This document shows positions 1-64,000 of a stretch of DNA of 64,000 nucleotides, piece by piece (within the stretch, counting starts at the first letter, position 1; the number at the start of each line of letters is the position of its first letter). The DNA comes from an uncultured Thermoanaerobaculia bacterium (lineage in GTDB: Bacteria > Acidobacteriota > Thermoanaerobaculia > Thermoanaerobaculales > Sulfomarinibacteraceae): positions 8,548-72,547 of the forward strand of contig CAYQTL010000005.1 of the NCBI GenBank assembly GCA_964420405.1. Reading direction: 5' to 3'. The position numbers and the translations under genes were made by a program. The notes beneath the pieces were generated by a model. It saw only the letters and a list, made by a program, of their open reading frames with translations. It was not told the origin of the DNA and searched no databases.

Positions 1-1889
1 AGCCGTCCCTGCGGTTCGCCAAGTTCGGAGTCCTCGCCGACCGGCTACGGGCCTCCGGCTGGTTGCCCGAGGAGCCGTTCGCCTACTCGCCGGCCTACAC
101 CTACCTGGTGGCCGCGGTCCGCGCGGTCGCCGGCGACGCCGACGTCGCCCTGGCGGCGGTGCAGGCGGCGGTCGGCTGCGGCGCCGTCGCGGCCCTGTGG
201 TGGCTGACCCGGCAGGCGTTCGGACCGCGGCCCGCTCTCGTCGCCGGCCTCGCCGCGGCCGTGGCCGCACCCCTCGTGCAGTACGCGGTGGCGTTCGAGT
301 CCGACGGGCTCGGGCTCGCGCTGCTGCTCGCCGGAGGCGCCGTCGCGGCATCGGCGCCGGCGGCCCGGGGCGGTGCGGGCTGGCGGCTCCTCGCGGCCGG
401 GATCCTGCTCGGGTTGCGGACCTGTCAGCGACCGAGCGGGGTGCTCGCGGTCGCTGTCGTGGCAGCCGTCGTCGCGCTCGCCGGCCGCCCGGACGGACCG
501 CGGCGACGGGCCGCGGCCGCGCTGTTGGTCGTGGCCGGGGCCGCGCTGCCGCTGGCGGGGGTGGTCACCCTCAACCTCCATGCCGCGGGCGGGGCGGTGC
601 CGGTGATGTCGTCGTCCGGCTGGGTGCTCTACACGAGCCACAACCACGCCGCCACCGGGCTCGGCTACGCGCCACCGCCGCTCGCGCTGGAGCTGAAGCG
701 CTCGCCCCTACCGGATCCCGTCGAGCGGATGGACGACGCCGTGTCGCGACGGATCGCGAGCTGGGTCGAGGGCCGCGCCCTGGACCCCGCGGAGGCCTCC
801 GGCTTCTGGCGGCGCGAGGCCCTCGACCGGATCCTCGAGCGCGGCGCGGCTGCCCAGCTGGGCCGACAGATCGACCGGCTGCACTTCATGGTCCACGCCT
901 ACGACGCCCACGACAACGCCGCGCTCGCGGCGCAGGCCGAGCGGCTGCGGCGGTGGCCCCTGGTCGGGTCGGGGCTCCTGCTGCCCCTCGGCGTCGCCGG
1001 CCTCGCGCGGTGGCTCGCCCGCCGGCGGCCGGGAGGGATGCCAGCCCTGCTGGCGGCAGCGCTGCTGCTGATGCCCCTGGCGTCGATGACCGCCTTCTAC
1101 GTCGTGGCACGGTTCCGACTGGAGCTGCTCGCCCTGCTGCTGCCGTTCGCGGCCTGGGGTGCGGTCGACCTGCTGCCGCGGCACCGACCCCGGTCGCCGG
1201 CCGCCGACGCGACATGGGCCACGACCGCCGTCGTTCTGCTGGTGGTGGCGTACCTTCCGGTGGAGGCGGTCGAGACCCACCGGCGGCGGACGGCGGTCGA
1301 GCTGGAGACCGTCCGTGGCGAGCTCGCGCCCGACCTCGAGACGGCCGTCTTCCATCTCCGGCGGGCGAGCGAGCTGGCGCGGTACCCCGCCGAGGCCGCG
1401 CGCGCCGACCGCCGTCTCGGCGAGCTCCTCGAGCGACTGGATCGCCCGGCCGCCGCCCAGGTGGCCCGGCTCCGCGCCGACGGGCTGCTGCCGCCCGCCG
1501 AGGTCGCCCGACTCACCCGCTGGACCGAGGATCCCGACGCCCTGTGGGCGGTGGGCCGCTACCGGCTCCTGTCCCACGACCCGCGGGGCGCCGCCTCGGC
1601 GTTCGCGAAGGCGCACAGGCTGGCTCCCCTCGACCCCGAGATCGGGTTCTCCCTCGCGGTCGCCCTCGACGCCGTCGTGCCCGCCGGGGACGCGCGGATC
1701 CGTGACCTGACGGCGGCCTCGCTGCGCCGCGGCCTCCGGTTCTCGGCGGACGCGCCACGGGCGTGGCGGCTCCTGGCCCGTCACGAGCTCGGGCTGGGCG
1801 ACGTCCACGCGGCCGCCGCCGCGTCGCTCGAGGCGGCCCGGCTGGCCGCGACGTCGCCGCTGTCCACCTCCGCCGCCAGCTCGAGGTAG
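1..1889 (+). CDS. Polytopic membrane protein, GT-C/PMT(ArnT)-like glycosyltransferase fold with C-terminal TPR-like helical region; 5-prime end cut by window edge
   Basis: Frame of ORF 63..1889 stays open back to base 3 (PSLRFAKFGVLADRLRASGW...). Many hydrophobic helices, then Ala/Leu/Arg-rich helical repeats at the C-terminus. Family assignment is by resemblance only. Confidence 0.6.
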   Translation, partial: PSLRFAKFGVLADRLRASGWLPEEPFAYSPAYTYLVAAVRAVAGDADVALAAVQAAVGCGAVAALWWLTRQAFGPRPALVAGLAAAVAAPLVQYAVAFESDGLGLALLLAGGAVAASAPAARGGAGWRLLAAGILLGLRTCQRPSGVLAVAVVAAVVALAGRPDGPRRRAAAALLVVAGAALPLAGVVTLNLHAAGGAVPVMSSSGWVLYTSHNHAATGLGYAPPPLALELKRSPLPDPVERMDDAVSRRIASWVEGRALDPAEASGFWRREALDRILERGAAAQLGRQIDRLHFMVHAYDAHDNAALAAQAERLRRWPLVGSGLLLPLGVAGLARWLARRRPGGMPALLAAALLLMPLASMTAFYVVARFRLELLALLLPFAAWGAVDLLPRHRPRSPAADATWATTAVVLLVVAYLPVEAVETHRRRTAVELETVRGELAPDLETAVFHLRRASELARYPAEAARADRRLGELLERLDRPAAAQVARLRADGLLPPAEVARLTRWTEDPDALWAVGRYRLLSHDPRGAASAFAKAHRLAPLDPEIGFSLAVALDAVVPAGDARIRDLTAASLRRGLRFSADAPRAWRLLARHELGLGDVHAAAAASLEAARLAATSPLSTSAASSR

Positions 1890-4000
1890 GCCTGCGCCGA
1901 CCACAGCACGTCGGCGGTGTAGATCCGGGTCGCGGTGAACGTGATCTGAGCGACGTAGCGCTCGTCGGTGCAGCCCGGGCCGCACTGCTCGAGCCACTGA
2001 TGCGCCTGGGGCTCACCCGCGTTGTACGCCGCCACCGCGGGTGCCGTGCGGCCGCCGAACACCGCCAGCAGGCGCCCGAGCTCGGCCGCACCGAGCCCGA
2101 GCGCGGTGGCCGGGTCGAACGGGTCGACCCGGGCAGGGTCGGCCCCGGTCCGCCTGGCGACGGCGGCGGCTGTCGCCGGCATCAGCTGCATCAGCCCGCG
2201 GGCGCCGACCGCCGACAGCGCCCGCGGGTCGAAGCGCGACTCCTCCCGCGCCACCGCCGCCACGAGCTGCCACGGCACGCCGGCGGCCGCCGCCGCCTCG
2301 CGCATCTGCTCGGCGAACGGCAGCGGCAGCATGGCGGCCCGCAGCGACCGCGGGTAGCCGCGGGGGTCGACGTCGTCACCGGCCAGTCGCCACGCCCGGT
2401 CGCCGAGCCGGATCGCCTCCCACGGTGCGCCGTGCTCGACCATCCGGAGCGCGCTCCACAGGCTGGTCGCCGCGGTGTCGTCCGGCAGCGACCGGCTGTC
2501 CCAGCGCACCGCCAGGTCCGGCAGGCCGAGATGGTACAGCCGCGCCGCGAGGGAGCCTCCGAGCGGGCCCGGCACGGGGCCCGCGAGCCCGGTGAGGGTC
2601 GTGGTCCAGGCGCGAACCGACGCCAGCCGGGAGGCGTCCGGCTCGAGCACCGACCACTCGGCGACGGCGCGACGCCGTCGCCGGTCGTCGCCCGTGTCGA
2701 TCCGCTCGAGCAGGTCCTCCCGCCACTTCGCCACGACCTCCGCGGGCAGCTCCCGGACGAGCGCCCGGGCTCGTTGGGCCCAGTAGCCGTCGAGCACCCG
2801 GACGCGGGACGACAGCCGTTCGAGGGCCGCCTCCGGCCGCTCGCCCGCCAGCGCCGCCCGTGCCGAGAGCACCGCCGCCGGGGCGCTCCAGGGGACGCGG
2901 CCGATGCTGCCGAGCCGGTCGGCGGCGGCGGGGTCGCTGCCGCGCCGGAGCTCGTCGAGCGCCACCATCAGCTGGCCACGGTCGCGCGCGCCGCGCGACC
3001 GGGTCCGCGAGATCCCGAGCAGGGCGAGGTCGACCTCCTCCCGCCGCAGCCGGAGCCGGGCGAGGAGCAGGCGCCGGTCGTCCGAGGCCCGCGCCAGCAC
3101 CGCCCGGCGGGCGGCCTCGGCGGCGCCGTCGAGATCCCCGGCCAGCTCGAGCGTGCGCGCCAGGTGGACCAGCAGGTCGGCCCGCGGCTCGGCGTGCGAT
3201 GTGCGCTCGAGCGCCCGGCGGTACCAGGTCTCCGCCTCCTGCCAGCGCCCGAGCCGGAACGCGCACCGCCCGCGCAGGAACGCCACCCGGTCCGCGGGGA
3301 CCGAGCGGTGGTCCACGTCGTCGAGGGCCTCGAGCCGCGGCGCGGCGAGGTCGTAGCGGGCGTGGCGGTAGTAGGTCTCCGCGATCCGCCAGCGGAGCTT
3401 CGGCGACAGCCCCTCACGGCCGTCGAGAGCCCCGGCCGCGGTCAGCGCCGCGAGGTCGCGGGTGCCGTCCCGGACGACCGCCGCCAGCCGGCCGGCGTCA
3501 CCCTCGGCGACCCCGAGCGCGGCCGCGACCAGACGGGCGCGGCCGCTCCGCAGCCCCGCGATCCCCCGCGCGACCTCGGCGCGGGCCGGCGCCGGCAGAC
3601 CGGCACCGATCGCCCGCACGAGGGCATCCGCGGCAGCGGCGCCGAGGGCGTCGGTCGACGGCGTGCCCACCACCGGCAGGGCCAGCTGCGCCGCGGCCGC
3701 AGGCCGCTCGTCGGCGATCGCCCCGGCGAGCTCCACCGCCGCCACCTCGGCGGTCGGTCCGCCGCGGGCGGCCACCTCCAGGAACCGCCGCTCGGCGACG
3801 GGGTCGCCGATCCGGCGGGCGGCGACGGCGGCGACGAGGGCCTCGTCGAAGCGCAACGGCAGCTGCTCGCCACGCGTCGCGGCGATCGCCAGGACCCTCC
3901 GCCAGTCTGCTCCGCGGGCCAGGTCCGGGAGGGACTGTGCGGGCCCGGGTACGGCGGCCGCACACAGCGCCATCGAGACGAGAGCCGTTCCTCTACCCAT
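1781..4000 (-). CDS. slt: Soluble lytic murein transglycosylase (Slt70-like)
   Basis: Signal-peptide-like start [23 protein letters not shown] at ATG 4000. Long Ala/Arg-rich superhelical region. C-terminal SLT motif [25 protein letters not shown]...AAYNAG. The upstream part of ORF 1781..4261 was discarded. Confidence 0.85.
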
Positions 4001-4121
4001 CCGCCCCCAGTGGAACACGGCTTCCGGCGGGACCCATCCCGTCCTTGCGCCCGTCGGCGGTTCGTGGATAATCGAGGGTCGTCCGGCCGGCGGTACGCCG
4101 CCTGCCCCGAGGGAGCGCGTG

Positions 4122-5066
4122 ATGACCGACCAGCACACCAGGGTTCTCATCGTCGGCTCGGGACCCGCCGGCCTGACCGCGGCGCTGTACGCCGCCCGGG
4201 CCGACCTGGAGCCGCTCGTGATCGAGGGCCTGCAGCCCGGCGGACAGCTCACCATCACCACCGACGTCGAGAACTACCCCGGCTTTCCGGAGGGGATCCT
4301 CGGACCCGAGCTGATGCAACGGTGCCGCGCCCAGACCGAGCGGTTCGGCACCCGGTTCGTGTTCGACCGCGTCAGCGGGGTCGACCTCGGGAGCCGGCCC
4401 TTCGCCGTCCACACGGAGGACCACGGCACGTTCACCTGTGACGCGCTGATCGTCGCCTCCGGGGCGTCGGCGAAGCTCCTCGGTCTCGAGAGCGAGTCCC
4501 GGCTGATGGGCCACGGTGTCTCGGCGTGCGCCACCTGCGACGGTTTCTTCTTCCGCGACAAGCCGATCGCCGTGGTCGGCGGCGGCGACACCGCGATGGA
4601 GGAGGCGACGTTCCTGACCAAGTTCGCCAGCCGGGTGACGGTCATCCACCGCCGCGACGAGCTGCGGGCGTCGAAGATCATGCAGCAGCGCGCGCTCGAC
4701 AACCCCAAGATCGAGTTCGCCTGGAACAAGGTCGTGACCGAGGTGGTCGGAACCCCGGAAGGCGGAGTCACCGGCATCCGGATGCGCGACACCGTCAGCG
4801 GCGAGGAGGGCGAGCTGGCCGTCGAGGGGGTGTTCATCGCCATCGGCCATCAGCCCAATACCGAGCTGTTCCGGGGTCAGCTCGACATGGACGAGGTCGG
4901 CTACATCCGGACCCACCCGGACAGCACCCGAACCTCCGTCGAGGGCGTGTGGGCCTGCGGAGACGTCCAGGACGCGGTCTACCGTCAGGCGGTGACCGCC
5001 GCCGGGACCGGCTGCATGGCGGCGATCGAGGCGGAGCGGTGGCTCGGCGCCCAGGGTCTCGAGTGA
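4122..5066 (+). CDS. trxB: Thioredoxin-disulfide reductase
   Basis: 314 aa with FAD motif [14 protein letters not shown], redox centre CATC ([12 protein letters not shown]) and NADPH motif [15 protein letters not shown] 4122 chosen inside ORF 3462..5066. Confidence 0.95.
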
Positions 5067-5079
5067 CGCCCGGAGGCGC

Positions 5080-5108
5080 TTGATTCCGAGAACCATTCCT
5101 GAGAGAAT
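5080..5108 (+). promoter_or_regulatory. Candidate sigma70-type promoter for erpA-def (TTGATT-17 nt-GAGAAT)
   Basis: TTGATT at 5080-5085, 17-nt spacer, GAGAAT at 5103-5108, in a locally AT-richer gap about 35 nt upstream of the erpA ATG. Confidence 0.35.
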
Positions 5109-5142
5109 GCCGTGCGGCGCTGCAGCGCCGGGAGACAGGACG

Positions 5143-5472
5143 ATGATCGCACTCACCGACAGGGCCGTCGACAAGGTCAAGGAGTTCGCGGCCGGCACCC
5201 CGGAGGTCGAGGGCAAGCACCTGCGGGTCTTCATCCGCGGCGTCGGCTGCTCGGGCTTCGCGTACGGGTTCACGTTCGACGAGCGGCGGGACGGGGACAC
5301 GGTGGTCAGCGCCGGCGACCTCGACGTGCTGGTCGACCCCGCCAGCGCGCCCCACCTCAGCGGCGCGAGCGTCGACTTCGTCGACGACCACCGGGGCACA
5401 GGGTTCCTGGTCGACAACCCCAACACGCCCGACGCGAGCTGCGGATCGGGCGGTTGCTCGGGCTGCGGATGA
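5143..5472 (+). CDS. erpA: A-type iron-sulfur cluster carrier (HesB/IscA/ErpA family)
   Basis: MIALTDRAVDKVKEF...LRVFIRGVGCSGFAYGF...FLVDNPN...CGSGGCSGCG. Conserved Cys pattern of A-type carriers. ATG 5143 chosen within ORF 5080..5472. Confidence 0.85.
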   Translation: MIALTDRAVDKVKEFAAGTPEVEGKHLRVFIRGVGCSGFAYGFTFDERRDGDTVVSAGDLDVLVDPASAPHLSGASVDFVDDHRGTGFLVDNPNTPDASCGSGGCSGCG

Positions 5473-6026
5473 CCGACCCGGCGGCGGTCGCGCGTCTCGA
5501 GGTCGTCCGGCTCGGCCACCCGGTCCTGCGCAGCGCCGCCGAGCCGGTTCCCGAGGAGCTGTTCGGGACCGGTCGGCTCGCGCGTCTCGGGGCCGACATG
5601 GTCCGGACGATGGTCGAGGAGCACGGCGTCGGCCTCGCGGCGCCCCAGGTGGCCGCGCCGCTGCGCCTGTTCGTCTACTGGCTTCCCGATGGCGACGACG
5701 GACCTGGGGTCGAGCCGACGGTGGTGGTCAACCCGGAGCTGCGGCCGGTCGGCGACGAGGTCGAGGAGGGCTGGGAGGGCTGCCTGTCGATCCCCGGCCT
5801 GCGCGGCCGCGTCCCGCGCTTCCGGCGGGTCAAGGTCAAGGCGCGCACCGTCGAGGGCGAGCCGCTGTCGCTGACCGCCGACGGCTTCCACGCCCGGGTC
5901 CTGCAGCACGAGAACGACCATCTCGACGGCGTCGTGTTCCTCGACCGCATGCTGACGATGACCTCGCTCGCGTTCGAGCCCGAGTGGGAGCGCTACGTGC
6001 TCGGGCCCGACGACGCCGACGGCTGA
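5469..6026 (+). CDS. def: Peptide deformylase
   Basis: Motifs GVGLAAPQV, EGCLSIPG and QHENDHLDG. The ATG overlaps the erpA stop (ATGA). Confidence 0.93.
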   Translation: MTDPAAVARLEVVRLGHPVLRSAAEPVPEELFGTGRLARLGADMVRTMVEEHGVGLAAPQVAAPLRLFVYWLPDGDDGPGVEPTVVVNPELRPVGDEVEEGWEGCLSIPGLRGRVPRFRRVKVKARTVEGEPLSLTADGFHARVLQHENDHLDGVVFLDRMLTMTSLAFEPEWERYVLGPDDADG

Positions 6027-6940
6027 TCGCCGCCGCCGAACCCGCCGCCGGGCGCGTACGACCTGATCACCAGCTCGTCCGGCGGCCGCACGCGCACCCC
6101 GCGGATCGGACGGATGACGCACTCCTCGGTGTCGACCGGGTAGACCCTGCCCATCAGGTCGACGGGAGGCTCCCGCAGCACGCCGCGCTCGACGAGCGGA
6201 CGCCAGTCCTCCGGGCAGCGACCCGAACGGGCGTGCTCCGCCGCGAGCAGGGGGTCGAGCTGGCGGCGGTGCTCCTCGACCAGGACGTCGTAGAGGTGGC
6301 TGACGCCGAACAGCCTCTCCTGGTGGGTCGGCGCCTCCTGGTAGACCTCGAGCCAGTACCGGATCGAGTCGCCGGCGTCCCACCGGCCGGTCTGGTCGAG
6401 CCACCGGCCGAGCACGCGCCGGAGCCGGTTGGGGGCGTCGGGCCGGGAGGCGGCCACCCGGATGTACCGGATCGCCTCGGCGTCGTCCTTGAAGTGGGTC
6501 TTCATGTCCCAGGCCGCGATCTCGGGCAGCCGGGCGTCGTCCGGCATCGCCGCGATGCCCTTGTCGTACAGCTCCCTGACCGAGCGCTGGCGCGCCTCGC
6601 GCGACACGCCGGGCTGGGTCAGCATGATCATGCCGCCGATCCAGTAGGCGTCGAAGTACTGCGGGTCGAGGTCGGTGATCAGGTCGAACACGCGCTCGAG
6701 GTACAGCAGCCGGTCGTCCGCGCCGTAGTCGGAGTAGTACTGGATCGACCACAGGTAGACCGCGTCGGCGGCGAGACCGTCGTTGCCGAGGCTGAGCAGT
6801 CGCAGCGCCTCCGCGGTCGGCAGGTACAGCAGCTCCTTGCCGAGGGGATCGGCGCGCTCGGTCTCCCCGAGCCGGACCTCGCTGGCGACGGCGACCGCGA
6901 GCAGGGCAGCTGCGGCGAGCAGCGCGGCTGCCGTCCGCAT
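5993..6940 (-). CDS. Hypothetical signal-anchored protein (TPR-like helical), last gene of an ABC-2 transporter operon
   Basis: Start MRTAAALLAAAALLAVAVA at 6940, 1-nt overlap (TGATG) with the permease stop. Helical repeats follow (LYLERVFDLITDLDPQYFDAYWIGG...). No family recognised. Confidence 0.7.
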   Translation of the reverse strand: MRTAAALLAAAALLAVAVASEVRLGETERADPLGKELLYLPTAEALRLLSLGNDGLAADAVYLWSIQYYSDYGADDRLLYLERVFDLITDLDPQYFDAYWIGGMIMLTQPGVSREARQRSVRELYDKGIAAMPDDARLPEIAAWDMKTHFKDDAEAIRYIRVAASRPDAPNRLRRVLGRWLDQTGRWDAGDSIRYWLEVYQEAPTHQERLFGVSHLYDVLVEEHRRQLDPLLAAEHARSGRCPEDWRPLVERGVLREPPVDLMGRVYPVDTEECVIRPIRGVRVRPPDELVIRSYAPGGGFGGGDQPSASSGPST

Positions 6941-7707
6941 CACGCGAGGTCCCTGCGGGAGAACCTCAGACACGCCAGCACCAGCACGAACGCGGTGTAG
7001 GCCACGCCGTACACCACCGACCACGCCACCGCGCCGGCCGGGATCGCCAGCCCGTGGACGACCTCCGCCTTGAGGTTGAAGCGCTCGAGGTTCGGCAGCA
7101 CGTAGTACACGGCGGCGACGGCGACGCGGGTGGCGTCCCCCGGCAGGTGCTGGACGAGCAGCCACAGGTCTCGGGTCACGTGGCCGAGCACGAACACCGC
7201 CAGGGTCAGGACCGACCCGAGCATCGGCCGGGTGACGACCGCGAACAGGGCCGCGAACGCCGCCAGCAGGGCCAGCTCGAGGAACGTCATGGCGACCGCC
7301 AGCAGCAGGCGCAGGTCGAGCGTCCCCGCGAACACCCACACCACCACCACCAGCAGCAGCCCCATCAACGCGACGTTGAGGGCGACCGTGGCCACCAGGC
7401 CGGCGTACTTGCCGAGCAGGAACTGCCAGCGTTGGACCGGCCTGGCGAGGATGTTGTACACCGTGCGGTCGTCGATCTCGCGGCTGATCAGCAGCACGCT
7501 CAGCATCACGCTGATGAGCATCCCGAAGAGCTGGATGCCGGCGAGGCCGAGGTCCTTGACGATCTTCGCCTCGTCGCCGACCGTCAGCATCCCGAACAGC
7601 TTGGACGACACCAGGATCAGCACGCCGAAGCCGAGGAACAGGTACAGCACCCGGTCGCGGATCGCCTCCCGGAAGGTGTTGCCGGCGATGGCGAGCAGCG
7701 CGTTCAC
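6940..7707 (-). CDS. ABC-2 type transporter permease
   Basis: VNALLAIAGNTFREAIRDRVLYLFL... followed by about 6 hydrophobic helices. The GTG start overlaps the ATPase stop (GTGA). Confidence 0.85.
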   Translation of the reverse strand: MNALLAIAGNTFREAIRDRVLYLFLGFGVLILVSSKLFGMLTVGDEAKIVKDLGLAGIQLFGMLISVMLSVLLISREIDDRTVYNILARPVQRWQFLLGKYAGLVATVALNVALMGLLLVVVVWVFAGTLDLRLLLAVAMTFLELALLAAFAALFAVVTRPMLGSVLTLAVFVLGHVTRDLWLLVQHLPGDATRVAVAAVYYVLPNLERFNLKAEVVHGLAIPAGAVAWSVVYGVAYTAFVLVLACLRFSRRDLA

Positions 7708-8633
7708 GACGCCTGCTCCCGGTAGTGGCGCAGCACGAAGTCCTCCAGCGAGTTGCGGACCGGCGTCAGGCTCAGCAGGCGGCCGCCGTGGCGCCCCAGC
7801 TCCGCGAGCAGGCGGTCGCGGTCGTCGGACCGGATCCGGGCCCAGCTCGCCTGGTCGGCCGTGCGGAGCCCCGCGAACGAGACGCCGAGACGGTCCGCGC
7901 CGACCCCTGTGAACCCGACCTCGTACGCCTCGGCCTCGCGGTCGACGATCTCGCGCACCGCCCCGGAGGCCCGGAGCCGTCCGTCCACCACCACCGCCAC
8001 CCGGTCGCACAGGCTCTCCACGTCGGGGATGATGTGGGTCGAGAAGAACACCGTGGTTCCGCGGTCCCGCTGGGCGAGGATCAGGTCCCGCAGGTCGCGG
8101 CGGCCGACGGGGTCGAGCCCGCTCATGGGCTCGTCGAGCACCAGCAGCTCCGGCTCGCCGAGCAGCGCCTGGGCCCACGACAGCCGTTGCAGCATCCCCT
8201 TCGAGAAGGTCCGCATCTGCACCCCGGCCCGGTCCCGCAGGCCGACCTCGTCCAGCAGCCTCCCGATTCGCCGGTCCGCCTCCGCCCGGTCGAGGCCCAG
8301 CAGGGTGGCGTGGAACCGCAGGTGCTCGGCGCCGGTCAGGTGGCGGTAGATGTACGGGCTCTCGGTCATGAAGCCGGTCCGGCGCCGGGCGTCGCGATCC
8401 GCGGGCGGCCGCCCGCACACCAGAATCTCGCCCCGGTCGGGGCGGATGAGACCCATCACCACCTTGATGGTCGTGGTCTTGCCGGCGCCGTTGGGACCGA
8501 GAAAGCCGAACACCTCGCCGCGCCCCACCTCGAGCGACAGGCCGCGCAGCGCCCGGACCTTCGGCTCGAGCAGGCCCGGGTCGAAGGTCTTGTGCAGGTC
8601 CCGGATCGCCAGTGGCGCTCCCGTGTGGTCCAT
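7704..8633 (-). CDS. ABC transporter ATP-binding protein
   Basis: Walker A GPNGAGKTTT, signature FSKGMLQRL, Walker B LLVLDEP. ATG 8633 (MDHTGAPLAIRDLHKTF). Confidence 0.93.
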   Translation of the reverse strand: MDHTGAPLAIRDLHKTFDPGLLEPKVRALRGLSLEVGRGEVFGFLGPNGAGKTTTIKVVMGLIRPDRGEILVCGRPPADRDARRRTGFMTESPYIYRHLTGAEHLRFHATLLGLDRAEADRRIGRLLDEVGLRDRAGVQMRTFSKGMLQRLSWAQALLGEPELLVLDEPMSGLDPVGRRDLRDLILAQRDRGTTVFFSTHIIPDVESLCDRVAVVVDGRLRASGAVREIVDREAEAYEVGFTGVGADRLGVSFAGLRTADQASWARIRSDDRDRLLAELGRHGGRLLSLTPVRNSLEDFVLRHYREQAS

Positions 8634-8724
8634 GGCAGGAGAGTATACGCCAGGCCGGAGGTGGCGCCGGTCACGCCGACTGCGACAGACACCATGCGAC
8701 AATGGACCGTTGGAGACGAGAACC

Positions 8725-9243
8725 ATGAGCGAGCTGTCGCCTCTCGACATCCTCGGGAAGTCGTTTCCCCGCGCGCTGCGGGGGCTGTCGCCGGCCGAGG
8801 TCCACCAGTTCCTGTCGGAGATCGCCGCGACGGTCGAGTCGCTCGTGCGCGAGCGCGCCGAGCTCCGCCAGCAGGTCCACAAGCTCGAGCAGCGGCTGAT
8901 GGACTACCGCGAGCGGGAGTCGGCGCTGCAGGACGCCCTGGTGGCGGCCCAGCGCAGCGCCGAGAGCACCATGGAGCGGGCACGCGACGACGCCCAGCGG
9001 ATCGTCCAGGAGGGTCACGCGCTGGCCGATCGGCTGGTGGAGGAGGCCTACCAGCGGGCGCAGACGATCGAGACCGTCATCGGCGAGCTGCGCGGCCGCC
9101 GGCGCGAGGTGCGCGCGGAGCTGATGCGGCTCGGCGAGCTGCTGCAGGGAATCATCCGCGACGACCAGCGGCTCGAGCAGGAGGCGCCGTCCACTCCCCA
9201 GCTCGCGCTGCTGCACCGCCGGCGGTCCGAGGAGCAGGCCTGA
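8725..9243 (+). CDS. divIVA: DivIVA domain-containing cell-division protein
   Basis: MSELSPLDILGKSFPRALRGLSPAEVHQFLSEIA... followed by coiled coil. SD GGAG lies upstream of ATG 8725. Confidence 0.85.
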   Translation: MSELSPLDILGKSFPRALRGLSPAEVHQFLSEIAATVESLVRERAELRQQVHKLEQRLMDYRERESALQDALVAAQRSAESTMERARDDAQRIVQEGHALADRLVEEAYQRAQTIETVIGELRGRRREVRAELMRLGELLQGIIRDDQRLEQEAPSTPQLALLHRRRSEEQA

Positions 9244-10330
9244 CGGTCGCCGCCGGCGCCGGTCGCAGCCCGACCGGCTCGGCTGGCGACGACACGCCTT
9301 CGAGAGCCTCCAGCGCAGCCGACACCCGCCCCACGTCGAGCTCGTCGAGGCACCTCCGGTGCCCGAGCGGACACACGGGCCGCCGGCACGGAGCGCAGTC
9401 GATCGGAGAGGCGACGATCGACCCCCGGGGACCGACCGGCCCGGTCCTCGACGGGTCCGTCGGACCGAACACCGCCACCACCGGCACCCCCTGGAAAGCC
9501 GCCAGGTGCATCGGCCCGGTGTCGTTGGCGACCAGGGCGTCGAGGCCCGCCACCACCGCCGCGAGCTCGGCCACGTCGGCGTCGGCGCCGACCACCGGCA
9601 GGGGTCGCCCCGCCGAGGCGCACACCCGCCGGGCCACCTCCTCCTCGCCGGGACCGACCAGCACCACCCAGCCGGCCTCTCGATCCGGGTGCCGTGCCAC
9701 GAGCTCGCCGAAGCTCCTCGCCGGCCATCGCTTGGCGTCGCCGCAGCCGCTCGCCGGCGCGATCCCGAGCCGCCGTGACGCCCGCGGCAGCAGCGCCTCG
9801 AGCCGCCGGCGTCCACCCTCGAGGGCGATCGTCGGCAGCCGCAGGCGCCAGCCCGCGTCCACCGTCCCGAGCCCGAGGCCGTCGAGCAGGCCCTCGGCGT
9901 CGTACAGCTGGTGACGGCCGCGGTCCGCGCGCCAGCGCACGTCGAGCAGGACCGCGCCGCCGCGGCCCTCGCTGCCGATGGCGAGCCGGCAGGCGAGCCG
10001 GACCAGGATCTTGGCACGGCTCGCGTGGCGCAACGTGATACCGGCGTCGAACCGGCCGGAAACGCACAGCCGCCGTGCGTCGGCGAACGGTGAGCCGCGC
10101 CGCGACCGGAGCTCGACGCGGACCCCCGGGAACACCGCTGCCCACAGGCGCACCGTCGGACGCGGCGCGACCAGCACCGCCTCTCGCGGCCGCAGTCCGG
10201 CGAGCAGACGCTCGACGGTCGGCATGGCCATCACCTGGTCGCCGACCCAGTTGGGGACGTCGACGAGCAGGCGGCCGATCCGCGGCGCCGGCCGCGGCAC
10301 GCCGCCCGGCCGGTCCGCGGGGTCGTTCAC
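9152..10330 (-). CDS. Glycosyltransferase family 9 (heptosyltransferase-like)
   Basis: LLVDVPNWVGDQVMAMPTVERL...GCGDAKRWPARSFGEL...LVANDTGPMHLAAFQGVPVVAVFGPTDP. The GTG start overlaps the ymdB stop (GTGA). The 3-prime end overlaps divIVA convergently by about 90 nt. Confidence 0.85.
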   Translation of the reverse strand: MNDPADRPGGVPRPAPRIGRLLVDVPNWVGDQVMAMPTVERLLAGLRPREAVLVAPRPTVRLWAAVFPGVRVELRSRRGSPFADARRLCVSGRFDAGITLRHASRAKILVRLACRLAIGSEGRGGAVLLDVRWRADRGRHQLYDAEGLLDGLGLGTVDAGWRLRLPTIALEGGRRRLEALLPRASRRLGIAPASGCGDAKRWPARSFGELVARHPDREAGWVVLVGPGEEEVARRVCASAGRPLPVVGADADVAELAAVVAGLDALVANDTGPMHLAAFQGVPVVAVFGPTDPSRTGPVGPRGSIVASPIDCAPCRRPVCPLGHRRCLDELDVGRVSAALEALEGVSSPAEPVGLRPAPAATVRPAPRTAGGAAARAGEWTAPPARAAGRRG

Positions 10331-11121
10331 GGGTCCTCGACCCGCACCCGCCGGATCGCCGTCGCCCGGCCGGTGGTCTCGTCGGCGTCGACGATCGCCC
10401 CCCGCAGCTCGACGCCGCGCTTGGCGGTCTCGAAGGGACGTGGGGTGTTGTACAGGAAGCGCTCGAGGACCTTGTCGGGGCGCATGCCGATGACCGACTC
10501 GTAGGGTCCGGTCATGCCGACGTCGGTCTGCATCGCGGTGCCGTTCGGCAGGATCCGCTCGTCGGCGGTCGGGACGTGGGTGTGGGTCCCCAGCACCGCC
10601 GTCACCCGGCCGTCGAGGTACCAGCCCATCGCCTGCTTCTCCGACGTCGCCTCGGCGTGCATGTCCACCACCACCACCCGCACGTCGGGCTCGGCGCGGC
10701 GGATCTCGGCGAGCACGCGGTCCGCGACCCGGAAGGGGTTGTCGATCGGCGCCATCAGCGCCTGTCCCTGCAGGTTGAGAACCGCAACCGGCACGCCGCC
10801 CGCCGTGCGCTCGACGCACCAACCGCGCCCCGGGTTTCCTTCCGGGTAGTTGGCCGGGCGCAGCAGCGTCGGGTGGGCGTCGAGCAGCGGCACGCCTTCC
10901 TTCTTGTCCCAGATGTGGTTGCCGGAGGTCCAGACGTCGAACGGGAGCTCCTCGAGCTCGGCCAGGACCGACGCGGTGACGCCGAAGCCACCGGCCGCGT
11001 TCTCGACGTTGCCGACAACGAAGTCGACCCGCTCGCGGTCGACCAGGGGCTCGAGGTGGCGCCGCACCGCGGCCCGCCCGGCCGAGCCCATGATGTCGCC
11101 GACGAACAGGATGCGGATCAC
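10327..11121 (-). CDS. ymdB: YmdB-like metallophosphoesterase (TIGR00282 family)
   Basis: VIRILFVGDIMGSAGR...VVGNVENAAGGFG...GNHIWDKKE...DMHAEATSEK...GTHTHVPTADERI. GTG start overlapping the rny stop. rny-ymdB is the classical pairing. Confidence 0.9.
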   Translation of the reverse strand: MIRILFVGDIMGSAGRAAVRRHLEPLVDRERVDFVVGNVENAAGGFGVTASVLAELEELPFDVWTSGNHIWDKKEGVPLLDAHPTLLRPANYPEGNPGRGWCVERTAGGVPVAVLNLQGQALMAPIDNPFRVADRVLAEIRRAEPDVRVVVVDMHAEATSEKQAMGWYLDGRVTAVLGTHTHVPTADERILPNGTAMQTDVGMTGPYESVIGMRPDKVLERFLYNTPRPFETAKRGVELRGAIVDADETTGRATAIRRVRVEDP

Positions 11122-12707
11122 CTCGCGTACTCCACCGCGCGAGTCTCCCGGATCACCGTCACCCTGATCTGTCCGGGGTAGGTCAGCTCCGACTCGACCT
11201 TCTTGGCCACGTCGCGGGCGAGCCAGATCGCCGCCTCGTCCGTGATCCTCTCCGACTGCACGACGATCCTCAGCTCGCGTCCGGCCTGGATCGCGAACGC
11301 CTTCTCGACGCCGGTGAACTCCCCGGCGAGCGCCTCGAGCTTCTCGAGCCGCTTGATGTAGTTCTCCAGGATCTCGCGCCGCGCACCCGGCCGCGCCGCC
11401 GACAGGGCGTCGGCGGCGGTCACCAGGACCGCCTCCACCGAGTGCGGGTCGTAGTCGCCGTGGTGGCACTCCATGGCGTGGATCACGGCGTCGCTCTCGC
11501 CGTGGCGCCGCATCAGGTCGCGCCCCAGCTCGAGGTGGGTGCCGTCCATCTCGCGGTCGACCGCCTTGCCGATGTCGTGCAGCAGGCCGGCCCGCTTGGC
11601 CACCGCGGCGTCGGCGCCGAGCTCGGCGGCCATGTGGGCCGAGATCCACGCCACCTCGATCGAGTGCTTGAGTGCGTTCTGGCCGTAGGAGGAGCGGAAC
11701 TGCAGCCGACCGATCATCCTGAGCAGCTCCGGGTGGATGTCGGGGATGGCGACCTCGAGGGCCGCCGCCTCGCCGTCGGCGAGCAGCTTCTCCTCCATCT
11801 CGGCCTGGACCTTGGCGACCAGCTCCTCGATCCGGCCGGGATGGATACGTCCGTCCTGGATGAGGTTGACGAGCGCGAGCCGCGCGATCTCCCGCCGCAC
11901 CGGCTCGAAGCAGGACAAAATCACCGCCTCGGGCGTGTCGTCGACGATCAGGTCGACGCCCGTCGCCTGCTCGAAGGCACGGATGTTGCGGCCCTCGCGG
12001 CCGATGATCCGGCCCTTCATCTCGTCGGAGGGCAGGTCGACGACGGACACGGTGCTCTCCACGACGTGCTCCGACGCGATCCGCTGGATCGCCACCGAGA
12101 TCACCCGGCGCGCCTTCTCCTTCGCCTTCTCGATCGCCTCGTCCTCGATCCTCTTGACGAGGCTCGCCGCCTCCATCCGCGCCTCGTTCTCGATCGCCCG
12201 GATCAGCTCACCCTTTGCCTGCTCGCTGGTCAGCCCGGCCACCTGCTCGAGACGCGCTCGGTGCTCGCGCTCGGCATCCTCGAGCAGCGCCTCCCGCCGC
12301 TCGAACTCGCCGCGCCGTCGCTCGAGCTCCTCGTCCACCTCCCGGGCGGCGCGCTCTCGCTCGTCGATCGCCACCAGACGCTCGCCGAGCTGCTCCTGCT
12401 GCTCGACGATCCGTCGCTCGAGGCCGGCCAGCTCGAGCCGGTGCTCGCGGGTCTCCCGTTCGAACTCGGTACGCGCCGCGAGCAGCCGCTCGCGGGCCGC
12501 GATCTCGGTGTCCTTCTGGACGCGTTGGCCGTCGATCTCCGCCCGGGCGACGATCCGTCGCCCTTCCGCCTCGGCGTTGGCGATCAGACGGGCCGCGGCG
12601 GCGCGGCTGCGCCGCCACATGGCCCATACCGTCACGAGGCCGAGCACCGCGAAGGCCAGCAGGACGATACCTGCGATCAGCACGGTCACGATGCACCCCC
12701 TTGTCAA
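11118..12707 (-). CDS. rny: Ribonuclease Y
   Basis: N-terminal TM helix, long coiled coil, KH domain (IGREGRNIRAFEQATGVDLIVDD) and HD domain (LLHDIGKAVD...HH). The start could instead be a downstream GTG. Confidence 0.93.
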   Translation of the reverse strand: MTRGCIVTVLIAGIVLLAFAVLGLVTVWAMWRRSRAAAARLIANAEAEGRRIVARAEIDGQRVQKDTEIAARERLLAARTEFERETREHRLELAGLERRIVEQQEQLGERLVAIDERERAAREVDEELERRRGEFERREALLEDAEREHRARLEQVAGLTSEQAKGELIRAIENEARMEAASLVKRIEDEAIEKAKEKARRVISVAIQRIASEHVVESTVSVVDLPSDEMKGRIIGREGRNIRAFEQATGVDLIVDDTPEAVILSCFEPVRREIARLALVNLIQDGRIHPGRIEELVAKVQAEMEEKLLADGEAAALEVAIPDIHPELLRMIGRLQFRSSYGQNALKHSIEVAWISAHMAAELGADAAVAKRAGLLHDIGKAVDREMDGTHLELGRDLMRRHGESDAVIHAMECHHGDYDPHSVEAVLVTAADALSAARPGARREILENYIKRLEKLEALAGEFTGVEKAFAIQAGRELRIVVQSERITDEAAIWLARDVAKKVESELTYPGQIRVTVIRETRAVEYAR

Positions 12708-12763
12708 GGAGCGGCCAGGGTGACCGGCCCAGCAGCCTGTGGCTCGGAACGACCGGGGAAAGC

Positions 12764-12946
12764 GGAGGTCCCCACTGCAGCCGTGTGGGCAAGCCTATTT
12801 GAACCTGCGAAACCACAGGTGGGCGCCTGTCGCCAACCCGTCTCCCGCCCGTCGGGCAGGCGTCGGGGCTGACGAACCCGGCAACCCCTCAAATAGGTGT
12901 TGGTTCAACGATAGTATTACCCATCACCAACCGCGCAGGGACCTCC
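12764..12946 (-). ncRNA. ssrS: Candidate structured ncRNA, 6S RNA (ssrS)-like by size, fold and position downstream of zapA
   Basis: Nested long-range pairings: GGAGGTCCC (12764-12772) with GGGACCTCC (12938-12946), GTGTGGG (12783-12789) with CCCATCAC (12920-12927), and CCTATTTGA (12794-12802) with TCAAATAGG (12889-12897). An AT-rich unpaired segment lies at 12898-12919. Strand assigned from zapA synteny. No covariance model was run. Confidence 0.4.
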
Positions 12947-12956
12947 TTGACCTCGT

Positions 12957-13265
12957 TCATCCGTCGTCGACCCGTTCGGGACCCAAGGCCTCCTCGAGCT
13001 TCACGACGAGTCGTTCCGCCTTGTTCTCCAACTGCTTGAGCCGGACGTCCTGGTCCGTTTCACGTTCTTGAAACAGTTCGTCCGCGATGTTGAGAGCGGT
13101 CAAGACCGCGATCTTGACCGTGTCGACGCTGGAGCTCCGATCGGCCACCTCCCGCATCCGCAGGTCCACGAACCGTGCCAGCTCCTGCAGATGCGAGGCG
13201 TCGCCGTCGGATCGCAGCCCGAGCCGCTGACCGAAGATCTCGACGGTGGCTCGGACCATGGTCAC
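12957..13265 (-). CDS. zapA: Cell division protein ZapA
   Basis: VEIFGQRLGLRSDGDASHLQELARFVDLRMREV...IAVLTALNIADELF, the typical ZapA core. SD GAGGAGG lies upstream of the start. Confidence 0.85.
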   Translation of the reverse strand: MTMVRATVEIFGQRLGLRSDGDASHLQELARFVDLRMREVADRSSSVDTVKIAVLTALNIADELFQERETDQDVRLKQLENKAERLVVKLEEALGPERVDDG

Positions 13266-13381
13266 TCGAATCCTCCTCGTGCCGAGTATACCGCAGGACC
13301 AGCCTCCGGCATATCGGACGCAGACGCGATCTCAGGTGCCCGCGGGGCCTTGACGGCAACGTCACGAGCCCCGGCGCACGG

Positions 13382-13654
13382 TCAGTCGACGGACCCGGCC
13401 TCGTCGGGCCCACCGATCCCGCGCAGGGCGTCGTCGACCAGACCCAGCACACCCTCGAGACGATCGGCGAGCCGGTCGCGATCGGCCTCCAGCTCGGAGG
13501 CCCGCCGGGCGAGGTCGCCGTCGGCGGCCGCCCGCTCCTCCAGCTCGGCGACCTGCGCCTCCAGCTCCGTCACCCGCGCGGTGGACTGGCGGTACGCCGA
13601 CACCAGCTCCTCGACCCTCGACTCCAGCCGCTTCAGCACCGAGTCCATGCTCAT
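13382..13654 (-). CDS. zapB: ZapB-like coiled-coil cell division protein
   Basis: 90-aa all-helical heptad protein (LKRLESRVEELVSAYRQ...ELEAQVAELEE) immediately upstream of zapA. Confidence 0.65.
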   Translation of the reverse strand: MSMDSVLKRLESRVEELVSAYRQSTARVTELEAQVAELEERAAADGDLARRASELEADRDRLADRLEGVLGLVDDALRGIGGPDEAGSVD

Positions 13655-13730
13655 CGCTCCTCCCGGTCCGCGCCGGCTCTCGGCGCCGCACCGCCATCGC
13701 TCGCGGAGGCCGAGGCTCCGCGGCGACCGG

Positions 13731-15770
13731 TCATATCAGCGTCACTGCGAGGCGTTCGACCAGCGCCGACCGCAGCATCTCCTGCCACCGGTTGACCTCG
13801 TCCTGGGTCAGCGACCGCTCCGGATCGCGGTAGCGCAGCCGGAAGGTGCTGCGGACTCGGCCGGTGGCGACGCCCTCGCCGTCGAACCTGTCCCTCAGCC
13901 AGATCCGCTCGACCCGACGGTCGGCGAGCGCGCGCAGGGTGTCCTCGAGGGTCGCGTAGGCGAGGTCGACGGCGTGCTCGACGGTGAGGTCGACGGTCAC
14001 GGCCGGATGCCGCGGCAGGGCGGCGAACCGCGGCAGCGCCCGATCGGCGGCCCGGTCCAGGACGAGCTCGGCCAGATAGACGGGCTGCCGCAGTCCCCAG
14101 CGCTCGGCGACGCTCGCCGCCAGCAGCCCGGCCAGGCCGACCGCCGAGCCGTCCCGGCCGTCCAGCACCGCTCCTTCACCCTCGTCCAGCCACGGCGCGC
14201 CGCCCCGGCGCCACCGGAGCGGGCCGCAGCCGGCGGCGTCGGCGACCGCCACGACGCGGCCCTTGAGACCGCGGAAGTCGGACGCCGGCTCGAGCCAGCC
14301 GCTGCTCGCCCCGGCCATCACCACGGCCAGCCGCTCGCCTTCGGCCGGGACACCGTCATGGCTGCGGCGGAACACCCGGCCGACCTCGAACGCGGCGACG
14401 GTCTCCTCACCCTGGTTGAGGGTGTCGCGGGTCGCGGCCACCAGTCCCGGCAGCAGCGACCGCCGCATGGTGGACTGGGTGCGGGTGAGGGGGTTGTCGA
14501 GGCGCAGCGGCTCGCCCACCGGCCACGGCAGCTCCTCGGCCGTGCGGTCGTCGTCGGCGGCGATGAACGAGTAGGTCATCACCTCGACCAGGCCGGCGGC
14601 GACGGCGGCGTCGCGCGCCCGGTCGCTGCGGCGCCAGCTCGGGTGGCGGCGGCCCGGCGAGGTCGACAGGACCGGCAGCCGCGCCGGGATGCGCCCGTAG
14701 CCCACGTGCCGCAGCACCTCCTCGTACAGGTCGGCGGCCCGCTCGACGTCGACCCGGTGGGTCGGTACCGTGCAGCGGACGGCGTCGCCGTTCGCGACCG
14801 GAGCGAACCCGAGGCCCGCCAGGATCCGGAGGACCTCGTCGGGTTCGAGGTCGAGCCCGGCGAACGCCGCCAGCGCCGCCAGCGACAGCCCGACCCCGGC
14901 CGGCGGCCGCGGATCCGGGTACACGTCGATCCGGCCGCGGCACACGTGCCCGCCGGCGATCTCGGCGATCATCGCGGCGGCGAGGTCGATCGCCACCGGC
15001 GGCAGCTCCGGGTCGGCGCCGCGCTCGAAACGGTGCGACGCCTCGGTGTGCATCCCGAGCCGCCGCGCCGCTCGTCGCACGGTGACCGGATCGAAGCTCG
15101 CGGCCTCCAGGAGCACGTCGGCGGTCTGGTCGCCGATCTCGGTGGAGGCACCCCCCATCACGCCGGCAAGTCCCACGGGCCCGTCATCGTCGGCGATCAC
15201 GAGCATGCCCGGGTCGAGCTCGCGGGTCTCGCCGTCGAGCGTCTCCACGTGCTCGCCCTGCCGCGCCATCCGCGCCACCAGCCGAGGCCCGGCGACCCGC
15301 GCGAGGTCGTAGGCGTGCAACGGCTGCCCGAGGGTCAGCATGACGTAGTTGGTGACGTCGACCACCGCTCCGACCGGCCGCACGCCACACCGCTCGAGCC
15401 GCTCCCGCAGCCACGCCGGGGACGGGCCCGTCGTCACGCCGCGGACGACGCGGCCGCAGAACCTGTGGCACGCCGCCGGCGCGTCGATTCCGATCCCGAC
15501 CACGTCGAGCGTCGGCTTCTGCGCCTCGTCGAGCACGACCTCGAGCGGCGCCAGGCGCGCCCCGGTGGCCACCGCCGCTTCGCGGGCCAGGCCGCGGTGG
15601 TTCATCGCGTCGGGACGGTTGGTGGTCACGTCCACGTCCCACACCTCGGACGCTCCCGCGGGCTCGCGGACCTCCACCAGCAGCCCGCACCCCGTCAAGC
15701 CCGCCGCCAGCGCGTCGGCGTCGGGCGCGTCCTCGAGCTGGTCGCGCAGCCACTCCAGGTCGAACCTCAT
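13731..15770 (-). CDS. pheT: Phenylalanine--tRNA ligase beta subunit (short form lacking the N-terminal OB/tRNA-binding B2 domain)
   Basis: MRFDLEWLRDQL...TTNRPDAMNHRGLAREAA...VVDVTNYVMLTLGQPLHAYD...GVMGG... The ATG overlaps the pheS stop (ATGA). 679 aa. Confidence 0.92.
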   Translation of the reverse strand: MRFDLEWLRDQLEDAPDADALAAGLTGCGLLVEVREPAGASEVWDVDVTTNRPDAMNHRGLAREAAVATGARLAPLEVVLDEAQKPTLDVVGIGIDAPAACHRFCGRVVRGVTTGPSPAWLRERLERCGVRPVGAVVDVTNYVMLTLGQPLHAYDLARVAGPRLVARMARQGEHVETLDGETRELDPGMLVIADDDGPVGLAGVMGGASTEIGDQTADVLLEAASFDPVTVRRAARRLGMHTEASHRFERGADPELPPVAIDLAAAMIAEIAGGHVCRGRIDVYPDPRPPAGVGLSLAALAAFAGLDLEPDEVLRILAGLGFAPVANGDAVRCTVPTHRVDVERAADLYEEVLRHVGYGRIPARLPVLSTSPGRRHPSWRRSDRARDAAVAAGLVEVMTYSFIAADDDRTAEELPWPVGEPLRLDNPLTRTQSTMRRSLLPGLVAATRDTLNQGEETVAAFEVGRVFRRSHDGVPAEGERLAVVMAGASSGWLEPASDFRGLKGRVVAVADAAGCGPLRWRRGGAPWLDEGEGAVLDGRDGSAVGLAGLLAASVAERWGLRQPVYLAELVLDRAADRALPRFAALPRHPAVTVDLTVEHAVDLAYATLEDTLRALADRRVERIWLRDRFDGEGVATGRVRSTFRLRYRDPERSLTQDEVNRWQEMLRSALVERLAVTLI

Positions 15771-16786
15771 CGGAACTGCCCCGACAGCCGCGGATCGCCG
15801 TTGAACATCAGCCTCAGGTCGGGGATGCCGTACAGCAGCATGGCGAAGCGGTCGAGGCCGAGCCCGAACGCGAACCCGGTGTATCGCCCGGGGTCGATGC
15901 CGACCGCCTCGAACACCCGCGGGTCCACCATGCCGGCGCCGAGGACCTCGATCCAGCCCGACCGGGAGCACGCCCCACAGCCGCCGCCGTGACAGAAGAT
16001 GCAGGTGATGTCGACCTCGGCCGAGGGCTCCGTGAACGGGAAGTAGCTCGGCCGCAGCCGGATCTCGACCCCGTGCTCGGCGAACAGCGCCCGCAGGAAG
16101 GTCTCCAGCGTCGCCTTGAGGTGGCCGAAGGTGATCCCCTCGTCCACCAGGAGACCCTCGATCTGGTGGAACATGGGCGAGTGACGCAGGTCCGAGTCCC
16201 GGCGGTAGACCCGGCCCGGGACGACGATCCGGATCGGCGGCGTCCGCGCCTCCATCACCCGCGCCTGCACGGGCGAGGTGTGGGTCCGCAGCAGGTGCCC
16301 ACCTTCGAGGTAGAAGGTGTCCTGGTCGTCCCGCGCCGGATGGTCGGGCGGGATGTTGAGGGCCTCGAAGTTGTGCCAGTCATCCTCGGCCTCTGGCCCG
16401 TCCTCGACGTCGTAGCCCATGCGCAGGAAGATCTCCTCGATCCGCCGCCGCACGAGGTGGATCGGGTGGAGGGCGCCGCGCGGCACCGGCGCTCCGGGCA
16501 GGGTGACGTCCACCCGCCGGCGGGCGCGCGCCGCCTCGTCGGCGCCGGCACGGGCCGCCTCCAGCCGCTCCTCGACGAGCTTCTTGAGGCGGTTGAGCTC
16601 CTGCCCGTAGTCGCGCCGCTGCGGCGGCGGCAGGTCCCGCAGCGCCGCCGCCAGCTCCTGCAGCAGCCCGGAGCGACGACCGGCGTAGCGGACCCGCACG
16701 CGCTCGACGGCGTCCGGGTCGCCCGCCGCAGCCTCGAGCTCGGACAGGAACGCCTGCCGCGCCTCCGCGAGGCGCTCGACGCCCAT
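15767..16786 (-). CDS. pheS: Phenylalanine--tRNA ligase alpha subunit
   Basis: HPARDDQDTFY, FRPSYFPFTEPSAEVD and GAGMVDPRVF motifs. 339 aa. Confidence 0.96.
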   Translation of the reverse strand: MGVERLAEARQAFLSELEAAAGDPDAVERVRVRYAGRRSGLLQELAAALRDLPPPQRRDYGQELNRLKKLVEERLEAARAGADEAARARRRVDVTLPGAPVPRGALHPIHLVRRRIEEIFLRMGYDVEDGPEAEDDWHNFEALNIPPDHPARDDQDTFYLEGGHLLRTHTSPVQARVMEARTPPIRIVVPGRVYRRDSDLRHSPMFHQIEGLLVDEGITFGHLKATLETFLRALFAEHGVEIRLRPSYFPFTEPSAEVDITCIFCHGGGCGACSRSGWIEVLGAGMVDPRVFEAVGIDPGRYTGFAFGLGLDRFAMLLYGIPDLRLMFNGDPRLSGQFR

Positions 16787-16793
16787 GGCGGGC

Positions 16794-17147
16794 TCAGCTC
16801 CCGGTCTGACGGGACATCTCGACCAGCTGGGAGAACGCCTGCGGGTCGCGCACCGCGAGGTCGGCCAGGACCTTGCGGTCGAGCTCGCAGCCGGCGTGCT
16901 TCAGCCCGCTGACCAGCGCGCTGTAGGTGGTGCCGTTCTGACGGGCGGCGGCATTGATGCGCGCGATCCACAGCGAGCGGAACTGGCGCTTGCGCTGCTT
17001 GCGGTCGCGGTAGGCGTACTGCAGGGACTTCTCCACCTGCAGCTTCGCCACCCGGTGCATGCGTGACTTGCCGCCGAAGTAGCCTTCGGCCAGCCTGAGG
17101 ATCTTCTTGCGACGGTCCTTGCGGTGCGTTCCGCGCTTGACTCGCAT
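16794..17147 (-). CDS. rplT: 50S ribosomal protein L20
   Basis: [29 protein letters not shown]...[16 protein letters not shown]. Confidence 0.97.
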
Positions 17148-17157
17148 CTCCGGCTCC

Positions 17158-17349
17158 TTACTGCAGCATCCGGTCGAGCACCTTGGCGTCGGCCGGCGAC
17201 ACGATCACCGCCTTGCGCAGACGGCGCTTCCGCTTGCGGCTCTTCTTCTGCAAGATGTGTGAATGATAGGCCTGGTGGCGCTTGAGCTTGCCCCCGCCCG
17301 TGCGCTTGACGCGCTTGGCGGCGCCGCGGTGCGTCTTCAACTTGGGCAT
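17158..17349 (-). CDS. rpmI: 50S ribosomal protein L35
   Basis: [43 protein letters not shown] upstream. ATG 17349 chosen within ORF 17158..17415. Confidence 0.95.
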
Positions 17350-17368
17350 GACATCCCCTTCCTGTCGG

Positions 17369-19309
17369 TTACGGCTCGATGGCGCGCGTCGCCACCGCGT
17401 GGGCGATCCGCTCACGGACGGCGTCGAGCGCGTGCACTCCCTCGTCCCGCCGGTGGCGCAGCCGGAGCGCCACCGTGCGGTCGTCGGCCTCCCGCTGGCC
17501 CACCACCAGCAGGTACGGCACCTTCATCGTCTCTCCCTCGCGGATCTTGTAGCCGAGCTTCTCCGAGCGCGCGTCCACCTCGGCCCGGATGCCGTGCGCC
17601 CGCAGCGCCGCCGCGACCTCCTGGGCGTACTCGAGCACGCCGTCGGTGATCGGCAGCACCCGCGCCTGCTCGGGCGCCAGCCACGGTGGCAGGTCGCCGG
17701 CAAAGTGCTCGAGCATGACCCCGTAGAACCGCTCGATGGAGCCGAGGATGGCGCGATGGATCATCACCGGCCGCTTGTCGGCGCCGTCGGAGTCGACGTA
17801 GCTGAGGTCGAACCGCTCGGGCAGGTTGAAGTCGAGCTGGATGGTGGCGAGCTGCCACCGCCGGCCGAGGGCGTCGGACACCTCGAAGTCGATCTTCGGG
17901 CCGTAGAACGCTCCGTCTCCCTCGTGCACCTCGTAGCCGACGCCGCGCCGGTCGAGGCACTCGCGCAGCACGCTCTCGGCGTGGTCCCAGATCGCCCGCT
18001 CGCCGATCGCCTTCTCCGGTCGCGTCGACAGGTTGATCGCCACGTCGGCGAAGCCGAACAGGCCGTAGATCTCGAACACGAACTCGAACAGCGCGTCGAT
18101 CTCGGGGCCGATCTGCTGAGGCGTGCAGAAGATGTGGGCGTCGTCCTGGGAGAACGTCCGCACCCGCGTCAACCCGGTGACGACGCCCGAGCGCTCGTAG
18201 CGGTGCAGCCGCCCGAAGTCGGCGACCCGCCGCGGCAGGTCGCGGTAGGAGTGGGCGCCCGAGGCGTACAGCAGGCAGTGGGACGGGCAGTTCATCGGCT
18301 TGACGCTGAACGTCCGCTCGCCCGCGTCCTCGAAGCTGTCGGCGAAGAACATGTCGTCGCGGTAGTTCTCGTAGTGGCCCGAGCGCCGCCACAGCGAGAC
18401 GTCGAAAACCTGCGGCGTGATGACCTCGTCGTAGCCGTAGCGGCGATACTTCTCCCGCATCAGGTCGACCAGCGCGTTGTAGACGATCGCGCCCCGCGGG
18501 TGGAAGAACGGGCTCGCCGGCGCCTCCGGGTGGAAGCTGAACAGGTCCAGCTCCTTGCCGAGACGGCGGTGGTCGCGGCGGCGCAGCTCCTCGAGGCGCT
18601 CGAAGTACGCCTCCAGCTCCTTCCGGCTCGCGAATGCGGTGCCGTAGATCCGCTGCAGCATCTCGTTGCGCTCGTCGCCCTTGAAGTAGGCGCCCGACGC
18701 CTCGAGCAGCCGCACCGCACCGATCTGGCCGGTGCGCTGGACGTGGGGCCCGCGGCACAGGTCGACGAAGTCGCCGTGGCGGTACAGGCTGATCGTCTCG
18801 CCCTCGGGGATGTCCTCGAGACGTACCAGCTTGATGTCCTCGCCGCGCTCCCGCATCAGCTCGGCGACCTCGTCGCGGCCCGTCTCGACCCGCTCGAACG
18901 GCAGGTCCTCGGCGATGATCTCCTCCATCGCCCGCTCGATCCGCTCGAAGTCCTCGGGCGTGAACCCCCGCGGGAACCGGAAGTCGTACTGGAACTTCTC
19001 CGCGTGGTCCTGGCGGCCGGCGTCGATCGGGGTGCCCTTCCACAGCCGCTTGACGGCGTCGGCCAGCACGTGCTCGGCCGAGTGGCGGATGACCTCGCCC
19101 GCCTCCGGGTCGTCGACGGTGACGATCCGCACGTCGGTGTCGGACTCGAGGCGCGTACGCAGGTCCACCAGCCGGCCGTCGACCACGGCCGCCACGGTGT
19201 CGCGTGCGAGGCGCGGACCGATCGACCGCGCCACCTCGAGCACGCTGCTGCCGCGCGTCACCTCGCGCGTGCTCCCGTCGGGCAGCGTCACCCGGATCGT
19301 GTCGCTCAT
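17369..19309 (-). CDS. thrS: Threonine--tRNA ligase
   Basis: TGS domain start [17 protein letters not shown], then [11 protein letters not shown], class II core ([21 protein letters not shown]) and the anticodon-binding domain. 646 aa. Confidence 0.96.
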
Positions 19310-19329
19310 CGTCCTCTCCGTCTCACATG

Positions 19330-19355
19330 AAAACGCCCGACCACGGGGGTCGGGC
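19330..19355 (-). terminator. Intrinsic terminator-like hairpin after the tRNA-Val pair, about 20 nt upstream of the thrS start
   Basis: Minus strand reads GCCCGACC-CCCGU-GGUCGGGC followed by GUUUUCAUG. 8-bp GC stem plus U4. Confidence 0.6.
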
Positions 19356-19393
19356 CTCTGCGTCACTGCGGCCTGGTCACTGCGCCCTGGGGC

Positions 19394-19470
19394 TGGTAGG
19401 CGCGATCGGACTCGAACCGATGACCTCATCCGTGTGAGGGATGCGCTCTAACCAACTGAGCTACGCGCCT
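19394..19470 (-). tRNA. tRNA-Val (anticodon CAC)
   Basis: Manual cloverleaf: AGGCGCG-UA-GCUC..GAGC-G-CAUCC-CUCACAC-GGAUG-AGGUC-AUCGG-UUCGAGU-CCGAU-CGCGCCU-A-CCA. All 7 acceptor pairs are Watson-Crick and CCA is encoded. Confidence 0.93.
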
Positions 19471-19486
19471 GCAGTGAACGGCGAAT

Positions 19487-19563
19487 TGGTAGGCGCGAGC
19501 GGAATCGAACCGCTGACCTCTACCGTGTCAAGGTAGCACTCTAACCAGCTGAGCTACGCGCCT
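19487..19563 (-). tRNA. tRNA-Val (anticodon GAC)
   Basis: AGGCGCG-UA-GCUC..GAGU-G-CUACC-UUGACAC-GGUAG-AGGUC-AGCGG-UUCGAUU-CCGCU-CGCGCCU-A-CCA. Confidence 0.93.
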
Positions 19564-19660
19564 ATGAGGCTATGGACGGGTGGTCCCGTGGACGCTTTCG
19601 ACCCGCCTTCGTCCTGCGTTCGATGACAAAGATCCCGCCCCTGCTCGCACAGGGACGGGC

Positions 19661-19689
19661 AGAGTAGCAACCGCCCCGACGGCTGTCAA
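19661..19689 (-). promoter_or_regulatory. Candidate sigma70-type promoter for the tRNA-Val pair (and possibly thrS): TTGACA-17 nt-TACTCT
   Basis: On the minus strand, TTGACA (19689-19684), 17-nt spacer, TACTCT (19666-19661), about 90 nt upstream of the first tRNA. Confidence 0.45.
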
Positions 19690-19695
19690 CACGGG

Positions 19696-21420
19696 TCACG
19701 GCCTCCCGACCGGGACGACCCGGCTCACGACGGCGTCGAGCAGCTGCCGGGCGCGGCGGTTGCCGGGATCGACCCTGAGCGCCCGCTCGAGCTCGGCCAC
19801 CACGACCCGGGGGTCGGCCTCGCCCGACACGATCGTCTCGAGCTGGTGGTCGACGCTGTCGGGGTACAGATGCCGGTACTCGTGCCGTGCGACGAGCGCC
19901 GAGGCCTCGGGCGTCCGCCGCACCATCACCATCGCGGTGTCGTCGAAGTAGACCAGCGCCCAGCTCGAGCGGGGGAACTGCGCCGCCGTGTAGGGCCGCT
20001 CCACCACCCGGTCCGGCCCGCCCTCCGGGTCCACCAGCCGCACCCTGAGCGGGCGGTCCGCGTAGCCGAGCAGCGCGTGGCCGACATCGAGCTCGTCGAG
20101 CATGCGGCGCCATTCGTGGCTGTCGCGCTTGGCGCGGTCGAGCCTCCACGCGAGCTCGAGGAAGACCTCGTTGCGACCGTCCATGAAGATCCGCGTCTCC
20201 GGGAACAGCCGCCACGTCAGCCAGCCGCCGAACTTATAGGTATTGAGGATGTTGCCGGGAGGATCCTCGGCCTCGAGGAACGCGGTCGCCGCGACGGGGA
20301 TCTGCAAGCGGTCGATGCCGAGCCCGGGCCGGAACTGGTAGCCGCCCAGCGGCAGCGCCGCCGCCGTCCCAACCAGGACCGCACCCGCCACCGCCGGCCG
20401 GATGCCCGCCAGCCGCGGCGTCGCGCAGGCCCCGGCCGGCCGCTGGATCCTGGCCAGCAGCAGCGGCGCGAGAACCCCGAGCAGGCCGAGGCCGCGGGCG
20501 TGGCGGACGGCGAGGATCGCCACCATCGCCAGCGGCAGGACCGCCGCCCAGTCGAGGCGGCGCCAGCGGGCCGCGACGAGGGCGGCCGCCGCCAGCAGGA
20601 GGCCGACCGCGACCCAGTGGGCGCCTGGATCGAGGGGCTGCCACTCGGCGTTGAGGTACGGCCCGTCGCGCATCAGCGCCGTGAGCTCGAACGGGACCAC
20701 CAGCACGTGGACGCCGAAGGGGTTGAGGAGGCACGCCGCAGTGGAGGCGGCGAGCAGCCCGCCGAGCACGGGCGCCGACGGGGTGCCCGGGGGCGACGGC
20801 GCGGCGAGCCCGCGGGGGGCGAGCACGCCGTTGAGCACGGTCCCGGCGAGGACCGCCGCGAGGACCAGCAGACCGCTGATCGCGCCGGCGTGGAGGTTGG
20901 CCCACGGCACGAACAGCAGCGGCAGCCACCACAGCTCCCGCCAGCCCGCCCGCTGCCGGTCGGTCCGCAGCACCGCGACCGCCAGGACCACGGCGGCGAG
21001 CAGGGTCAGCAGCTCCGGCCGGACCAGGAACCGGACACGCGCCACCAGCAGCAGCGGCGGGACCAGCAGGACGGCGGCGGCCGGGGTGGGTATGCCGGCC
21101 TCGCGGCGGACGAAGCGAAGCACGACCAGGCTGATCGCAACGACCACCGCGACCCGCAGGACGGTCAGGCCCGCGACGCCGCCGAGCTCGTGGACGCCGT
21201 AGGCGAGCAGCTGGAACAGCCACTCGTGGTCGATCCAGCGGGCGCCGAGTGCGGTGTAGGAGAACGGGTCCGTGCGGGGGATCGCCCGCTCCGCCACGAT
21301 GAAGCGGCCGGCCGCCAGGTGCCACCACAGGTCGAAGCTGACCAGGGGGAACAGGGCAGAGGCCGCAGCGGTTGCGCCGAGCAGGATCGTCGCGACGCGG
21401 GAACCGGGTTCGGACCTCAC
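19696..21420 (-). CDS. Large polytopic membrane protein, putative GT-C-type glycosyltransferase with periplasmic C-terminal domain
   Basis: 574 aa. Start DLWWHLAAGRFI...DPFSYT...WIDHEWLFQLL followed by about 12 hydrophobic helices, then a soluble TPR-like tail. Function is by resemblance only. Confidence 0.75.
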   Translation of the reverse strand: MRSEPGSRVATILLGATAAASALFPLVSFDLWWHLAAGRFIVAERAIPRTDPFSYTALGARWIDHEWLFQLLAYGVHELGGVAGLTVLRVAVVVAISLVVLRFVRREAGIPTPAAAVLLVPPLLLVARVRFLVRPELLTLLAAVVLAVAVLRTDRQRAGWRELWWLPLLFVPWANLHAGAISGLLVLAAVLAGTVLNGVLAPRGLAAPSPPGTPSAPVLGGLLAASTAACLLNPFGVHVLVVPFELTALMRDGPYLNAEWQPLDPGAHWVAVGLLLAAAALVAARWRRLDWAAVLPLAMVAILAVRHARGLGLLGVLAPLLLARIQRPAGACATPRLAGIRPAVAGAVLVGTAAALPLGGYQFRPGLGIDRLQIPVAATAFLEAEDPPGNILNTYKFGGWLTWRLFPETRIFMDGRNEVFLELAWRLDRAKRDSHEWRRMLDELDVGHALLGYADRPLRVRLVDPEGGPDRVVERPYTAAQFPRSSWALVYFDDTAMVMVRRTPEASALVARHEYRHLYPDSVDHQLETIVSGEADPRVVVAELERALRVDPGNRRARQLLDAVVSRVVPVGRP

Positions 21421-21482
21421 GACAGGTGCTCTGGACGGCGACGGTACCGGCGGGTCCGTGAGGGTGTCAACGGAGGGGACCG

Positions 21483-21758
21483 ATGGACGACCGGTGGGTG
21501 GTGGTGGAAACGGTGCAGGGGATGGCCGACGAGCATCAGGTGGTGGCGTTCCTCGAGGCCCACGGCATCCCGACCTCGGTCCGGGGCGAGGCGCTGCGCT
21601 GGACCCACGGCTTCACCCTCGACGGCCTCGGCGAGGTCCGTATCCAGGTGCCCGCCGAGCATGCCGAGGAGGCCCGCGACCTGCTCCGGCGCGTCCGCAG
21701 CGGCGAGCTCGCCCTCGCGGACGAGGCCGGGGAGACCGACCCCCCGGCGACCGACTGA
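21483..21758 (+). CDS. DUF2007-like small protein (putative signal-transducing fold)
   Basis: WVVVETVQGMADEHQVVAFLEAHGIPTSVRGE...VRIQVPAEHAEEARDLL, the pattern typical of DUF2007. Confidence 0.7.
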   Translation: MDDRWVVVETVQGMADEHQVVAFLEAHGIPTSVRGEALRWTHGFTLDGLGEVRIQVPAEHAEEARDLLRRVRSGELALADEAGETDPPATD

Positions 21759-21765
21759 GACCGAC

Positions 21766-23535
21766 TCACCCGGACGGCCGCGCCCGCTTGCGGACCAGCA
21801 GGCGATCGACCACCAGATGGTCGAGCCCCGACCGCCGCAGCACGTCGACGGCGTCGGCCGCGCCCATCACGATCGGCCACCCGTGCAGGTTGAACGACGT
21901 GTTCAGCACCACCGGGCGGCCGGTGCGAGCGGCGAACTCGGAGACCAGCCGGTGCAGGCCCGGGCTCGTCTCCCGGCGCACGATCTGGGCCCGCGACGTC
22001 AGGTCGTGGGCGTGGACCCCGGCGATGAACTCGTCGCGCCGCGCTGTGGTATCGAAGGTGTGCATCATGAACGGCGACACCTCGCCGGCGGGAAGTGTCG
22101 GCGGGATCCGCAGCAGCGCTGCGGCGTGCTCGGCCAGCACCGCCGGCGCGAACGGCATCCAGAAGTCACGCTGCTTGATCATCCGGTTGATCCGCGGCAC
22201 CACCCGGGGATCCGACGGGTCGGCCAGGATCGAGCGGTTGCCCAGTGCCCTGGCGCCGAACTCCATCCGCCCGCTGCACCGCGCGACCACCTCGCCCGCC
22301 GCGAGCAGCCCCGCCACCTCGGCTTCGGGGTCGCTCAGCTCGACCAGCTCGAGGTCGGGGTCGGCGCGCAGGTCGTCGAGGACGTCTTCGAGGTCGCGCG
22401 ACGCCTCCGGGCCCAGGTAGAGATGGTCGAGCCGCAGCCGGTCCCGGACCTCCGGCACCAGATCGGCCAGCACCGACCATGCGGCTCCGAACGGCAGCGT
22501 CTCGTCGCCGCACGACGGGAAGACGTCGAAGTAGTCGACGCAGTCGAGCCGCGCGATGCGCGCGTTCGCCTTGACGTTCATGAACACGCCGCCGGCGCCC
22601 ACCACCGCGCGGACGCCGGTGGCGCGGACCGCCGACTCCACCCAGCGGCACATGAGCTCCTCGGTGAACAGCTGCAGGCCGCCGGCGAAGGTGTCGAAGC
22701 GGACCCGCTCGAAGTCGCGCAGCATCCTCCGCTGCAGCTCGAAGGTCGGCTCCGGGGTGCGCCGGCGGAAGCGAATCGGCTGCTCGGGGTCGAGGTCCAG
22801 GTAGCGCGCGAACCGCTCGGCGACCGGGGCGGTGTGCCGCGACGACGGGTACGCGGCGAGCCCCATGAGCTTGTACTCGTGCTCGTGGGGCGTCATGCCG
22901 GCGACCTGCGTCGCGATCGAGTAGACGTTGCCGATCGAATGGCCGACCGGGGTCGACGCGACCAGCTCCAGCTCCCCGTCGCGGGCACGGTAGACGTGAG
23001 CGCAGTCGCCGTCCCCGCCACCGTCGAGGGTCAGCACCAGGTGCGGCGACTCGGGGTCCCGCCGGCGGCCGAAGTAGGCGGCCGCGGCGTGGTGGCGGTG
23101 GTGGTGGCCGCGCACAAGAGGCGCTCCTCCGAGGCCGTGCTCCGCCAGGGCCGCCTCGACCCTCCGGTTGCCCGCGGCTGCGGCGCTGCGGCGGCGGGAG
23201 GCCAGCAGGGCGGGCGGCAGCGCCTCCCGCAGCCTCCGGCGCAGCCGCCGCTGCACGCCGGCGGCGCCGCCCCGGGCCCGCTGCTCGTACACCGCCAGGA
23301 ACCCCTCGCGGTCGAGCGACGGGCTGTCGAGGTTCGACAGCGCCACCGCCAGGACGTCGCCGGGCCGGACGCCGGCGTCGGCGAGCGCCATGTCGAGGGC
23401 CCGATGCGGGAAGCCGTGGTACTCCTTGACCCGGTTGACGCGCTCCTCCTGCAGCGCGTACCTCAGCTCGCCGGACTCGGCGGCGACCACCACCGAGCCG
23501 TTGATCCCTTCGTTGATCGCGATCACGTAGCGCAT
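21766..23535 (-). CDS. Carbamoyltransferase (NodU/CmcH family)
   Basis: MRYVIAINEGINGSVVVAAESGELRYALQEERVNRVKEYHGFP...LNTSFNLHGWPIV. The ATG overlaps the upstream GT4 stop by 1 nt. Confidence 0.9.
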   Translation of the reverse strand: MRYVIAINEGINGSVVVAAESGELRYALQEERVNRVKEYHGFPHRALDMALADAGVRPGDVLAVALSNLDSPSLDREGFLAVYEQRARGGAAGVQRRLRRRLREALPPALLASRRRSAAAAGNRRVEAALAEHGLGGAPLVRGHHHRHHAAAAYFGRRRDPESPHLVLTLDGGGDGDCAHVYRARDGELELVASTPVGHSIGNVYSIATQVAGMTPHEHEYKLMGLAAYPSSRHTAPVAERFARYLDLDPEQPIRFRRRTPEPTFELQRRMLRDFERVRFDTFAGGLQLFTEELMCRWVESAVRATGVRAVVGAGGVFMNVKANARIARLDCVDYFDVFPSCGDETLPFGAAWSVLADLVPEVRDRLRLDHLYLGPEASRDLEDVLDDLRADPDLELVELSDPEAEVAGLLAAGEVVARCSGRMEFGARALGNRSILADPSDPRVVPRINRMIKQRDFWMPFAPAVLAEHAAALLRIPPTLPAGEVSPFMMHTFDTTARRDEFIAGVHAHDLTSRAQIVRRETSPGLHRLVSEFAARTGRPVVLNTSFNLHGWPIVMGAADAVDVLRRSGLDHLVVDRLLVRKRARPSG

Positions 23536-24809
23536 CACACCCCTGCGGGCGGCCCCTCGCCGGGCCGGGCCCCGCCGAGTGTAGCAACGGTCCGACGCAG
23601 GAAGCGGTCGAGCTCTCCCGCCCGGACCGCGACCGAGTGGCGCTCGACCGCCCGCTCGTCGCGGCGCGGCCGCCCCGGCAGCGGCGCGGCCGACGCCACC
23701 GCCTCGAGCGCGGCCCGCAGGGCGCCGGGGTCGTCCGGCGCCACCGTGATCCCGCAACCGGTGTCGCGCAGGATCTCAGCGGCGAAGCCGGCGGGCGCCA
23801 CCGCCAGCACCGGCGGGCCGGCAGCCAGGTACTCGAAGAGCTTGCCGGGTGCGACGCTCGGCCGGCGGGGGGAGGCCACCAGCAGCAGCGCGTCGGCGGC
23901 CCGTTCGAAGGCCAGGCAGCGGCGCCGGTCGACGACGCCGTGGTCGACGAGGACGCCGGCCGCGCGCAGCCCGCCGAGGCGTCTGCGCTCGCCGATGGTG
24001 AGCCGGCCGAGCTGGTGCATGTGGAGTCTCTGCGGTCCCCGGTCGTCGCCGGCGACCTGCTCGAGGGCCGCCGCCACCGGCGTCAGGTCGCAGTCCGGAT
24101 CGGACGCCGCGATCCCCCCGGCGTGCACCAGGTGGCGGACGCCGGGCTCGAGCGTCACCGGCGGCAGGCCGGTGAGGTCGTCGGGATCCCAGCCGTTGGG
24201 GATCGCCGTCACCGGCGCGGCGGCGCCGCGCCGCCGGAGGTGCTCGGCGTGATCCGGATGGGCGGCGACGATCCCGGCGGCATGCTCGAGCACCGCGCTC
24301 TCGAGTCGCCGGTAGCGGCGGCGCACCGCCCGATAGCGCCGCAACCGGGACGCCTCGATGGGCTCGAACAGGAGACCGTCCCGGAGGTCGGCGACCAGAG
24401 GCGGACCGCCGGCGGCCGCCAGCTCGAGGCCGGCCTCGAGGGTCTCCGCAGGCGGGTACGTGGCGAGCACAAGGTCGAACGGGGAGCACCCGTCGAGCGC
24501 CCGGGCGGCCGCGAGCAGCCGCCGTCGCCACGGGGTGTAGACCGACACCGGCCAGCCGACCCGGTTGGCGGCCTCCACCGCGAGCCGCATCCCCAGCCAC
24601 TGCAAGGCACGGACTCCCCGGCGGTTCCGGTTGTGGCTCGGGTCGGCCACCCGGACGACCCCGTCGCCGGCGTCGGGCCCGCCGTATCCCGCCGCCAGCA
24701 CGGTGACGTCGTGGCCGAGGTCTCCGAGCCGGCGCGCCATCCATCGCGGCCGCTGCGACCCTCCCCCGGGAATCGGCGGGTAGTAGTAGGCCAGCAGCAG
24801 GATCCTCAC
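23535..24809 (-). CDS. Glycosyltransferase family 4 (GT-B fold)
   Basis: VRILLLAYYYPPIPGGGSQRPRWMARRLGDLGHDVTVL... and C-terminal EYLAAGPPVLAV. GTG start. Confidence 0.88.
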   Translation of the reverse strand: MRILLLAYYYPPIPGGGSQRPRWMARRLGDLGHDVTVLAAGYGGPDAGDGVVRVADPSHNRNRRGVRALQWLGMRLAVEAANRVGWPVSVYTPWRRRLLAAARALDGCSPFDLVLATYPPAETLEAGLELAAAGGPPLVADLRDGLLFEPIEASRLRRYRAVRRRYRRLESAVLEHAAGIVAAHPDHAEHLRRRGAAAPVTAIPNGWDPDDLTGLPPVTLEPGVRHLVHAGGIAASDPDCDLTPVAAALEQVAGDDRGPQRLHMHQLGRLTIGERRRLGGLRAAGVLVDHGVVDRRRCLAFERAADALLLVASPRRPSVAPGKLFEYLAAGPPVLAVAPAGFAAEILRDTGCGITVAPDDPGALRAALEAVASAAPLPGRPRRDERAVERHSVAVRAGELDRFLRRTVATLGGARPGEGPPAGV

Positions 24810-24821
24810 AGGATCCTCATG

Positions 24822-26585
24822 TCACCCGCGCCGCCTCACCTCGAGGCCCAGGTCGGCGAGCTGCGCGGGATCGACCGCGGACGGCGCCGCCGTCATCAGG
24901 CAGGTGGCCGAGGTGGTCTTGGGGAACGGGATCACCTCCCGGATCGACTCGCGACCCGCCATCAGCATCACCATCCGGTCGAGCCCGAGGGCGAGGCCGC
25001 CGTGGGGCGGCACGCCGTAGCGGAACGCCTCGAGCAGGAATCCGAACCGTTCGCGGGCCTCCTCGGGTCCGATTCCCAGCACCGCGAACATCCGCCGCTG
25101 CAGGTCGGCGTCGTGGATCCGGATCGATCCCCCGCCGAGCTCGACGCCGTCCATCACCACGTCGTACGCCCGCGCCCGCACCGCCGCAGGGTCGGTCTCG
25201 AGCCGCTCCAGGTCGGCCTCCACCGGCGCCGTGAACGGGTGGTGCATGGCGTAGTAGCGGGCGTCGTCGGGATCCCACTCGAGCAGCGGGAAGTCGGTCA
25301 CCCACAGGAAGTCGTGGCGCCCCGCGGGCACCAGGCCGCGCTCGCGGGCGAGGGCCAGCCGCAGCGCCCCGAGCGCGGCGAGCGTGACTCTCTCTGGCGC
25401 GCCGACCACCAGCAGGGCGTCGCCCTCGGCGGCGCCGGCCGCGTCGAGAAGACGGCGGCAGCCGTCCTCGCCCAGGGCCTTCTTCGCCGGCGAGGAGACG
25501 CCGTCCGCCGCCCGCTTGAACCACAGCAGACCGGCGGCTCCGTACGGCCGCACCACCTCGGCGAGGTCGTCGAGCTGACGGCGCGACAGCTCGGCGCCGC
25601 CTTGCAGCACCACTCCCTTGACGCGGCCGGTTGCGGCGGCGTCCTCGAGCACCCGGAAGCCGCATCCCGGGCACAGCGGCCCCAGCTCGACCAGCTCGAG
25701 CCCGAAGCGGGTGTCGGGGCGGTCACTGCCGAAACGCTCCATCGCCTCGTCGTAGCGCATCCGCGGGAACCGCTCCGGCGGGTGAATGCCGGCCAGCGGG
25801 AACAGCCGTCCGAACAGCCGCTCGATCAGGACGTAGACGTCCTCCTCGGTGATGAACGACGCCTCGAGGTCGATCTGCGAGAACTCGGGCTGGCGGTCGG
25901 CCCGCAGATCCTCGTCCCGGAAGCAGCGGGCGATCTGTACGTAGCGGCCCACGCCCGCCACCTGCAGCAGCTGCTTGAACAGCTGGGGCGACTGCGGCAG
26001 GGCGTAGAACGCGCCCCAATGGACCCGGGACGGCACGAGGAAGTCGCGCGCTCCCTCGGGGGTCGAGCGGGTGAGGATCGGCGTCTCGACCTCCAGGAAG
26101 TCCATCTCGTCGAAGAAGCGGCGCGCCTCCGCCACCACCCGGTGCCGCAGCACCAGGCTCGACATCATCGCCGGCCGGCGAAGGTCCAGCGTGCGGTGGA
26201 CGAGCCGAAGCTCCTCGGACGCGGAGGTCGCGTCCTCGACGACGAACGGCGGCGTCTCGGCCTCGTTGAGAAGCTCGAGGGACGTGACCCGGACCTCGAC
26301 CTCGCCGCTCGCCAGCTCCGGGTTGGACTGCCCCTCCGCCCGCACCCGCACCTCGCCCCGCGCGAGGACGACGTCCTCCGGCGACAGCCGCTCGCCGGTC
26401 GCCACCAGGTCGTCCTCGAACACCAGCTGCAGCAGACCGGTGCGGTCCCGCAGGTCGACGAACACCAGCCCGCCGAGATCCCGCCGGCGGCGGACCCATC
26501 CCACCACCTCGACCTCGTCGCCGATCCGATCGCGTCCGAGGCTCGCGCACCACGGTCGCTCCCACGCGCTCTGCCGCCCCGTCAT
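24822..26585 (-). CDS. aspS: Aspartate--tRNA ligase
   Basis: OB domain VVGWVRRRRDLGGLVFVDLRDRTG, then FRDEDLRADRQPEFSQID and GGGSIRIH. 587 aa. ATG 26585 chosen within ORF 24822..26789. Confidence 0.96.
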   Translation of the reverse strand: MTGRQSAWERPWCASLGRDRIGDEVEVVGWVRRRRDLGGLVFVDLRDRTGLLQLVFEDDLVATGERLSPEDVVLARGEVRVRAEGQSNPELASGEVEVRVTSLELLNEAETPPFVVEDATSASEELRLVHRTLDLRRPAMMSSLVLRHRVVAEARRFFDEMDFLEVETPILTRSTPEGARDFLVPSRVHWGAFYALPQSPQLFKQLLQVAGVGRYVQIARCFRDEDLRADRQPEFSQIDLEASFITEEDVYVLIERLFGRLFPLAGIHPPERFPRMRYDEAMERFGSDRPDTRFGLELVELGPLCPGCGFRVLEDAAATGRVKGVVLQGGAELSRRQLDDLAEVVRPYGAAGLLWFKRAADGVSSPAKKALGEDGCRRLLDAAGAAEGDALLVVGAPERVTLAALGALRLALARERGLVPAGRHDFLWVTDFPLLEWDPDDARYYAMHHPFTAPVEADLERLETDPAAVRARAYDVVMDGVELGGGSIRIHDADLQRRMFAVLGIGPEEARERFGFLLEAFRYGVPPHGGLALGLDRMVMLMAGRESIREVIPFPKTTSATCLMTAAPSAVDPAQLADLGLEVRRRG

Positions 26586-26602
26586 CGCCCCGTCCTCTCC
26601 TT

Positions 26603-26626
26603 CCCGTTCCCGATCCCGATCCCGAC
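26603..26626 (-). repeat. Hexamer array GTC-GGGATC-GGGATC-GGGAAC-GGGAA (G-rich on the aspS sense strand), G-quadruplex-capable
   Basis: Four G3 tracts separated by 3-nt loops, ending 17 nt upstream of the aspS ATG and running into the SD AAGGAGAGG. Sits in the 47-nt hisS-aspS spacer. Confidence 0.9.
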
Positions 26627-26632
26627 GGGAGA

Positions 26633-27892
26633 CTACCCCACGAGCACCCGCCGCACGGCATCCACGACGCCGTCCACCGGGACCGTCTCCTGCTCCCCCG
26701 CCCCCAGGTCCCGCACCACCACCGTACCGGCCTCGAGCTCGGCCTCGCCGACGATCAACACCGCCGACGCCCCCATCTTGCCGGCCCACTTGAGGCCCGC
26801 CTTGAGCGACCGTCCCGTGACCTCGGCGCGGACCGCGACGCCGGCGTCCACCAGCCGTCGAGCGATCCCGAGCGCCCCGGCCGCGGCATCGTCGCCCACC
26901 GGCAGCACCGCCACGGTGGGCCGCTCCAGCACCCGGGCGCGGAAGCTCTCCGGCAGGACGTCGACCAGTCGGTCCTCGCCGATGGCGAAGCCGATCCCTG
27001 GCACCGCCGGTCCGCCGAGGTCGGCGATCAGGCGGTCGTACCGGCCACCGCCGCAGATCACGGTGTCCTCTCCGAGCTCCGGGGACACCACCTCGAAAAC
27101 GGTCCGCAGGTAGTAGTCGAGACCGCGCACCAGCCGCGGCGCACGCCGCACCGTCAGGCCGACCGCCTCCAGCCCCCGCTCCACCTGCGAGACGTGCTCA
27201 CGGGCGGCATCCGACACGACCTCCGCGATCGGGGTGGTGTCGGCCACCAGCTCACGGCAGCGGGGGACCTTGCAGTCGAGGATCCGGAGCGGGTTCTCGG
27301 ACCACCGGCGCCGGCAGTCGGCGCACAGCTCGTCGCGGTGCGGCTCCAGCTCGGAGAGCAGCCCGGCGACGAACCTCGCCCGGTCGTCCGGATCGCCGAG
27401 GTTGTTGAGCACGATCTCGAGGTCGTCGAAGCCGAGCCGCTCGAGGAAGGTGGTCAGCGCCAGCAGCACCTCGACGTCGGCCTGGGGGGCGGCGGCGCCG
27501 AGCAGCTCGATGCCGATCTGCGAGAACTGCCGGTAGCGGCCGCGCTGCATCTTCTCGTAGCGGAACATGGGACCGAGATATGCCAGCCGGACCGGCTGCG
27601 GCCACTGCCCGAGGCCGTTCTCGAGGAATGCCCGGGCGACGCCCGCGGTGCCCTCCGGCCGCAGCGTCAGCGACCGTCCCTTGCGGTCGGTGAAGGTGTA
27701 CATCTCCTTCGACACGATGTCGGTCCCCTCGCCGACCGTGCGGACGAACAGCTCGGTGGGCTCCGCGATCGGGATCCGGATCTCGTCGTAGCCGAACCCT
27801 CCGAAGACGGCCGCCGCCTCCGCCTCCACCGCCGCCCACAGGCGCGTCTCCGGCGGCAGGATGTCGCGCGTGCCCTTGACCCTCTGGATCAC
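26633..27892 (-). CDS. hisS: Histidine--tRNA ligase
   Basis: VKGTRDILPPE, LRPEGTAGVARA, FRYEKMQRGRYRQFSQIG and GGGRYD motifs. The GTG start overlaps the upstream stop (GTGA). Confidence 0.95.
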   Translation of the reverse strand: MIQRVKGTRDILPPETRLWAAVEAEAAAVFGGFGYDEIRIPIAEPTELFVRTVGEGTDIVSKEMYTFTDRKGRSLTLRPEGTAGVARAFLENGLGQWPQPVRLAYLGPMFRYEKMQRGRYRQFSQIGIELLGAAAPQADVEVLLALTTFLERLGFDDLEIVLNNLGDPDDRARFVAGLLSELEPHRDELCADCRRRWSENPLRILDCKVPRCRELVADTTPIAEVVSDAAREHVSQVERGLEAVGLTVRRAPRLVRGLDYYLRTVFEVVSPELGEDTVICGGGRYDRLIADLGGPAVPGIGFAIGEDRLVDVLPESFRARVLERPTVAVLPVGDDAAAGALGIARRLVDAGVAVRAEVTGRSLKAGLKWAGKMGASAVLIVGEAELEAGTVVVRDLGAGEQETVPVDGVVDAVRRVLVG

Positions 27893-28437
27893 CTGTCCTC
27901 CCCGGCATCCGGCGCGGCGCCGACGCCCGCGGCGAGGTAACGGCTCTTGTAGTCCAGGTAGTTCCGGGCGGTGCGCAGCGCCCGCTCGGCCTCGTCGTCG
28001 GCGAGCGGCCGCTTGACCACCGCCGGCACCCCCGCCACCAGCGACCGCGGTGGGCAGCGGAACCCCTCCCGCAGCACCGCGCCGGCCGCCACGATCGACC
28101 CGGCGCCGACGTCCGCGCGGTTGAGCACCAGCGCGCCCATCCCCACGAGCGTCCCGCGTCGCACGGTGCAGCCGTGCAGCACCGCACCGTGGCCGACGCT
28201 GACCTCCTCCTCGAGGACCGTCGGGTAGAGACCCTTCTCGACGTGGACCACGACGCCGTCCTGGAGGTTCGACCGGGCGCCGATCCGCACCGGATGGATG
28301 TCGCCCCGGACCACGACGTGGAACCACAGCGACACGTCGTCGCCGAGCTCGACGTCGCCGACCACCACCGAGGTCGGCGCCAGGAACACCCGCGCGCCGA
28401 GGCGCGGCGTCAGACCTTCGAACGGCTGCACAAGCAT
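27889..28437 (-). CDS. Gamma-class carbonic anhydrase-like / left-handed beta-helix (YrdA/PaaY-like) protein
   Basis: Hexapeptide-repeat protein: VFLAPTSVVVGDVELGDDVSLWFHVVVRGD...IGARSNLQDGVVVH. Start uncertain (ATG 28437 or GTG 28461). Confidence 0.85.
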   Translation of the reverse strand: MLVQPFEGLTPRLGARVFLAPTSVVVGDVELGDDVSLWFHVVVRGDIHPVRIGARSNLQDGVVVHVEKGLYPTVLEEEVSVGHGAVLHGCTVRRGTLVGMGALVLNRADVGAGSIVAAGAVLREGFRCPPRSLVAGVPAVVKRPLADDEAERALRTARNYLDYKSRYLAAGVGAAPDAGEDR

Positions 28438-28678
28438 GTCGGAGACCGGCGGGACCGCCACCGCCGCAGGGCCGCGACGCTACCACAGGGCCGTCGCGCC
28501 CGGCAACCGCCAACGGCCACGAAACGCGGCAGTTGTGGATCGCGCCGCCAGAGCTGGCCGAGACAACAGCCCGCGATTCAATGAGATATGCCTAAGTATC
28601 TGAAAAATCACGGGTTCCGCGTATCGCCTGGGGACGCCCCCGAGGCTCCGAAGTCGTTGCGTTTACACTCGCTTAACC

Positions 28679-28714
28679 GGTTTTCCACAGGGTTTTCCGC
28701 AGGGTTTTCCACAG
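28679..28714 (+). promoter_or_regulatory. Three tandem DnaA-box-like 9-mers with 12-bp phasing (TTTTCCACA / TTTTCCGCA / TTTTCCACA)
   Basis: GGTTTTCCACAG-GGTTTTCCGCAG-GGTTTTCCACAG. Boxes at 28681-28689, 28693-28701 and 28705-28713. An inverted 7/9 box (CGATCCACA) lies at 28534-28542, and an AT-rich patch at about 28575-28615. Confidence 0.55.
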
Positions 28715-28803
28715 GCTCCGATGCCGCGGCGGGTCGCTGCCATGGGCTCAGGGAGGCAAGTGGTTGCCGCCCAGCGGGAAGCGCTCGAGCATCGCCAGCC
28801 GGA

Positions 28804-30507
28804 TCACGACCGCTCGAGAAGCTCGCGGGCGTGGGCGCGGGCGGCGTCTGTCAGCCGGTCCCCCGACAGCATCCGCGCCAGCTCCTCGACCCGCGCCGCC
28901 GCGCCGAGGGTGGTGACCCGGGTGACGGTCCGCTCGCCCGCCACCCGCTTGTCGACCCGGTGATGGCTCGCGGCCCGCGCCGCCACCTGCGGCAGGTGGG
29001 TCACCACCACCACCTGGTCGACCTCTGCGAGGCTCGCCAGCAGCTCGGCGAGGGCCGCCGCCGCGCCGCCACCGAGACCGGAGTCCACCTCGTCGAACAG
29101 CAGGGTGAGGGCGCCGCGCCGCGACCGGCGCCGCAGCACCGTCCGCAGCGCCAGGTGGATCCGCGACAGCTCGCCGCCGGAGGCGATCCGGGCCATCGGC
29201 CGTGGCTCCTCGCCGGGATTGGGCGCGATCAGCAGCTCGTACTCCTCGACGCCGTCGGGGCCGAATGCCACCGGTCGTCCGCCGCGCACCAGCGGCGACG
29301 ACGGATCGGGCCGGCACCGGCTGTCGAGGTCGAGCCGCGTGCCGCCCATGGCGAGGCCGTCGAGCACGCGGCCAACCTCGGCCGCCAGCTCGCGGCCGGC
29401 CGCCGTGCGGGCCGCCTCCAGCCGCCGCGCGACCGCGTCGTAGGCATCCAGCGCCTGCCGTTCGGCGGCGGCGGCCTCGTCGATCCGCTCCTCGACCGCC
29501 TCGAGCTCCGCCCGCTCCTCGAGCAGCCGCTCGCGGTGGGAGCGCACCTCGTCGACGGTCGCTCCGTACTTCAGCAGCAGCTGCTCGAGCCGGTGCAGCC
29601 GGCTCTCGACCTGCTCGAGCTCGGCCGGGTCCTCGGCGACGTCGGCCGTCATCCCCTGCAGCTCGCGGACCACCTCCTCGACCACCACCCGCGCCTCGCC
29701 GAGGCGGCCCGCGGCGTCGACCACCGCGAGGCCGCACGACGCCATCTCCCGCAGCTCGCGCTCGGCCTTCGCCAGCGCCTCCACCGCGGACCCGTCGGCC
29801 TCCGACAGGCGGCCGAGGACGGCACCGGACAGCTCCATCACCCGCACCGCGTGGCGCAGCAGCTGGCGCCGCTGCCGCAGGTCACGGTCCTCTCCGGGGG
29901 AGGGGTCGACGCCGTCGATCTCCGCGAGCTGGAACGCGATCGCGTCGAGCCGGTCGCGCCGTCCGGTGCGCGCGGTCCGCAGCGCCTCGAGTCCGTCGCG
30001 GGCGTCCCGCCACCGTCGCCACGCTCCCCGCAGCTCGTCGACCTGCGGCTCGAGGCCGCCGAACCGGTCCACCAGCTCACGCTGCACCGCCGGCTCGGCG
30101 AGGCCGTACTGCTCGTGCTGGCCGTGGATCGACAGCAGCTGGGGCGCGATCCGCTGCAGCGCGCCGGCGGTGACCGGCACGTCGTTGAGCCAGCACCGGC
30201 TGCGGCCCTCGGCGGCGACCTCCCGCCGCACCACCAGCTCCTCGTCGGCGTCGACTCCGAGCTCCGCCAGCGCCGCCTCGAGCTCGGGCGACGAGCCGGG
30301 GGCGAAGAAGCCCTCCACCCGCAGGCGGTCCTCGCCGGTGCGCACCATGTCGGTCTGGGCCCGCTGGCCGGCGAGGAGCTTGAGCGACTCCACCAGCAGG
30401 GACTTGCCGGCTCCGGTCTCGCCGGTCAGGGCCACGAAGCCCGGCTCGAGGTCGAGCTCGACCTCGTCGATGATCGCCAGACCGCGCACCCTCAGCCGCT
30501 CGAGCAC
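28804..30507 (-). CDS. recN: DNA repair protein RecN
   Basis: LRVRGLAIIDEVELDLEPGFVALTGETGAGKSLLVESL, long coiled coil, C-terminal ASGGELSRIHLAL...LLFDEVDSGLGG. Start GTG 30507 (alternative GTG 30534). Confidence 0.93.
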   Translation of the reverse strand: MLERLRVRGLAIIDEVELDLEPGFVALTGETGAGKSLLVESLKLLAGQRAQTDMVRTGEDRLRVEGFFAPGSSPELEAALAELGVDADEELVVRREVAAEGRSRCWLNDVPVTAGALQRIAPQLLSIHGQHEQYGLAEPAVQRELVDRFGGLEPQVDELRGAWRRWRDARDGLEALRTARTGRRDRLDAIAFQLAEIDGVDPSPGEDRDLRQRRQLLRHAVRVMELSGAVLGRLSEADGSAVEALAKAERELREMASCGLAVVDAAGRLGEARVVVEEVVRELQGMTADVAEDPAELEQVESRLHRLEQLLLKYGATVDEVRSHRERLLEERAELEAVEERIDEAAAAERQALDAYDAVARRLEAARTAAGRELAAEVGRVLDGLAMGGTRLDLDSRCRPDPSSPLVRGGRPVAFGPDGVEEYELLIAPNPGEEPRPMARIASGGELSRIHLALRTVLRRRSRRGALTLLFDEVDSGLGGGAAAALAELLASLAEVDQVVVVTHLPQVAARAASHHRVDKRVAGERTVTRVTTLGAAARVEELARMLSGDRLTDAARAHARELLERS

Positions 30508-30591
30508 GGCACGGATCGTACCATCGGAGACCACTGCGGACGGTGTACCCTCGTCGGGTCCGGGACCCGCTCCCGGCCCCGGAGGTGCCCG

Positions 30592-30963
30592 ATGCCGACC
30601 CCCGTCGTCCGCCACATCGACCAGCCCCCCGCCGGCGAGGTGGAGCGCGCCACCGGCGCCACCATCCAGGTGCTGCTCGGCCCCGACGACGGCGCGCCAC
30701 GGTTCGTCACACGCCGGTTCACGATCGCGCCGGGTGGCCGTATCCCGCGCCACCGCCACGCCGACATCGAGCACCAGCAGGTGGTGCTCGAGGGCCGCAT
30801 GACCCTCGGGCTGGACGGTCGCGCGATCGACGTCGGGACGGGCGACTGCGTGTACATCCCGCCCGGGGTCGCCCACTGGTACGAGAACCGCGGCGAGGAG
30901 CCGGTGCGCTTCCTGTGCATCGTACCCGTCACCGACGGCTACCAGACCGAGTGGCTCGACTGA
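30592..30963 (+). CDS. Cupin domain protein
   Basis: PGGRIPRHRHADIEHQQVVLEGRMTL...GDCVYIPPGVAHWYEN. SD GGAGG lies 6 nt upstream of ATG 30592. Confidence 0.85.
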   Translation: MPTPVVRHIDQPPAGEVERATGATIQVLLGPDDGAPRFVTRRFTIAPGGRIPRHRHADIEHQQVVLEGRMTLGLDGRAIDVGTGDCVYIPPGVAHWYENRGEEPVRFLCIVPVTDGYQTEWLD

Positions 30964-31045
30964 CGTCCGTCCCCGCACGTCGTCCCGAACGTCTCGCCGG
31001 ATGCGGCCTCCCCATGCCGTCATCCTGAGGATCGGGACGACGCGC

Positions 31046-31672
31046 TCAGAGGTCCGCGCAGCGGACGAGAACCTCCCGCCACGCCCGGTCGACCTCGGAG
31101 GCGAGCGCCTCCGGCGGACCCGAGTTGTCGACCACGACCTGCGCCAGGTCGCGCTTGTGGTCGATCGGCTTCTGGGCCGCCAGCAGGGCACGGGCGCGGT
31201 CGGCCGGCATGCCCCGCCCCACCGCGCGCTCGAGCTGCTGCTCGGGCCGGCACCAGACGACCGCCACGACGTCGTAGTCCCGCCACGAGCCGGTCTCCAC
31301 CAGCAGCGCCGCCTCGACCACCGCCGGGCCCTGTGGGCGAGCGGCGAGCCAGGCCGCGACGCGCCCGCGCACCAGCGGATGGACCGCTTCCTCGAGCCGC
31401 CGTCGCTCGCCGGCGTCGGCCGCGACCAGCGCGGCGAGCGCCTCGCGGTCGACCCCCCCGTCCGGGTCGAGCGCCTCCGGTCCGAACAGCCGCCCCACCT
31501 CGGCGGCACCGGCGGCGCCGGGGCGGTACAGCTCGTGGACGACACGGTCGGCGTCGAGCACCGGCACCCCGCGGGCAGCCAGCTCCGCGGCCACCGTCGA
31601 CTTGCCCGAGGCGAGGCCGCCCGTCAGACCGACGGCGCAGGCTCGACGCTCGCGACCGGAATCAGGTCCCAC
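31046..31672 (-). CDS. coaE: Dephospho-CoA kinase
   Basis: VGLTGGLASGKSTVAAELAARGVPVLDADRV...HPLV. The start may be slightly downstream of 31672, which overlaps the folD end. Confidence 0.9.
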   Translation of the reverse strand: MGPDSGRERRACAVGLTGGLASGKSTVAAELAARGVPVLDADRVVHELYRPGAAGAAEVGRLFGPEALDPDGGVDREALAALVAADAGERRRLEEAVHPLVRGRVAAWLAARPQGPAVVEAALLVETGSWRDYDVVAVVWCRPEQQLERAVGRGMPADRARALLAAQKPIDHKRDLAQVVVDNSGPPEALASEVDRAWREVLVRCADL

Positions 31673-32588
31673 GACGGGCCTTCGCCGCAGCGAGGGTGTT
31701 CGCCATGAGCATGGCGATCGTCAGCGGCCCGACGCCGCCCGGCACCGGCGTGATGCGGGCCGCCTTCGGCGCCACCGCCGCCACGTCGACGTCGCCGGCG
31801 AGCACCGCCCCACGCTTCTCGAACGCCCGCATCTTCTTCTCGTTGCCCGGGAAGAGCCGCTCGACGTCGGCGCGGTCGGTCACCCGGTGCATCCCCACGT
31901 CCACCACCACCGCCCCGTCCCGCACGTGGTCTGGCCCGACCAGCGCCAGCCGCCCGACCGCGGCGATCAGCAGGTCGGCCTCGCGCGTGACCGCCGCCAG
32001 GTCGCGGGTGCGGGAGTGGCACAGGGTCACGGTGGCGTGGGCGTGCAACAGCAGCGCCGCCATCGGCTTGCCGACGATGTCGGAGCGGCCCACCACCACC
32101 GCGCGGCTGCCCCGGACCTCGATCCCCTCACGCCGCAGCATCTCCATCACGCCGGCCGGCGTGCACGGGGCGATACGGTGCCGTCCTTGCTGCAGGAGGC
32201 CGGCGTTGCGGGCGGTGAGGCCGTCCACGTCCTTGGCGGGGTCGATGCGGTCGATCACGGCGTGGGGGTCGAGGTGGCCGGGGAGCGGCAGCTGGACCAG
32301 GATCCCGTCCACCTCCGGGTCGGCGTTGAGCCGCTCCACGACCCGTTCGACCTCGCGCTGGGCGGCGCCGGCGCCGAGCCGGTGGACCTCGGATCGCATA
32401 CCGAGCTCGCCGCACGTCCGCGCCTTGGAGCCCACGTAGACCTCGGACGCCGGGTCGTCGCCCACCAGCACGACGTCGAGTCGGGGCGCCACGCCCCGGC
32501 CGGCGAGCACCGCCACCTCGTCGGCGACCTCCTGCTGGATCTCCCTGCCGATCCGCGTCCCGTCGAGCCTCTTCGCGTCGTCGATCAC
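31662..32588 (-). CDS. folD: Bifunctional methylenetetrahydrofolate dehydrogenase/cyclohydrolase
   Basis: LDVVLVGDDPASEVYVGSK...QLPLP...VVGRSDIVGKPMAALL...TPVPGGVGPLTIAML. GTG start preceded by GGAGACGGAGGAGACG. Confidence 0.96.
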   Translation of the reverse strand: MIDDAKRLDGTRIGREIQQEVADEVAVLAGRGVAPRLDVVLVGDDPASEVYVGSKARTCGELGMRSEVHRLGAGAAQREVERVVERLNADPEVDGILVQLPLPGHLDPHAVIDRIDPAKDVDGLTARNAGLLQQGRHRIAPCTPAGVMEMLRREGIEVRGSRAVVVGRSDIVGKPMAALLLHAHATVTLCHSRTRDLAAVTREADLLIAAVGRLALVGPDHVRDGAVVVDVGMHRVTDRADVERLFPGNEKKMRAFEKRGAVLAGDVDVAAVAPKAARITPVPGGVGPLTIAMLMANTLAAAKARRGT

Positions 32589-33331
32589 CGTCTCCTCCGT
32601 CTCCGATCCCGATCCCGATCCCGATCCCGACGAGAGCCTCGCACGCCCTCGTACAGCGTCGCCACCCCGCCGGTGAGGGGCGTCGCACGCACTCGGCCCA
32701 GCCCGGCCGCCTGGAGCCGCTCACACATCGCCCGTCCCGACGGAAACCGCTCCACCGAGGCGGGCAGGTAGGCGTACGCCGCCGGGTCGCCCGAGACCAG
32801 GCGCCCGACGAGCGGCGGCACGAACCGCGCCCACGCCCGCAGCGCGGGTCCCAGCGGGCCGCCGGGCCGCGAGAGCTCCAGCACCAGCACCACGCCGCCG
32901 GCCGCGGTCACCCGCACCAGCTCGGCGAGCCCGTGGTCCAGATCCTCGAAGTTGCGGACCCCGAACGCCACCGTCACGGCGTCGAAGGTGCCGTCCGCGA
33001 ACGGCAGCGCGAGCGCGTCGGCCGCGGCCAGGGCGATGTCCGATCCGGAGCGCGCGACCTTCGGACGGGCGCGGGCCAGCATCGGCAGGCAGAAGTCGCA
33101 GCCGACCGCGCCGTGGCGCCCGGCGCACGCCAGCGCGACGTCGGCGGTACCCGTGCAGACGTCCAGCAGCCGCGCCGGCCGCGACGCCGCCACTCGCCTG
33201 GCCAGCAGCCGCCGCCAGCGCACGTCGGAGCCGAGCGACAGCAGCCGGTTGAGCAGGTCGTACCGGTGGGCGATGCGCGCGAACATGCCGCGGATGTCGT
33301 CCGCCCGCCGGGCGAGCAGCTCCTCCCGCAT
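32585..33331 (-). CDS. ubiE: Demethylmenaquinone/ubiquinone C-methyltransferase (UbiE/MenG family)
   Basis: FARIAHRYDLLNRLLSLGSDVRWRR, LLDVCTGTADVAL, FGVRNFEDL and LVLELSRP. The ORF runs on through the hexamer array, giving a ...RRDRDRDRDRRRRRR tail. Confidence 0.88.
   Translation of the reverse strand: MREELLARRADDIRGMFARIAHRYDLLNRLLSLGSDVRWRRLLARRVAASRPARLLDVCTGTADVALACAGRHGAVGCDFCLPMLARARPKVARSGSDIALAAADALALPFADGTFDAVTVAFGVRNFEDLDHGLAELVRVTAAGGVVLVLELSRPGGPLGPALRAWARFVPPLVGRLVSGDPAAYAYLPASVERFPSGRAMCERLQAAGLGRVRATPLTGGVATLYEGVRGSRRDRDRDRDRRRRRR
32601..32633 (-). repeat. Hexamer array TCGTC-(GGGATC)4-GGAG on the folD sense strand, G-quadruplex-capable
   Basis: Four perfect GGGATC units at 32605-32628, ending 19 nt upstream of the folD GTG. 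The array lies inside the 3-prime end of the ubiE reading frame. Confidence 0.9.
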
Positions 33332-33379
33332 CGGCGGAGGGTAGCACGCCGGCCCGGCGCGATCCCGACCCCGAGCGCT

Positions 33380-33928
33380 TTACAGCAGCACCTCGCGCAG
33401 TGCCTCGAACGCCCGGCGGCGGTGTGAGATGGCGTTCTTCTCGGCACTGTCCATCTCGGCGTAGGTGCGGCCGTCGCCACCGTCGGGAACGAACGCGCTG
33501 TCCCAGCCGAAGCCGCGGCGACCGCGGGGTGCGCGCGCGATCCGGCCCGTCACGACGCCCTCGCCGAGCACCTCGCTGCCGCCCTCGAAGGCGCAGGCGA
33601 GGCAGCGCACGGTGGCCGAACGGTCGTCGAAGCAGGACGCGATCCGGCAGATGCCCTCCGGGCCGACGCTCGCCAGCAGCCACCGCACCAGCGGACCGGG
33701 AAACCCTCCCAGGCCCGCCAGCTCGAGCGACGTGTCCTCCACCAGCACCGGCGCGCCGAGCCGCTCGAACGCGGCGCCCGCCTTGGCCCGCACCACCTCG
33801 ACGAGGTCGAGCGACTGGATCTCGGGCAGGTCGAGCGCACGGTGGCGCAACGGGCAGCCGAGCACCTCCTCCGCCTCGCGGAGCTTGCCGAGGTTCGAGG
33901 TCACGAACACCGCGTCGTCGAGCCGCAT
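33380..33928 (-). CDS. rdgB: Non-canonical purine NTP pyrophosphatase (RdgB/HAM1 family)
   Basis: VFVTSNLGKLREAEEVLG...EDTSLELAGLGGFPGP...GFGWDSAFVP...TYAEM...KNAISHRRRAFEAL. Confidence 0.9.
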   Translation of the reverse strand: MRLDDAVFVTSNLGKLREAEEVLGCPLRHRALDLPEIQSLDLVEVVRAKAGAAFERLGAPVLVEDTSLELAGLGGFPGPLVRWLLASVGPEGICRIASCFDDRSATVRCLACAFEGGSEVLGEGVVTGRIARAPRGRRGFGWDSAFVPDGGDGRTYAEMDSAEKNAISHRRRAFEALREVLL

Positions 33929-33937
33929 CGACCCTCC

Positions 33938-35518
33938 TCACAGCTCCAGGGCGGCGCCGCTCATCTCCTCGGCCGCGAGCCGGTAGACCGCGATCTTGCG
34001 CGACAGCCCCTTGAGCTGGACGTTGCCGAGGTGCTCCGTCGGGAACAGGTGGGCCACCGCCGCCTGGGTGGTCTCGCCGAGGATCACCTGGCCCGGACGC
34101 GCGACGTACTCCTCGAGGCGCGCCGTGACGTTGACCGTGTTGCCGAGCACCGTGTAGTCGACCCGGGTCTCCGAGCCGATGTCGCCCACCACGACCGGCC
34201 CCGAGTGGATCGCCACCCGCACCTCGATCGCCTCGAGCCCCTCCTTGCGCCGCTCGCGGTTCCAGCGCGACAGCCCGCGCATCAGGGCGAGGGAGCTTCG
34301 CACCGCCCGCTCGGCGTGGTCGTCCTGCGGCAGCGGCGCGCCGAAGAACGCCATCACCGCGTCGCCGATGAACTTGTCGAGGGTGCCGCCGTACTCGAAG
34401 ATCGCCTCGGCCGCGAGCGAGAAGAACTGGTTGAGGAAGGCCGCCACCTCCTCCGGCGGCAGGCTCTCGCAGCGGGGCGTGAACCCGACGATGTCGGCGA
34501 GCAGGATCGACGTCTCGCGCAGCGTGACCGCCGGCGTCTCGTGCTCCGGCGCCGACAGCACCGCCTCGATCACGGCCGGCGAGTGGTAGCGCACGAGGCG
34601 GGCGCGGGCCAGCTGCTCCCGCCGGATGCGCTCGTTCAGCTTCGCCCGCTCGATCGCGACCGCCGCGTAGTTGGCCAGGGCGGTCAGCAGGTCGAGGTCG
34701 CTGGTCGAGAACGAGCCGACGTGCAGCGGCGAGTCGACGTAGATCACGCCGACCACCAGCTCGCGGTGCCACAGCGGCGCGCACATGGCGGAGCGGATCT
34801 GGTGGATGCGGACGCTGCGCCCGGCCTCGAATCGCTGGTCGGCCTGGGCGTCGTGGGTCAGGATCGCGACCTTCTGCCGCACCACGAGGTCGAGGATCGT
34901 GCGCGACATGGGGACATCGGGCGTCGCCCCGCCGTCGGAGCCGCGGGTCCGGTACAGCTCGAGCCGGGGATGACCGCCGTCGTCGAACAGGACGATGAAG
35001 CCGCGGTCGACCAGCAGCTGCTCGAACACCACGTCCATCACCTTCTCGAGCACCGGCTCGAGCTCCTCCACCTGGATCAGGGTCTTGGCGACCTGGGCGA
35101 GGATCCCGAACACCCGCTCCCTAACCCCGAGCTCGCGGGACAGGGAGCCCTGCGACTCACCTTCGAGACCGTAGTCCTGGTTGAACTCGGACAGCGGCCG
35201 AAGGTAGGTCGCGGACGACAGCCCGCCGGAGCCGCCGATCGCCTCCTCGACCTCGAGACGGAACGAGCCGATGGCGAGCAGGTCGCCGGCGGCGATCGGG
35301 CCGGACCGGACGAACTCGTCGTTGACCTTGACCCCGTTGGTCGAGTCCAGGTCGACGACGTGCAGCTCGCCGTCCCGCTCCTCGAGCCGGGCGTGGTGGC
35401 GGGAGACCGAGAAGTCGCGCAGCACGATGTCGTTGCCGCTCGCGCGGCCGAGTGTCAGCCCGTCCCGGGCGGGCACCCGCTGGGTCGCCCCGCCGTCGTC
35501 GTACACCAGCTCGAGCAT
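33938..35518 (-). CDS. FHA-GAF-class III adenylate/guanylate cyclase
   Basis: FHA (LTLGRASGNDIVLRDFSVSRHHARLE...STNGVKVN), central GAF-like region, and cyclase domain (LLADIVGFTP...KFIGDAVMAFFGAP...GNTVNVTARLE). Confidence 0.9.
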   Translation of the reverse strand: MLELVYDDGGATQRVPARDGLTLGRASGNDIVLRDFSVSRHHARLEERDGELHVVDLDSTNGVKVNDEFVRSGPIAAGDLLAIGSFRLEVEEAIGGSGGLSSATYLRPLSEFNQDYGLEGESQGSLSRELGVRERVFGILAQVAKTLIQVEELEPVLEKVMDVVFEQLLVDRGFIVLFDDGGHPRLELYRTRGSDGGATPDVPMSRTILDLVVRQKVAILTHDAQADQRFEAGRSVRIHQIRSAMCAPLWHRELVVGVIYVDSPLHVGSFSTSDLDLLTALANYAAVAIERAKLNERIRREQLARARLVRYHSPAVIEAVLSAPEHETPAVTLRETSILLADIVGFTPRCESLPPEEVAAFLNQFFSLAAEAIFEYGGTLDKFIGDAVMAFFGAPLPQDDHAERAVRSSLALMRGLSRWNRERRKEGLEAIEVRVAIHSGPVVVGDIGSETRVDYTVLGNTVNVTARLEEYVARPGQVILGETTQAAVAHLFPTEHLGNVQLKGLSRKIAVYRLAAEEMSGAALEL

Positions 35519-35571
35519 GATGGCTCATTGTACCCCGCGGCGGCCGCGGAGGCCGACGGCCGGCGGCGGGC

Positions 35572-36621
35572 TCAGGGACGGGCGCCGTCGCGGGTCGCGG
35601 TGGCTCGCATCCCGTAGAACTCGAGCACCTGCTCGCGGGCCCGTCGTGCGGTGTCGTCCTCCACCTGGAGGTTGGAGACCTCGGCGGGGGGCGCGCCGCA
35701 GCGGTACAGCTGCGCGGCCGCGACCGACCACCAGGGCTCGAGACCGTGCAGCAGCACCTGCTGCCACGCCCCGCAGGCCTCGGCGCCGAAAGGGTCCTTT
35801 ACCCACGGCAGGCCCAGGACCGCCATCTGGGACCTCACCGCCTCGGCCTCGTCGATCCGGCAGCCCGGCCCCGCGTGGCGGTCGACCCACTCCTCGAACG
35901 CCTCCATCGCCCGCAGGTAGGTCTTGGTGCCCCAGCCGGCGCGCGGTCCGGTCGGCTTGTCGACGAACTTCTCCAGCGCGAGCCCTTCCACCAGCCGCAC
36001 GATGCCGATGCGGGTCTCGTCCCGACCGCTCTCCTGGTAGGCGCGGACGAGCAGCGTCAGGTCGGCCGGCTCGACGAGCCGGTCGAGCGCGCGCAGGGCG
36101 GCGCCACGGCCGCGCTGCAGGACCACCCCGGAGTAACCCGGAAGGGTCCGCTCCTCGAGCGCCAGCAGGGCCTGCAGCCAGAAGGCCGTGAGCGGCTGTC
36201 GCCGCAACGTCTCTTCGACGGCCTCCATCTCGCGGGCCAGCAGTCGGGCGCTGCGGTCGTCGATCGGCTGTCGAAGGTCCGGCGGGTGGTCGCCGATCAG
36301 GTCCCGGTAGCCCCACGCGGCCGCCTGGCGGATCTGCTGCGACTCCCGACCGACGGCGTCGCGGTACACCGGCAGCATCTCGGGGTCGTGGAACGCCGCC
36401 GCACCGAGCAGCAGCACCACCCGGCTGCGTTCGTCGAGCTCGTCGCCGAGCCACAGCCGCACGAGGCCGGCCGGGCCGGGCCAGCTCCGCAGGGCGCGCG
36501 CCTGCACCGGGTGGCGCGCCACGGTGTCGAAGTAGCTGCCAGGGAAGTAGCGGACCTCGGGCGCCCCGAACCCGGGGGTCGCGGCGGCGAGGGCCGCGGT
36601 GAGCAGGAGAGTGGCGGACAT
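35572..36621 (-). CDS. Hypothetical secreted helical-repeat protein
   Basis: Signal peptide MSATLLLTAALAAATPGFG. SD GGAAGGAG lies 8 nt upstream of ATG 36621. All-helical, HEAT-like. The rest of ORF 35572..38727 is an antisense shadow. Confidence 0.7.
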   Translation of the reverse strand: MSATLLLTAALAAATPGFGAPEVRYFPGSYFDTVARHPVQARALRSWPGPAGLVRLWLGDELDERSRVVLLLGAAAFHDPEMLPVYRDAVGRESQQIRQAAAWGYRDLIGDHPPDLRQPIDDRSARLLAREMEAVEETLRRQPLTAFWLQALLALEERTLPGYSGVVLQRGRGAALRALDRLVEPADLTLLVRAYQESGRDETRIGIVRLVEGLALEKFVDKPTGPRAGWGTKTYLRAMEAFEEWVDRHAGPGCRIDEAEAVRSQMAVLGLPWVKDPFGAEACGAWQQVLLHGLEPWWSVAAAQLYRCGAPPAEVSNLQVEDDTARRAREQVLEFYGMRATATRDGARP

Positions 36622-36675
36622 CGCTGGTGCTCCTTCCGTCCACATGCGAGCATACCCAACGTGTCCACCCGGGTG

Positions 36676-37461
36676 ATGCTGACGGTGGCGTATCTCGGCA
36701 CGCCGTTCGCCGGCTGGCAGCGACAGCCCGGACGGCCCACGGTCCAGGGCGAGCTCGAGGCCGCCCTCGGCCGGGTGCTGGGGCGGCCCGCTGCGGGGGT
36801 GGTCGGGGCCGGCCGCACCGACGCCGGGGTCCACGCCGCCGGCCAGGTGGCCCACGTGGACCTGCCCGCCCGGGTCCCGCCCGACGACCTCTGCCGAGCC
36901 CTCAACCGGGTCCTGCCGGAGGCGATCCGGATCCGCCGGCTGCGGCCGGCAAGCCCCCGGTTCCACGCCCGCCGGGACGCTGTCGCCAAGCGCTACGTCT
37001 ACCGACTGCGCACCCGCCCGGCCGCGCTGCCGTGGGTCGGCCTGCGGACCGCCGTCGTCCCCGGCCCGCTCGACCTCGGGCTGCTGGAACGGGCGGCGGC
37101 ACGCCTGCCCGGGACCCGCGACTGGGCGTCCTTCACGGTGACCGATCCCGGACCGGGCGGCAGCGTGCGAACGGTGTACGGCGTCCGCGCCCGCCGACGC
37201 CGCGACGGCGTCGACCTCGAGTTCCTCGGCGACGGGTTCCTGCGGTACCAGGTGCGACGGATGGTCGGCGCGGTGCTCGAGGTCGCCTCCGGCGAACGCG
37301 CACTCGAGGACCTCGGTGCGCTGCTGGAGACGCCGCGGCCGGGAGCGGCGATCCGCACCGCGGCCGCGACCGGGCTGACGCTGGAGAGGGTCTGGTACGG
37401 TCCCCTGCGGCCCCCGCCGCGGCCGCCGGAGCAGCCCGGGGCCGCGCCGGCCGTGTGCTAG
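36676..37461 (+). CDS. truA: tRNA pseudouridine(38-40) synthase
   Basis: VAYLGTPFAGWQRQ...GAGRTDAGVHAAGQVAHVD...FLRYQVRRMVG. Start ATG 36676 or GTG 36661. Confidence 0.92.
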   Translation: MLTVAYLGTPFAGWQRQPGRPTVQGELEAALGRVLGRPAAGVVGAGRTDAGVHAAGQVAHVDLPARVPPDDLCRALNRVLPEAIRIRRLRPASPRFHARRDAVAKRYVYRLRTRPAALPWVGLRTAVVPGPLDLGLLERAAARLPGTRDWASFTVTDPGPGGSVRTVYGVRARRRRDGVDLEFLGDGFLRYQVRRMVGAVLEVASGERALEDLGALLETPRPGAAIRTAAATGLTLERVWYGPLRPPPRPPEQPGAAPAVC

Positions 37462-37482
37462 ACTGCCGGGTCTCGAGGCGCC

Positions 37483-38304
37483 GTGATGCTCGATCGCGAT
37501 TCGCTCGCCGCGCCGGGCACACCCGAGCGCGAAATCCTCGACCGGATCGACCCTGACCGGATCCCCCGCCATGTGGCGATCATCATGGACGGCAACGGCC
37601 GCTGGGCCCAGGCCCGCAGCCTGCCGCGGGTCGAGGGCCACCGGGTCGGCATCCGGGCGGTGCGCGACACGGTCGAGACCGCCGTCCGGCTCGGCGTCGG
37701 CACGGTCACGCTGTACGCCTTCTCGACCGAGAACTGGAAACGGCCGCGGCACGAGGTGTCGACCCTCATGTCGCTGCTGAAGGAGTACATCGACCGCGAC
37801 CTCGAGCGGTTCTGCCACAACGGCCTCCGGTTCCGGCCGGTCGGTCGGGTCCAGGAGCTCGATCCGTCGGTGCGACGCGCCCTCGACCGGGCCGTCGCCG
37901 CCACCGCCGAATGCGACCGGATGCTCGTCCAGGTCGCCCTCAACTACTCGGGGCGCCGCGAGATCACCGAGGCCGCCCGCCGGGCGGCGCAGCTCGCCGC
38001 GGCCGGCGAGCTCGACCCTGACGCGGTCGACGAGGCATGGCTCGAAGCGCAGCTCGACACCGCCGGCGTCCCCGACCCCGACCTGCTGATCCGCACCTCC
38101 GGCGAGCAGCGCATCTCCAACTTCCTGCTCTGGCAGATCGCCTACGCCGAGATCTACTTCTGCCCGGTGCTGTGGCCGGACTTCTCGAGCCGCGACCTGT
38201 TCGCGGCGATCCTCGAGTACCAGCGGCGGGAGCGCCGGTTCGGCGGCCTGGCGCCGGCACCCGGCCCCTTCGACTCCCCGGACGAGGCCCGTGGCGAAGC
38301 GTGA
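37483..38304 (+). CDS. uppS: Di-trans,poly-cis-undecaprenyl-diphosphate synthase
   Basis: HVAIIMDGNGRWA, TLYAFSTENWKRP, LIRTSGEQRISNFLLWQIAYAEIYF. Confidence 0.96.
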   Translation: MMLDRDSLAAPGTPEREILDRIDPDRIPRHVAIIMDGNGRWAQARSLPRVEGHRVGIRAVRDTVETAVRLGVGTVTLYAFSTENWKRPRHEVSTLMSLLKEYIDRDLERFCHNGLRFRPVGRVQELDPSVRRALDRAVAATAECDRMLVQVALNYSGRREITEAARRAAQLAAAGELDPDAVDEAWLEAQLDTAGVPDPDLLIRTSGEQRISNFLLWQIAYAEIYFCPVLWPDFSSRDLFAAILEYQRRERRFGGLAPAPGPFDSPDEARGEA

Positions 38305-39115
38305 GGCGTTCGCCTTCGTCGCCGGCCCGCTCGTCCTGGCGGGCACCATCCTGCTGCCGCCGTGGGTGTTCCAGCTCGCGGTGGCGGTGGCGGTCGTGGT
38401 CGCGGCCGACGAGCTGGTGCGGATGGGCGCGGCGGCGGGTGCGGTGTCGAGCCGCTGGGCGGTGCTCCTGCTGACCGCGGGGGTGATGGTGGCCTCGTGG
38501 CGCTGGGGCCCGCTCGGGTTCACCATCGCCGCCGCCGTCACCCTGCTCGTGCTGCCGGTGGTGCGGCTGTGGGGCACCCGCGGCCCCGACGGCAGCTTGG
38601 CGGCGGTCACGGTGGGCAGCTTCACGGTGCTCTTCCTCGGCCTGAGCGGCAGCTGCCTGGGATGGCTCCGGGCGCTGCCCACGGACCCGGCCGGCTGGCA
38701 GCTGGCGCTGCTCTTCCTCCTCACCATCTGGCTCGGCGACTCGGGCGCCTACTACGTCGGGCGATCGCTGGGCCGCCACCGGATGTCGCCGCGGACCAGC
38801 CCCAACAAGACGTGGGAAGGCCTTGCCGGCGGCGTCGCCGCGACCTTCGCCGGCGCGGCCGCGTTCCGCCTGGTGGTCGGCCTGCTGACGGGCATGGAGC
38901 TCGACTGGGGACACACCATGGCGATCGCCGCGATCCTCGCCGTGGCGGCGCCGCTCGGCGACCTGGTGGAGTCCCAGGTCAAGCGCGACACGGGCGTCAA
39001 GGACTCCTCGGGGCTGATACCCGGGCACGGAGGCTTCCTCGACCGGACCGACAGCCTGCTGTACGCCGCGCCGCCGGTCCTCGCCTACCTGCTGGTGACC
39101 GGCGTCGTGCCATGA
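38291..39115 (+). CDS. cdsA: Phosphatidate cytidylyltransferase
   Basis: Multi-TM protein with GDSGAYYVGRSLGRHRM.P..SPNKTWEG and KRDTGVKDSSGLIPGHGGFLDRTDS. Confidence 0.94.
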   Translation: MAKREAFAFVAGPLVLAGTILLPPWVFQLAVAVAVVVAADELVRMGAAAGAVSSRWAVLLLTAGVMVASWRWGPLGFTIAAAVTLLVLPVVRLWGTRGPDGSLAAVTVGSFTVLFLGLSGSCLGWLRALPTDPAGWQLALLFLLTIWLGDSGAYYVGRSLGRHRMSPRTSPNKTWEGLAGGVAATFAGAAAFRLVVGLLTGMELDWGHTMAIAAILAVAAPLGDLVESQVKRDTGVKDSSGLIPGHGGFLDRTDSLLYAAPPVLAYLLVTGVVP

Positions 39116-40296
39116 GGCGGCTGGCGGTCCTCGGCTCGACCGGCTCGATCGGCACCGCCACCCTGTCGGTGGCGGAGGCGATGCCCGACCGGTTCCGGGT
39201 CGTCGGCCTGGCGGCGGGGGGCAACGTCGAGCTGCTGCGGGATCAGGTCGCCCGCCACCGGCCCGGGATCGTCTCGGTCGCGCGCCGGGAGGACGCGGAC
39301 CGCCTGGCGGCCGACGTCCCGGCGGACACCAGGGTCCTGTGGGGCGTGGACGCGCTCGACGAGGTCGCGAGCAGCTCCGGCGCCGACATGCTGGTGGCCG
39401 CGCTGGTCGGCTCCCTCGGCCTACGCTCGACGCTGAGCGCCATCCGGGCCGGGATCGACGTCGCCCTCGCCAACAAGGAGACCCTGGTGGTCGCCGGCGA
39501 GCTCGTGATGGCCGAGGCCGAGGCGCGGGGGGTCCGGGTCCTTCCGGTCGACAGCGAGCACAACGCCATCCACCAGGCCCTCGCCGCCGGCCCCCGGGAA
39601 GCGGTGCGGCGGCTCGTGCTGACCGCGTCCGGCGGCCCCTTCCGAACCTGGACCGGCGACCGGATCCGCTCCGCGAGCCGCCAGGAGGCCCTCGCCCATC
39701 CGACCTGGAGGATGGGCCCCAAGATCACCGTCGACTCCGCGACGATGATGAACAAGGGCCTCGAGATCATCGAGGCGCACCACCTGTTCGGCGTCGCCCC
39801 CGACCGGATCGACGTCGTGGTGCACCCTCAGAGCCTGGTCCACTCGCTGGTGGAGTACGTCGACGGCAGCCTGCTCGCGCAGCTTTCCACCAACGACATG
39901 CGGCTGCCGATCCAGTACGCCCTGACCTGGCCCGAGCGGCTGCCGTCGGAGGTGCCCCGGCTCGACCTCGCCGCCGTCGGCGGGTTGACCTTCGAGCCCC
40001 CCGACCCGGACCGGTTCCCGGCGCTGGACCTCGCCCGCCGCGCCCTCGAGGCCGGCGGCGAGCTGCCGGCGGTGCTCAACGCCGCCAACGAGGTCGCGGT
40101 GGCCCGCTTCCTCGCCGGTGGCTGCGCCTTCGGCGCGATCACCGACGCCGTCGCCGACGTGCTCGGCCAATGGGCCGGCCGCAACCGGTCGGCGAGCTCC
40201 CTCGAGCAGCTGCTCGAGGCTGACCGCGAGGCGCGCGGTCTCGCCACGGCGGCGGTCGGGAAATACGGCCTTCCGGGCGCCCGTTCGGAGCAGTGA
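39112..40296 (+). CDS. dxr: 1-deoxy-D-xylulose-5-phosphate reductoisomerase
   Basis: LAVLGSTGSIGTATL, ANKETLV, PVDSEHNAI, LTASGGPFR and NKGLEIIEAHHLF. ATGA overlap with cdsA. Confidence 0.96.
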   Translation: MRRLAVLGSTGSIGTATLSVAEAMPDRFRVVGLAAGGNVELLRDQVARHRPGIVSVARREDADRLAADVPADTRVLWGVDALDEVASSSGADMLVAALVGSLGLRSTLSAIRAGIDVALANKETLVVAGELVMAEAEARGVRVLPVDSEHNAIHQALAAGPREAVRRLVLTASGGPFRTWTGDRIRSASRQEALAHPTWRMGPKITVDSATMMNKGLEIIEAHHLFGVAPDRIDVVVHPQSLVHSLVEYVDGSLLAQLSTNDMRLPIQYALTWPERLPSEVPRLDLAAVGGLTFEPPDPDRFPALDLARRALEAGGELPAVLNAANEVAVARFLAGGCAFGAITDAVADVLGQWAGRNRSASSLEQLLEADREARGLATAAVGKYGLPGARSEQ

Positions 40297-41636
40297 TGTT
40301 GGACGGTCTGGTCGCCATCGTGGCATTCGTCTTCGTTCTCGGCGTGCTGGTGATCCTGCACGAGGCCGGGCACTTTCTCGCCGCGCGCTGGCTGGGTGCC
40401 CGGGTCGAGGTGTTCTCGGTCGGGTTCGGCAAGCGGCTGTGGGGCGTGCAGCGCGGCGACACCGACTACCGCGTGTCGGCGGTGCCGTTCGGCGGCTACG
40501 TCCGGATCGTCGGGCTCGGACCCGACGAGTCGTCGGTGACCGGCTCGGAGGCGGAGGACGCCGAGCTCCTGCCGCGCTGGAAGCGGGCCCTGATCCTCGT
40601 GGCGGGCCCCCTCGCCAACGTCGCCTTCGCGGTGGTGTTCCTCGCGGTCGCGTTCATGATCGGGGTCGAGGTGCCGGCCTACCGCGCCGAGCCCCCCGTG
40701 GTCGGATGGGTCGAGCCGGAGTCGCCCGCTGCCGAGGCCGGGATCCGTCCCGGCGACCTCGTGACGAGGGTCGACGGCCAGCGGATCGGGTCGTGGCGCC
40801 AGCTCGAGACCTCGGTGCTCACCGCCGGCGCCCGCCGGCTGCCCCTCACCCTCGAGCGGGACGGGCGCACCCTCACCGTCGAGATGACGCCCACCGAGTT
40901 CTCCCGCTACGGGTTCGGCTACGCCGGCGTGCTGCCGCCGCTGGACTCGACGGTCGTCCAGATGCTGCCCGGCTCGCCCGCCGAGCGCGCCGGGCTGGAG
41001 CCCGGCGACCGGATCGTCGCCGTCGAGGGCGAGCCGGTGGAGCAGTTCTACGACCTGATCCGGCTCATCTCGCCCCATCCCGGCGAGGAGATCGAGCTGC
41101 GGGTGGAGCGCGACGGCCGGGTGCGGGACCTCGACGTGGTGCCCGGCGACGAGGGGGGCGAGGGCAAGATCGGCATCGCCCTGGTGTTCCCGAGCGAGCT
41201 CCGCCATCTCGGCCCGCTGGCCGCGGTGCGCGCCGGCGCGGTCGAGAGCTGGCGCATGACGATCGAGACCTTCCGCGTGCTCGGTCGGCTGCTGACGCTG
41301 AAGACGTCGCTCAAGCAGGTGTCGGGACCGCTCGACATCGCCCGCATCTCGGGCGAAGCGGCACGCACCGGAGTCCACTCGCTGATCTGGCTGATGGGAC
41401 TGATCTCGCTGCAGCTCGGCATCTTCAACCTGCTGCCGATCCCGATCCTCGACGGCGGCCACCTGACGATCATCGCGTTCGAGTCGACCATCCGGCGCGA
41501 CCTGTCGCTGCGCGTCAAGGAGCGGATCCTGGAGGTCGGCTTCGTGCTGCTGGTGGTGCTGATGGTGGTGGTGCTGTTCAACGACGTCGTCAAGCTTCTG
41601 CCCGACAGCGTCTACCGGCTGATCTTCCGAAGCTGA
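40293..41636 (+). CDS. rseP: RIP metalloprotease RseP (site-2 protease) with PDZ domains
   Basis: HEAGHFLAARWLG (HExxH), two PDZ-like segments, and C-terminal LNLLPIPILDGGH. Confidence 0.94.
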   Translation: MMLDGLVAIVAFVFVLGVLVILHEAGHFLAARWLGARVEVFSVGFGKRLWGVQRGDTDYRVSAVPFGGYVRIVGLGPDESSVTGSEAEDAELLPRWKRALILVAGPLANVAFAVVFLAVAFMIGVEVPAYRAEPPVVGWVEPESPAAEAGIRPGDLVTRVDGQRIGSWRQLETSVLTAGARRLPLTLERDGRTLTVEMTPTEFSRYGFGYAGVLPPLDSTVVQMLPGSPAERAGLEPGDRIVAVEGEPVEQFYDLIRLISPHPGEEIELRVERDGRVRDLDVVPGDEGGEGKIGIALVFPSELRHLGPLAAVRAGAVESWRMTIETFRVLGRLLTLKTSLKQVSGPLDIARISGEAARTGVHSLIWLMGLISLQLGIFNLLPIPILDGGHLTIIAFESTIRRDLSLRVKERILEVGFVLLVVLMVVVLFNDVVKLLPDSVYRLIFRS

Positions 41637-41681
41637 TCTGCGTCACTGGCGGGACCGGCCACGCGTGGTACATTTCCGCCG

Positions 41682-42383
41682 ATGTGGGTGCGGATCGCGG
41701 CGGTGGTGCTGTTCGGGGCGGCGATGGCGGTCGTCGGATGGAGCGCCCTGGTGAACGCCGTCCACTCGGGAACCCTGGCCGTGCCCGACCTGCGCCGGAT
41801 GACGCCCGAGGCGGCGCGGCAACAGGCGCACGACGTCGGCCTCGAGCTGGTTGTGGACGGCACGGGGGTGTTCTCGGCGTCGGTCCCGGTGGGGGAGATC
41901 GCCGACCAGGACCCGCTGCCGGGCTTCCACGTCAAGACCGGCTCGGTGGTGCTGGTCCGCCCGAGCCTCGGTGGCGAGCGGGTGGCGGTGCCACCGGTGG
42001 CCGGAGAGTCGGTCCGGGCCGCGGTCGGAGCTCTCGAGCAGGCCGGCCTGGCGGTCGGCGAGCGCGCGACCGTCCACGGCCAGGGCGCCGGCGAGGGGGT
42101 GATCGGCACCTCGCCCCCGGTCGGGCGGGAGGTACCGCCGGGGACCCCGGTTCACCTGCTGGTCAACGCCACGCCGCGCCGTCCGGCCTGGGTGATGCCG
42201 TCCCTGCTGTCGTCCTCGGCCGCGGAGGTGTCGCGTCTGTGCCGCGCCCACCAGCTCCGGCTCGGCCAGGTCCACCGCGTCCCCTACCCCGGCGTCCCCG
42301 CGGGGCTGGTGCTGCGCCAGTACCCCCCGGCCGGGTCGCCGATGCGGCAGTCGGACATCGTCGCCGTGTGGGTGAGCGAGTGA
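41682..42383 (+). CDS. Membrane-anchored protein with three PASTA-like repeats
   Basis: N-terminal TM helix, then three repeats of about 65 aa (VPDLRRMTPEAARQQAHDVGL..., VPPVAGESVRAAVGALEQAGL..., MPSLLSSSAAEVSRLCRAHQL...). Confidence 0.8.
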   Translation: MWVRIAAVVLFGAAMAVVGWSALVNAVHSGTLAVPDLRRMTPEAARQQAHDVGLELVVDGTGVFSASVPVGEIADQDPLPGFHVKTGSVVLVRPSLGGERVAVPPVAGESVRAAVGALEQAGLAVGERATVHGQGAGEGVIGTSPPVGREVPPGTPVHLLVNATPRRPAWVMPSLLSSSAAEVSRLCRAHQLRLGQVHRVPYPGVPAGLVLRQYPPAGSPMRQSDIVAVWVSE

Positions 42384-43042
42384 GCGTCCGCATCGCACCG
42401 TCGCTGCTGTCGGCCGACTTCGCCCGCCTCGGCGAGGAGGTCGCCGAGGTCGAGGCCGCCGGCGCCGACCTGCTGCATCTCGACATCATGGACGGCCGGT
42501 TCGTGCCGAACCTCACGTTCGGCCCGCCGGTGGTGGCGGCGGTCGCCGCCGCGACGCGGCTGCCGCTGGACGCCCACCTGATGGTCGCCAGCCCGGACCC
42601 GCTGCTCGCGCCGCTCGCCGACGCCGGCGTCCGCCGGATCTCGGTCCACGTGGAGACCTGCGTCCATCTCCACCGTACCCTGGCGGCGATCCGCGAGCAC
42701 GGGGCTGCGGCCGGGGTCGCCGTCAACCCGGCGACCGCGCTCGCTGCGCTCGAGGACGCCCTGCCCTTCGCCGACTTCGTGCTGGTGATGTCGGTGGACC
42801 CGGGCTTCGGCGGGCAGCGGTTCCTCCACGAGAGCCTCGACAAGGTCCGTCGCCTGCGCCGCATGCTCGGTGGCCGACCCCTCGACGTGGCGGTCGACGG
42901 CGGCGTCGGCGCGGCCACCGCCGCCGACCTCGTCGCCGCCGGGGCGACCACCCTGATCGCCGGCTCGGCCGTGTTCGGCCGGCCGGACCGCCGCGCGGCC
43001 GTCGCCGAGCTGCGACGCGCGGCCGAAGGAGCCCGATCATGA
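42380..43042 (+). CDS. rpe: Ribulose-phosphate 3-epimerase
   Basis: IAPSLLSADFARLGEEV...LHLDIMDGRFVPNLTFG...DAHLMV...VMSVDPGFGGQRF. GTGA overlap with the upstream stop. Confidence 0.95.
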   Translation: MSVRIAPSLLSADFARLGEEVAEVEAAGADLLHLDIMDGRFVPNLTFGPPVVAAVAAATRLPLDAHLMVASPDPLLAPLADAGVRRISVHVETCVHLHRTLAAIREHGAAAGVAVNPATALAALEDALPFADFVLVMSVDPGFGGQRFLHESLDKVRRLRRMLGGRPLDVAVDGGVGAATAADLVAAGATTLIAGSAVFGRPDRRAAVAELRRAAEGARS

Positions 43043-43845
43043 CTGCTTCCGTCCGCCGCCTGCTCGGCGGCTGTGCCGTGCTGCTCGCCGTTCTCGCGAC
43101 GGCGGTCGGGTGCTCGTCGACCCGCGACGAGGACCAGATCCTGCAGGAGCTCGCCAACCTCGACAAGGAGACGATCTACGAGCGCGCCGAGGCGCTCTAC
43201 CAGGACGGTGAGTACGAGCAGGCGCGGCGCTACTTCTCGTTCGTGTACGACACCTTCCCCAACGACCCCCTCGGCCACAAGGCGGCGCTGCGGGTCGCCG
43301 ACACCTACGCGGTCAGGAAGGACGTGACGAGCCTCACCGAGGCGCGGCTACGGTACCGCGACTTCGCCAACCGCTACCCCAACGACCCCGATCGGGACTA
43401 CGCCCTGATGATGGTCGGTCGCACCTACAGCGCGCGCAAGATGCGGCCCGATCGCGACCTGTCCAGCATCCACGAGGCGTTGGACGCCTACCGGCAGCTG
43501 ATCAACCTCTACCCGGACTCCGAGCACGCCGCCACGGCGCAGGAGGAGATCGGCGAGCTGCGGGAGCTGCTCGCCGAGCACGAGTGGATCGTGGCGCAGT
43601 TTTACGAGCGCAACAAGCGTTGGGTCGGCGCCCTCTGGCGGCTCGAATACCTCCAGGAAAACTACCCCGATTTCTCGCGGATCGACGAGGTCGAAGCGAT
43701 GGTCGAAACGCTCGAAGCCACGATGGCCGAGCAGGAACGCAGGTTCCGCGAGCTGATCGAACAGCGGTCGGCTTCGGCCGGGAAATCCGACGCCGAAGAC
43801 GAGCCCGAACAGGAGCCGGACGCGGTCGAATCCGGCCAGGATTGA
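43039..43845 (+). CDS. bamD: Outer membrane protein assembly factor BamD (lipoprotein, TPR)
   Basis: Lipobox LATAVGC, then TPR content (YERAEALYQDGEYEQARRYF, RYRDFANRYPNDP, YRQLINLYPDSEHA). ATGA overlap with rpe. Confidence 0.85.
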   Translation: MTASVRRLLGGCAVLLAVLATAVGCSSTRDEDQILQELANLDKETIYERAEALYQDGEYEQARRYFSFVYDTFPNDPLGHKAALRVADTYAVRKDVTSLTEARLRYRDFANRYPNDPDRDYALMMVGRTYSARKMRPDRDLSSIHEALDAYRQLINLYPDSEHAATAQEEIGELRELLAEHEWIVAQFYERNKRWVGALWRLEYLQENYPDFSRIDEVEAMVETLEATMAEQERRFRELIEQRSASAGKSDAEDEPEQEPDAVESGQD

Positions 43846-43903
43846 CGCTCCGGGAGGCGTGGAGTAATCTACTCATGTGTTTCAGGTTGCGGGGAGAGGG
43901 ACA

Positions 43904-45028
43904 ATGAAGGCCAGCATCCAGTTCGCCGTCGTCGTCGCGATCGTACCTCTGCTCGCCGGCGCACAGGCCGTGGCGCCGCCGCCACAGCCCCTGCGGTACG
44001 TCGACGGTCACTGGACGCCGTACGACCCGCCGACGGAGTTCCCCGAGGGAGCCACGATCCACGTCGTCGAGCGCGGCGACACGCTGTGGGACCTCGCCGA
44101 CCGCTACCTCGGCGACCCCTATCTGTGGCCCCAGATCTGGGAGCGGAACCCGTACATCCTGGACTCCCACTGGATCTACCCCGGCGATCCGATCGTGATC
44201 GACGTGGCGGTGGTGCAGCCTCCGACCGAGGTCGAGGACATCGCCACGAAGGACACGGTCGTGTCGGAGTACGAGCCGGCGCCGGCGGAGCCCGGCGGCC
44301 GGCCGGAGGACCTCGGCGAGGTCGACGTGTCGCCGGACCTGCCCCACCCGCTCGGCAGCTCGGCGGACGTGTACTGCTTCGCACGCCTGTTCGACGAGGG
44401 GTCGGCGTTCCCGTTCACGATCGTCTCGGCGGAGCGTGTCCAGTACCAGAGCCAGTTCACCGAAGGTGAGGTCGTGTACATCGACGGTGGCGTCGCGCAG
44501 GGGGTGGCCGCCGGCGACCGCTTCTTTGTCTTCGAGCGCGACCGGCTGCTCAGGCATCCCGTGTCGAACGGCTCGATGGGCCGGATCTACCGTCAGGTCG
44601 GCCAGCTCCGGGTGCTGTGCGCCCAGGAGGACTCCTCGATCGCCGAGGTCACCTTCGCCTGCGACCCGGTGGAGATCGGCCACAGCCTGCTGCCGTTCTC
44701 GCCGATCCCGGTGCCGCTCGTCACCCTGCCGGACCCGACCGACCGGTGCGACGAGCCCAACGGCAAGCCGACGGGGTACGTGGTCTACAACCGGGACGAC
44801 GTGGTGGAGGCGATGCCCGAGGGCGCCTTGATGGTCGACCTGGGCCAGGCGGACGGGATCTTCCCGGGTCAGTTCGCGACCGTGTTCCGCGACAACCCCG
44901 TTGAAGGGTTGCCGCGGCTGGTGGTGGGCGAGATCGGATTCCTGACGGCCGAGGACGGTTACTCGACCGCCAAGATCACCCGCGGCTGGGCGCCCATCAA
45001 CGTCGGCGACCGGATCGAGCTGAAGTGA
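43904..45028 (+). CDS. Secreted LysM domain protein
   Basis: Signal peptide MKASIQFAVVVAIVPLLAGAQA. LysM motif HVVERGDTLWDLADRYLGDPYLWPQIWERNPYILDSHWIYPGDPI. SD GGGGAGAGGG. Confidence 0.85.
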   Translation: MKASIQFAVVVAIVPLLAGAQAVAPPPQPLRYVDGHWTPYDPPTEFPEGATIHVVERGDTLWDLADRYLGDPYLWPQIWERNPYILDSHWIYPGDPIVIDVAVVQPPTEVEDIATKDTVVSEYEPAPAEPGGRPEDLGEVDVSPDLPHPLGSSADVYCFARLFDEGSAFPFTIVSAERVQYQSQFTEGEVVYIDGGVAQGVAAGDRFFVFERDRLLRHPVSNGSMGRIYRQVGQLRVLCAQEDSSIAEVTFACDPVEIGHSLLPFSPIPVPLVTLPDPTDRCDEPNGKPTGYVVYNRDDVVEAMPEGALMVDLGQADGIFPGQFATVFRDNPVEGLPRLVVGEIGFLTAEDGYSTAKITRGWAPINVGDRIELK

Positions 45029-45118
45029 GCTGAGAGCCCCGGCGGACGCCCCCCGGCGGCCGTCGCTGCGGATGGCCATCCTCATGCGACCCGCGCGCGC
45101 CGATGGTATGGTCGCCGC

Positions 45119-45598
45119 ATGATGCCGGACTGGGTGTGGAGCGAGGACGACCGGCGATGGATGGCGGTCGCCTTCGAGGAGGCCGCGGCCGCCGCGGACC
45201 GCGGCGAGGTCCCGGTGGGGGCCGTCCTGGTGCGTGCCGGCGAGCTGCTGGCCCGGGCCGGCAACCGGCGCCAGACCGACGCTGACCCGGGCGGCCACGC
45301 CGAGCTGCTCGCCCTGCGCCTCGGCGGCGCACGGCTCGGCGACTGGCGGCTCGACGGCTGCACGCTCTACGTCACGCTCGAGCCGTGCGCGATGTGCGTC
45401 GCGGCATGCCGCCAAGCCCGGCTCGACCTCGTGGTGTGGGGCGCTGCCGACCCCAGGGGCGGGGCGTGCGGGACGGTCGTCGACCACGCCCGCGCCGACG
45501 CCCTCGGGGCGGCGCTGGCCCACCGGGGCGGGCTGGAGGCCGACCGCTCGCGTCGCCTGCTGCAGGCGTTCTTTGCGAAACGACGCGTCCCGGTGTAG
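45119..45598 (+). CDS. tadA: tRNA adenosine(34) deaminase
   Basis: HAELLAL and TLEPCAMCVAA (CDA zinc motifs), and EVPVGAVLV. Confidence 0.93.
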   Translation: MMPDWVWSEDDRRWMAVAFEEAAAAADRGEVPVGAVLVRAGELLARAGNRRQTDADPGGHAELLALRLGGARLGDWRLDGCTLYVTLEPCAMCVAACRQARLDLVVWGAADPRGGACGTVVDHARADALGAALAHRGGLEADRSRRLLQAFFAKRRVPV

Positions 45599-45614
45599 AA
45601 TGTCGGGCCGCCGC

Positions 45615-45705
<91 letters not shown>

Positions 45706-45729
45706 CCAGCTCTTTGTCACGTCACGTCC

Positions 45730-45819
<90 letters not shown>

Positions 45820-45968
45820 GTGCTCCCCGGAGCCCGGGATGGAGCCCGGGCCTTGTGCATCGCCGCTCGCCGAACCGTGTCAGGCCCGGAAGGGAGCAGC
45901 ACTCAGGCGAACAACGGCGAGTGCCGCAAGTCGCCTGGGCTCCATCGCGGGCTCCGCGTCCTCCACGG

Positions 45969-46005
45969 CCCGACCCCCGCCCCGATCCCGATCCCGATCC
46001 CGACG
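45969..46005 (-). repeat. Orphan hexamer array TCGTC-(GGGATC)3-GGGGCGGGGGTCGGG (G-rich on minus strand)
   Basis: Three perfect units plus three more G-tracts. Lies downstream of the GT gene stop (46089) and convergent with the tRNA-Ser pair. No annotated gene follows it. Confidence 0.85.
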
Positions 46006-46088
46006 AAGACATATCTCGTCAGCGGTCACCTCGCGAGATCCGCGGGACGAGCGCCCGCGATCCCGGGCAGCCCGCTCGCCCGACACCG

Positions 46089-47189
46089 TCAGGTCGGACC
46101 GGGATCCACCTCTCCGATCCCCATCAGGCCTGCGATCGCCGCCGCCGCCTCCGCCGCGCCGCCGACCTGTTCGGGCATCCGCGGCAGCGCGAGCAGCTCC
46201 TCGAGCCGGGCCATCCAGCCGCCGCTCTCGAGCTCATCCCGGTCGATCCGTGTGGCGGACATCTCCCGCTCGACCCAGCCCGACACCGGCGCGGACTCCG
46301 GGAACCGGTCCCGGGCGACGTAGGCGAACGGGACCCCGGCGGTCCACGTCTCGGCGACCGTCGAGTAGCCGAGCTTGCCGACCACCAGGTCGGCGTCGCG
46401 CACCAGGTCGGGGTGGAAGTGGACGGATCGGTGCGGCAGCGGGATCAGCCCCTGGGAGCGCTCGATCGAGGGTGCGCCGCCCGGCACCACCACCACCGCA
46501 CGACGCTGGGACCGCAGCCTTTCGATCTCACGGGGGAGCCCGGGCACGCCCCCCATCGAGACCAGCACCATCGGGCGGTCGGGGGGGATGCCGAGCCGGC
46601 GGCGCACCTCGCCCCGCGGGCTGCGCCGCCGCCGCGCGACCGGCGGTACCCGGAGGGCGCCCGCCGCGGGCTCGCAGAAGGGCTCGGCCTGGATCCTGAG
46701 CGTGGCGGCCGCGCTCACCGGTGCGAGCCGCTCGGCCCACGCCCCGAGCTCGGAGCCGTAGGCCCGGTAGATGAAGTCCCACGTGAAGTTCTCGAGCAGC
46801 ACGGCGGGGACACCCATCCGCGCCGCCAGGCCGAGCCCGAGGGGCGCGATGTCCGCCACGATGACCTTCGGTCGCAGGTGTCCGAGGTCGGCGGCGAGAC
46901 GGCCGACGCCCTCCCAGCGGCATCCGATCACATTCTCGAGTCGCGCCGCGGTGGCGGCGGCATCCTCGTCGAACGGACCCCGCTGGACGAGGCCCACGTC
47001 GACCTCCACCGGGTGGAGGCGCAGGTCGATCTCGGCCGGGAGCGCGTCGGTGAAGAACCACTCGGGGACGGTGGTGGCGATGTCGACCCGCAGCCCCGGG
47101 ACGAGCCCGACGAGTGCCTCGATCACGGCGGAGGCACGCGCCGCGTGACCGAAACCGTGTGGCGACACCACGAACAGAGCCGAGAGCAC
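46089..47189 (-). CDS. Glycosyltransferase, GT-B fold (GT1/GT28-like)
   Basis: LFVVSPHGFGHAARASAVIEAL..., C-terminal LVVGKLGYSTVAETWTAGVPFAYV. GTG 47189 chosen and the start is uncertain. Confidence 0.75.
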   Translation of the reverse strand: MLSALFVVSPHGFGHAARASAVIEALVGLVPGLRVDIATTVPEWFFTDALPAEIDLRLHPVEVDVGLVQRGPFDEDAAATAARLENVIGCRWEGVGRLAADLGHLRPKVIVADIAPLGLGLAARMGVPAVLLENFTWDFIYRAYGSELGAWAERLAPVSAAATLRIQAEPFCEPAAGALRVPPVARRRRSPRGEVRRRLGIPPDRPMVLVSMGGVPGLPREIERLRSQRRAVVVVPGGAPSIERSQGLIPLPHRSVHFHPDLVRDADLVVGKLGYSTVAETWTAGVPFAYVARDRFPESAPVSGWVEREMSATRIDRDELESGGWMARLEELLALPRMPEQVGGAAEAAAAIAGLMGIGEVDPGPT

Positions 47190-47252
47190 GGCGGGGAGTC
47201 TACGACAGTCCGGCGGACGGCTGGAGGGAACGAGCGTGGTACGATCGCCGAC

Positions 47253-48119
47253 ATGAAGGTCTGGCTGGGGACGGTGACGGCGCTGCTTCTCGCGGCGCCG
47301 TGGGCGGACGCCCAACCGGCGGACTCGCGCGCGTGGCAGCAGCGCCTCGAGGTCGCGATCCCGGTACCGGTCCCGGTGGTGGAGCTGGAGACGGTGAACC
47401 CTTTCGCCGCCGACCTCGAGGTCGCACCGAAGCTTCTCGCCGCCCGGCCTCCCGATCGGATGGACCTGCGGGTCCACGCGGCGGCCGCCGTCTACGTCGA
47501 CGCCGACGGCGAGGGCCGCGGCGCGGTGCCCCTCGAGCTGCCGTTCCCCGGCGTCGCCGCCGAGCTGGTGGGCGAGCTGACCGGGAGCAGGTTCGAGCCA
47601 GCGCGCATCGGCCAGCAGGCGCAGCCGTCGTGGCCGGTCGTGGAGCTCCTGCTCGCGGGCCGGATCACGAGCGGCATCGTGCTCGACCAGCGGCTCGAGC
47701 AGCCCGACCCTGCGGCGCCGCCGCAGCCGTCGCCGCCGACGCGGATCGCGCCGCCCGGCAACCTGGCCGGCCTGCCGGCCGCCGAGCCGGCCAGATGGAC
47801 GACGCCGCCGGTCCCGAAACGGGTCCGGGTGCGGCTCGGCGGTCGGGAGGCGGAGGTGTCGCTTCGCGCCCTGGTGCAGATCGAGGCGGACGGCACCTGC
47901 TCGCGATTCGTTCCGCTGGACGTGCCCACCGGGATGCGATCGTGGCTGGGCGCCTACCTCGCCACCTGGAAGCTCGACCCGGCTCGGGACGGGTCGGGGC
48001 CGGTCACGGCGTGGGCGACGCTCACGGCGAGGGTCCGCTTCGACCTGGCGAAGTTCACCACCGAGGCGGCGCGGGTCGCCGCCGACCGGGTGTACGACCC
48101 GGCCGCCGACGGCGGCTGA
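47253..48119 (+). CDS. Hypothetical periplasmic protein with two TonB-C-like segments
   Basis: Signal peptide MKVWLGTVTALLLAAPWADA, Pro-rich linker (PDPAAPPQPSPPTRIAPP), and two beta-rich segments of about 90 aa. Family by resemblance only. Confidence 0.65.
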   Translation: MKVWLGTVTALLLAAPWADAQPADSRAWQQRLEVAIPVPVPVVELETVNPFAADLEVAPKLLAARPPDRMDLRVHAAAAVYVDADGEGRGAVPLELPFPGVAAELVGELTGSRFEPARIGQQAQPSWPVVELLLAGRITSGIVLDQRLEQPDPAAPPQPSPPTRIAPPGNLAGLPAAEPARWTTPPVPKRVRVRLGGREAEVSLRALVQIEADGTCSRFVPLDVPTGMRSWLGAYLATWKLDPARDGSGPVTAWATLTARVRFDLAKFTTEAARVAADRVYDPAADGG

Positions 48120-48143
48120 CCCCGTCCGCCGCCAGCACGCCCG

Positions 48144-50051
48144 TCAGCCGCCGCGTCGGACCTGCCGCTCGTTGCCCCGCCGGACCGTCACCCGCTCGGC
48201 GTCGAGCCACTCCAGGATCGGGATCGCGAGCTTGCGGGTGAGACCGAACCGCTCCTTGAAGTCGCCCACGGCGAAGGTGTCGACGCCCCACGTCCGCACG
48301 CCCTGCGCGATCTCGTCGAGCGTGCCCCGGTGGATCAGGATCCGTCCCTCGAGGCGCACGAGCACGCCGCGCTGGTGGAGGAAGCGGCAGATGCCCTCGA
48401 CCGTCGCCGGCCGCGCCTGGAGAGTCTGGGCTACGGACTGGGGCGACGGCGGGTCGACCCCGGCGTCCCGGTAGGCCCGGTCGACCCGGCGGGTCAGCTC
48501 GGCGCCCTCCTGCGTCATGTGGCTGCTGCGGCCCGGCGGAACCACCCGCCCCTCGACCAGCGCCACCGCCCCGCGGGCCGCGAGGAGCTCGAGGTAGACC
48601 GCCGCGTGAAGACGCCCGGCGCGGGGCAGCAGCGACGCCGCGAAGTCCCTCGCCGGCACGCCGGCGGACACCTCCTCCCCCGCCAGCCGCCGGTCGAGCT
48701 CGTCGCGCGCCGCTCGCTCGAAGGCGTCGAGCCGCGCCGTCGCGACCAGGCGTCTCGGCTGGGTCGGCAGGACCCGCACGGCGTCGGCCGCCACCAGCCG
48801 GCCGAGCGGGGCCTCGACCGCCGCCGCCAGCACCCCCAGGCGGCCGGCGAGCTCGTCCACCGCGGGAGCCGCCAGGCCGGCGCGGTCCACCCACCAGCCG
48901 AGCAGCTCCGGCCATGCGCCGCGCGCACCCGAGGGTACCCCGGCGAGGCCGGCGCTGTCCCGGCGCCGCCACCGCGGCAGCCTGGTGTCGAGCACGACCC
49001 CGCCGGCGAAGGTGTTCACCGGCGCCGGCCGGCGCAGCACGAACCTGTCGCCGGGGAACAGCAGCATCGCCGACCGCAGCGACAGCTGGGCGACGCCGCT
49101 CGCGCCGGGTGCCAGCGGGCGCTCTGCGAGCCTCTCGACCCGGGCCGGAACCCGGCTCGCCAGGGCGTGCAGCTCGACCTCGTCGCCCTCGTCCAGGGCT
49201 CCGGGGGCGCCGTCGAGCAGCTCGATCCGGACGGTGACCATCGAGGTCGAGCGCCACGGGCCGGGCGACATGACCTGGTGGCCCCGCTCGAGCCGCCCGC
49301 GGTCCACGCCGACGAGGTTGACCGCCACCCGCTCGCCGGCCTCGACGCGGTCGCGCTCCTCGCCGTGGACGTGCAGCCGGCGCACCCGGGCGACGGCGCC
49401 GAGGGGCTCGACGGCGATCTCGGCGCCGACCTCGAGCCGGCCCCACAGGGACGTGCCGGTGACGACGGTCCCGGCGCCCGTCAGGCTGAAGACGCGGTCG
49501 ATCGCCTGGCGGTACGGCCGGTCTTCGACCTGGTGGGGGCGGGCGGTGGCCGACTGGGCGAGGAGCACCTCGCGCAGACGCTCGATCCCCTCGCCGCTGG
49601 CGGACGAGACCGGCACCACCGGCACGTCCTCGAACGGCGTACCGGCCAGGGTCTCCTCGATCTCGGCCACCGCCAGCTCCACCAGGTCGGACTCCACCAG
49701 GTCGACCTTGGTCACGGCCACCGCCCCGCCGGGGACGCCCATCAGGCGGATCACCTCGAGGTGCTCGCGCGTCTGGGGCATGACCCCCTCGTCGGCGGCC
49801 ACCACCAGCAGCGCCAGGTCGATCCCGGAGGCGCCCGCGATCATGGTGTGGACCAGCCGCTCGTGGCCCGGCACGTCGACGAAGTGCAGTCTCGTCCCGT
49901 CCGAGTCGAGGCGGGCGAACCCGAGCTCGATGGTGATCCCGCGGCTGCGCTCCTCGGGCAGGCGGTCGCAGTCGGTCCCGGTGAGGGCCCGCACCAGCGA
50001 GGTCTTGCCATGGTCGATGTGACCGGCGGTTCCGTACACCACGTGCCGCAT
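48144..50051 (-). CDS. selB: Selenocysteine-specific translation elongation factor
   Basis: GTPase motifs [21 protein letters not shown] and TKVDL. 635 aa with a C-terminal winged-helix extension, as expected for SelB. Confidence 0.9.
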
Positions 50052-50405
50052 CCCGACATCCTACCGCGAGCCTGCGTCCGAGGCTGGTCCCGATCACCTT
50101 CCCGCCGCCGCTCCCGCTCCCCGTTCCCGATGCTCGCTGTCCGCGGCGCTCGCGGCCCACGGCCGCGGCGACGGCCCCGGGTGACCGAGTGGCAGCACGC
50201 CGTCGCCCACCTCTCCTGGCGGCGGCCTTCCATCCGTCCACTCGGGGGGAGCCCCGCTCGCTCCTCCCCATGGCAACCGGCTCGGCTCCCGGCTCGCTGC
50301 GACCCGGTCGATGGGGACCTCCCGTCGGGACCGGGATCGGAGCCGGCAACGGGGAGGTGGCCGCCCGCCAGCACGGGCGCCGGCCGTCCGCGCTACCCTG
50401 CACCC

Positions 50406-50966
50406 ATGGCCGACGCCCGCGAGACCGAGCTGAAGATCCCGGTCGACGACCTCGAAGCGGTCCGCCGTCGGCTCGCCGCCGCCGGCGCCGTCCGCGTCCA
50501 TCCCGAGGCACGCGAGGTCAATCTGCTGCTGGACACGCCCGATCGCCGCCTGGCGGCCGCCCGGTGCGCGCTGCGACTGCGCCGCTGGGGCGAAGGGTGC
50601 TGGCTGACGTACAAGGGCCCGCCGAGCTGGGAGGGCGACGTCAAGTGCCGCGAGGAGCACGAGACCGAGGTCGGCGACCCGGAAGCCGTCGAGCGGATCC
50701 TCGGTGGGCTCGGCTTCGCGCGCGCGGTGCGCTACGACAAGGACCGGGAGCGCTGGCGGGCCGGACAGGTCACGGTCGAGCTGGACCGGACGCCGATGGG
50801 CGCCTTCGTCGAGCTCGAGGGCCCCGTCGGGTTCCTCGCGGGGACCGCGCGCACCCTCGGGCTCGATCCGTCGCGGGCGGTGCCCGAGTCCTACCTGGCG
50901 CTGTGGCGCCGCCACCGCGAGCGACATCCCGAGCTCGGCCTGCCCGAGGACATGGTGATGCCGTGA
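50406..50966 (+). CDS. CYTH domain protein (CyaB-type class IV adenylate cyclase / triphosphatase fold)
   Basis: ETELKIPV start (ExExK), then ...ALRLRR...LTYKGP...REEHETEV...VELDRTPMGAFVELE. Confidence 0.85.
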   Translation: MADARETELKIPVDDLEAVRRRLAAAGAVRVHPEAREVNLLLDTPDRRLAAARCALRLRRWGEGCWLTYKGPPSWEGDVKCREEHETEVGDPEAVERILGGLGFARAVRYDKDRERWRAGQVTVELDRTPMGAFVELEGPVGFLAGTARTLGLDPSRAVPESYLALWRRHRERHPELGLPEDMVMP

Positions 50967-51943
50967 CCGTCCCGGCGGCGGCCATGATCCTGGCGGCCGG
51001 CCGCGGCGAGCGGATGCGGCCGCTGTCGGACGCCGTGCCCAAGCCCGCCCTGCCGCTGCCGTCGGGGCCGGTGGTGGGGTCCGCCCTGCGCCAGGCCGCC
51101 GCGTGCGGCGTGGTGCGGATCGCGGTCAACGCCTGGCACCTTGCGGACAGCCTCGAGGACGCGGTCCGCGCGGCGGCGCCGCGGAACGCGGCGGTCGCGG
51201 TGTGCCGGGAGCCGGTCCTGCTCGGCGGCGCGGGCGGGCTCGCCAACGCCCGCGAGCTGGGCCTGCTGGGCACCGGCGGGCCGGTCCTGGCGGTCAACGG
51301 CGACGTCCTGATCCACCTCGACCTCGAGCCGCTGCTGGAGCGCGCGGCGCGCGGTGACGACCTCGTCACCCTGGCGCTGATCCCGCACCTCGACCCCGCC
51401 CGGTGGGCTCGGGTCGGCCTCGACCCCGACGGCCTGGTGACCGGCTTCCATCCTCCTGGCACGACCGGCACGTGCGAGCTGCCGCTGCTGTACCCGGGGG
51501 CGATGGTCGTCTCCCGCGAGGCGCTCGACGGGCTGCCGGCGGGACCCGGTGGGATCATGGACCGGCTGTGGCGGCCCGCCCTCGACAGCCGCCGCCTCGG
51601 GGGAGTGGTCGTGCCGGGCCACTGGCGGGAGGTGGGCACGCCGGAGGACTACCTCGAGGCCGCGCTGGCCCGGCTCGACGGCACCGCGGTGGTGGACCCG
51701 ACGGCGCGGGTCCACCGGAAGGCGGCCGTCGGGGCCGCCTGGATCGGGCCCGGGGCGGTCGTCGCCGCCGGCGCCGTCGTCGGCGACGGTGTCGTCACCC
51801 ACGGCGCCCGCGTCGGCCGGAACGCACGGGTCTTCGGATCGGTGCTGCTCGGCCCGGTGAGCGTCGACGCCGGCGAGACGGCGACAGGGGTCTTCCGGGC
51901 GGCGGCGATCGCCGACCCGACCGCCGGAGGTCGCGCCGGCTGA
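50963..51943 (+). CDS. Sugar-phosphate nucleotidyltransferase with C-terminal hexapeptide-repeat region
   Basis: ILAAGRGERMRPLSDAVPKPALPL (NTP_transferase signature) with an LbH-like tail. GTGA overlap with the CYTH gene. Confidence 0.85.
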   Translation: MTVPAAAMILAAGRGERMRPLSDAVPKPALPLPSGPVVGSALRQAAACGVVRIAVNAWHLADSLEDAVRAAAPRNAAVAVCREPVLLGGAGGLANARELGLLGTGGPVLAVNGDVLIHLDLEPLLERAARGDDLVTLALIPHLDPARWARVGLDPDGLVTGFHPPGTTGTCELPLLYPGAMVVSREALDGLPAGPGGIMDRLWRPALDSRRLGGVVVPGHWREVGTPEDYLEAALARLDGTAVVDPTARVHRKAAVGAAWIGPGAVVAAGAVVGDGVVTHGARVGRNARVFGSVLLGPVSVDAGETATGVFRAAAIADPTAGGRAG

Positions 51944-51970
51944 CGTGCCGCCGCGCAGGTCGACGCCGGC

Positions 51971-52567
51971 TCACATCCCCTGCCGCCGCCACGAGGTCCA
52001 GCCGACCCGCCACGTCAGCGTCTTCACCCGGGCGGTGCCGCCGTACACCCGCAGCACCCGCATGCGGGACGCGTGGTCCGTGAGGTACACCGAGCCCGGC
52101 GTCGCGTGCCCGTCGGGGGTAAAGGTGAAGATGTCGCCGCGGCCCGCGCGGACCGGGTCACCGAGGTCGCCACCGAGAACGCCCTTGCCACCGGGATCCG
52201 GCACCCGGACGCCGCCGAGGATACCGGGTCCGGCCCCGCCCGGCTCCACCACCAGAACCTCGCCGAGGATCCGGTCGCGGCCGCCCTCGAGGTCGTCACG
52301 CCTGATGCCGTCGCCGTCGCCGTCCTCGGCGGCGAAGCAGCGCCAGCCCCCGACCGGGTTCCGCTCGAACACCAGCCCGGTGGCGCACTGTGACCGCAGC
52401 GCCCGCGCCCGACAGCAGAACATCAGCCCCTGGATCTTGTGCGCGGTGGCGCGCAGCGCGGCTGCCCGTCGCGCCTCGTCGAGACGTGGAGCCGCGATCG
52501 TCGCGGCCATCGCCGCCACGACCACCGCCACCACCACCTCCGTCACCGTCCAGCCGTCGTCTCGCAT
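51971..52567 (-). CDS. Prepilin-type N-terminal domain protein (GspH/FimT-like pseudopilin)
   Basis: MRDDG/WTVTEVVVAVVVAAMAATIAAPRL resembles a class III signal peptide plus hydrophobic helix. SD GGAGG upstream of ATG 52567. Confidence 0.65.
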   Translation of the reverse strand: MRDDGWTVTEVVVAVVVAAMAATIAAPRLDEARRAAALRATAHKIQGLMFCCRARALRSQCATGLVFERNPVGGWRCFAAEDGDGDGIRRDDLEGGRDRILGEVLVVEPGGAGPGILGGVRVPDPGGKGVLGGDLGDPVRAGRGDIFTFTPDGHATPGSVYLTDHASRMRVLRVYGGTARVKTLTWRVGWTSWRRQGM

Positions 52568-52582
52568 GACCACCTCCGGGTC

Positions 52583-52607
52583 GGAAGAAGCGGCCCCGAA
52601 GGGCCGC
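52583..52607 (-). terminator. Intrinsic terminator-like hairpin after comEA
   Basis: Minus strand GCGGCCC-UUCG-GGGCCGC followed by UUCUUCC. Confidence 0.55.
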
Positions 52608-52677
52608 GTCCCGTCCACGCTGCATGGGTTGTCGAACCGGGCGGGAGCGGCCTCCGCCGGCCCCGCCCGGGCGGAGC

Positions 52678-53010
52678 TCAGGACGCCGCTGCGTCGCTCC
52701 CGGTCCGCGGGCTGCGAACCTTCTCCGCCAGGGTGGTGTCGCCGTCGACGGCCAGGTACGGGCGCATCCGCTCCAGCGAGCGCTCGCCGATGCCGCGCAC
52801 CGCGACCAGCTCGTCGACGCTCGCGAACGGGCCGTTGGCCTCGCGGAACTCGACGATCCGCTCGGCGATCGACGGCCCGACCCGCGGCAGCAGCTGCAGC
52901 TGGTCGACGGTCGCCGTGTTGACGTTGACGGTGCCGGCGGCGCCCGCCGCCGCGGCCACGAGGGCCGCCGCGAGCACCACGACGGTCAGGGTGATGATTC
53001 TCGTCTGCAT
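52678..53010 (-). CDS. comEA: ComEA-type helix-hairpin-helix DNA-binding protein
   Basis: Signal anchor, then VNVNTATVDQLQLLPRVGPSIAERIVEFREANGPFASVDELVAVRGIGERSLERM. SD GAGGAGG. Confidence 0.88.
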   Translation of the reverse strand: MQTRIITLTVVVLAAALVAAAAGAAGTVNVNTATVDQLQLLPRVGPSIAERIVEFREANGPFASVDELVAVRGIGERSLERMRPYLAVDGDTTLAEKVRSPRTGSDAAAS

Positions 53011-53241
53011 CGTCGTCCTCCTCTGCTCATGGGTTGGTCGTACGGCTCCGGGTCGTCGGGTCCCGTCCTCTGGGGCACCTCCTCGCGCACGCCCCACCCA
53101 CAGCACGCCCCGTACCACCTTCGGGTCTCGACCCGAAATGACTTCAGAAGAGAGGCTTATACGCTGACGTGACAGTCAGGCCGGGACCCTGGGTGGCAAG
53201 GTCTTTTTCCATACAGCGGCGGTCCGACCGCCGCTCGCGGG

Positions 53242-53276
53242 TGTCAGGAATCCTGACAGTGACCGGCTGCTATACT
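53242..53276 (+). promoter_or_regulatory. 17-bp perfect palindrome TGTCAGGA-A-TCCTGACA adjacent to a TATACT -10-like box upstream of ubiX
   Basis: Palindrome at 53242-53258. TATACT at 53271-53276, 37 nt before the ubiX ATG. Related GTCAGG half-site within CTGACGTGACAGTCAGG at 53164-53180. Confidence 0.45.
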
Positions 53277-53312
53277 CCGGGGACGTGCGCGCGGCGGCGC
53301 ACGACCGATCCG

Positions 53313-53915
53313 ATGGAGCTCGCTCTCGTCCTCTCGGGTGCGTCGGGAACGACGCTGTCGGTCCGCTTCGCGGCCATGGCCCTGGCGTCGGCCGCGGTGG
53401 ACCGGCTCCACGTGGTGGTCACGGGGCCCGCGAGCAAGGTCCTGTCCCACGAGATCGGCCCGGAGTGGTCGTCGGCCCGGGCCTTCGCGCGCCGGCCCGA
53501 GCTGGGCGCGCCGGACCGCGTACGGCCCTGGGGCGACGCCGACCTCACGTCGCCGATCGCGTCGGGCTCGCACCGGCTCGCCGGGGTGGTGGTGCTGCCG
53601 TGCTCCGCCGGGATGGCAGGATCCCTCGCCCACGGCATCTCGCGAGGCCTCGGCCAGCGGGTCGCGGACGTCGCTCTGAAGCAACGCTGGCCGCTGGTGC
53701 TCGGGATCCGCGAGACGCCAATGTCGGAGATCCTGCTCGATAACCTCGCGCGGCTCGCCCGCGCCGGAGCCCACGTCGTGCCCCCGGTACCGGCGTTCTA
53801 CCTGCGGCCGGAGCCGGCCGACGCCATGACGGTCTTCGCCGACCACTACGCGATGCGCGTTCTCGACCTGCTCGGCGTCCCGGTCGGCCGCGACGACCTG
53901 CGGTGGGGCCGGTGA
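53313..53915 (+). CDS. ubiX: Flavin prenyltransferase UbiX
   Basis: LALVLSGASGTTL...VVLPCSAGMAGSLAHGISRGL..RVADVALKQRWPLVL..RETP. 200 aa. Confidence 0.9.
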   Translation: MELALVLSGASGTTLSVRFAAMALASAAVDRLHVVVTGPASKVLSHEIGPEWSSARAFARRPELGAPDRVRPWGDADLTSPIASGSHRLAGVVVLPCSAGMAGSLAHGISRGLGQRVADVALKQRWPLVLGIRETPMSEILLDNLARLARAGAHVVPPVPAFYLRPEPADAMTVFADHYAMRVLDLLGVPVGRDDLRWGR

Positions 53916-54793
53916 CGGGTCCGGCGGCGACGGCCGGGGTCCTCCGCGAGACCGGGCGGCTGGTGATGTTCCAGCACACGGTCTTCGCGCTGCCGTTCGC
54001 CGTCATCGCCCTGGTCACCGCCGCAGCACCGGGGTGGCCGTCGCCGCCGACCTGGCTGTGGGTGGGGGTGGCGATGGTCGCGGCGCGGACCGCGGCGATG
54101 GCGTTCAACCGCCTCGCCGACCACCGCTTCGACCTCCAGAACCCGCGCACGCGGGACCGCTCGCTGCCGGCCGGGCGGCTGTCGCGACGCTACGCCTGGA
54201 CCGTGACCGCGGTCGCGGCTGCCGCGTTCCTCGTCGCCGCCGGGATGCTCAACGGTCTGTGCCTCGCGCTCGCGCCGCCGACCCTCGCGGTGCTGCTCGG
54301 ATACTCGCTCGCGAAGCGGTTCACCGTGCTGTCGCACCTCTGGCTCGGCATCGCCCTCGGCCTCGCCCCGGTCGGGGCGTGGATCGCCGTCACCGGCGCC
54401 CCGGCGTGGCCGCCGGTCCTGCTCGGAGCCGCCGTCGCCCTGTGGGTCGCGGGCTTCGACGTCGTCTACGCCCTCCAGGACGAGGACTTCGACCGGCGGC
54501 ACGGTCTGAGCTCACTGCCGGCGGCGGTCGGGGCCCGGCGCGCGCTGCTGGCGTCGCGGGCGTTGCACGTTCTCGCCTTCGCCGGCTTCGCGGGATTCGC
54601 GCTCGTGGCCGGCGGCGGCTGGCTGCGGCTGGCGGCGGTGTCGGCCGCCGGCCTCGCCCTCGCGTGGCAGCACCGGCTGGTGCGGCCCGGTGACCTGCGA
54701 CGGGTCGACGCGGCGTTCTTCACCGCCAACGGCTCTCTCGCGGTCGTCATGATGGCGGCGTTCCTGTTTGCTAGGATGCGGGGAGCGGGATGA
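53903..54793 (+). CDS. ubiA: UbiA-family aromatic polyprenyltransferase (4-hydroxybenzoate polyprenyltransferase / MqnP-like)
   Basis: VMFQHTVFALPFA, NRLADHRFDLQNPRTRDR.LP and YALQDEDFD motifs, 8-9 TM helices. The start may be GTG 53912 (GTGA overlap with ubiX). Confidence 0.88.
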   Translation: MGPVTGPAATAGVLRETGRLVMFQHTVFALPFAVIALVTAAAPGWPSPPTWLWVGVAMVAARTAAMAFNRLADHRFDLQNPRTRDRSLPAGRLSRRYAWTVTAVAAAAFLVAAGMLNGLCLALAPPTLAVLLGYSLAKRFTVLSHLWLGIALGLAPVGAWIAVTGAPAWPPVLLGAAVALWVAGFDVVYALQDEDFDRRHGLSSLPAAVGARRALLASRALHVLAFAGFAGFALVAGGGWLRLAAVSAAGLALAWQHRLVRPGDLRRVDAAFFTANGSLAVVMMAAFLFARMRGAG

Positions 54794-55482
54794 CCGTGCC
54801 GCCGTTGCCGTTCCGTCACGTCGCGGTCGAGGGTCCGATCGGCGTGGGCAAGACGTCCCTCGTCCAGCTCCTGGCGGAGCGGTACGAGGGCGTGATGGTG
54901 CTCGAGGACATCACCAACCCGTTCCTGCCGTCGTTCTACGAGGGCCGCTCCGGGGCGGCCTTCCAGGTCCAGATCTACTTCCTCCTGTCGCGCTTCCAGC
55001 AGCAGCGCGAGATCGCGCAGATGAACCTGTTCCAGCGGCTCGTGCTGGCCGACTACACGTTCCCCAAGGACCGCATCTTCGCCTACCTGAACCTCGACGA
55101 CTCCGACCTGAAGATCTACGAGCGCCTCTACCCGGTGCTCGAGACCGAGGTTCCGAGGCCTGACCTCGTGATCTACATGCAGGCGTCGGTGCCGGTGCTG
55201 GTGGACCGCATCCGCCGCCGCGACCGCGACTACGAGCGCGGTATCGACCCCGACTACCTCGAGCGGCTCAGCGAGGCGTACTCCTACTACTTCTTCCACT
55301 ACCGGGAGACGCCATTGCTGGTCGTCAACACCGACGACATCGACTTCGTCAACCGCCCCGCCGACCTCGACGGTCTCATCGAGCAGATCGCGCGCTGCCG
55401 GCGTGGCACCCAGGTCTACGTGCCGCTCGGATCCCAACGGACCGAGACGATCCCCGGGACCGGTACCGGGGGCGTGCCGTGA
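54790..55482 (+). CDS. Deoxynucleoside kinase family protein
   Basis: VAVEGPIGVGKTSLVQLL, FQVQIYFLLSRF, DLVIYMQASVPVLVDRIRRRDRDYE. Confidence 0.88.
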   Translation: MTVPPLPFRHVAVEGPIGVGKTSLVQLLAERYEGVMVLEDITNPFLPSFYEGRSGAAFQVQIYFLLSRFQQQREIAQMNLFQRLVLADYTFPKDRIFAYLNLDDSDLKIYERLYPVLETEVPRPDLVIYMQASVPVLVDRIRRRDRDYERGIDPDYLERLSEAYSYYFFHYRETPLLVVNTDDIDFVNRPADLDGLIEQIARCRRGTQVYVPLGSQRTETIPGTGTGGVP

Positions 55483-55506
55483 GGGAGCGGGCGGCGGGAG
55501 GCGCAG

Positions 55507-56349
55507 ATGGCACGATCCGTCACCGTCCCTGAGGTCCGCGGGGCCAAGGGCGAGCGCACGCTCGTCATGCTCACCGCCTACGACGCCCCGACCGCCCGCT
55601 GGGGTGAGGCCGCGGGCGCCGACCTGCTGCTGGTGGGTGACTCGCTGGCGATGGTCGTCCTCGGCCACGACACCACCCTCGAGGTCACCCTCGATGAGAT
55701 GATCCACCACGCGCGCGCGGTGAGCCGCACCGCCCGCCGCTGCCTGGTGGTGGGCGACCTGCCGTTCGGTTCCTACCAGGCGTCGGTGGAGCAGGCGGTG
55801 GGCTCGGCGGTGCGGTTCCTGAAGGAGGCGGGGGTCCACGCCGTCAAGCTCGAGGGTGACTTCCCAGACCGCGTCGAGGCGATGGTGCGGGCCGGCATCC
55901 CGGTGATGGGTCACGTCGGCCTGACGCCGCAGTCGGTCCGCGCCTTCGGGGGCTACCGGGTCCAGGGACGCCGCCCCGAGGACGCCGAGGGGCTGCTCGC
56001 GGCGGCGCTGCGGCTCGAGCGCGCCGGCTGCTTCGCGCTGGTGCTCGAGGGCGTGCCCGCCGAGGTGGCGTCGGTGATCACAGAGGCGTTGGAGATCCCC
56101 ACCGTCGGCATCGGCGCCGGGCCGGGCTGCGACGGCCAGGTGCTGGTGGTCCACGACCTGCTGGGCATGTCGCCACCGCCCCGACCCCGCTTCGTTGCCC
56201 CCTACGCCGACCTGACGGAGGCCGCGGTCGCCGCCTTGCGGAGCTGGGCCGACGACGTCCGCGCCGGCCGGGTGCCGACCGCCGAGCAGTCCTACCACCT
56301 CGCCGGCGACGCCGCGGCCCGCTGGCGTGCCGACCACTCGGAGGCCTGA
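55507..56349 (+). CDS. panB: 3-methyl-2-oxobutanoate hydroxymethyltransferase
   Basis: MLTAYDAPTA, LLVGDSLAMVVLGHDTT, VKLEG, GHVGLTPQS, IGIGAG..CDGQVLV. Confidence 0.96.
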   Translation: MARSVTVPEVRGAKGERTLVMLTAYDAPTARWGEAAGADLLLVGDSLAMVVLGHDTTLEVTLDEMIHHARAVSRTARRCLVVGDLPFGSYQASVEQAVGSAVRFLKEAGVHAVKLEGDFPDRVEAMVRAGIPVMGHVGLTPQSVRAFGGYRVQGRRPEDAEGLLAAALRLERAGCFALVLEGVPAEVASVITEALEIPTVGIGAGPGCDGQVLVVHDLLGMSPPPRPRFVAPYADLTEAAVAALRSWADDVRAGRVPTAEQSYHLAGDAAARWRADHSEA

Positions 56350-56350
56350 G

Positions 56351-57208
56351 ATGGACGTGGTCCGGACGGTCGCCGCCGCGCGGGACCGCCGCCGGGCGGA
56401 CCGCGGAGCGGGCCGGCGGGTGGCGCTGGTACCGACCATGGGAGCGCTCCACGACGGCCATCTTTCCCTCGTCCGGCGCGCCGGCGAGCTGGCCGACTCG
56501 GTGTGGGCGTCGGTGTTCGTCAACCCCGCCCAGTTCGGTCCCGGCGAGGACTTCGAGCGCTACCCGCGCAGCCTCGACCGCGACCTCGAGCTGCTCGCGG
56601 CGGCCGGCGCCGCAGTGGTGTTCGCACCCAGCACGAGCGAGATGTACCCACGTCCTCCGGTGGTGTCGATCTCGTTCGAACCCCTCGACCGACCGCTGTG
56701 CGGCGCCCACCGGCCCGGCCACTTCGCCGGCGTCGGCCTGGTGGTGGCGAAGCTGCTTCACATCGTGGAGCCCGACGTCGCCGTATTCGGCCAGAAGGAC
56801 GCCCAGCAGGCGCTGCTGATCCGCAGGCTGGTGGCCGATCTCGACCTTCCGGTCGAGATCGAGGTCGCCCCCACGGTACGCGAGCCCGACGGCGTCGCCA
56901 TGAGCTCCCGCAACGCCTTGCTCGCGCCGCAGGACCGACGGGCGGCGCCGGCGCTGTTCCAGGCCCTGCAGGCCGGCCGGCGACTGGTCGAGGCGGGCGA
57001 GCGCGACCCGGCGGCAGTCACCGCCGCCATGCGGGCGGTCGTCGCCGCCGAGCCCCGGCTCGAGCTCGACTACGCCGAGTGCGTCGACCGCGAGGACCTG
57101 TCCACCCCCGCCACGGTCACCGGCCCGGTCCTGCTCGCTGTCGCCGCCCGCGCAGGCGGCACCCGCCTGATCGACAACCTGCCGGTCGACCCCCCGCCGG
57201 AGAGCTGA
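56351..57208 (+). CDS. panC: Pantoate--beta-alanine ligase
   Basis: [52 protein letters not shown]. Confidence 0.96.
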
Positions 57209-57209
57209 G

Positions 57210-57599
57210 ATGCTGCTGCGCACCTTCCTCAGAGCCAAGATCCACCGCGCCACGGTGACCGCCGCCGACCTGGACTACGTCGGCTCCGTCACCGTCGACG
57301 CCGACCTCTTGGATGCCGCTGACGTCGACCACCTCGAGCAGGTCGAGGTGTACGACATCACCAACGGCGCCCGCCTGACGACCTACGCCCTGCGCGGCCG
57401 GCGCGGCTCCGGCGAGATCCAGATCAACGGCGCCGCCGCCCATCTCGTGCGACCAGGCGACCTGGTCATCCTCGCCGCCTATGCCCAGCTCGACCGCACG
57501 GAGGTCGCCGGCCACGTCGCCCGGGTGGTGCTGGTCGACCCCTCGAACCGCGTCACCGAGGTGCGGGAGATGGGGCCGGGGGGTGCGGCGGAGGAGTAG
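57210..57599 (+). CDS. panD: Aspartate 1-decarboxylase
   Basis: [29 protein letters not shown] (G-S self-cleavage site), INGAAAH. Confidence 0.96.
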
Positions 57600-57617
57600 C
57601 GACCGGCTGTAGGATTC

Positions 57618-57788
57618 TCCCGCGTCCGCGCCCGTGTCCGTGCCCGGCGCGGCGGCAGACCGCAGCGCCGCCGACGGCTCCCACGATCCCGGTGACCACC
57701 GGCGCTGCCGCTGCCGCTGACACTCACGTCTGCCGCTGATCCCGTTGCTGCGCCCGCATCGGGCACGGACGGGGGCACGGACGCGGGA
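57618..57788 (+). repeat. 29-nt imperfect inverted repeat (C-rich arm 57618-57646, G-rich arm 57760-57788) bracketing 113 nt of the serS leader
   Basis: Position-by-position pairing gives 26 Watson-Crick pairs plus 1 G-U out of 29. Both arms have hexamer periodicity related to the GGGATC family. Confidence 0.85.
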
Positions 57789-57857
57789 ATCGGGGGCAAC
57801 CGACGCCACCGCGACGACGGTCGTGTACCATCTCCCCTCCGACGAGGAGGAGGCCCG

Positions 57858-59147
57858 ATGCTGCCCCGCGAGCTGCTGCGCACCGACCCGGACCGGATCC
57901 GCCGGATGCTGGCCGAGCGCCACACCGACGCGCCCTTCGACCGCCTGCTGGAGGTGGATGGGCAGTGGCGCTCGCTGGTGGTCGAGATCGAGGACCTGAA
58001 GGCGCGGCGCAACGCGGGCTCGAAGGAGATCGGCGAGCTGTACCGGCAGGGACGGCGGCAGGAGGCGGACGAGCGCAAGGCGGAGATGGGCCGGATCGGG
58101 GACGAGGTCAAGGCCGTGGAGGGCCGCGTCGTCGAGCTCGAGGCGGAGCTGAAGCGGCTCGAGCTGGAGATCCCCAACCTTCCTGACCCGCGGGTCCCGG
58201 TCGGTCGTGACGAGGGCGCCAACCGCGAGGAGCGCCGGTGGGGGACGCCGCCGTCGTTCGACTTCGAGCCGCAGGCCCACTGGGACCTCGGCCCAGCGCT
58301 CGGCATCCTCGACTTCGAGGCCGGCGTGCGGGTCGCCGGCGCCCGGTTCGCGGTCCTGCGTGGGGCGGGTGCCGCGCTGGAACGCGCCCTGGCTGCGTTC
58401 ATGCTCGACCTGCACACCCGGGAGCACGGCTACACCGAGGTGCTGCCACCCTACCTGGTCCACGCAGCGGCGCTGGAGGGGACCGGCCAGCTGCCGAAGT
58501 TCGCCGACGACCTGTTCCGGGTCGAGGGCGCCGACCTCTACCTCGTGCCGACCGCGGAGGTGCCGGTCACCAACCTCCACCGGGAGCAGATCCTCGCCGC
58601 CGACGAGCTGCCGGTCCGCTACTGCGCGTGGACCCCCTGCTTCCGTGCCGAGGCCGGCTCGTACGGCCAGGACGTCCGAGGCCTGATCCGCCAGCACCAG
58701 TTCCACAAGGTGGAGCTGGTGCAGCTGGTCGAGCCGGAGCGGTCGGACGCCGCCCTCGACGAGCTCACGGGCCACGCGGAGGCGGTCCTGCAGCGGCTCG
58801 GCCTGCCGTACCGGGTGGTCAGCCTGGCGACCGGTGACCTCGGGTTCTCGGCCGCGATCACCTACGATCTCGAGGTGTGGCTGCCCGGCCAGCAGCGGTA
58901 CCGCGAGATCTCGTCGTGCTCCTGCTTCGCCGACTTCCAGGCCCGTCGCGCCCGGCTGCGCTACCGGCCCGGCGACGGCGGCAGGCCCCGGTTCCTGCAC
59001 ACCCTCAACGGCTCGGGGCTCGCGATCGGCCGGACGATGGTCGCGATCCTGGAGAACTACCAGCGACCCGACGGATCGGTGGTCGTGCCGGAGCCCCTGC
59101 GGCCCTACCTCGGGGGGCTCGACGAGATCCGTCCCGCGACCGGCTGA
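57858..59147 (+). CDS. serS: Serine--tRNA ligase
   Basis: N-terminal coiled-coil arm, [21 protein letters not shown]. 429 aa. Confidence 0.96.
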
Positions 59148-59165
59148 ACGGCCCGCCGCGGGAGT

Positions 59166-59744
59166 TCAGGCCGCGCTCGGCGGCAGCTCCAGCTCGCCGG
59201 CGATCCGAGCCATCGCGTCACGCACGAACGCGACGTGCGCGTCGAGCTCGACGCCGAGCTCCGCGGCGCCGCGCCGCACGTCGTCGCGGTTCACCCCTCG
59301 CGCGAACGCCTTGTCCTTGAGCTTCTTCTTCACCGACTTCACCTGGACTTCGGCGATCGCCCTGTCGGGGCGCACCAGCGCGCAGGCGGTCAGGAAGCCG
59401 CACAGCTCGTCGACGGCGAACAGGGTCCGAGCGGCCAGCGAGTCCCGCGGCACCCCCATGTAGTCGGCGTGGGAGGCGACGATCCGCACCCACTCCTCGG
59501 GCCAGCCGCGCTGCCGCAGGATCCCGCAGCCGACGTGCAGGTGGGTGTCCTCGGTCGGGTTCCGCTGGTAGTCGAAGTCGTGGACCAGGCCGATCGTCCC
59601 CCACGCGTCCGGGTCCTCGCCGAACCGCTCGGCGTACGCCCGCATCGCCGCCTCGACCGCCAGCCCATGCTTGAGCAGGCTCGGGTTGTCGGTGAACTCC
59701 GTCAGCAACGCCCAGCCGTCGTCCCGCGTCGGTCGTCCGCTCAT
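59166..59744 (-). CDS. HD domain phosphohydrolase
   Basis: LLKHGLAVEAAMRAYA...GLVHDFDY...HADY. SD GGGAGG lies 5 nt upstream of ATG 59744. Confidence 0.85.
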   Translation of the reverse strand: MSGRPTRDDGWALLTEFTDNPSLLKHGLAVEAAMRAYAERFGEDPDAWGTIGLVHDFDYQRNPTEDTHLHVGCGILRQRGWPEEWVRIVASHADYMGVPRDSLAARTLFAVDELCGFLTACALVRPDRAIAEVQVKSVKKKLKDKAFARGVNRDDVRRGAAELGVELDAHVAFVRDAMARIAGELELPPSAA

Positions 59745-59779
59745 GCCGCCTCCCGGCCCCACGGTACACGAGTCGGCGT

Positions 59780-59829
59780 CCCGTTCCCGATCCCGTTCCC
59801 GATCCCGATCCCGATCCCGATCCCGACGA
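59780..59829 (-). repeat. Longest hexamer array: TCGTC-(GGGATC)4-GGGAAC-GGGATC-GGGAAC-GGGAC on the HD-gene sense strand
   Basis: Eight evenly spaced G3 tracts (59780-59824 on the plus strand as CCC), ending about 35 nt upstream of the HD-protein ATG. Confidence 0.9.
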
Positions 59830-60092
59830 CATCGTGTCTCCGCGACAGCGACACCGACGCACCCCCGTGGTGGACGGGACCGTCCCCTCCCGCAGACCCG
59901 GCCCGTTCCTCGAAGGCCCCGGGGTTCACACCCGGCCGTCTGCAGGCCGGTCCGGACCCCGGCGGCGGGTCACCCGCCGCCCTACCGGGTGACCCACGCC
60001 ATCGCCGGCAACGGCTGCGGCCCACCGGGGGGCCGGATGACGGTCATACGACATTTTGATAGGCTTTTCCGACGCATTTCGCAGAACAGCGC

Positions 60093-60121
60093 TTGACAGA
60101 TGCCGAAATCGACCCCAGAAT
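60093..60121 (+). promoter_or_regulatory. Candidate sigma70-type glnA promoter TTGACA-17 nt-CAGAAT
   Basis: TTGACA at 60093-60098 and CAGAAT at 60116-60121, in a locally AT-richer stretch about 30 nt upstream of the glnA ATG. SD GAAGGGA follows. Confidence 0.5.
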
Positions 60122-60151
60122 CCGCCGAACGACACCCGAAGGGACGTCACT

Positions 60152-61483
60152 ATGCCGACCAAGCCCAAGGATCTCCTCGCCACCGCGAAGGACGCGAACG
60201 TCCACTTCCTGCGCCTCCAGTTCACCGACATCGACGGCATCATCAAGAACGTGGAGGTGCCCGAGAGCCAGTTCGAGAAGGCTCTCGACGGCCAGATCAT
60301 GTTCGACGGCTCCTCGATCGAGGGCTTCACCCGGATCGAGGAGTCCGACATGCTGCTCGTGCCCGACCTGGAGACGTTCCAGGTCTTCCCGTGGGAGACC
60401 GGCCACGGCAAGGTCGGACGGTTGGTGTGCGACATCGCCAACCCCGACGGTTCGCCGTTCGCCGGCTGCCCGCGGACCGCCCTGCGGCGGGTGTGCGAGC
60501 GAGCCGCCGCGGCCGGGTACAGGATGATGGCCGGGCCGGAGGCCGAGTTCTTCCTGTTCCAGCGCGACGGCAACGGCCGTCCGACCGCCGTGACCCACGA
60601 CTCCGGAGGCTACTTCGACCTCACGCCGGTGGACCTCGGCGAAGAGGCCCGCCGGGACATCACGCTCGCCCTCGAGGCGATGGGGTTCGAGGTCGAGGCA
60701 GCGCACCACGAGGTCGCGCCGGGCCAGCACGAGATCGACTTCAAGTACGACGACGCCGTCACCACCGCCGACGCCATCGTCACCTTCCGGTTCGTGGTCA
60801 AGAAGGTCGCGCAGATGCACGATCTGCACGCGACCTTCATGCCGAAGCCGCTGGCCGGGGTCAACGGCTCGGGGATGCACACCCACCAGTCGCTGTTCAC
60901 GAAGACGGGCGACAACGCCTTCTACGACCCGAAGGGTGAGTGGGAGCTGTCCGACGTCGCGCGCGGCTACATCGGCGGGCTGCTCGAGCACGCCCGCGCG
61001 TTCGTCGCCATCACCAACCCGCTGGTCAACTCGTACAAGCGGCTCGTGCCGGGGTACGAGGCCCCTGTCAACGTCGCCTGGTCGGAGAAGAACCGCTCGC
61101 CCATGATCCGCGTGCCCGCACGCCGTGGCGTCGGTACCCGCTGCGAGGTGCGGATCCCGGATCCCTCCTGCAACCCCTACCTCGCGTTCGCGGCGATGCT
61201 GGCCAGCGGCCTCGACGGCATCGAGCGCGGCCTCGACTGCGGCGCACCGGTCAACCGCAACATCTTCGCGATGTCCCAGCGTGAGAAGCGGCGGCTCAAG
61301 ATCCACGCCCTGCCGGCCAGCCTCGCCGAGGCGCTCGACTTCCTGGAACGGGACGCGGTCCTGCGCGCCGCCCTCGGCAATCACATCTTCGACCACTTCC
61401 TCTACAACAAGCGGATCGAGTGGGCCGAGTACATCAAGGAGATCCACGACTGGGAGCTCGACCGCTACCTCGACCGCTACTGA
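60152..61483 (+). CDS. glnA: Glutamine synthetase, type I
   Basis: FLRLQFTDIDGIIKNVEVP, FDGSSIEGF, EAEFFLF, HHEVAPGQHEIDF, KPLAGVNGSGMHTHQS, NSYKRLVPGYEAP, NRSPMIRVP. 443 aa. Confidence 0.96.
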   Translation: MPTKPKDLLATAKDANVHFLRLQFTDIDGIIKNVEVPESQFEKALDGQIMFDGSSIEGFTRIEESDMLLVPDLETFQVFPWETGHGKVGRLVCDIANPDGSPFAGCPRTALRRVCERAAAAGYRMMAGPEAEFFLFQRDGNGRPTAVTHDSGGYFDLTPVDLGEEARRDITLALEAMGFEVEAAHHEVAPGQHEIDFKYDDAVTTADAIVTFRFVVKKVAQMHDLHATFMPKPLAGVNGSGMHTHQSLFTKTGDNAFYDPKGEWELSDVARGYIGGLLEHARAFVAITNPLVNSYKRLVPGYEAPVNVAWSEKNRSPMIRVPARRGVGTRCEVRIPDPSCNPYLAFAAMLASGLDGIERGLDCGAPVNRNIFAMSQREKRRLKIHALPASLAEALDFLERDAVLRAALGNHIFDHFLYNKRIEWAEYIKEIHDWELDRYLDRY

Positions 61484-61486
61484 TCC

Positions 61487-61509
61487 GAGCGCGCCTCGGA
61501 GGCGCGCTC
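61487..61509 (+). terminator. GC hairpin immediately after the glnA stop (no U-tract)
   Basis: GAGCGCGCC-UCGGA-GGCGCGCUC, 9-bp stem, 4 nt after the TGA. Confidence 0.35.
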
Positions 61510-61537
61510 GAGAGGGTTGGATGAGAGCAGGACGCAC

Positions 61538-61565
61538 ACGAACGGCGCCATGAGGCGCCGTTCGT
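61538..61565 (+). terminator. Intrinsic terminator-like hairpin downstream of glnA
   Basis: ACGAACGGCGCC-AUGA-GGCGCCGUUCGU (12-bp stem) followed by CGUUGUUGG. Confidence 0.55.
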
Positions 61566-62135
61566 CGTTGTTGGACGGAGGCCCCGGCGGCGGTGCCAGC
61601 TCATCAGCCAGGACGACACCCCATCAGCCACAGGATCGGCGGGCAGCCGCGGCGCATGGTCACCTCCGGCTGCTGGTCCACGCCGGAGCCGTGGACCGGC
61701 GGCGGGCCGGGGCGGTTCTCGACCTGTTCGACCAGGTCCGGGCGATGACCTGGCGGCTGCTCCACCCGCGGGGGGAGCACCGCCGCTGCACTGTGGTCAG
61801 AGATGGCCGCGCATCGGCGCGCGGAGGGCCTCCGACCCGCGTTTCGATCCAGCGACGCGTCACGGAGCCACTCGTGCGGGACGATCAGGTATTCAGACGA
61901 CGTCCCGTCGGCGAGCTCAGCGGGCGACGGAGTCGCACGCGAAGTCGCCGAGGGTGGGTGGTGGCGGGGCGGTGGGCGGGACCGACACGAGCATCTCCTT
62001 CCCGGTCGACTGGGCGATCCCCGGCCACCCGCGGAGCGGGGCACGGCGGCGGGCGGCGGTCGGGCGGAGCCGCCGCGGGCGCGGGCGCCGGGCCCGCGCC
62101 GGCCGGGGTCTCGCGCGCTCCAGGGTTGCGGCCGC

Positions 62136-62167
62136 CATCGGGATCGGGATCGGGAACGGGATCGGAG
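62136..62167 (+). repeat. Hexamer array CATC-GGGATC-GGGATC-GGGAAC-GGGATC-GGAG on the plus (sense) strand upstream of CDS 62208
   Basis: Four G3 tracts at 62140-62160, 47 nt upstream of ATG 62208. Same unit and same sense-strand orientation as the minus-strand copies. Confidence 0.9.
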
Positions 62168-62207
62168 CTTGAGGCGGTGCTAGGCTCGCAGGCCGGGGGG
62201 AGGGGAC

Positions 62208-62735
62208 ATGAGCCGATACCACGAGATGTCGAAGGAGGAGCTGCTGCGGGCGCTGGAGATGTTCGCCAAGAACTGGCTGGCGCACGACGGCTGCTGGTTC
62301 CTCGCCGCCGAGCAGCGCCACGGCATGGACGAGGCGATGGTGCTGGACGCCGAGGCGTGGCGGCGGTTCGCCGCGGCCGAGGCGGGACGGATCGTCACCG
62401 GCTTCGGGCTGCCGCGGGGAGGCGGGCTCGAGGCGCTCGAGGAGGCCTTCGGCCTGCGGATGTACGCCCTGATCAACCGCCAGCACGTCGAGTGGTCGGA
62501 GGACCGCCGCCGGCTCCGGCTGGTGACGGACACCTGCCGGGTGCAGGAGACCCGCCGCCGCAAGGGCCTGGCGGACTTCCCGTGCCGGCCCGTGGGCGAG
62601 GTCGAGTTCGGCACCTTCGCGAGCACCGTCGACCCGCGCCTGCAGACCGCCTGCGTCCACTGTCCGCCCGACGCGCCGGAAGGGAAGTACTGCGCGTGGG
62701 AGTTCTGGTTGGACGATGCGGCCGAGCAGCCGTGA
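62208..62735 (+). CDS. Hypothetical cytosolic Cys-containing protein (possibly DUF6125-like; family from memory only)
   Basis: MSRYHEMSKEELLRALEMFAKNWLAHDGCWFLAAEQ... SD GGGGGGAGGGG upstream. Codon third positions are strongly G/C. Confidence 0.7.
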   Translation: MSRYHEMSKEELLRALEMFAKNWLAHDGCWFLAAEQRHGMDEAMVLDAEAWRRFAAAEAGRIVTGFGLPRGGGLEALEEAFGLRMYALINRQHVEWSEDRRRLRLVTDTCRVQETRRRKGLADFPCRPVGEVEFGTFASTVDPRLQTACVHCPPDAPEGKYCAWEFWLDDAAEQP

Positions 62736-63789
62736 CCGTTCGGGACCGACGCCCGGCGCCCTCGCCGAGGCGCTGTTCTCCCTGTCCGAGCAGGAGCCTC
62801 CCGGCGACCGGCGGGTGGCGCTGCTGAAGGCGGGCTACGCCGCCTTCGATGCCCCCCAGTCCGCCGGACGGGCGGCCATGGCGACCTCGCCGGACTGGCT
62901 CAAGCCGCTGGTGTCGCAGCTGCTCGCCTGCCACGGGACCGACGCCCTCGAGGCGGCGGTCCAGCGCCTCGGTGCCGGCGCCCGGCCCCGTCGGCGGGCG
63001 ACGCGGGCCGGCTACCTGTCCCGCGCCGAGGTGGCGGGCGTCGTCCAGGCCGGGCCCGAGCACCTCCGTCCCGAGCGGCTGCGGGGTGCGATCCACTGGC
63101 ACACCTCCGCGTCGGACGGCGCCGCGAGCCTCGAGCGGATGGCGCGGGCCTGCCAGCGGCGGGGCGTCACCTGGGCGATGGTGTCCGACCACTCCCGGGG
63201 GCTCGAGGTGGCGTCGGGTCTCGACCGGGAGGGCGTCCGCCTGCAGCGGCGGGCGGTGGAGGCCTGGAACCGGCGCCACGGTGACGAGCTGCGACTCGTC
63301 CAGGGGCTCGAGGTGGAGGTCCTGGAGGACGGGACGCTCGACGTGCCGGCCGGCGAGCGTCTCGAGGTCGACTGCGTGCTGGCCGCGGTCCACCGTCACT
63401 TCGACCCCGACCGCGACCAGACCGAGCGGCTGCTGCGTGCGGTGGCGACCCCCGGCGTGCACGTCCTCGCCCACCCCCGCGGCCGCCAGTTCCACCACCG
63501 CCCCGGCCTTCGGGCGGGCTGGGAGCGGGTGTTCACCGCCTGCGCCGAGCACGAGGTGGCGGTCGAGATCAACGGCTTCCCGCGGCGCCAGGACCTCGAC
63601 TGGGACCTGGCGCGGCTGGCCGTGGAGGCCGGCTGCGAGGTGGTGCTGGCCTCCGACGCCCACGCACCGCACCATCTCGAGTTCGACGCCTACGCCTGCG
63701 CCATCGCGGCCCGCGCCGGGGTGCCACGCGACCGGGTGCTCAACCTCCTCCACCCGGAGGAGGTCGACCTCTGGTTGGCCGGACGCTGA
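62716..63789 (+). CDS. PHP-domain metal-dependent phosphoesterase (PolX C-terminal-like)
   Basis: IHWHTSASDG...MVSDHS...LAHPRG...VEINGFPRRQDLD...VLASDAH. The start may be downstream of 62716. Confidence 0.75.
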   Translation: MRPSSRDRSGPTPGALAEALFSLSEQEPPGDRRVALLKAGYAAFDAPQSAGRAAMATSPDWLKPLVSQLLACHGTDALEAAVQRLGAGARPRRRATRAGYLSRAEVAGVVQAGPEHLRPERLRGAIHWHTSASDGAASLERMARACQRRGVTWAMVSDHSRGLEVASGLDREGVRLQRRAVEAWNRRHGDELRLVQGLEVEVLEDGTLDVPAGERLEVDCVLAAVHRHFDPDRDQTERLLRAVATPGVHVLAHPRGRQFHHRPGLRAGWERVFTACAEHEVAVEINGFPRRQDLDWDLARLAVEAGCEVVLASDAHAPHHLEFDAYACAIAARAGVPRDRVLNLLHPEEVDLWLAGR

Positions 63790-63802
63790 CGCCGATCGGC
63801 GC

Positions 63803-64000
63803 TCAGTACAGGGGGAATCGCGACGTCAGCCCGTGGACATCGGCGCGCACGGCGTCGATCCCGGCCCGGAACGCCGCCATCGTCGCGTCGTCCTCGCTGT
63901 CCTCGTCGAGGCGCAGCACGCGGTCGATCAGGTCGCCGACGGCGCGCATCTCCTCCGGCCCCATGCCGCGGCTGGTGACGGCCGGCGTCCCGATCCGCAG
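63803..64000 (-). CDS. glyA: Serine hydroxymethyltransferase, C-terminal fragment (gene continues beyond the window)
   Basis: Reverse translation gives [29 protein letters not shown]...FPLY-stop, the typical GlyA C-terminus. Not in the ORF track because the start lies outside the window. Confidence 0.8.

Follow-up and report, generated by a model that had tools for sequence, protein, structure and literature searches.

Five tandem arrays of the hexamer GGGA(T/A)C, each with 3-8 units, lie within the last 38 kb of the window, the whole 64-kb stretch of DNA analysed here, which comes from a Thermoanaerobaculales-like soil member of the Acidobacteriota. We consider it probable that they form a lineage-specific, slippage-prone and G-quadruplex (G4)-capable hexanucleotide microsatellite family, and that any role of this family is generic punctuation of RNA or transcription rather than a gene-specific switch. 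Family members share the architecture 5'-YCGTC-(GGGATC)n-(often GGGAAC)-3' and occupy narrow untranslated spaces at gene boundaries and, in one case, the dispensable tail of an ORF.

Positions and sequence context of the arrays

Re-scanning the window recovered the five canonical arrays of the first-pass annotation at the positions and with the sequences it had given. The arrays and their neighbours are as follows:

26603..26626 (units 26606-26623), minus strand: array 1, GTC-(GGGATC)2-GGGAAC-GGGA, in the 47-nt hisS-aspS spacer
24822..26585, minus strand: aspS, downstream cistron of array 1
32603..32631 (units 32605-32628), minus strand: array 2, TCGTC-(GGGATC)4-GG, in the ubiE ORF tail
31662..32588, minus strand: folD, downstream cistron of array 2
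45969..46003 (units 45984-46001), minus strand: array 3 (the "orphan"), TTCGTC-(GGGATC)3-GGGGCGGGGGTCGGG
45844..45943, plus strand: SRP RNA gene, whose 3' trailer would carry the C-rich strand of array 3, (GATCCC)3
59779..59826 (units 59783-59824), minus strand: array 4, GTCGTC-(GGGATC)4-GGGAAC-GGGATC-GGGAAC-GGGAC
59166..59744, minus strand: HD-domain gene, downstream of array 4
62137..62165 (units 62140-62163), plus strand: array 5, CATC-(GGGATC)2-GGGAAC-GGGATC-GG
62208..62735, plus strand: DUF6125 gene, downstream of array 5

At four of the five arrays the G-rich strand is the sense strand of a gene whose start codon lies 16-44 nt past the array end. Array 1 (three units plus GGGAAGG, with four G-tracts) begins 9 nt past the hisS stop codon and runs into the aspS Shine-Dalgarno sequence GGAAGGAGAGG, the aspS ATG (26585) lying 20 nt downstream of the array end, while array 2 ends 16 nt before the folD GTG (32588). 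Array 4 (seven units plus GGGAC) occupies the divergent glnA/HD spacer with the HD-gene ATG (59744) 33-38 nt downstream, and array 5 (four units) ends 44 nt before the DUF6125 ATG (62208); for these two genes distances of 35 and 47 nt had been quoted, and we measured 33-44 nt to the ATG. The proposal that the G-rich strand is always the sense strand of the next gene holds at four arrays and fails at array 3, which has no gene downstream on its G strand and lies between a glycosyltransferase stop codon (46089, minus strand), 87 nt away, and the SRP RNA 3' end, 40 nt away.

Two arrays had been described as intercistronic, which is correct for hisS-aspS and incorrect for ubiE-folD. No stop codon precedes array 2 in the ubiE ORF, so that it is translated as a C-terminal UbiE tail, …RDRDRDRDRRRRRR (also given as …GSRRDRDRDRDRRRRRR), within the final 18 codons of an ORF whose stop overlaps the folD start as GTGA. 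The UbiE Pfam domain ends at residue 230 of 248, and a unit of six bases is frame-neutral and can hence be tolerated in an ORF tail, although a stable G4 in a tract read by ribosomes would be either unwound or harmful.

Conserved protein cores are free of arrays, as noted earlier for arrays of three or more units, and the placement of all five in non-coding spacers or an ORF tail is far from chance in DNA that is ~91-96% coding (gene calls of a 90%-identical relative). The 12-mer GGGAWCGGGAWC has 17 matches in the window compared to 0.06 expected from shuffles, and the arrays account for 5 of only 15 canonical quadruplex motifs in the 64 kb. The conserved 5' flank was also borne out: when the window and its relative are taken together, 6 of 7 arrays are preceded by GTC, compared with 12 of 128 in bacteria at large. 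Pfam searches confirmed the identity of hisS, aspS, ubiE, folD, HD, DUF6125, glnA, serS and selB.

Shared sites and unit numbers among relatives

All five sites are also occupied by arrays in a relative at ~90% nucleotide identity, and at four of them the number of units differs (window/relative: ubiE-folD 4/4, hisS-aspS 3/6, HD 7/4, DUF6125 4/2, SRP 3/2). Both the positional conservation and the length variation anticipated in the first-pass annotation are thus present, and orthologous metagenome copies extend the variation to 3, 4, 5, 6 and 8 units. Such differences are as replication slippage would produce, and in steps of six bases they never shift a reading frame. At the DUF6125 site of the 90%-identical relative the 5' flank differs and only two units are present, so that this copy, with two G-tracts, cannot form a G4.

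Individual junctions show both variation and loss. The hisS-aspS junction has six units in relative L122, three in L175 and no array in L120 or L213. At ubiE-folD, L122 matches array 2 in length and L118 has the same flanks with the array missing and a UbiE of 239 aa. Beside the SRP RNA, L210 has two units and L199 five, the latter 19 nt past its SRP RNA, while the L211 site has no GGGATC and its contig ends there in (CTGCCG)n. Short-read contigs break at arrays, and L124 breaks inside array 4. Across relatives at 77-83% protein identity, arrays are absent or replaced by other hexamer repeats, and in two more distant relatives (~74%; 47-66% protein identity) TCGTC-(GGGATC)n appears again between hisS and aspS and next to the SRP RNA.

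The dispensability of arrays in near relatives, together with the two-G-tract DUF6125 copy, weakens a functional reading. The arrays might be neutral repeats only, that is, harmless slippage products whose orientation and polarity reflect a small sample and purifying selection against harmful placements. This would suit their patchiness, the unrelated hexamers that replace them at the same sites, the drift in unit number down to a copy incapable of G4 formation, the absence of polarity among arrays in bacteria at large, and the lack of a common functional theme among neighbouring genes. We nonetheless regard pure neutrality as unlikely, though a serious contender, since the TCGTC-flanked motif recurs at the same two junctions in lineages 47-74% identical in protein where the spacer is otherwise unconserved, polarity is significant within the flanked family, and for the same hexamer to arise five separate times in 36 kb would call for a seeding or copying process.

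Polarity, predicted quadruplex capacity and possible roles

Within metagenome arrays chosen by their TCGTC flank, from mixed taxa and with genes called by a crude GC3 heuristic (only some neighbours verified), 19 had a gene boundary within 60 nt of their 3' side alone and 7 of their 5' side alone. The corresponding counts were 5 vs. 0 for the window and relative, where the window's own genome is sampled by five arrays in 64 kb, and 15 vs. 18, i.e. no polarity, for unselected bacterial arrays. At the metagenome loci, nine downstream genes and six convergent genes ending upstream look like real proteins. Orientation with transcription, as first described, holds for four of the five window arrays and for nine Pfam-verified metagenome loci, at all of which a start codon follows 6-56 nt further on and the G strand has the sense orientation. 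The G strand is also the coding strand at hisS-aspS and ubiE-folD, and co-oriented ORFs end shortly before the arrays that precede tal in L127 and trmD in L201; we agree with the earlier argument that intra-operon positions speak against a promoter function. The label "leader element" proved too narrow, however, because C-rich strand copies are also found 4-51 nt past stop codons and 19-40 nt past the SRP RNA.

With the G strand's 3' end next to the closest gene boundary, mRNAs would have (GGGAUC)n immediately ahead of the ribosome-binding site, and by the same polarity transcripts ending at a convergent gene or the SRP RNA would have (GAUCCC)n immediately past their end. The suggested G4 capability was supported in silico: G4Hunter scores were 1.4-2.1, and in G4-aware folding the minimum-energy structure of each array contained a three-tetrad G4. 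From these predictions and the polarity we infer that G-rich RNA or non-template DNA may fold into a three-tetrad quadruplex, such that the G-rich version ahead of a start codon would act as a structured, Rho-refractory spacer, and that the C-rich version past a stop codon or RNA gene would act as a Rho-loading (rut-like) tract; either version could also block exonucleases. By sequence the C strand (GAUCCC)n consists of 50% C and 17% G and has YC dimers at 6-nt intervals, a composition and position that would fit a rut tract, though at 18-48 nt the arrays are short. Natural rut sites usually extend over ~60-80 nt and are not built from tandem repeats.

The first-pass annotation instead favoured an RNA G4 beside the ribosome-binding site that tunes translation or processing of the downstream cistron, with unit number as the tuning knob. 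The distance of four arrays from their start codons agrees with this, as does the tendency of 3' ends to run into GGAG-type Shine-Dalgarno sequences, which we also saw at several arrays that meet them directly, and the three-tetrad G4 predicted in each. Work from the Hartig laboratory, cited by Rehm et al., reportedly showed expression in E. coli to change when a G4 lies close to the ribosome-binding site. We consider control specific to the downstream cistron unlikely and hold it with some scepticism, because the same junctions are array-free in 77-83% relatives that keep the same operon and the genes share no theme. Housekeeping targets (aspS, folD, trmD, rplS) are odd for variable tuning, one array lies within a translated ORF tail, and one array, like many of the metagenome copies, does not lie in a leader.

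A strand-specific reader of RNA could also be a protein. The GGAU core of CsrA/Rsm sites is present in every unit, so that (GGGAUC)n beside the Shine-Dalgarno sequence could serve as a CsrA-type repression platform, with GGA every 6 nt adjoining the Shine-Dalgarno sequence. In known CsrA sites, however, GGA is displayed in the loops of hairpins, whereas the fold predicted for the present tracts is a G4. The ~150 kb examined showed no csrA-like gene, and C-strand copies past stop codons would be left unexplained, which makes such a platform improbable.

Relation to described repeat families

It had been suggested that no bacterial element of this kind was described. Yet Rehm et al. (2015, PLoS One 10:e0144275; PMC4692102) reported quadruplex-forming repeats of GGGAATC in Xanthomonas and GGGGA(C/T)T in Nostoc that are likewise dispersed, intergenic, length-variable and position-conserved, and the window arrays are a hexameric, mirror-polarity variant of these GGGNATC repeats. 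Those repeats are ~90% intergenic, have 2-26 units (mode 4), are dispersed over the genome and form G4 in vitro; sister species share most sites at different lengths, inverted pairs occur, and the repeats adjoin ordinary metabolic genes and show no association with mobile elements (PMC4692102). Their features all recur here except in vitro G4 formation, the G4 being a fold prediction in our case: a G3 tract plus (N)ATC in at least two units (GGGATC/GGGAAC, 3-8 copies), dispersal with over-representation in the non-coding fraction (five copies in 36 kb of the largely coding genome), and shared sites with the unit-number variation given above.

The unit is 6 nt rather than the 7 nt of Xanthomonas, one base shorter than the heptamer and thus a variant rather than the same repeat, in a different phylum (Acidobacteriota) and with a conserved YCGTC 5' flank. 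Polarity also differs. In Xanthomonas the 5' side of the G strand is nearest the ORF (28 nt vs. 160 nt) and repeats between aligned ORFs have no coding-strand bias (PMC4692102), whereas here the 3' side abuts the nearest ORF and the G strand is the coding strand between aligned ORFs. With opposite polarities, no single RNA-level logic covers the Xanthomonas repeats and the window arrays. Phase-variable contingency repeats are also discussed in the same paper (PMC4692102).

The arrays resemble contingency repeats in being tandem, slippage-prone, close to gene starts and different in unit number between relatives. In the contingency repeats of host-adapted pathogens, which are slippage-prone, lie near gene starts and vary in unit number between strains, the unit length is 1-5 or 7 nt, so that a change in number alters the frame or the promoter spacing, and the genes concerned are surface or virulence genes. 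We rejected a phase-variable contingency locus given the hexamer units, which cannot frameshift, the intercistronic or leader sites inside operons, and neighbours that are housekeeping (aaRS, folD, trmD, rplS) and not surface or virulence genes. The related proposal that the GATC in each unit provides clustered sites for Dam-type methylation or SeqA-like binding was not supported: GATC occurs 500 times in the window against 489 expected under a Markov model, the 6-bp spacing is simply the unit length, and strand polarity is meaningless for a palindromic site. SeqA is not known outside Gammaproteobacteria. Nothing supports either Dam/SeqA sites or phase variation, and we give these readings almost no credence.

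REP/BIME elements of enterobacteria are short, dispersed, transcribed intergenic elements within or at the ends of operons, a description that also suits the arrays, and their proposed role lies in mRNA stability and termination and not in the regulation of particular genes. As imperfect palindromes, REPs fold into hairpins, and RAYT transposases mobilise them, whereas the window arrays lack palindromy, being direct tandem repeats, and no RAYT gene came to light. The arrays could still be footprints of a MITE- or REP-like mobile element, the repeat forming one of its ends. In favour of this, the window copies have a conserved 5' flank, and marine-sediment relatives carry a conserved ~80-nt unit of two GC hairpins plus TTCGTC-(GGGATC)n at three or more loci (L131/L181/L203, L164/L181 and L173/L198). 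The five window copies, however, share only ~5-8 nt of flank, have no terminal inverted repeats and have no transposase nearby, and we rejected an element of this type after finding flank pairing no better than in a cross-locus control (p ~0.19 for the window and relative, p ~0.48 for the metagenome set). A mobile origin is very improbable on this evidence.

Degenerate relatives of the arrays had been proposed upstream of several genes, and a mismatch-tolerant scan singled out the CYTH-leader copy alone, the rest being mostly inseparable from background. The copies considered, and a related but different hexamer-repeat structure, are:

50322..50355, plus strand: CYTH-gene leader copy, CCGTC-GGGACC-GGGATC-GGAGCC-GGCAAC-GGGGA, 19/24 match
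50078..50128, minus strand: selB leader copy, CATC-GGGAAC-GGGGAGC-GGGAGC-GGCGGC-GGGAAGG, 17/24
33361..33372, minus strand: two-unit copy GGGGTC-GGGATC in the ham1-ubiE spacer, 18/24, weak membership
57619..57800, plus strand: panD-serS hexamer-repeat structure with C-rich and G-rich arms

The ubiE-leader (18/24) and selB-leader (17/24) scores are matched by many hits in coding sequence, and alignment to L211 showed the selB leader copy in the window to be a local 19-nt repeat expansion. At the site of the CYTH copy, L211 has GTC-GGGAAC-GGCCAC-GGGATC-GGCGCC-GGGATC. In the panD-serS structure, a C-rich arm (CCGCGT/CCGTGT, 57619-57646) begins 20 nt past the panD stop codon and is followed by (GCCGCT)3, and a complementary G-rich arm (GGGCAC/GGACGC, 57760-57800) lies with the serS ATG 58 nt downstream.

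Arrays in the window and the UbiE tail

The 12-mer GGGAWCGGGAWC matched 17 times in the window (G+C content 73%) against 0.06 matches expected, and these matches merged into five arrays of 3–8 units each; the five dispersed arrays described in the first-pass annotation are confirmed, with corrections. A sixth match, a two-unit copy at 24922 (plus strand), lies within aspS on its antisense strand. Pfam identified the neighbouring genes as hisS, aspS, ubiE, folD, an HD-domain gene, glnA, a DUF6125 gene, serS and selB, and Rfam located two structured RNAs; no Rfam family covered the arrays. Going by the names of its homologues, the organism belongs to the Acidobacteriota, near MAGs labelled Thermoanaerobaculales or Thermoanaerobaculaceae.

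Arrays and RNA genes in the window (coordinates, strand, feature)
26606–26623, minus: array 1, from 9 nt past the hisS stop to 20 nt before the aspS ATG, leading into GGAAGGAGAGG
32605–32628, minus: array 2, 3' end 16 nt ahead of the folD GTG
45984–46001, minus: array 3, 87 nt from the stop of a glycosyltransferase gene (minus strand) and 40 nt from the 3' end of the SRP RNA (plus strand)
59783–59824, minus: array 4, 3' end 38 nt ahead of the HD-gene ATG, in the divergent spacer common to glnA
62140–62163, plus: array 5, 3' end 44 nt ahead of the DUF6125 ATG
45844–45943, plus: SRP RNA
12765–12944, minus: 6S RNA

Coding density is 91–96% in the gene calls of a close relative, so a placement clear of conserved coding cores for all five arrays is highly non-random. 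Array 3, listed as an orphan copy in the first-pass annotation, is not a leader, lying as it does between a glycosyltransferase stop and the SRP RNA 3' end. Array 2 had been called intercistronic; it does precede the folD GTG by 16 nt, but it is inside the ubiE reading frame, as no stop codon occurs ahead of it. UbiE terminates in …YEGVRGSRRDRDRDRDRRRRRR*, its TGA overlaps the folD GTG, and its Pfam domain stops 18 residues before the protein end. The six-base unit is frame-neutral, which explains both the tolerance of repeats in this tail and the survival of the ubiE/folD stop-start overlap. The tail itself (RRDRDRDRDRRRRRR; 32585–32640) is repeat-encoded and highly charged, and is missing in a relative with 82% identity (239 aa vs. 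248 aa).

The arrays supply five of the 15 canonical quadruplex motifs in the 64 kb. The proposal of a GATC-dense element carrying Dam or SeqA sites found no support, with GATC in the window at its Markov expectation (500 vs. 489). A mismatch-tolerant scan for degenerate copies returned 39 matches vs. ~6 in shuffles, which we did not use as evidence because most are codon-periodic coding sequence, and searching for promoters and terminators near arrays 4 and 5 yielded nothing informative.

Unit number, loss and recurrence among relatives

Through the FolD and DUF6125 protein clusters we reached a close relative, JGI metagenome contig Ga0187647_1000179 (194 kb), which is ~90% identical to the window in DNA across 40 kb and carries arrays at all five window sites. 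Unit number differs at four of the five, the kind of variation that the first-pass annotation had proposed to look for at orthologous loci.

Array length in the window and in the ~90%-identical relative
ubiE-folD: 4 units + GGAGAC; relative 4 units + GGGGAC (equal length, UbiE 248 aa in both)
hisS-aspS: 3 units; relative 6 units and ~50 nt of additional GC-rich, hairpin-like sequence
HD gene: 7 units; relative 4 units
DUF6125 gene: 4 units; relative 2 units, with a different 5' flank
SRP RNA: 3 units; relative 2 units

These differences are microsatellite (VNTR) behaviour. In practice the arrays are ready-made strain-typing markers in uncultured Acidobacteriota. Short-read contigs also break at arrays or other hexamer tracts: L124 has its first 24 positions inside array 4, L209 starts just past array 5 and L211 ends in (CTGCCG)n. 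Length heterogeneity within the population would produce such ends, and the tracts fragment short-read assemblies of this Thermoanaerobaculales-like clade.

At greater distance the arrays come and go. A lineage with 82–83% FolD and AspS identity (contigs L118 and L213, from the same sample) keeps the operon and the bases flanking the ubiE-folD site, and the GGGATC array is absent there at both the ubiE-folD and the hisS-aspS junction; in a 77–78% lineage (L120) a GC palindrome takes the place of the array at hisS-aspS. The spacers of the 82–83% relative hold different hexamer repeats (L118 9186–9239 and 16174–16441; L213 7307–7340): (TCACGG)9 upstream of ubiE, (CCGCGT)n beginning 12 nt past the aspS stop and, where two genes converge, an inverted pair of (CCGCGT)n…(CGCGGA)n between them. 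Carrying hexamer repeats in spacers seems to be common to the clade, each lineage having units of its own. The divergent selB/CYTH spacer (50052–50405) aligns well with a 70% relative (L211 6747–7086) and poorly with the 90% relative (L210 6804–7138), which suggests its replacement or recombination in one lineage.

Scanning a metagenome collection that lacks the close JGI relative with the pattern TCGTC-(GGGATC)2-GGGAWC gave 84 loci. Among them, L175 (63% G+C; AspS and HisS 74% identical) has TCGTC-(GGGATC)3 at the hisS-aspS junction, and L199 (61% G+C; neighbouring proteins 47–66% identical) has TCGTC-(GGGATC)5 19 nt past the SRP RNA. The order tRNA-Ser/tRNA-Ser/SRP RNA (45615–45943, plus strand) is conserved in L199 and in the close relative (L210). 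In an AspS identity matrix the window and its close relative (L122) group with L213, and L120 groups with L175, so the hisS-aspS array requires at least two gains or two losses. Whichever holds, the same motif and flank occur at the hisS-aspS and SRP junctions in lineages whose spacers are otherwise unalignable. Near relatives can do without the arrays, which nonetheless recur at particular junctions. Purely neutral repeats are an account that we consider doubtful.

Predicted structure, polarity and possible role

Folding with ViennaRNA and quadruplex energies predicted a three-tetrad G-quadruplex (G4) in every array, lowering the minimum free energy by 4–12 kcal/mol relative to G4-free folding, and G4Hunter maxima were 1.36–2.12; the G4 capability proposed earlier is thus borne out in silico. 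A stem enclosing the array through …CGTC/GACG… pairing was rejected as a family feature, since own flanks did not differ significantly from those of other loci; the HD locus does have a strong stem flanking its array (−22.5 kcal/mol). A 3'-terminal GGGAAC unit was likewise set aside as a signature (9 of 66 last units vs. 5 of 123 middle units, a trend in a count biased by the search pattern).

We compared the arrays with 128 from bacteria at large, among the matches listed, which serve as a background sample only and do not include the window's genome. GTC precedes six of seven arrays in the window and close relative vs. 12 of the 128 listed. Among these listed matches the unflanked pattern is spread over very many phyla, mostly once per genome; a GC3 flank test puts 100 of the 128 arrays outside clear coding sequence, those that do code give DPDPDP, GIGIGI or SGSGSG, and orientation shows no preference (17 leaders with the GGGATC-reading G strand, 19 with the complementary C strand). 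Gene boundaries were called from a flank-coding test, Pfam checks and the relatives' own gene calls, GC3-based callers having mis-called shadow ORFs at 73% GC. Of the TCGTC-flanked metagenome arrays (de-duplicated), 19 had a boundary within 60 nt solely on the 3' side of the G strand, and 7 had one solely on the 5' side; the corresponding counts were 5 and 0 in the window and relative, and 15 and 18 in the unselected background among the matches listed.

This polarity comprises two situations. In one, the G strand is sense and lies 6–56 nt ahead of a real start, as for Pfam-verified acrB, tal, queA, trmD, dinB, an F420H2-reductase-like gene, uvrD, an ABC transporter and rplS. In the other, the C strand is sense and lies 4–51 nt past the stop of a convergent gene (phosphatase-like and LuxR-like proteins among them, from C-terminal sequences), or after the SRP RNA, as in three lineages. 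'Leader element' is therefore too narrow a name for the arrays. The arrays are length-variable and non-coding or frame-neutral; their polarity to gene boundaries is supported but not proven, because metagenome gene calls are heuristic and the locus set mixes taxa.

Searches of the literature on GGGATC arrays or Thermoanaerobaculia repeats found nothing specific, but the first-pass annotation, whose author knew of no described bacterial element with this unit and arrangement, overlooks a known analogue with a unit one base longer. Rehm et al. 2015 (PMC4692102) reported GGGAATC repeats in Xanthomonas and GGGGA(C/T)T repeats in Nostoc, ~185 per genome, ~90% intergenic, of 2–26 units (mode four), with ordinary gene neighbours and no link to mobile elements; 83% of sites are common to Xcc and Xac with differing lengths, inverted pairs are frequent, G4 formation was shown in vitro and function is unknown. 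That paper mentions neither hexamers nor Acidobacteria. The two families have in common their behaviour and a unit that joins a G3 tract to ATC, with G4 only predicted here, whereas the GGGATC unit has six bases and is frame-neutral, and the family belongs to a different phylum and has a conserved YCGTC flank. In Xanthomonas, moreover, the nearest ORF adjoins the G strand on its 5' side, without coding-strand bias between aligned ORFs, while here the nearest boundary adjoins the 3' side, and G strand and coding strand coincide. [quoted passage not shown]

Taken together, the first-pass interpretation is partly supported: G4-capable arrays, as predicted, and unit-number variation stand, a leader-only role does not, and Dam/SeqA sites find no support. 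We think the arrays probably form a microsatellite family that is polar and G4-capable and that, at most, punctuates transcription units in a generic way. Slippage would drive length change, the G strand could form G4 as RNA or non-template DNA, and polarity may reflect what transcripts tolerate or profit from. A G-rich structured tract before a start would be a poor Rho substrate and would be unable to pair with the Shine-Dalgarno sequence in Watson-Crick fashion and so sequester it, and a C-rich, G-poor tract just past a stop or RNA gene would resemble a Rho-loading site. That a G4 switches translation of the downstream gene seems to us unlikely, and protein-binding, mobile-element, Dam/SeqA and phase-variation readings more so. 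As a speculation to which we give little weight, TCGTC-(GGGATC)n might be sequence-defined polar punctuation of Thermoanaerobaculales transcription units, the G strand being selected before starts as a G4-forming, Rho-proof spacer that leaves the ribosome-binding site accessible, the C strand past stops and RNA genes as a Rho-loading site made of repeats, and a sequence-directed process, not chance, seeding and re-seeding the same junctions, hisS-aspS and the SRP RNA trailer among them. Our estimates for these readings overlap because the readings are not mutually exclusive. Should the polarity hold across whole genomes, very GC-rich genomes would seem to use signals built from repeats to terminate transcription or to insulate ribosome-binding sites.

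Other repeats and hairpins in the spacers

Between the co-oriented panD and serS genes (57619–57800), a C-rich arm of a different hexamer from 20 nt past the panD stop, followed by (GCCGCT)3, and a complementary G-rich arm ending 58 nt before the serS start could form a repeat-built hairpin with a stem of ~28 bp. Two loci from Thermoanaerobaculales MAGs (L050 and L075) have (GATCCC)n…(GGGATC)n pairs in the same layout. Six marine-sediment metagenome contigs (L131, L164, L173, L181, L198 and L203) share a conserved ~80-nt unit of two GC hairpins (aggcggggcattcatgccccgc… gcggggcgtcaacgccccgc) followed by TTCGTC-(GGGATC)3-8, at no fewer than three different loci; L181 has two copies of it less than 900 nt apart. 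The unit resembles a composite REP-like element, one end of which is the microsatellite.

In the region past glnA (61483–62073; L123 9458–9872 in the close relative), two strong GC hairpins directly after the gene are conserved in the relative and suggest a separate transcript for the DUF6125 gene. A stretch that does not align between window and relative (443 nt vs. 268 nt) follows and contains two further features.

Features of the non-aligning stretch past the glnA hairpins
61952–61980: further quadruplex motif
62045–62093: GGCGGCG repeat

In the spacer between the Sua5 and hexapeptide-transferase genes (28681–28713, minus strand), a 12-mer containing TGTGGAAAA (= TTTTCCACA, DnaA box-like) is repeated three times in tandem, forming an AT-rich island. 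The tandem repeat is kept in the 83% relative (L213 3217–3250) and may serve as a cluster of DnaA-binding sites or as the target of another regulator. A tRNA-Val pair lies at 19394–19563 (minus strand).
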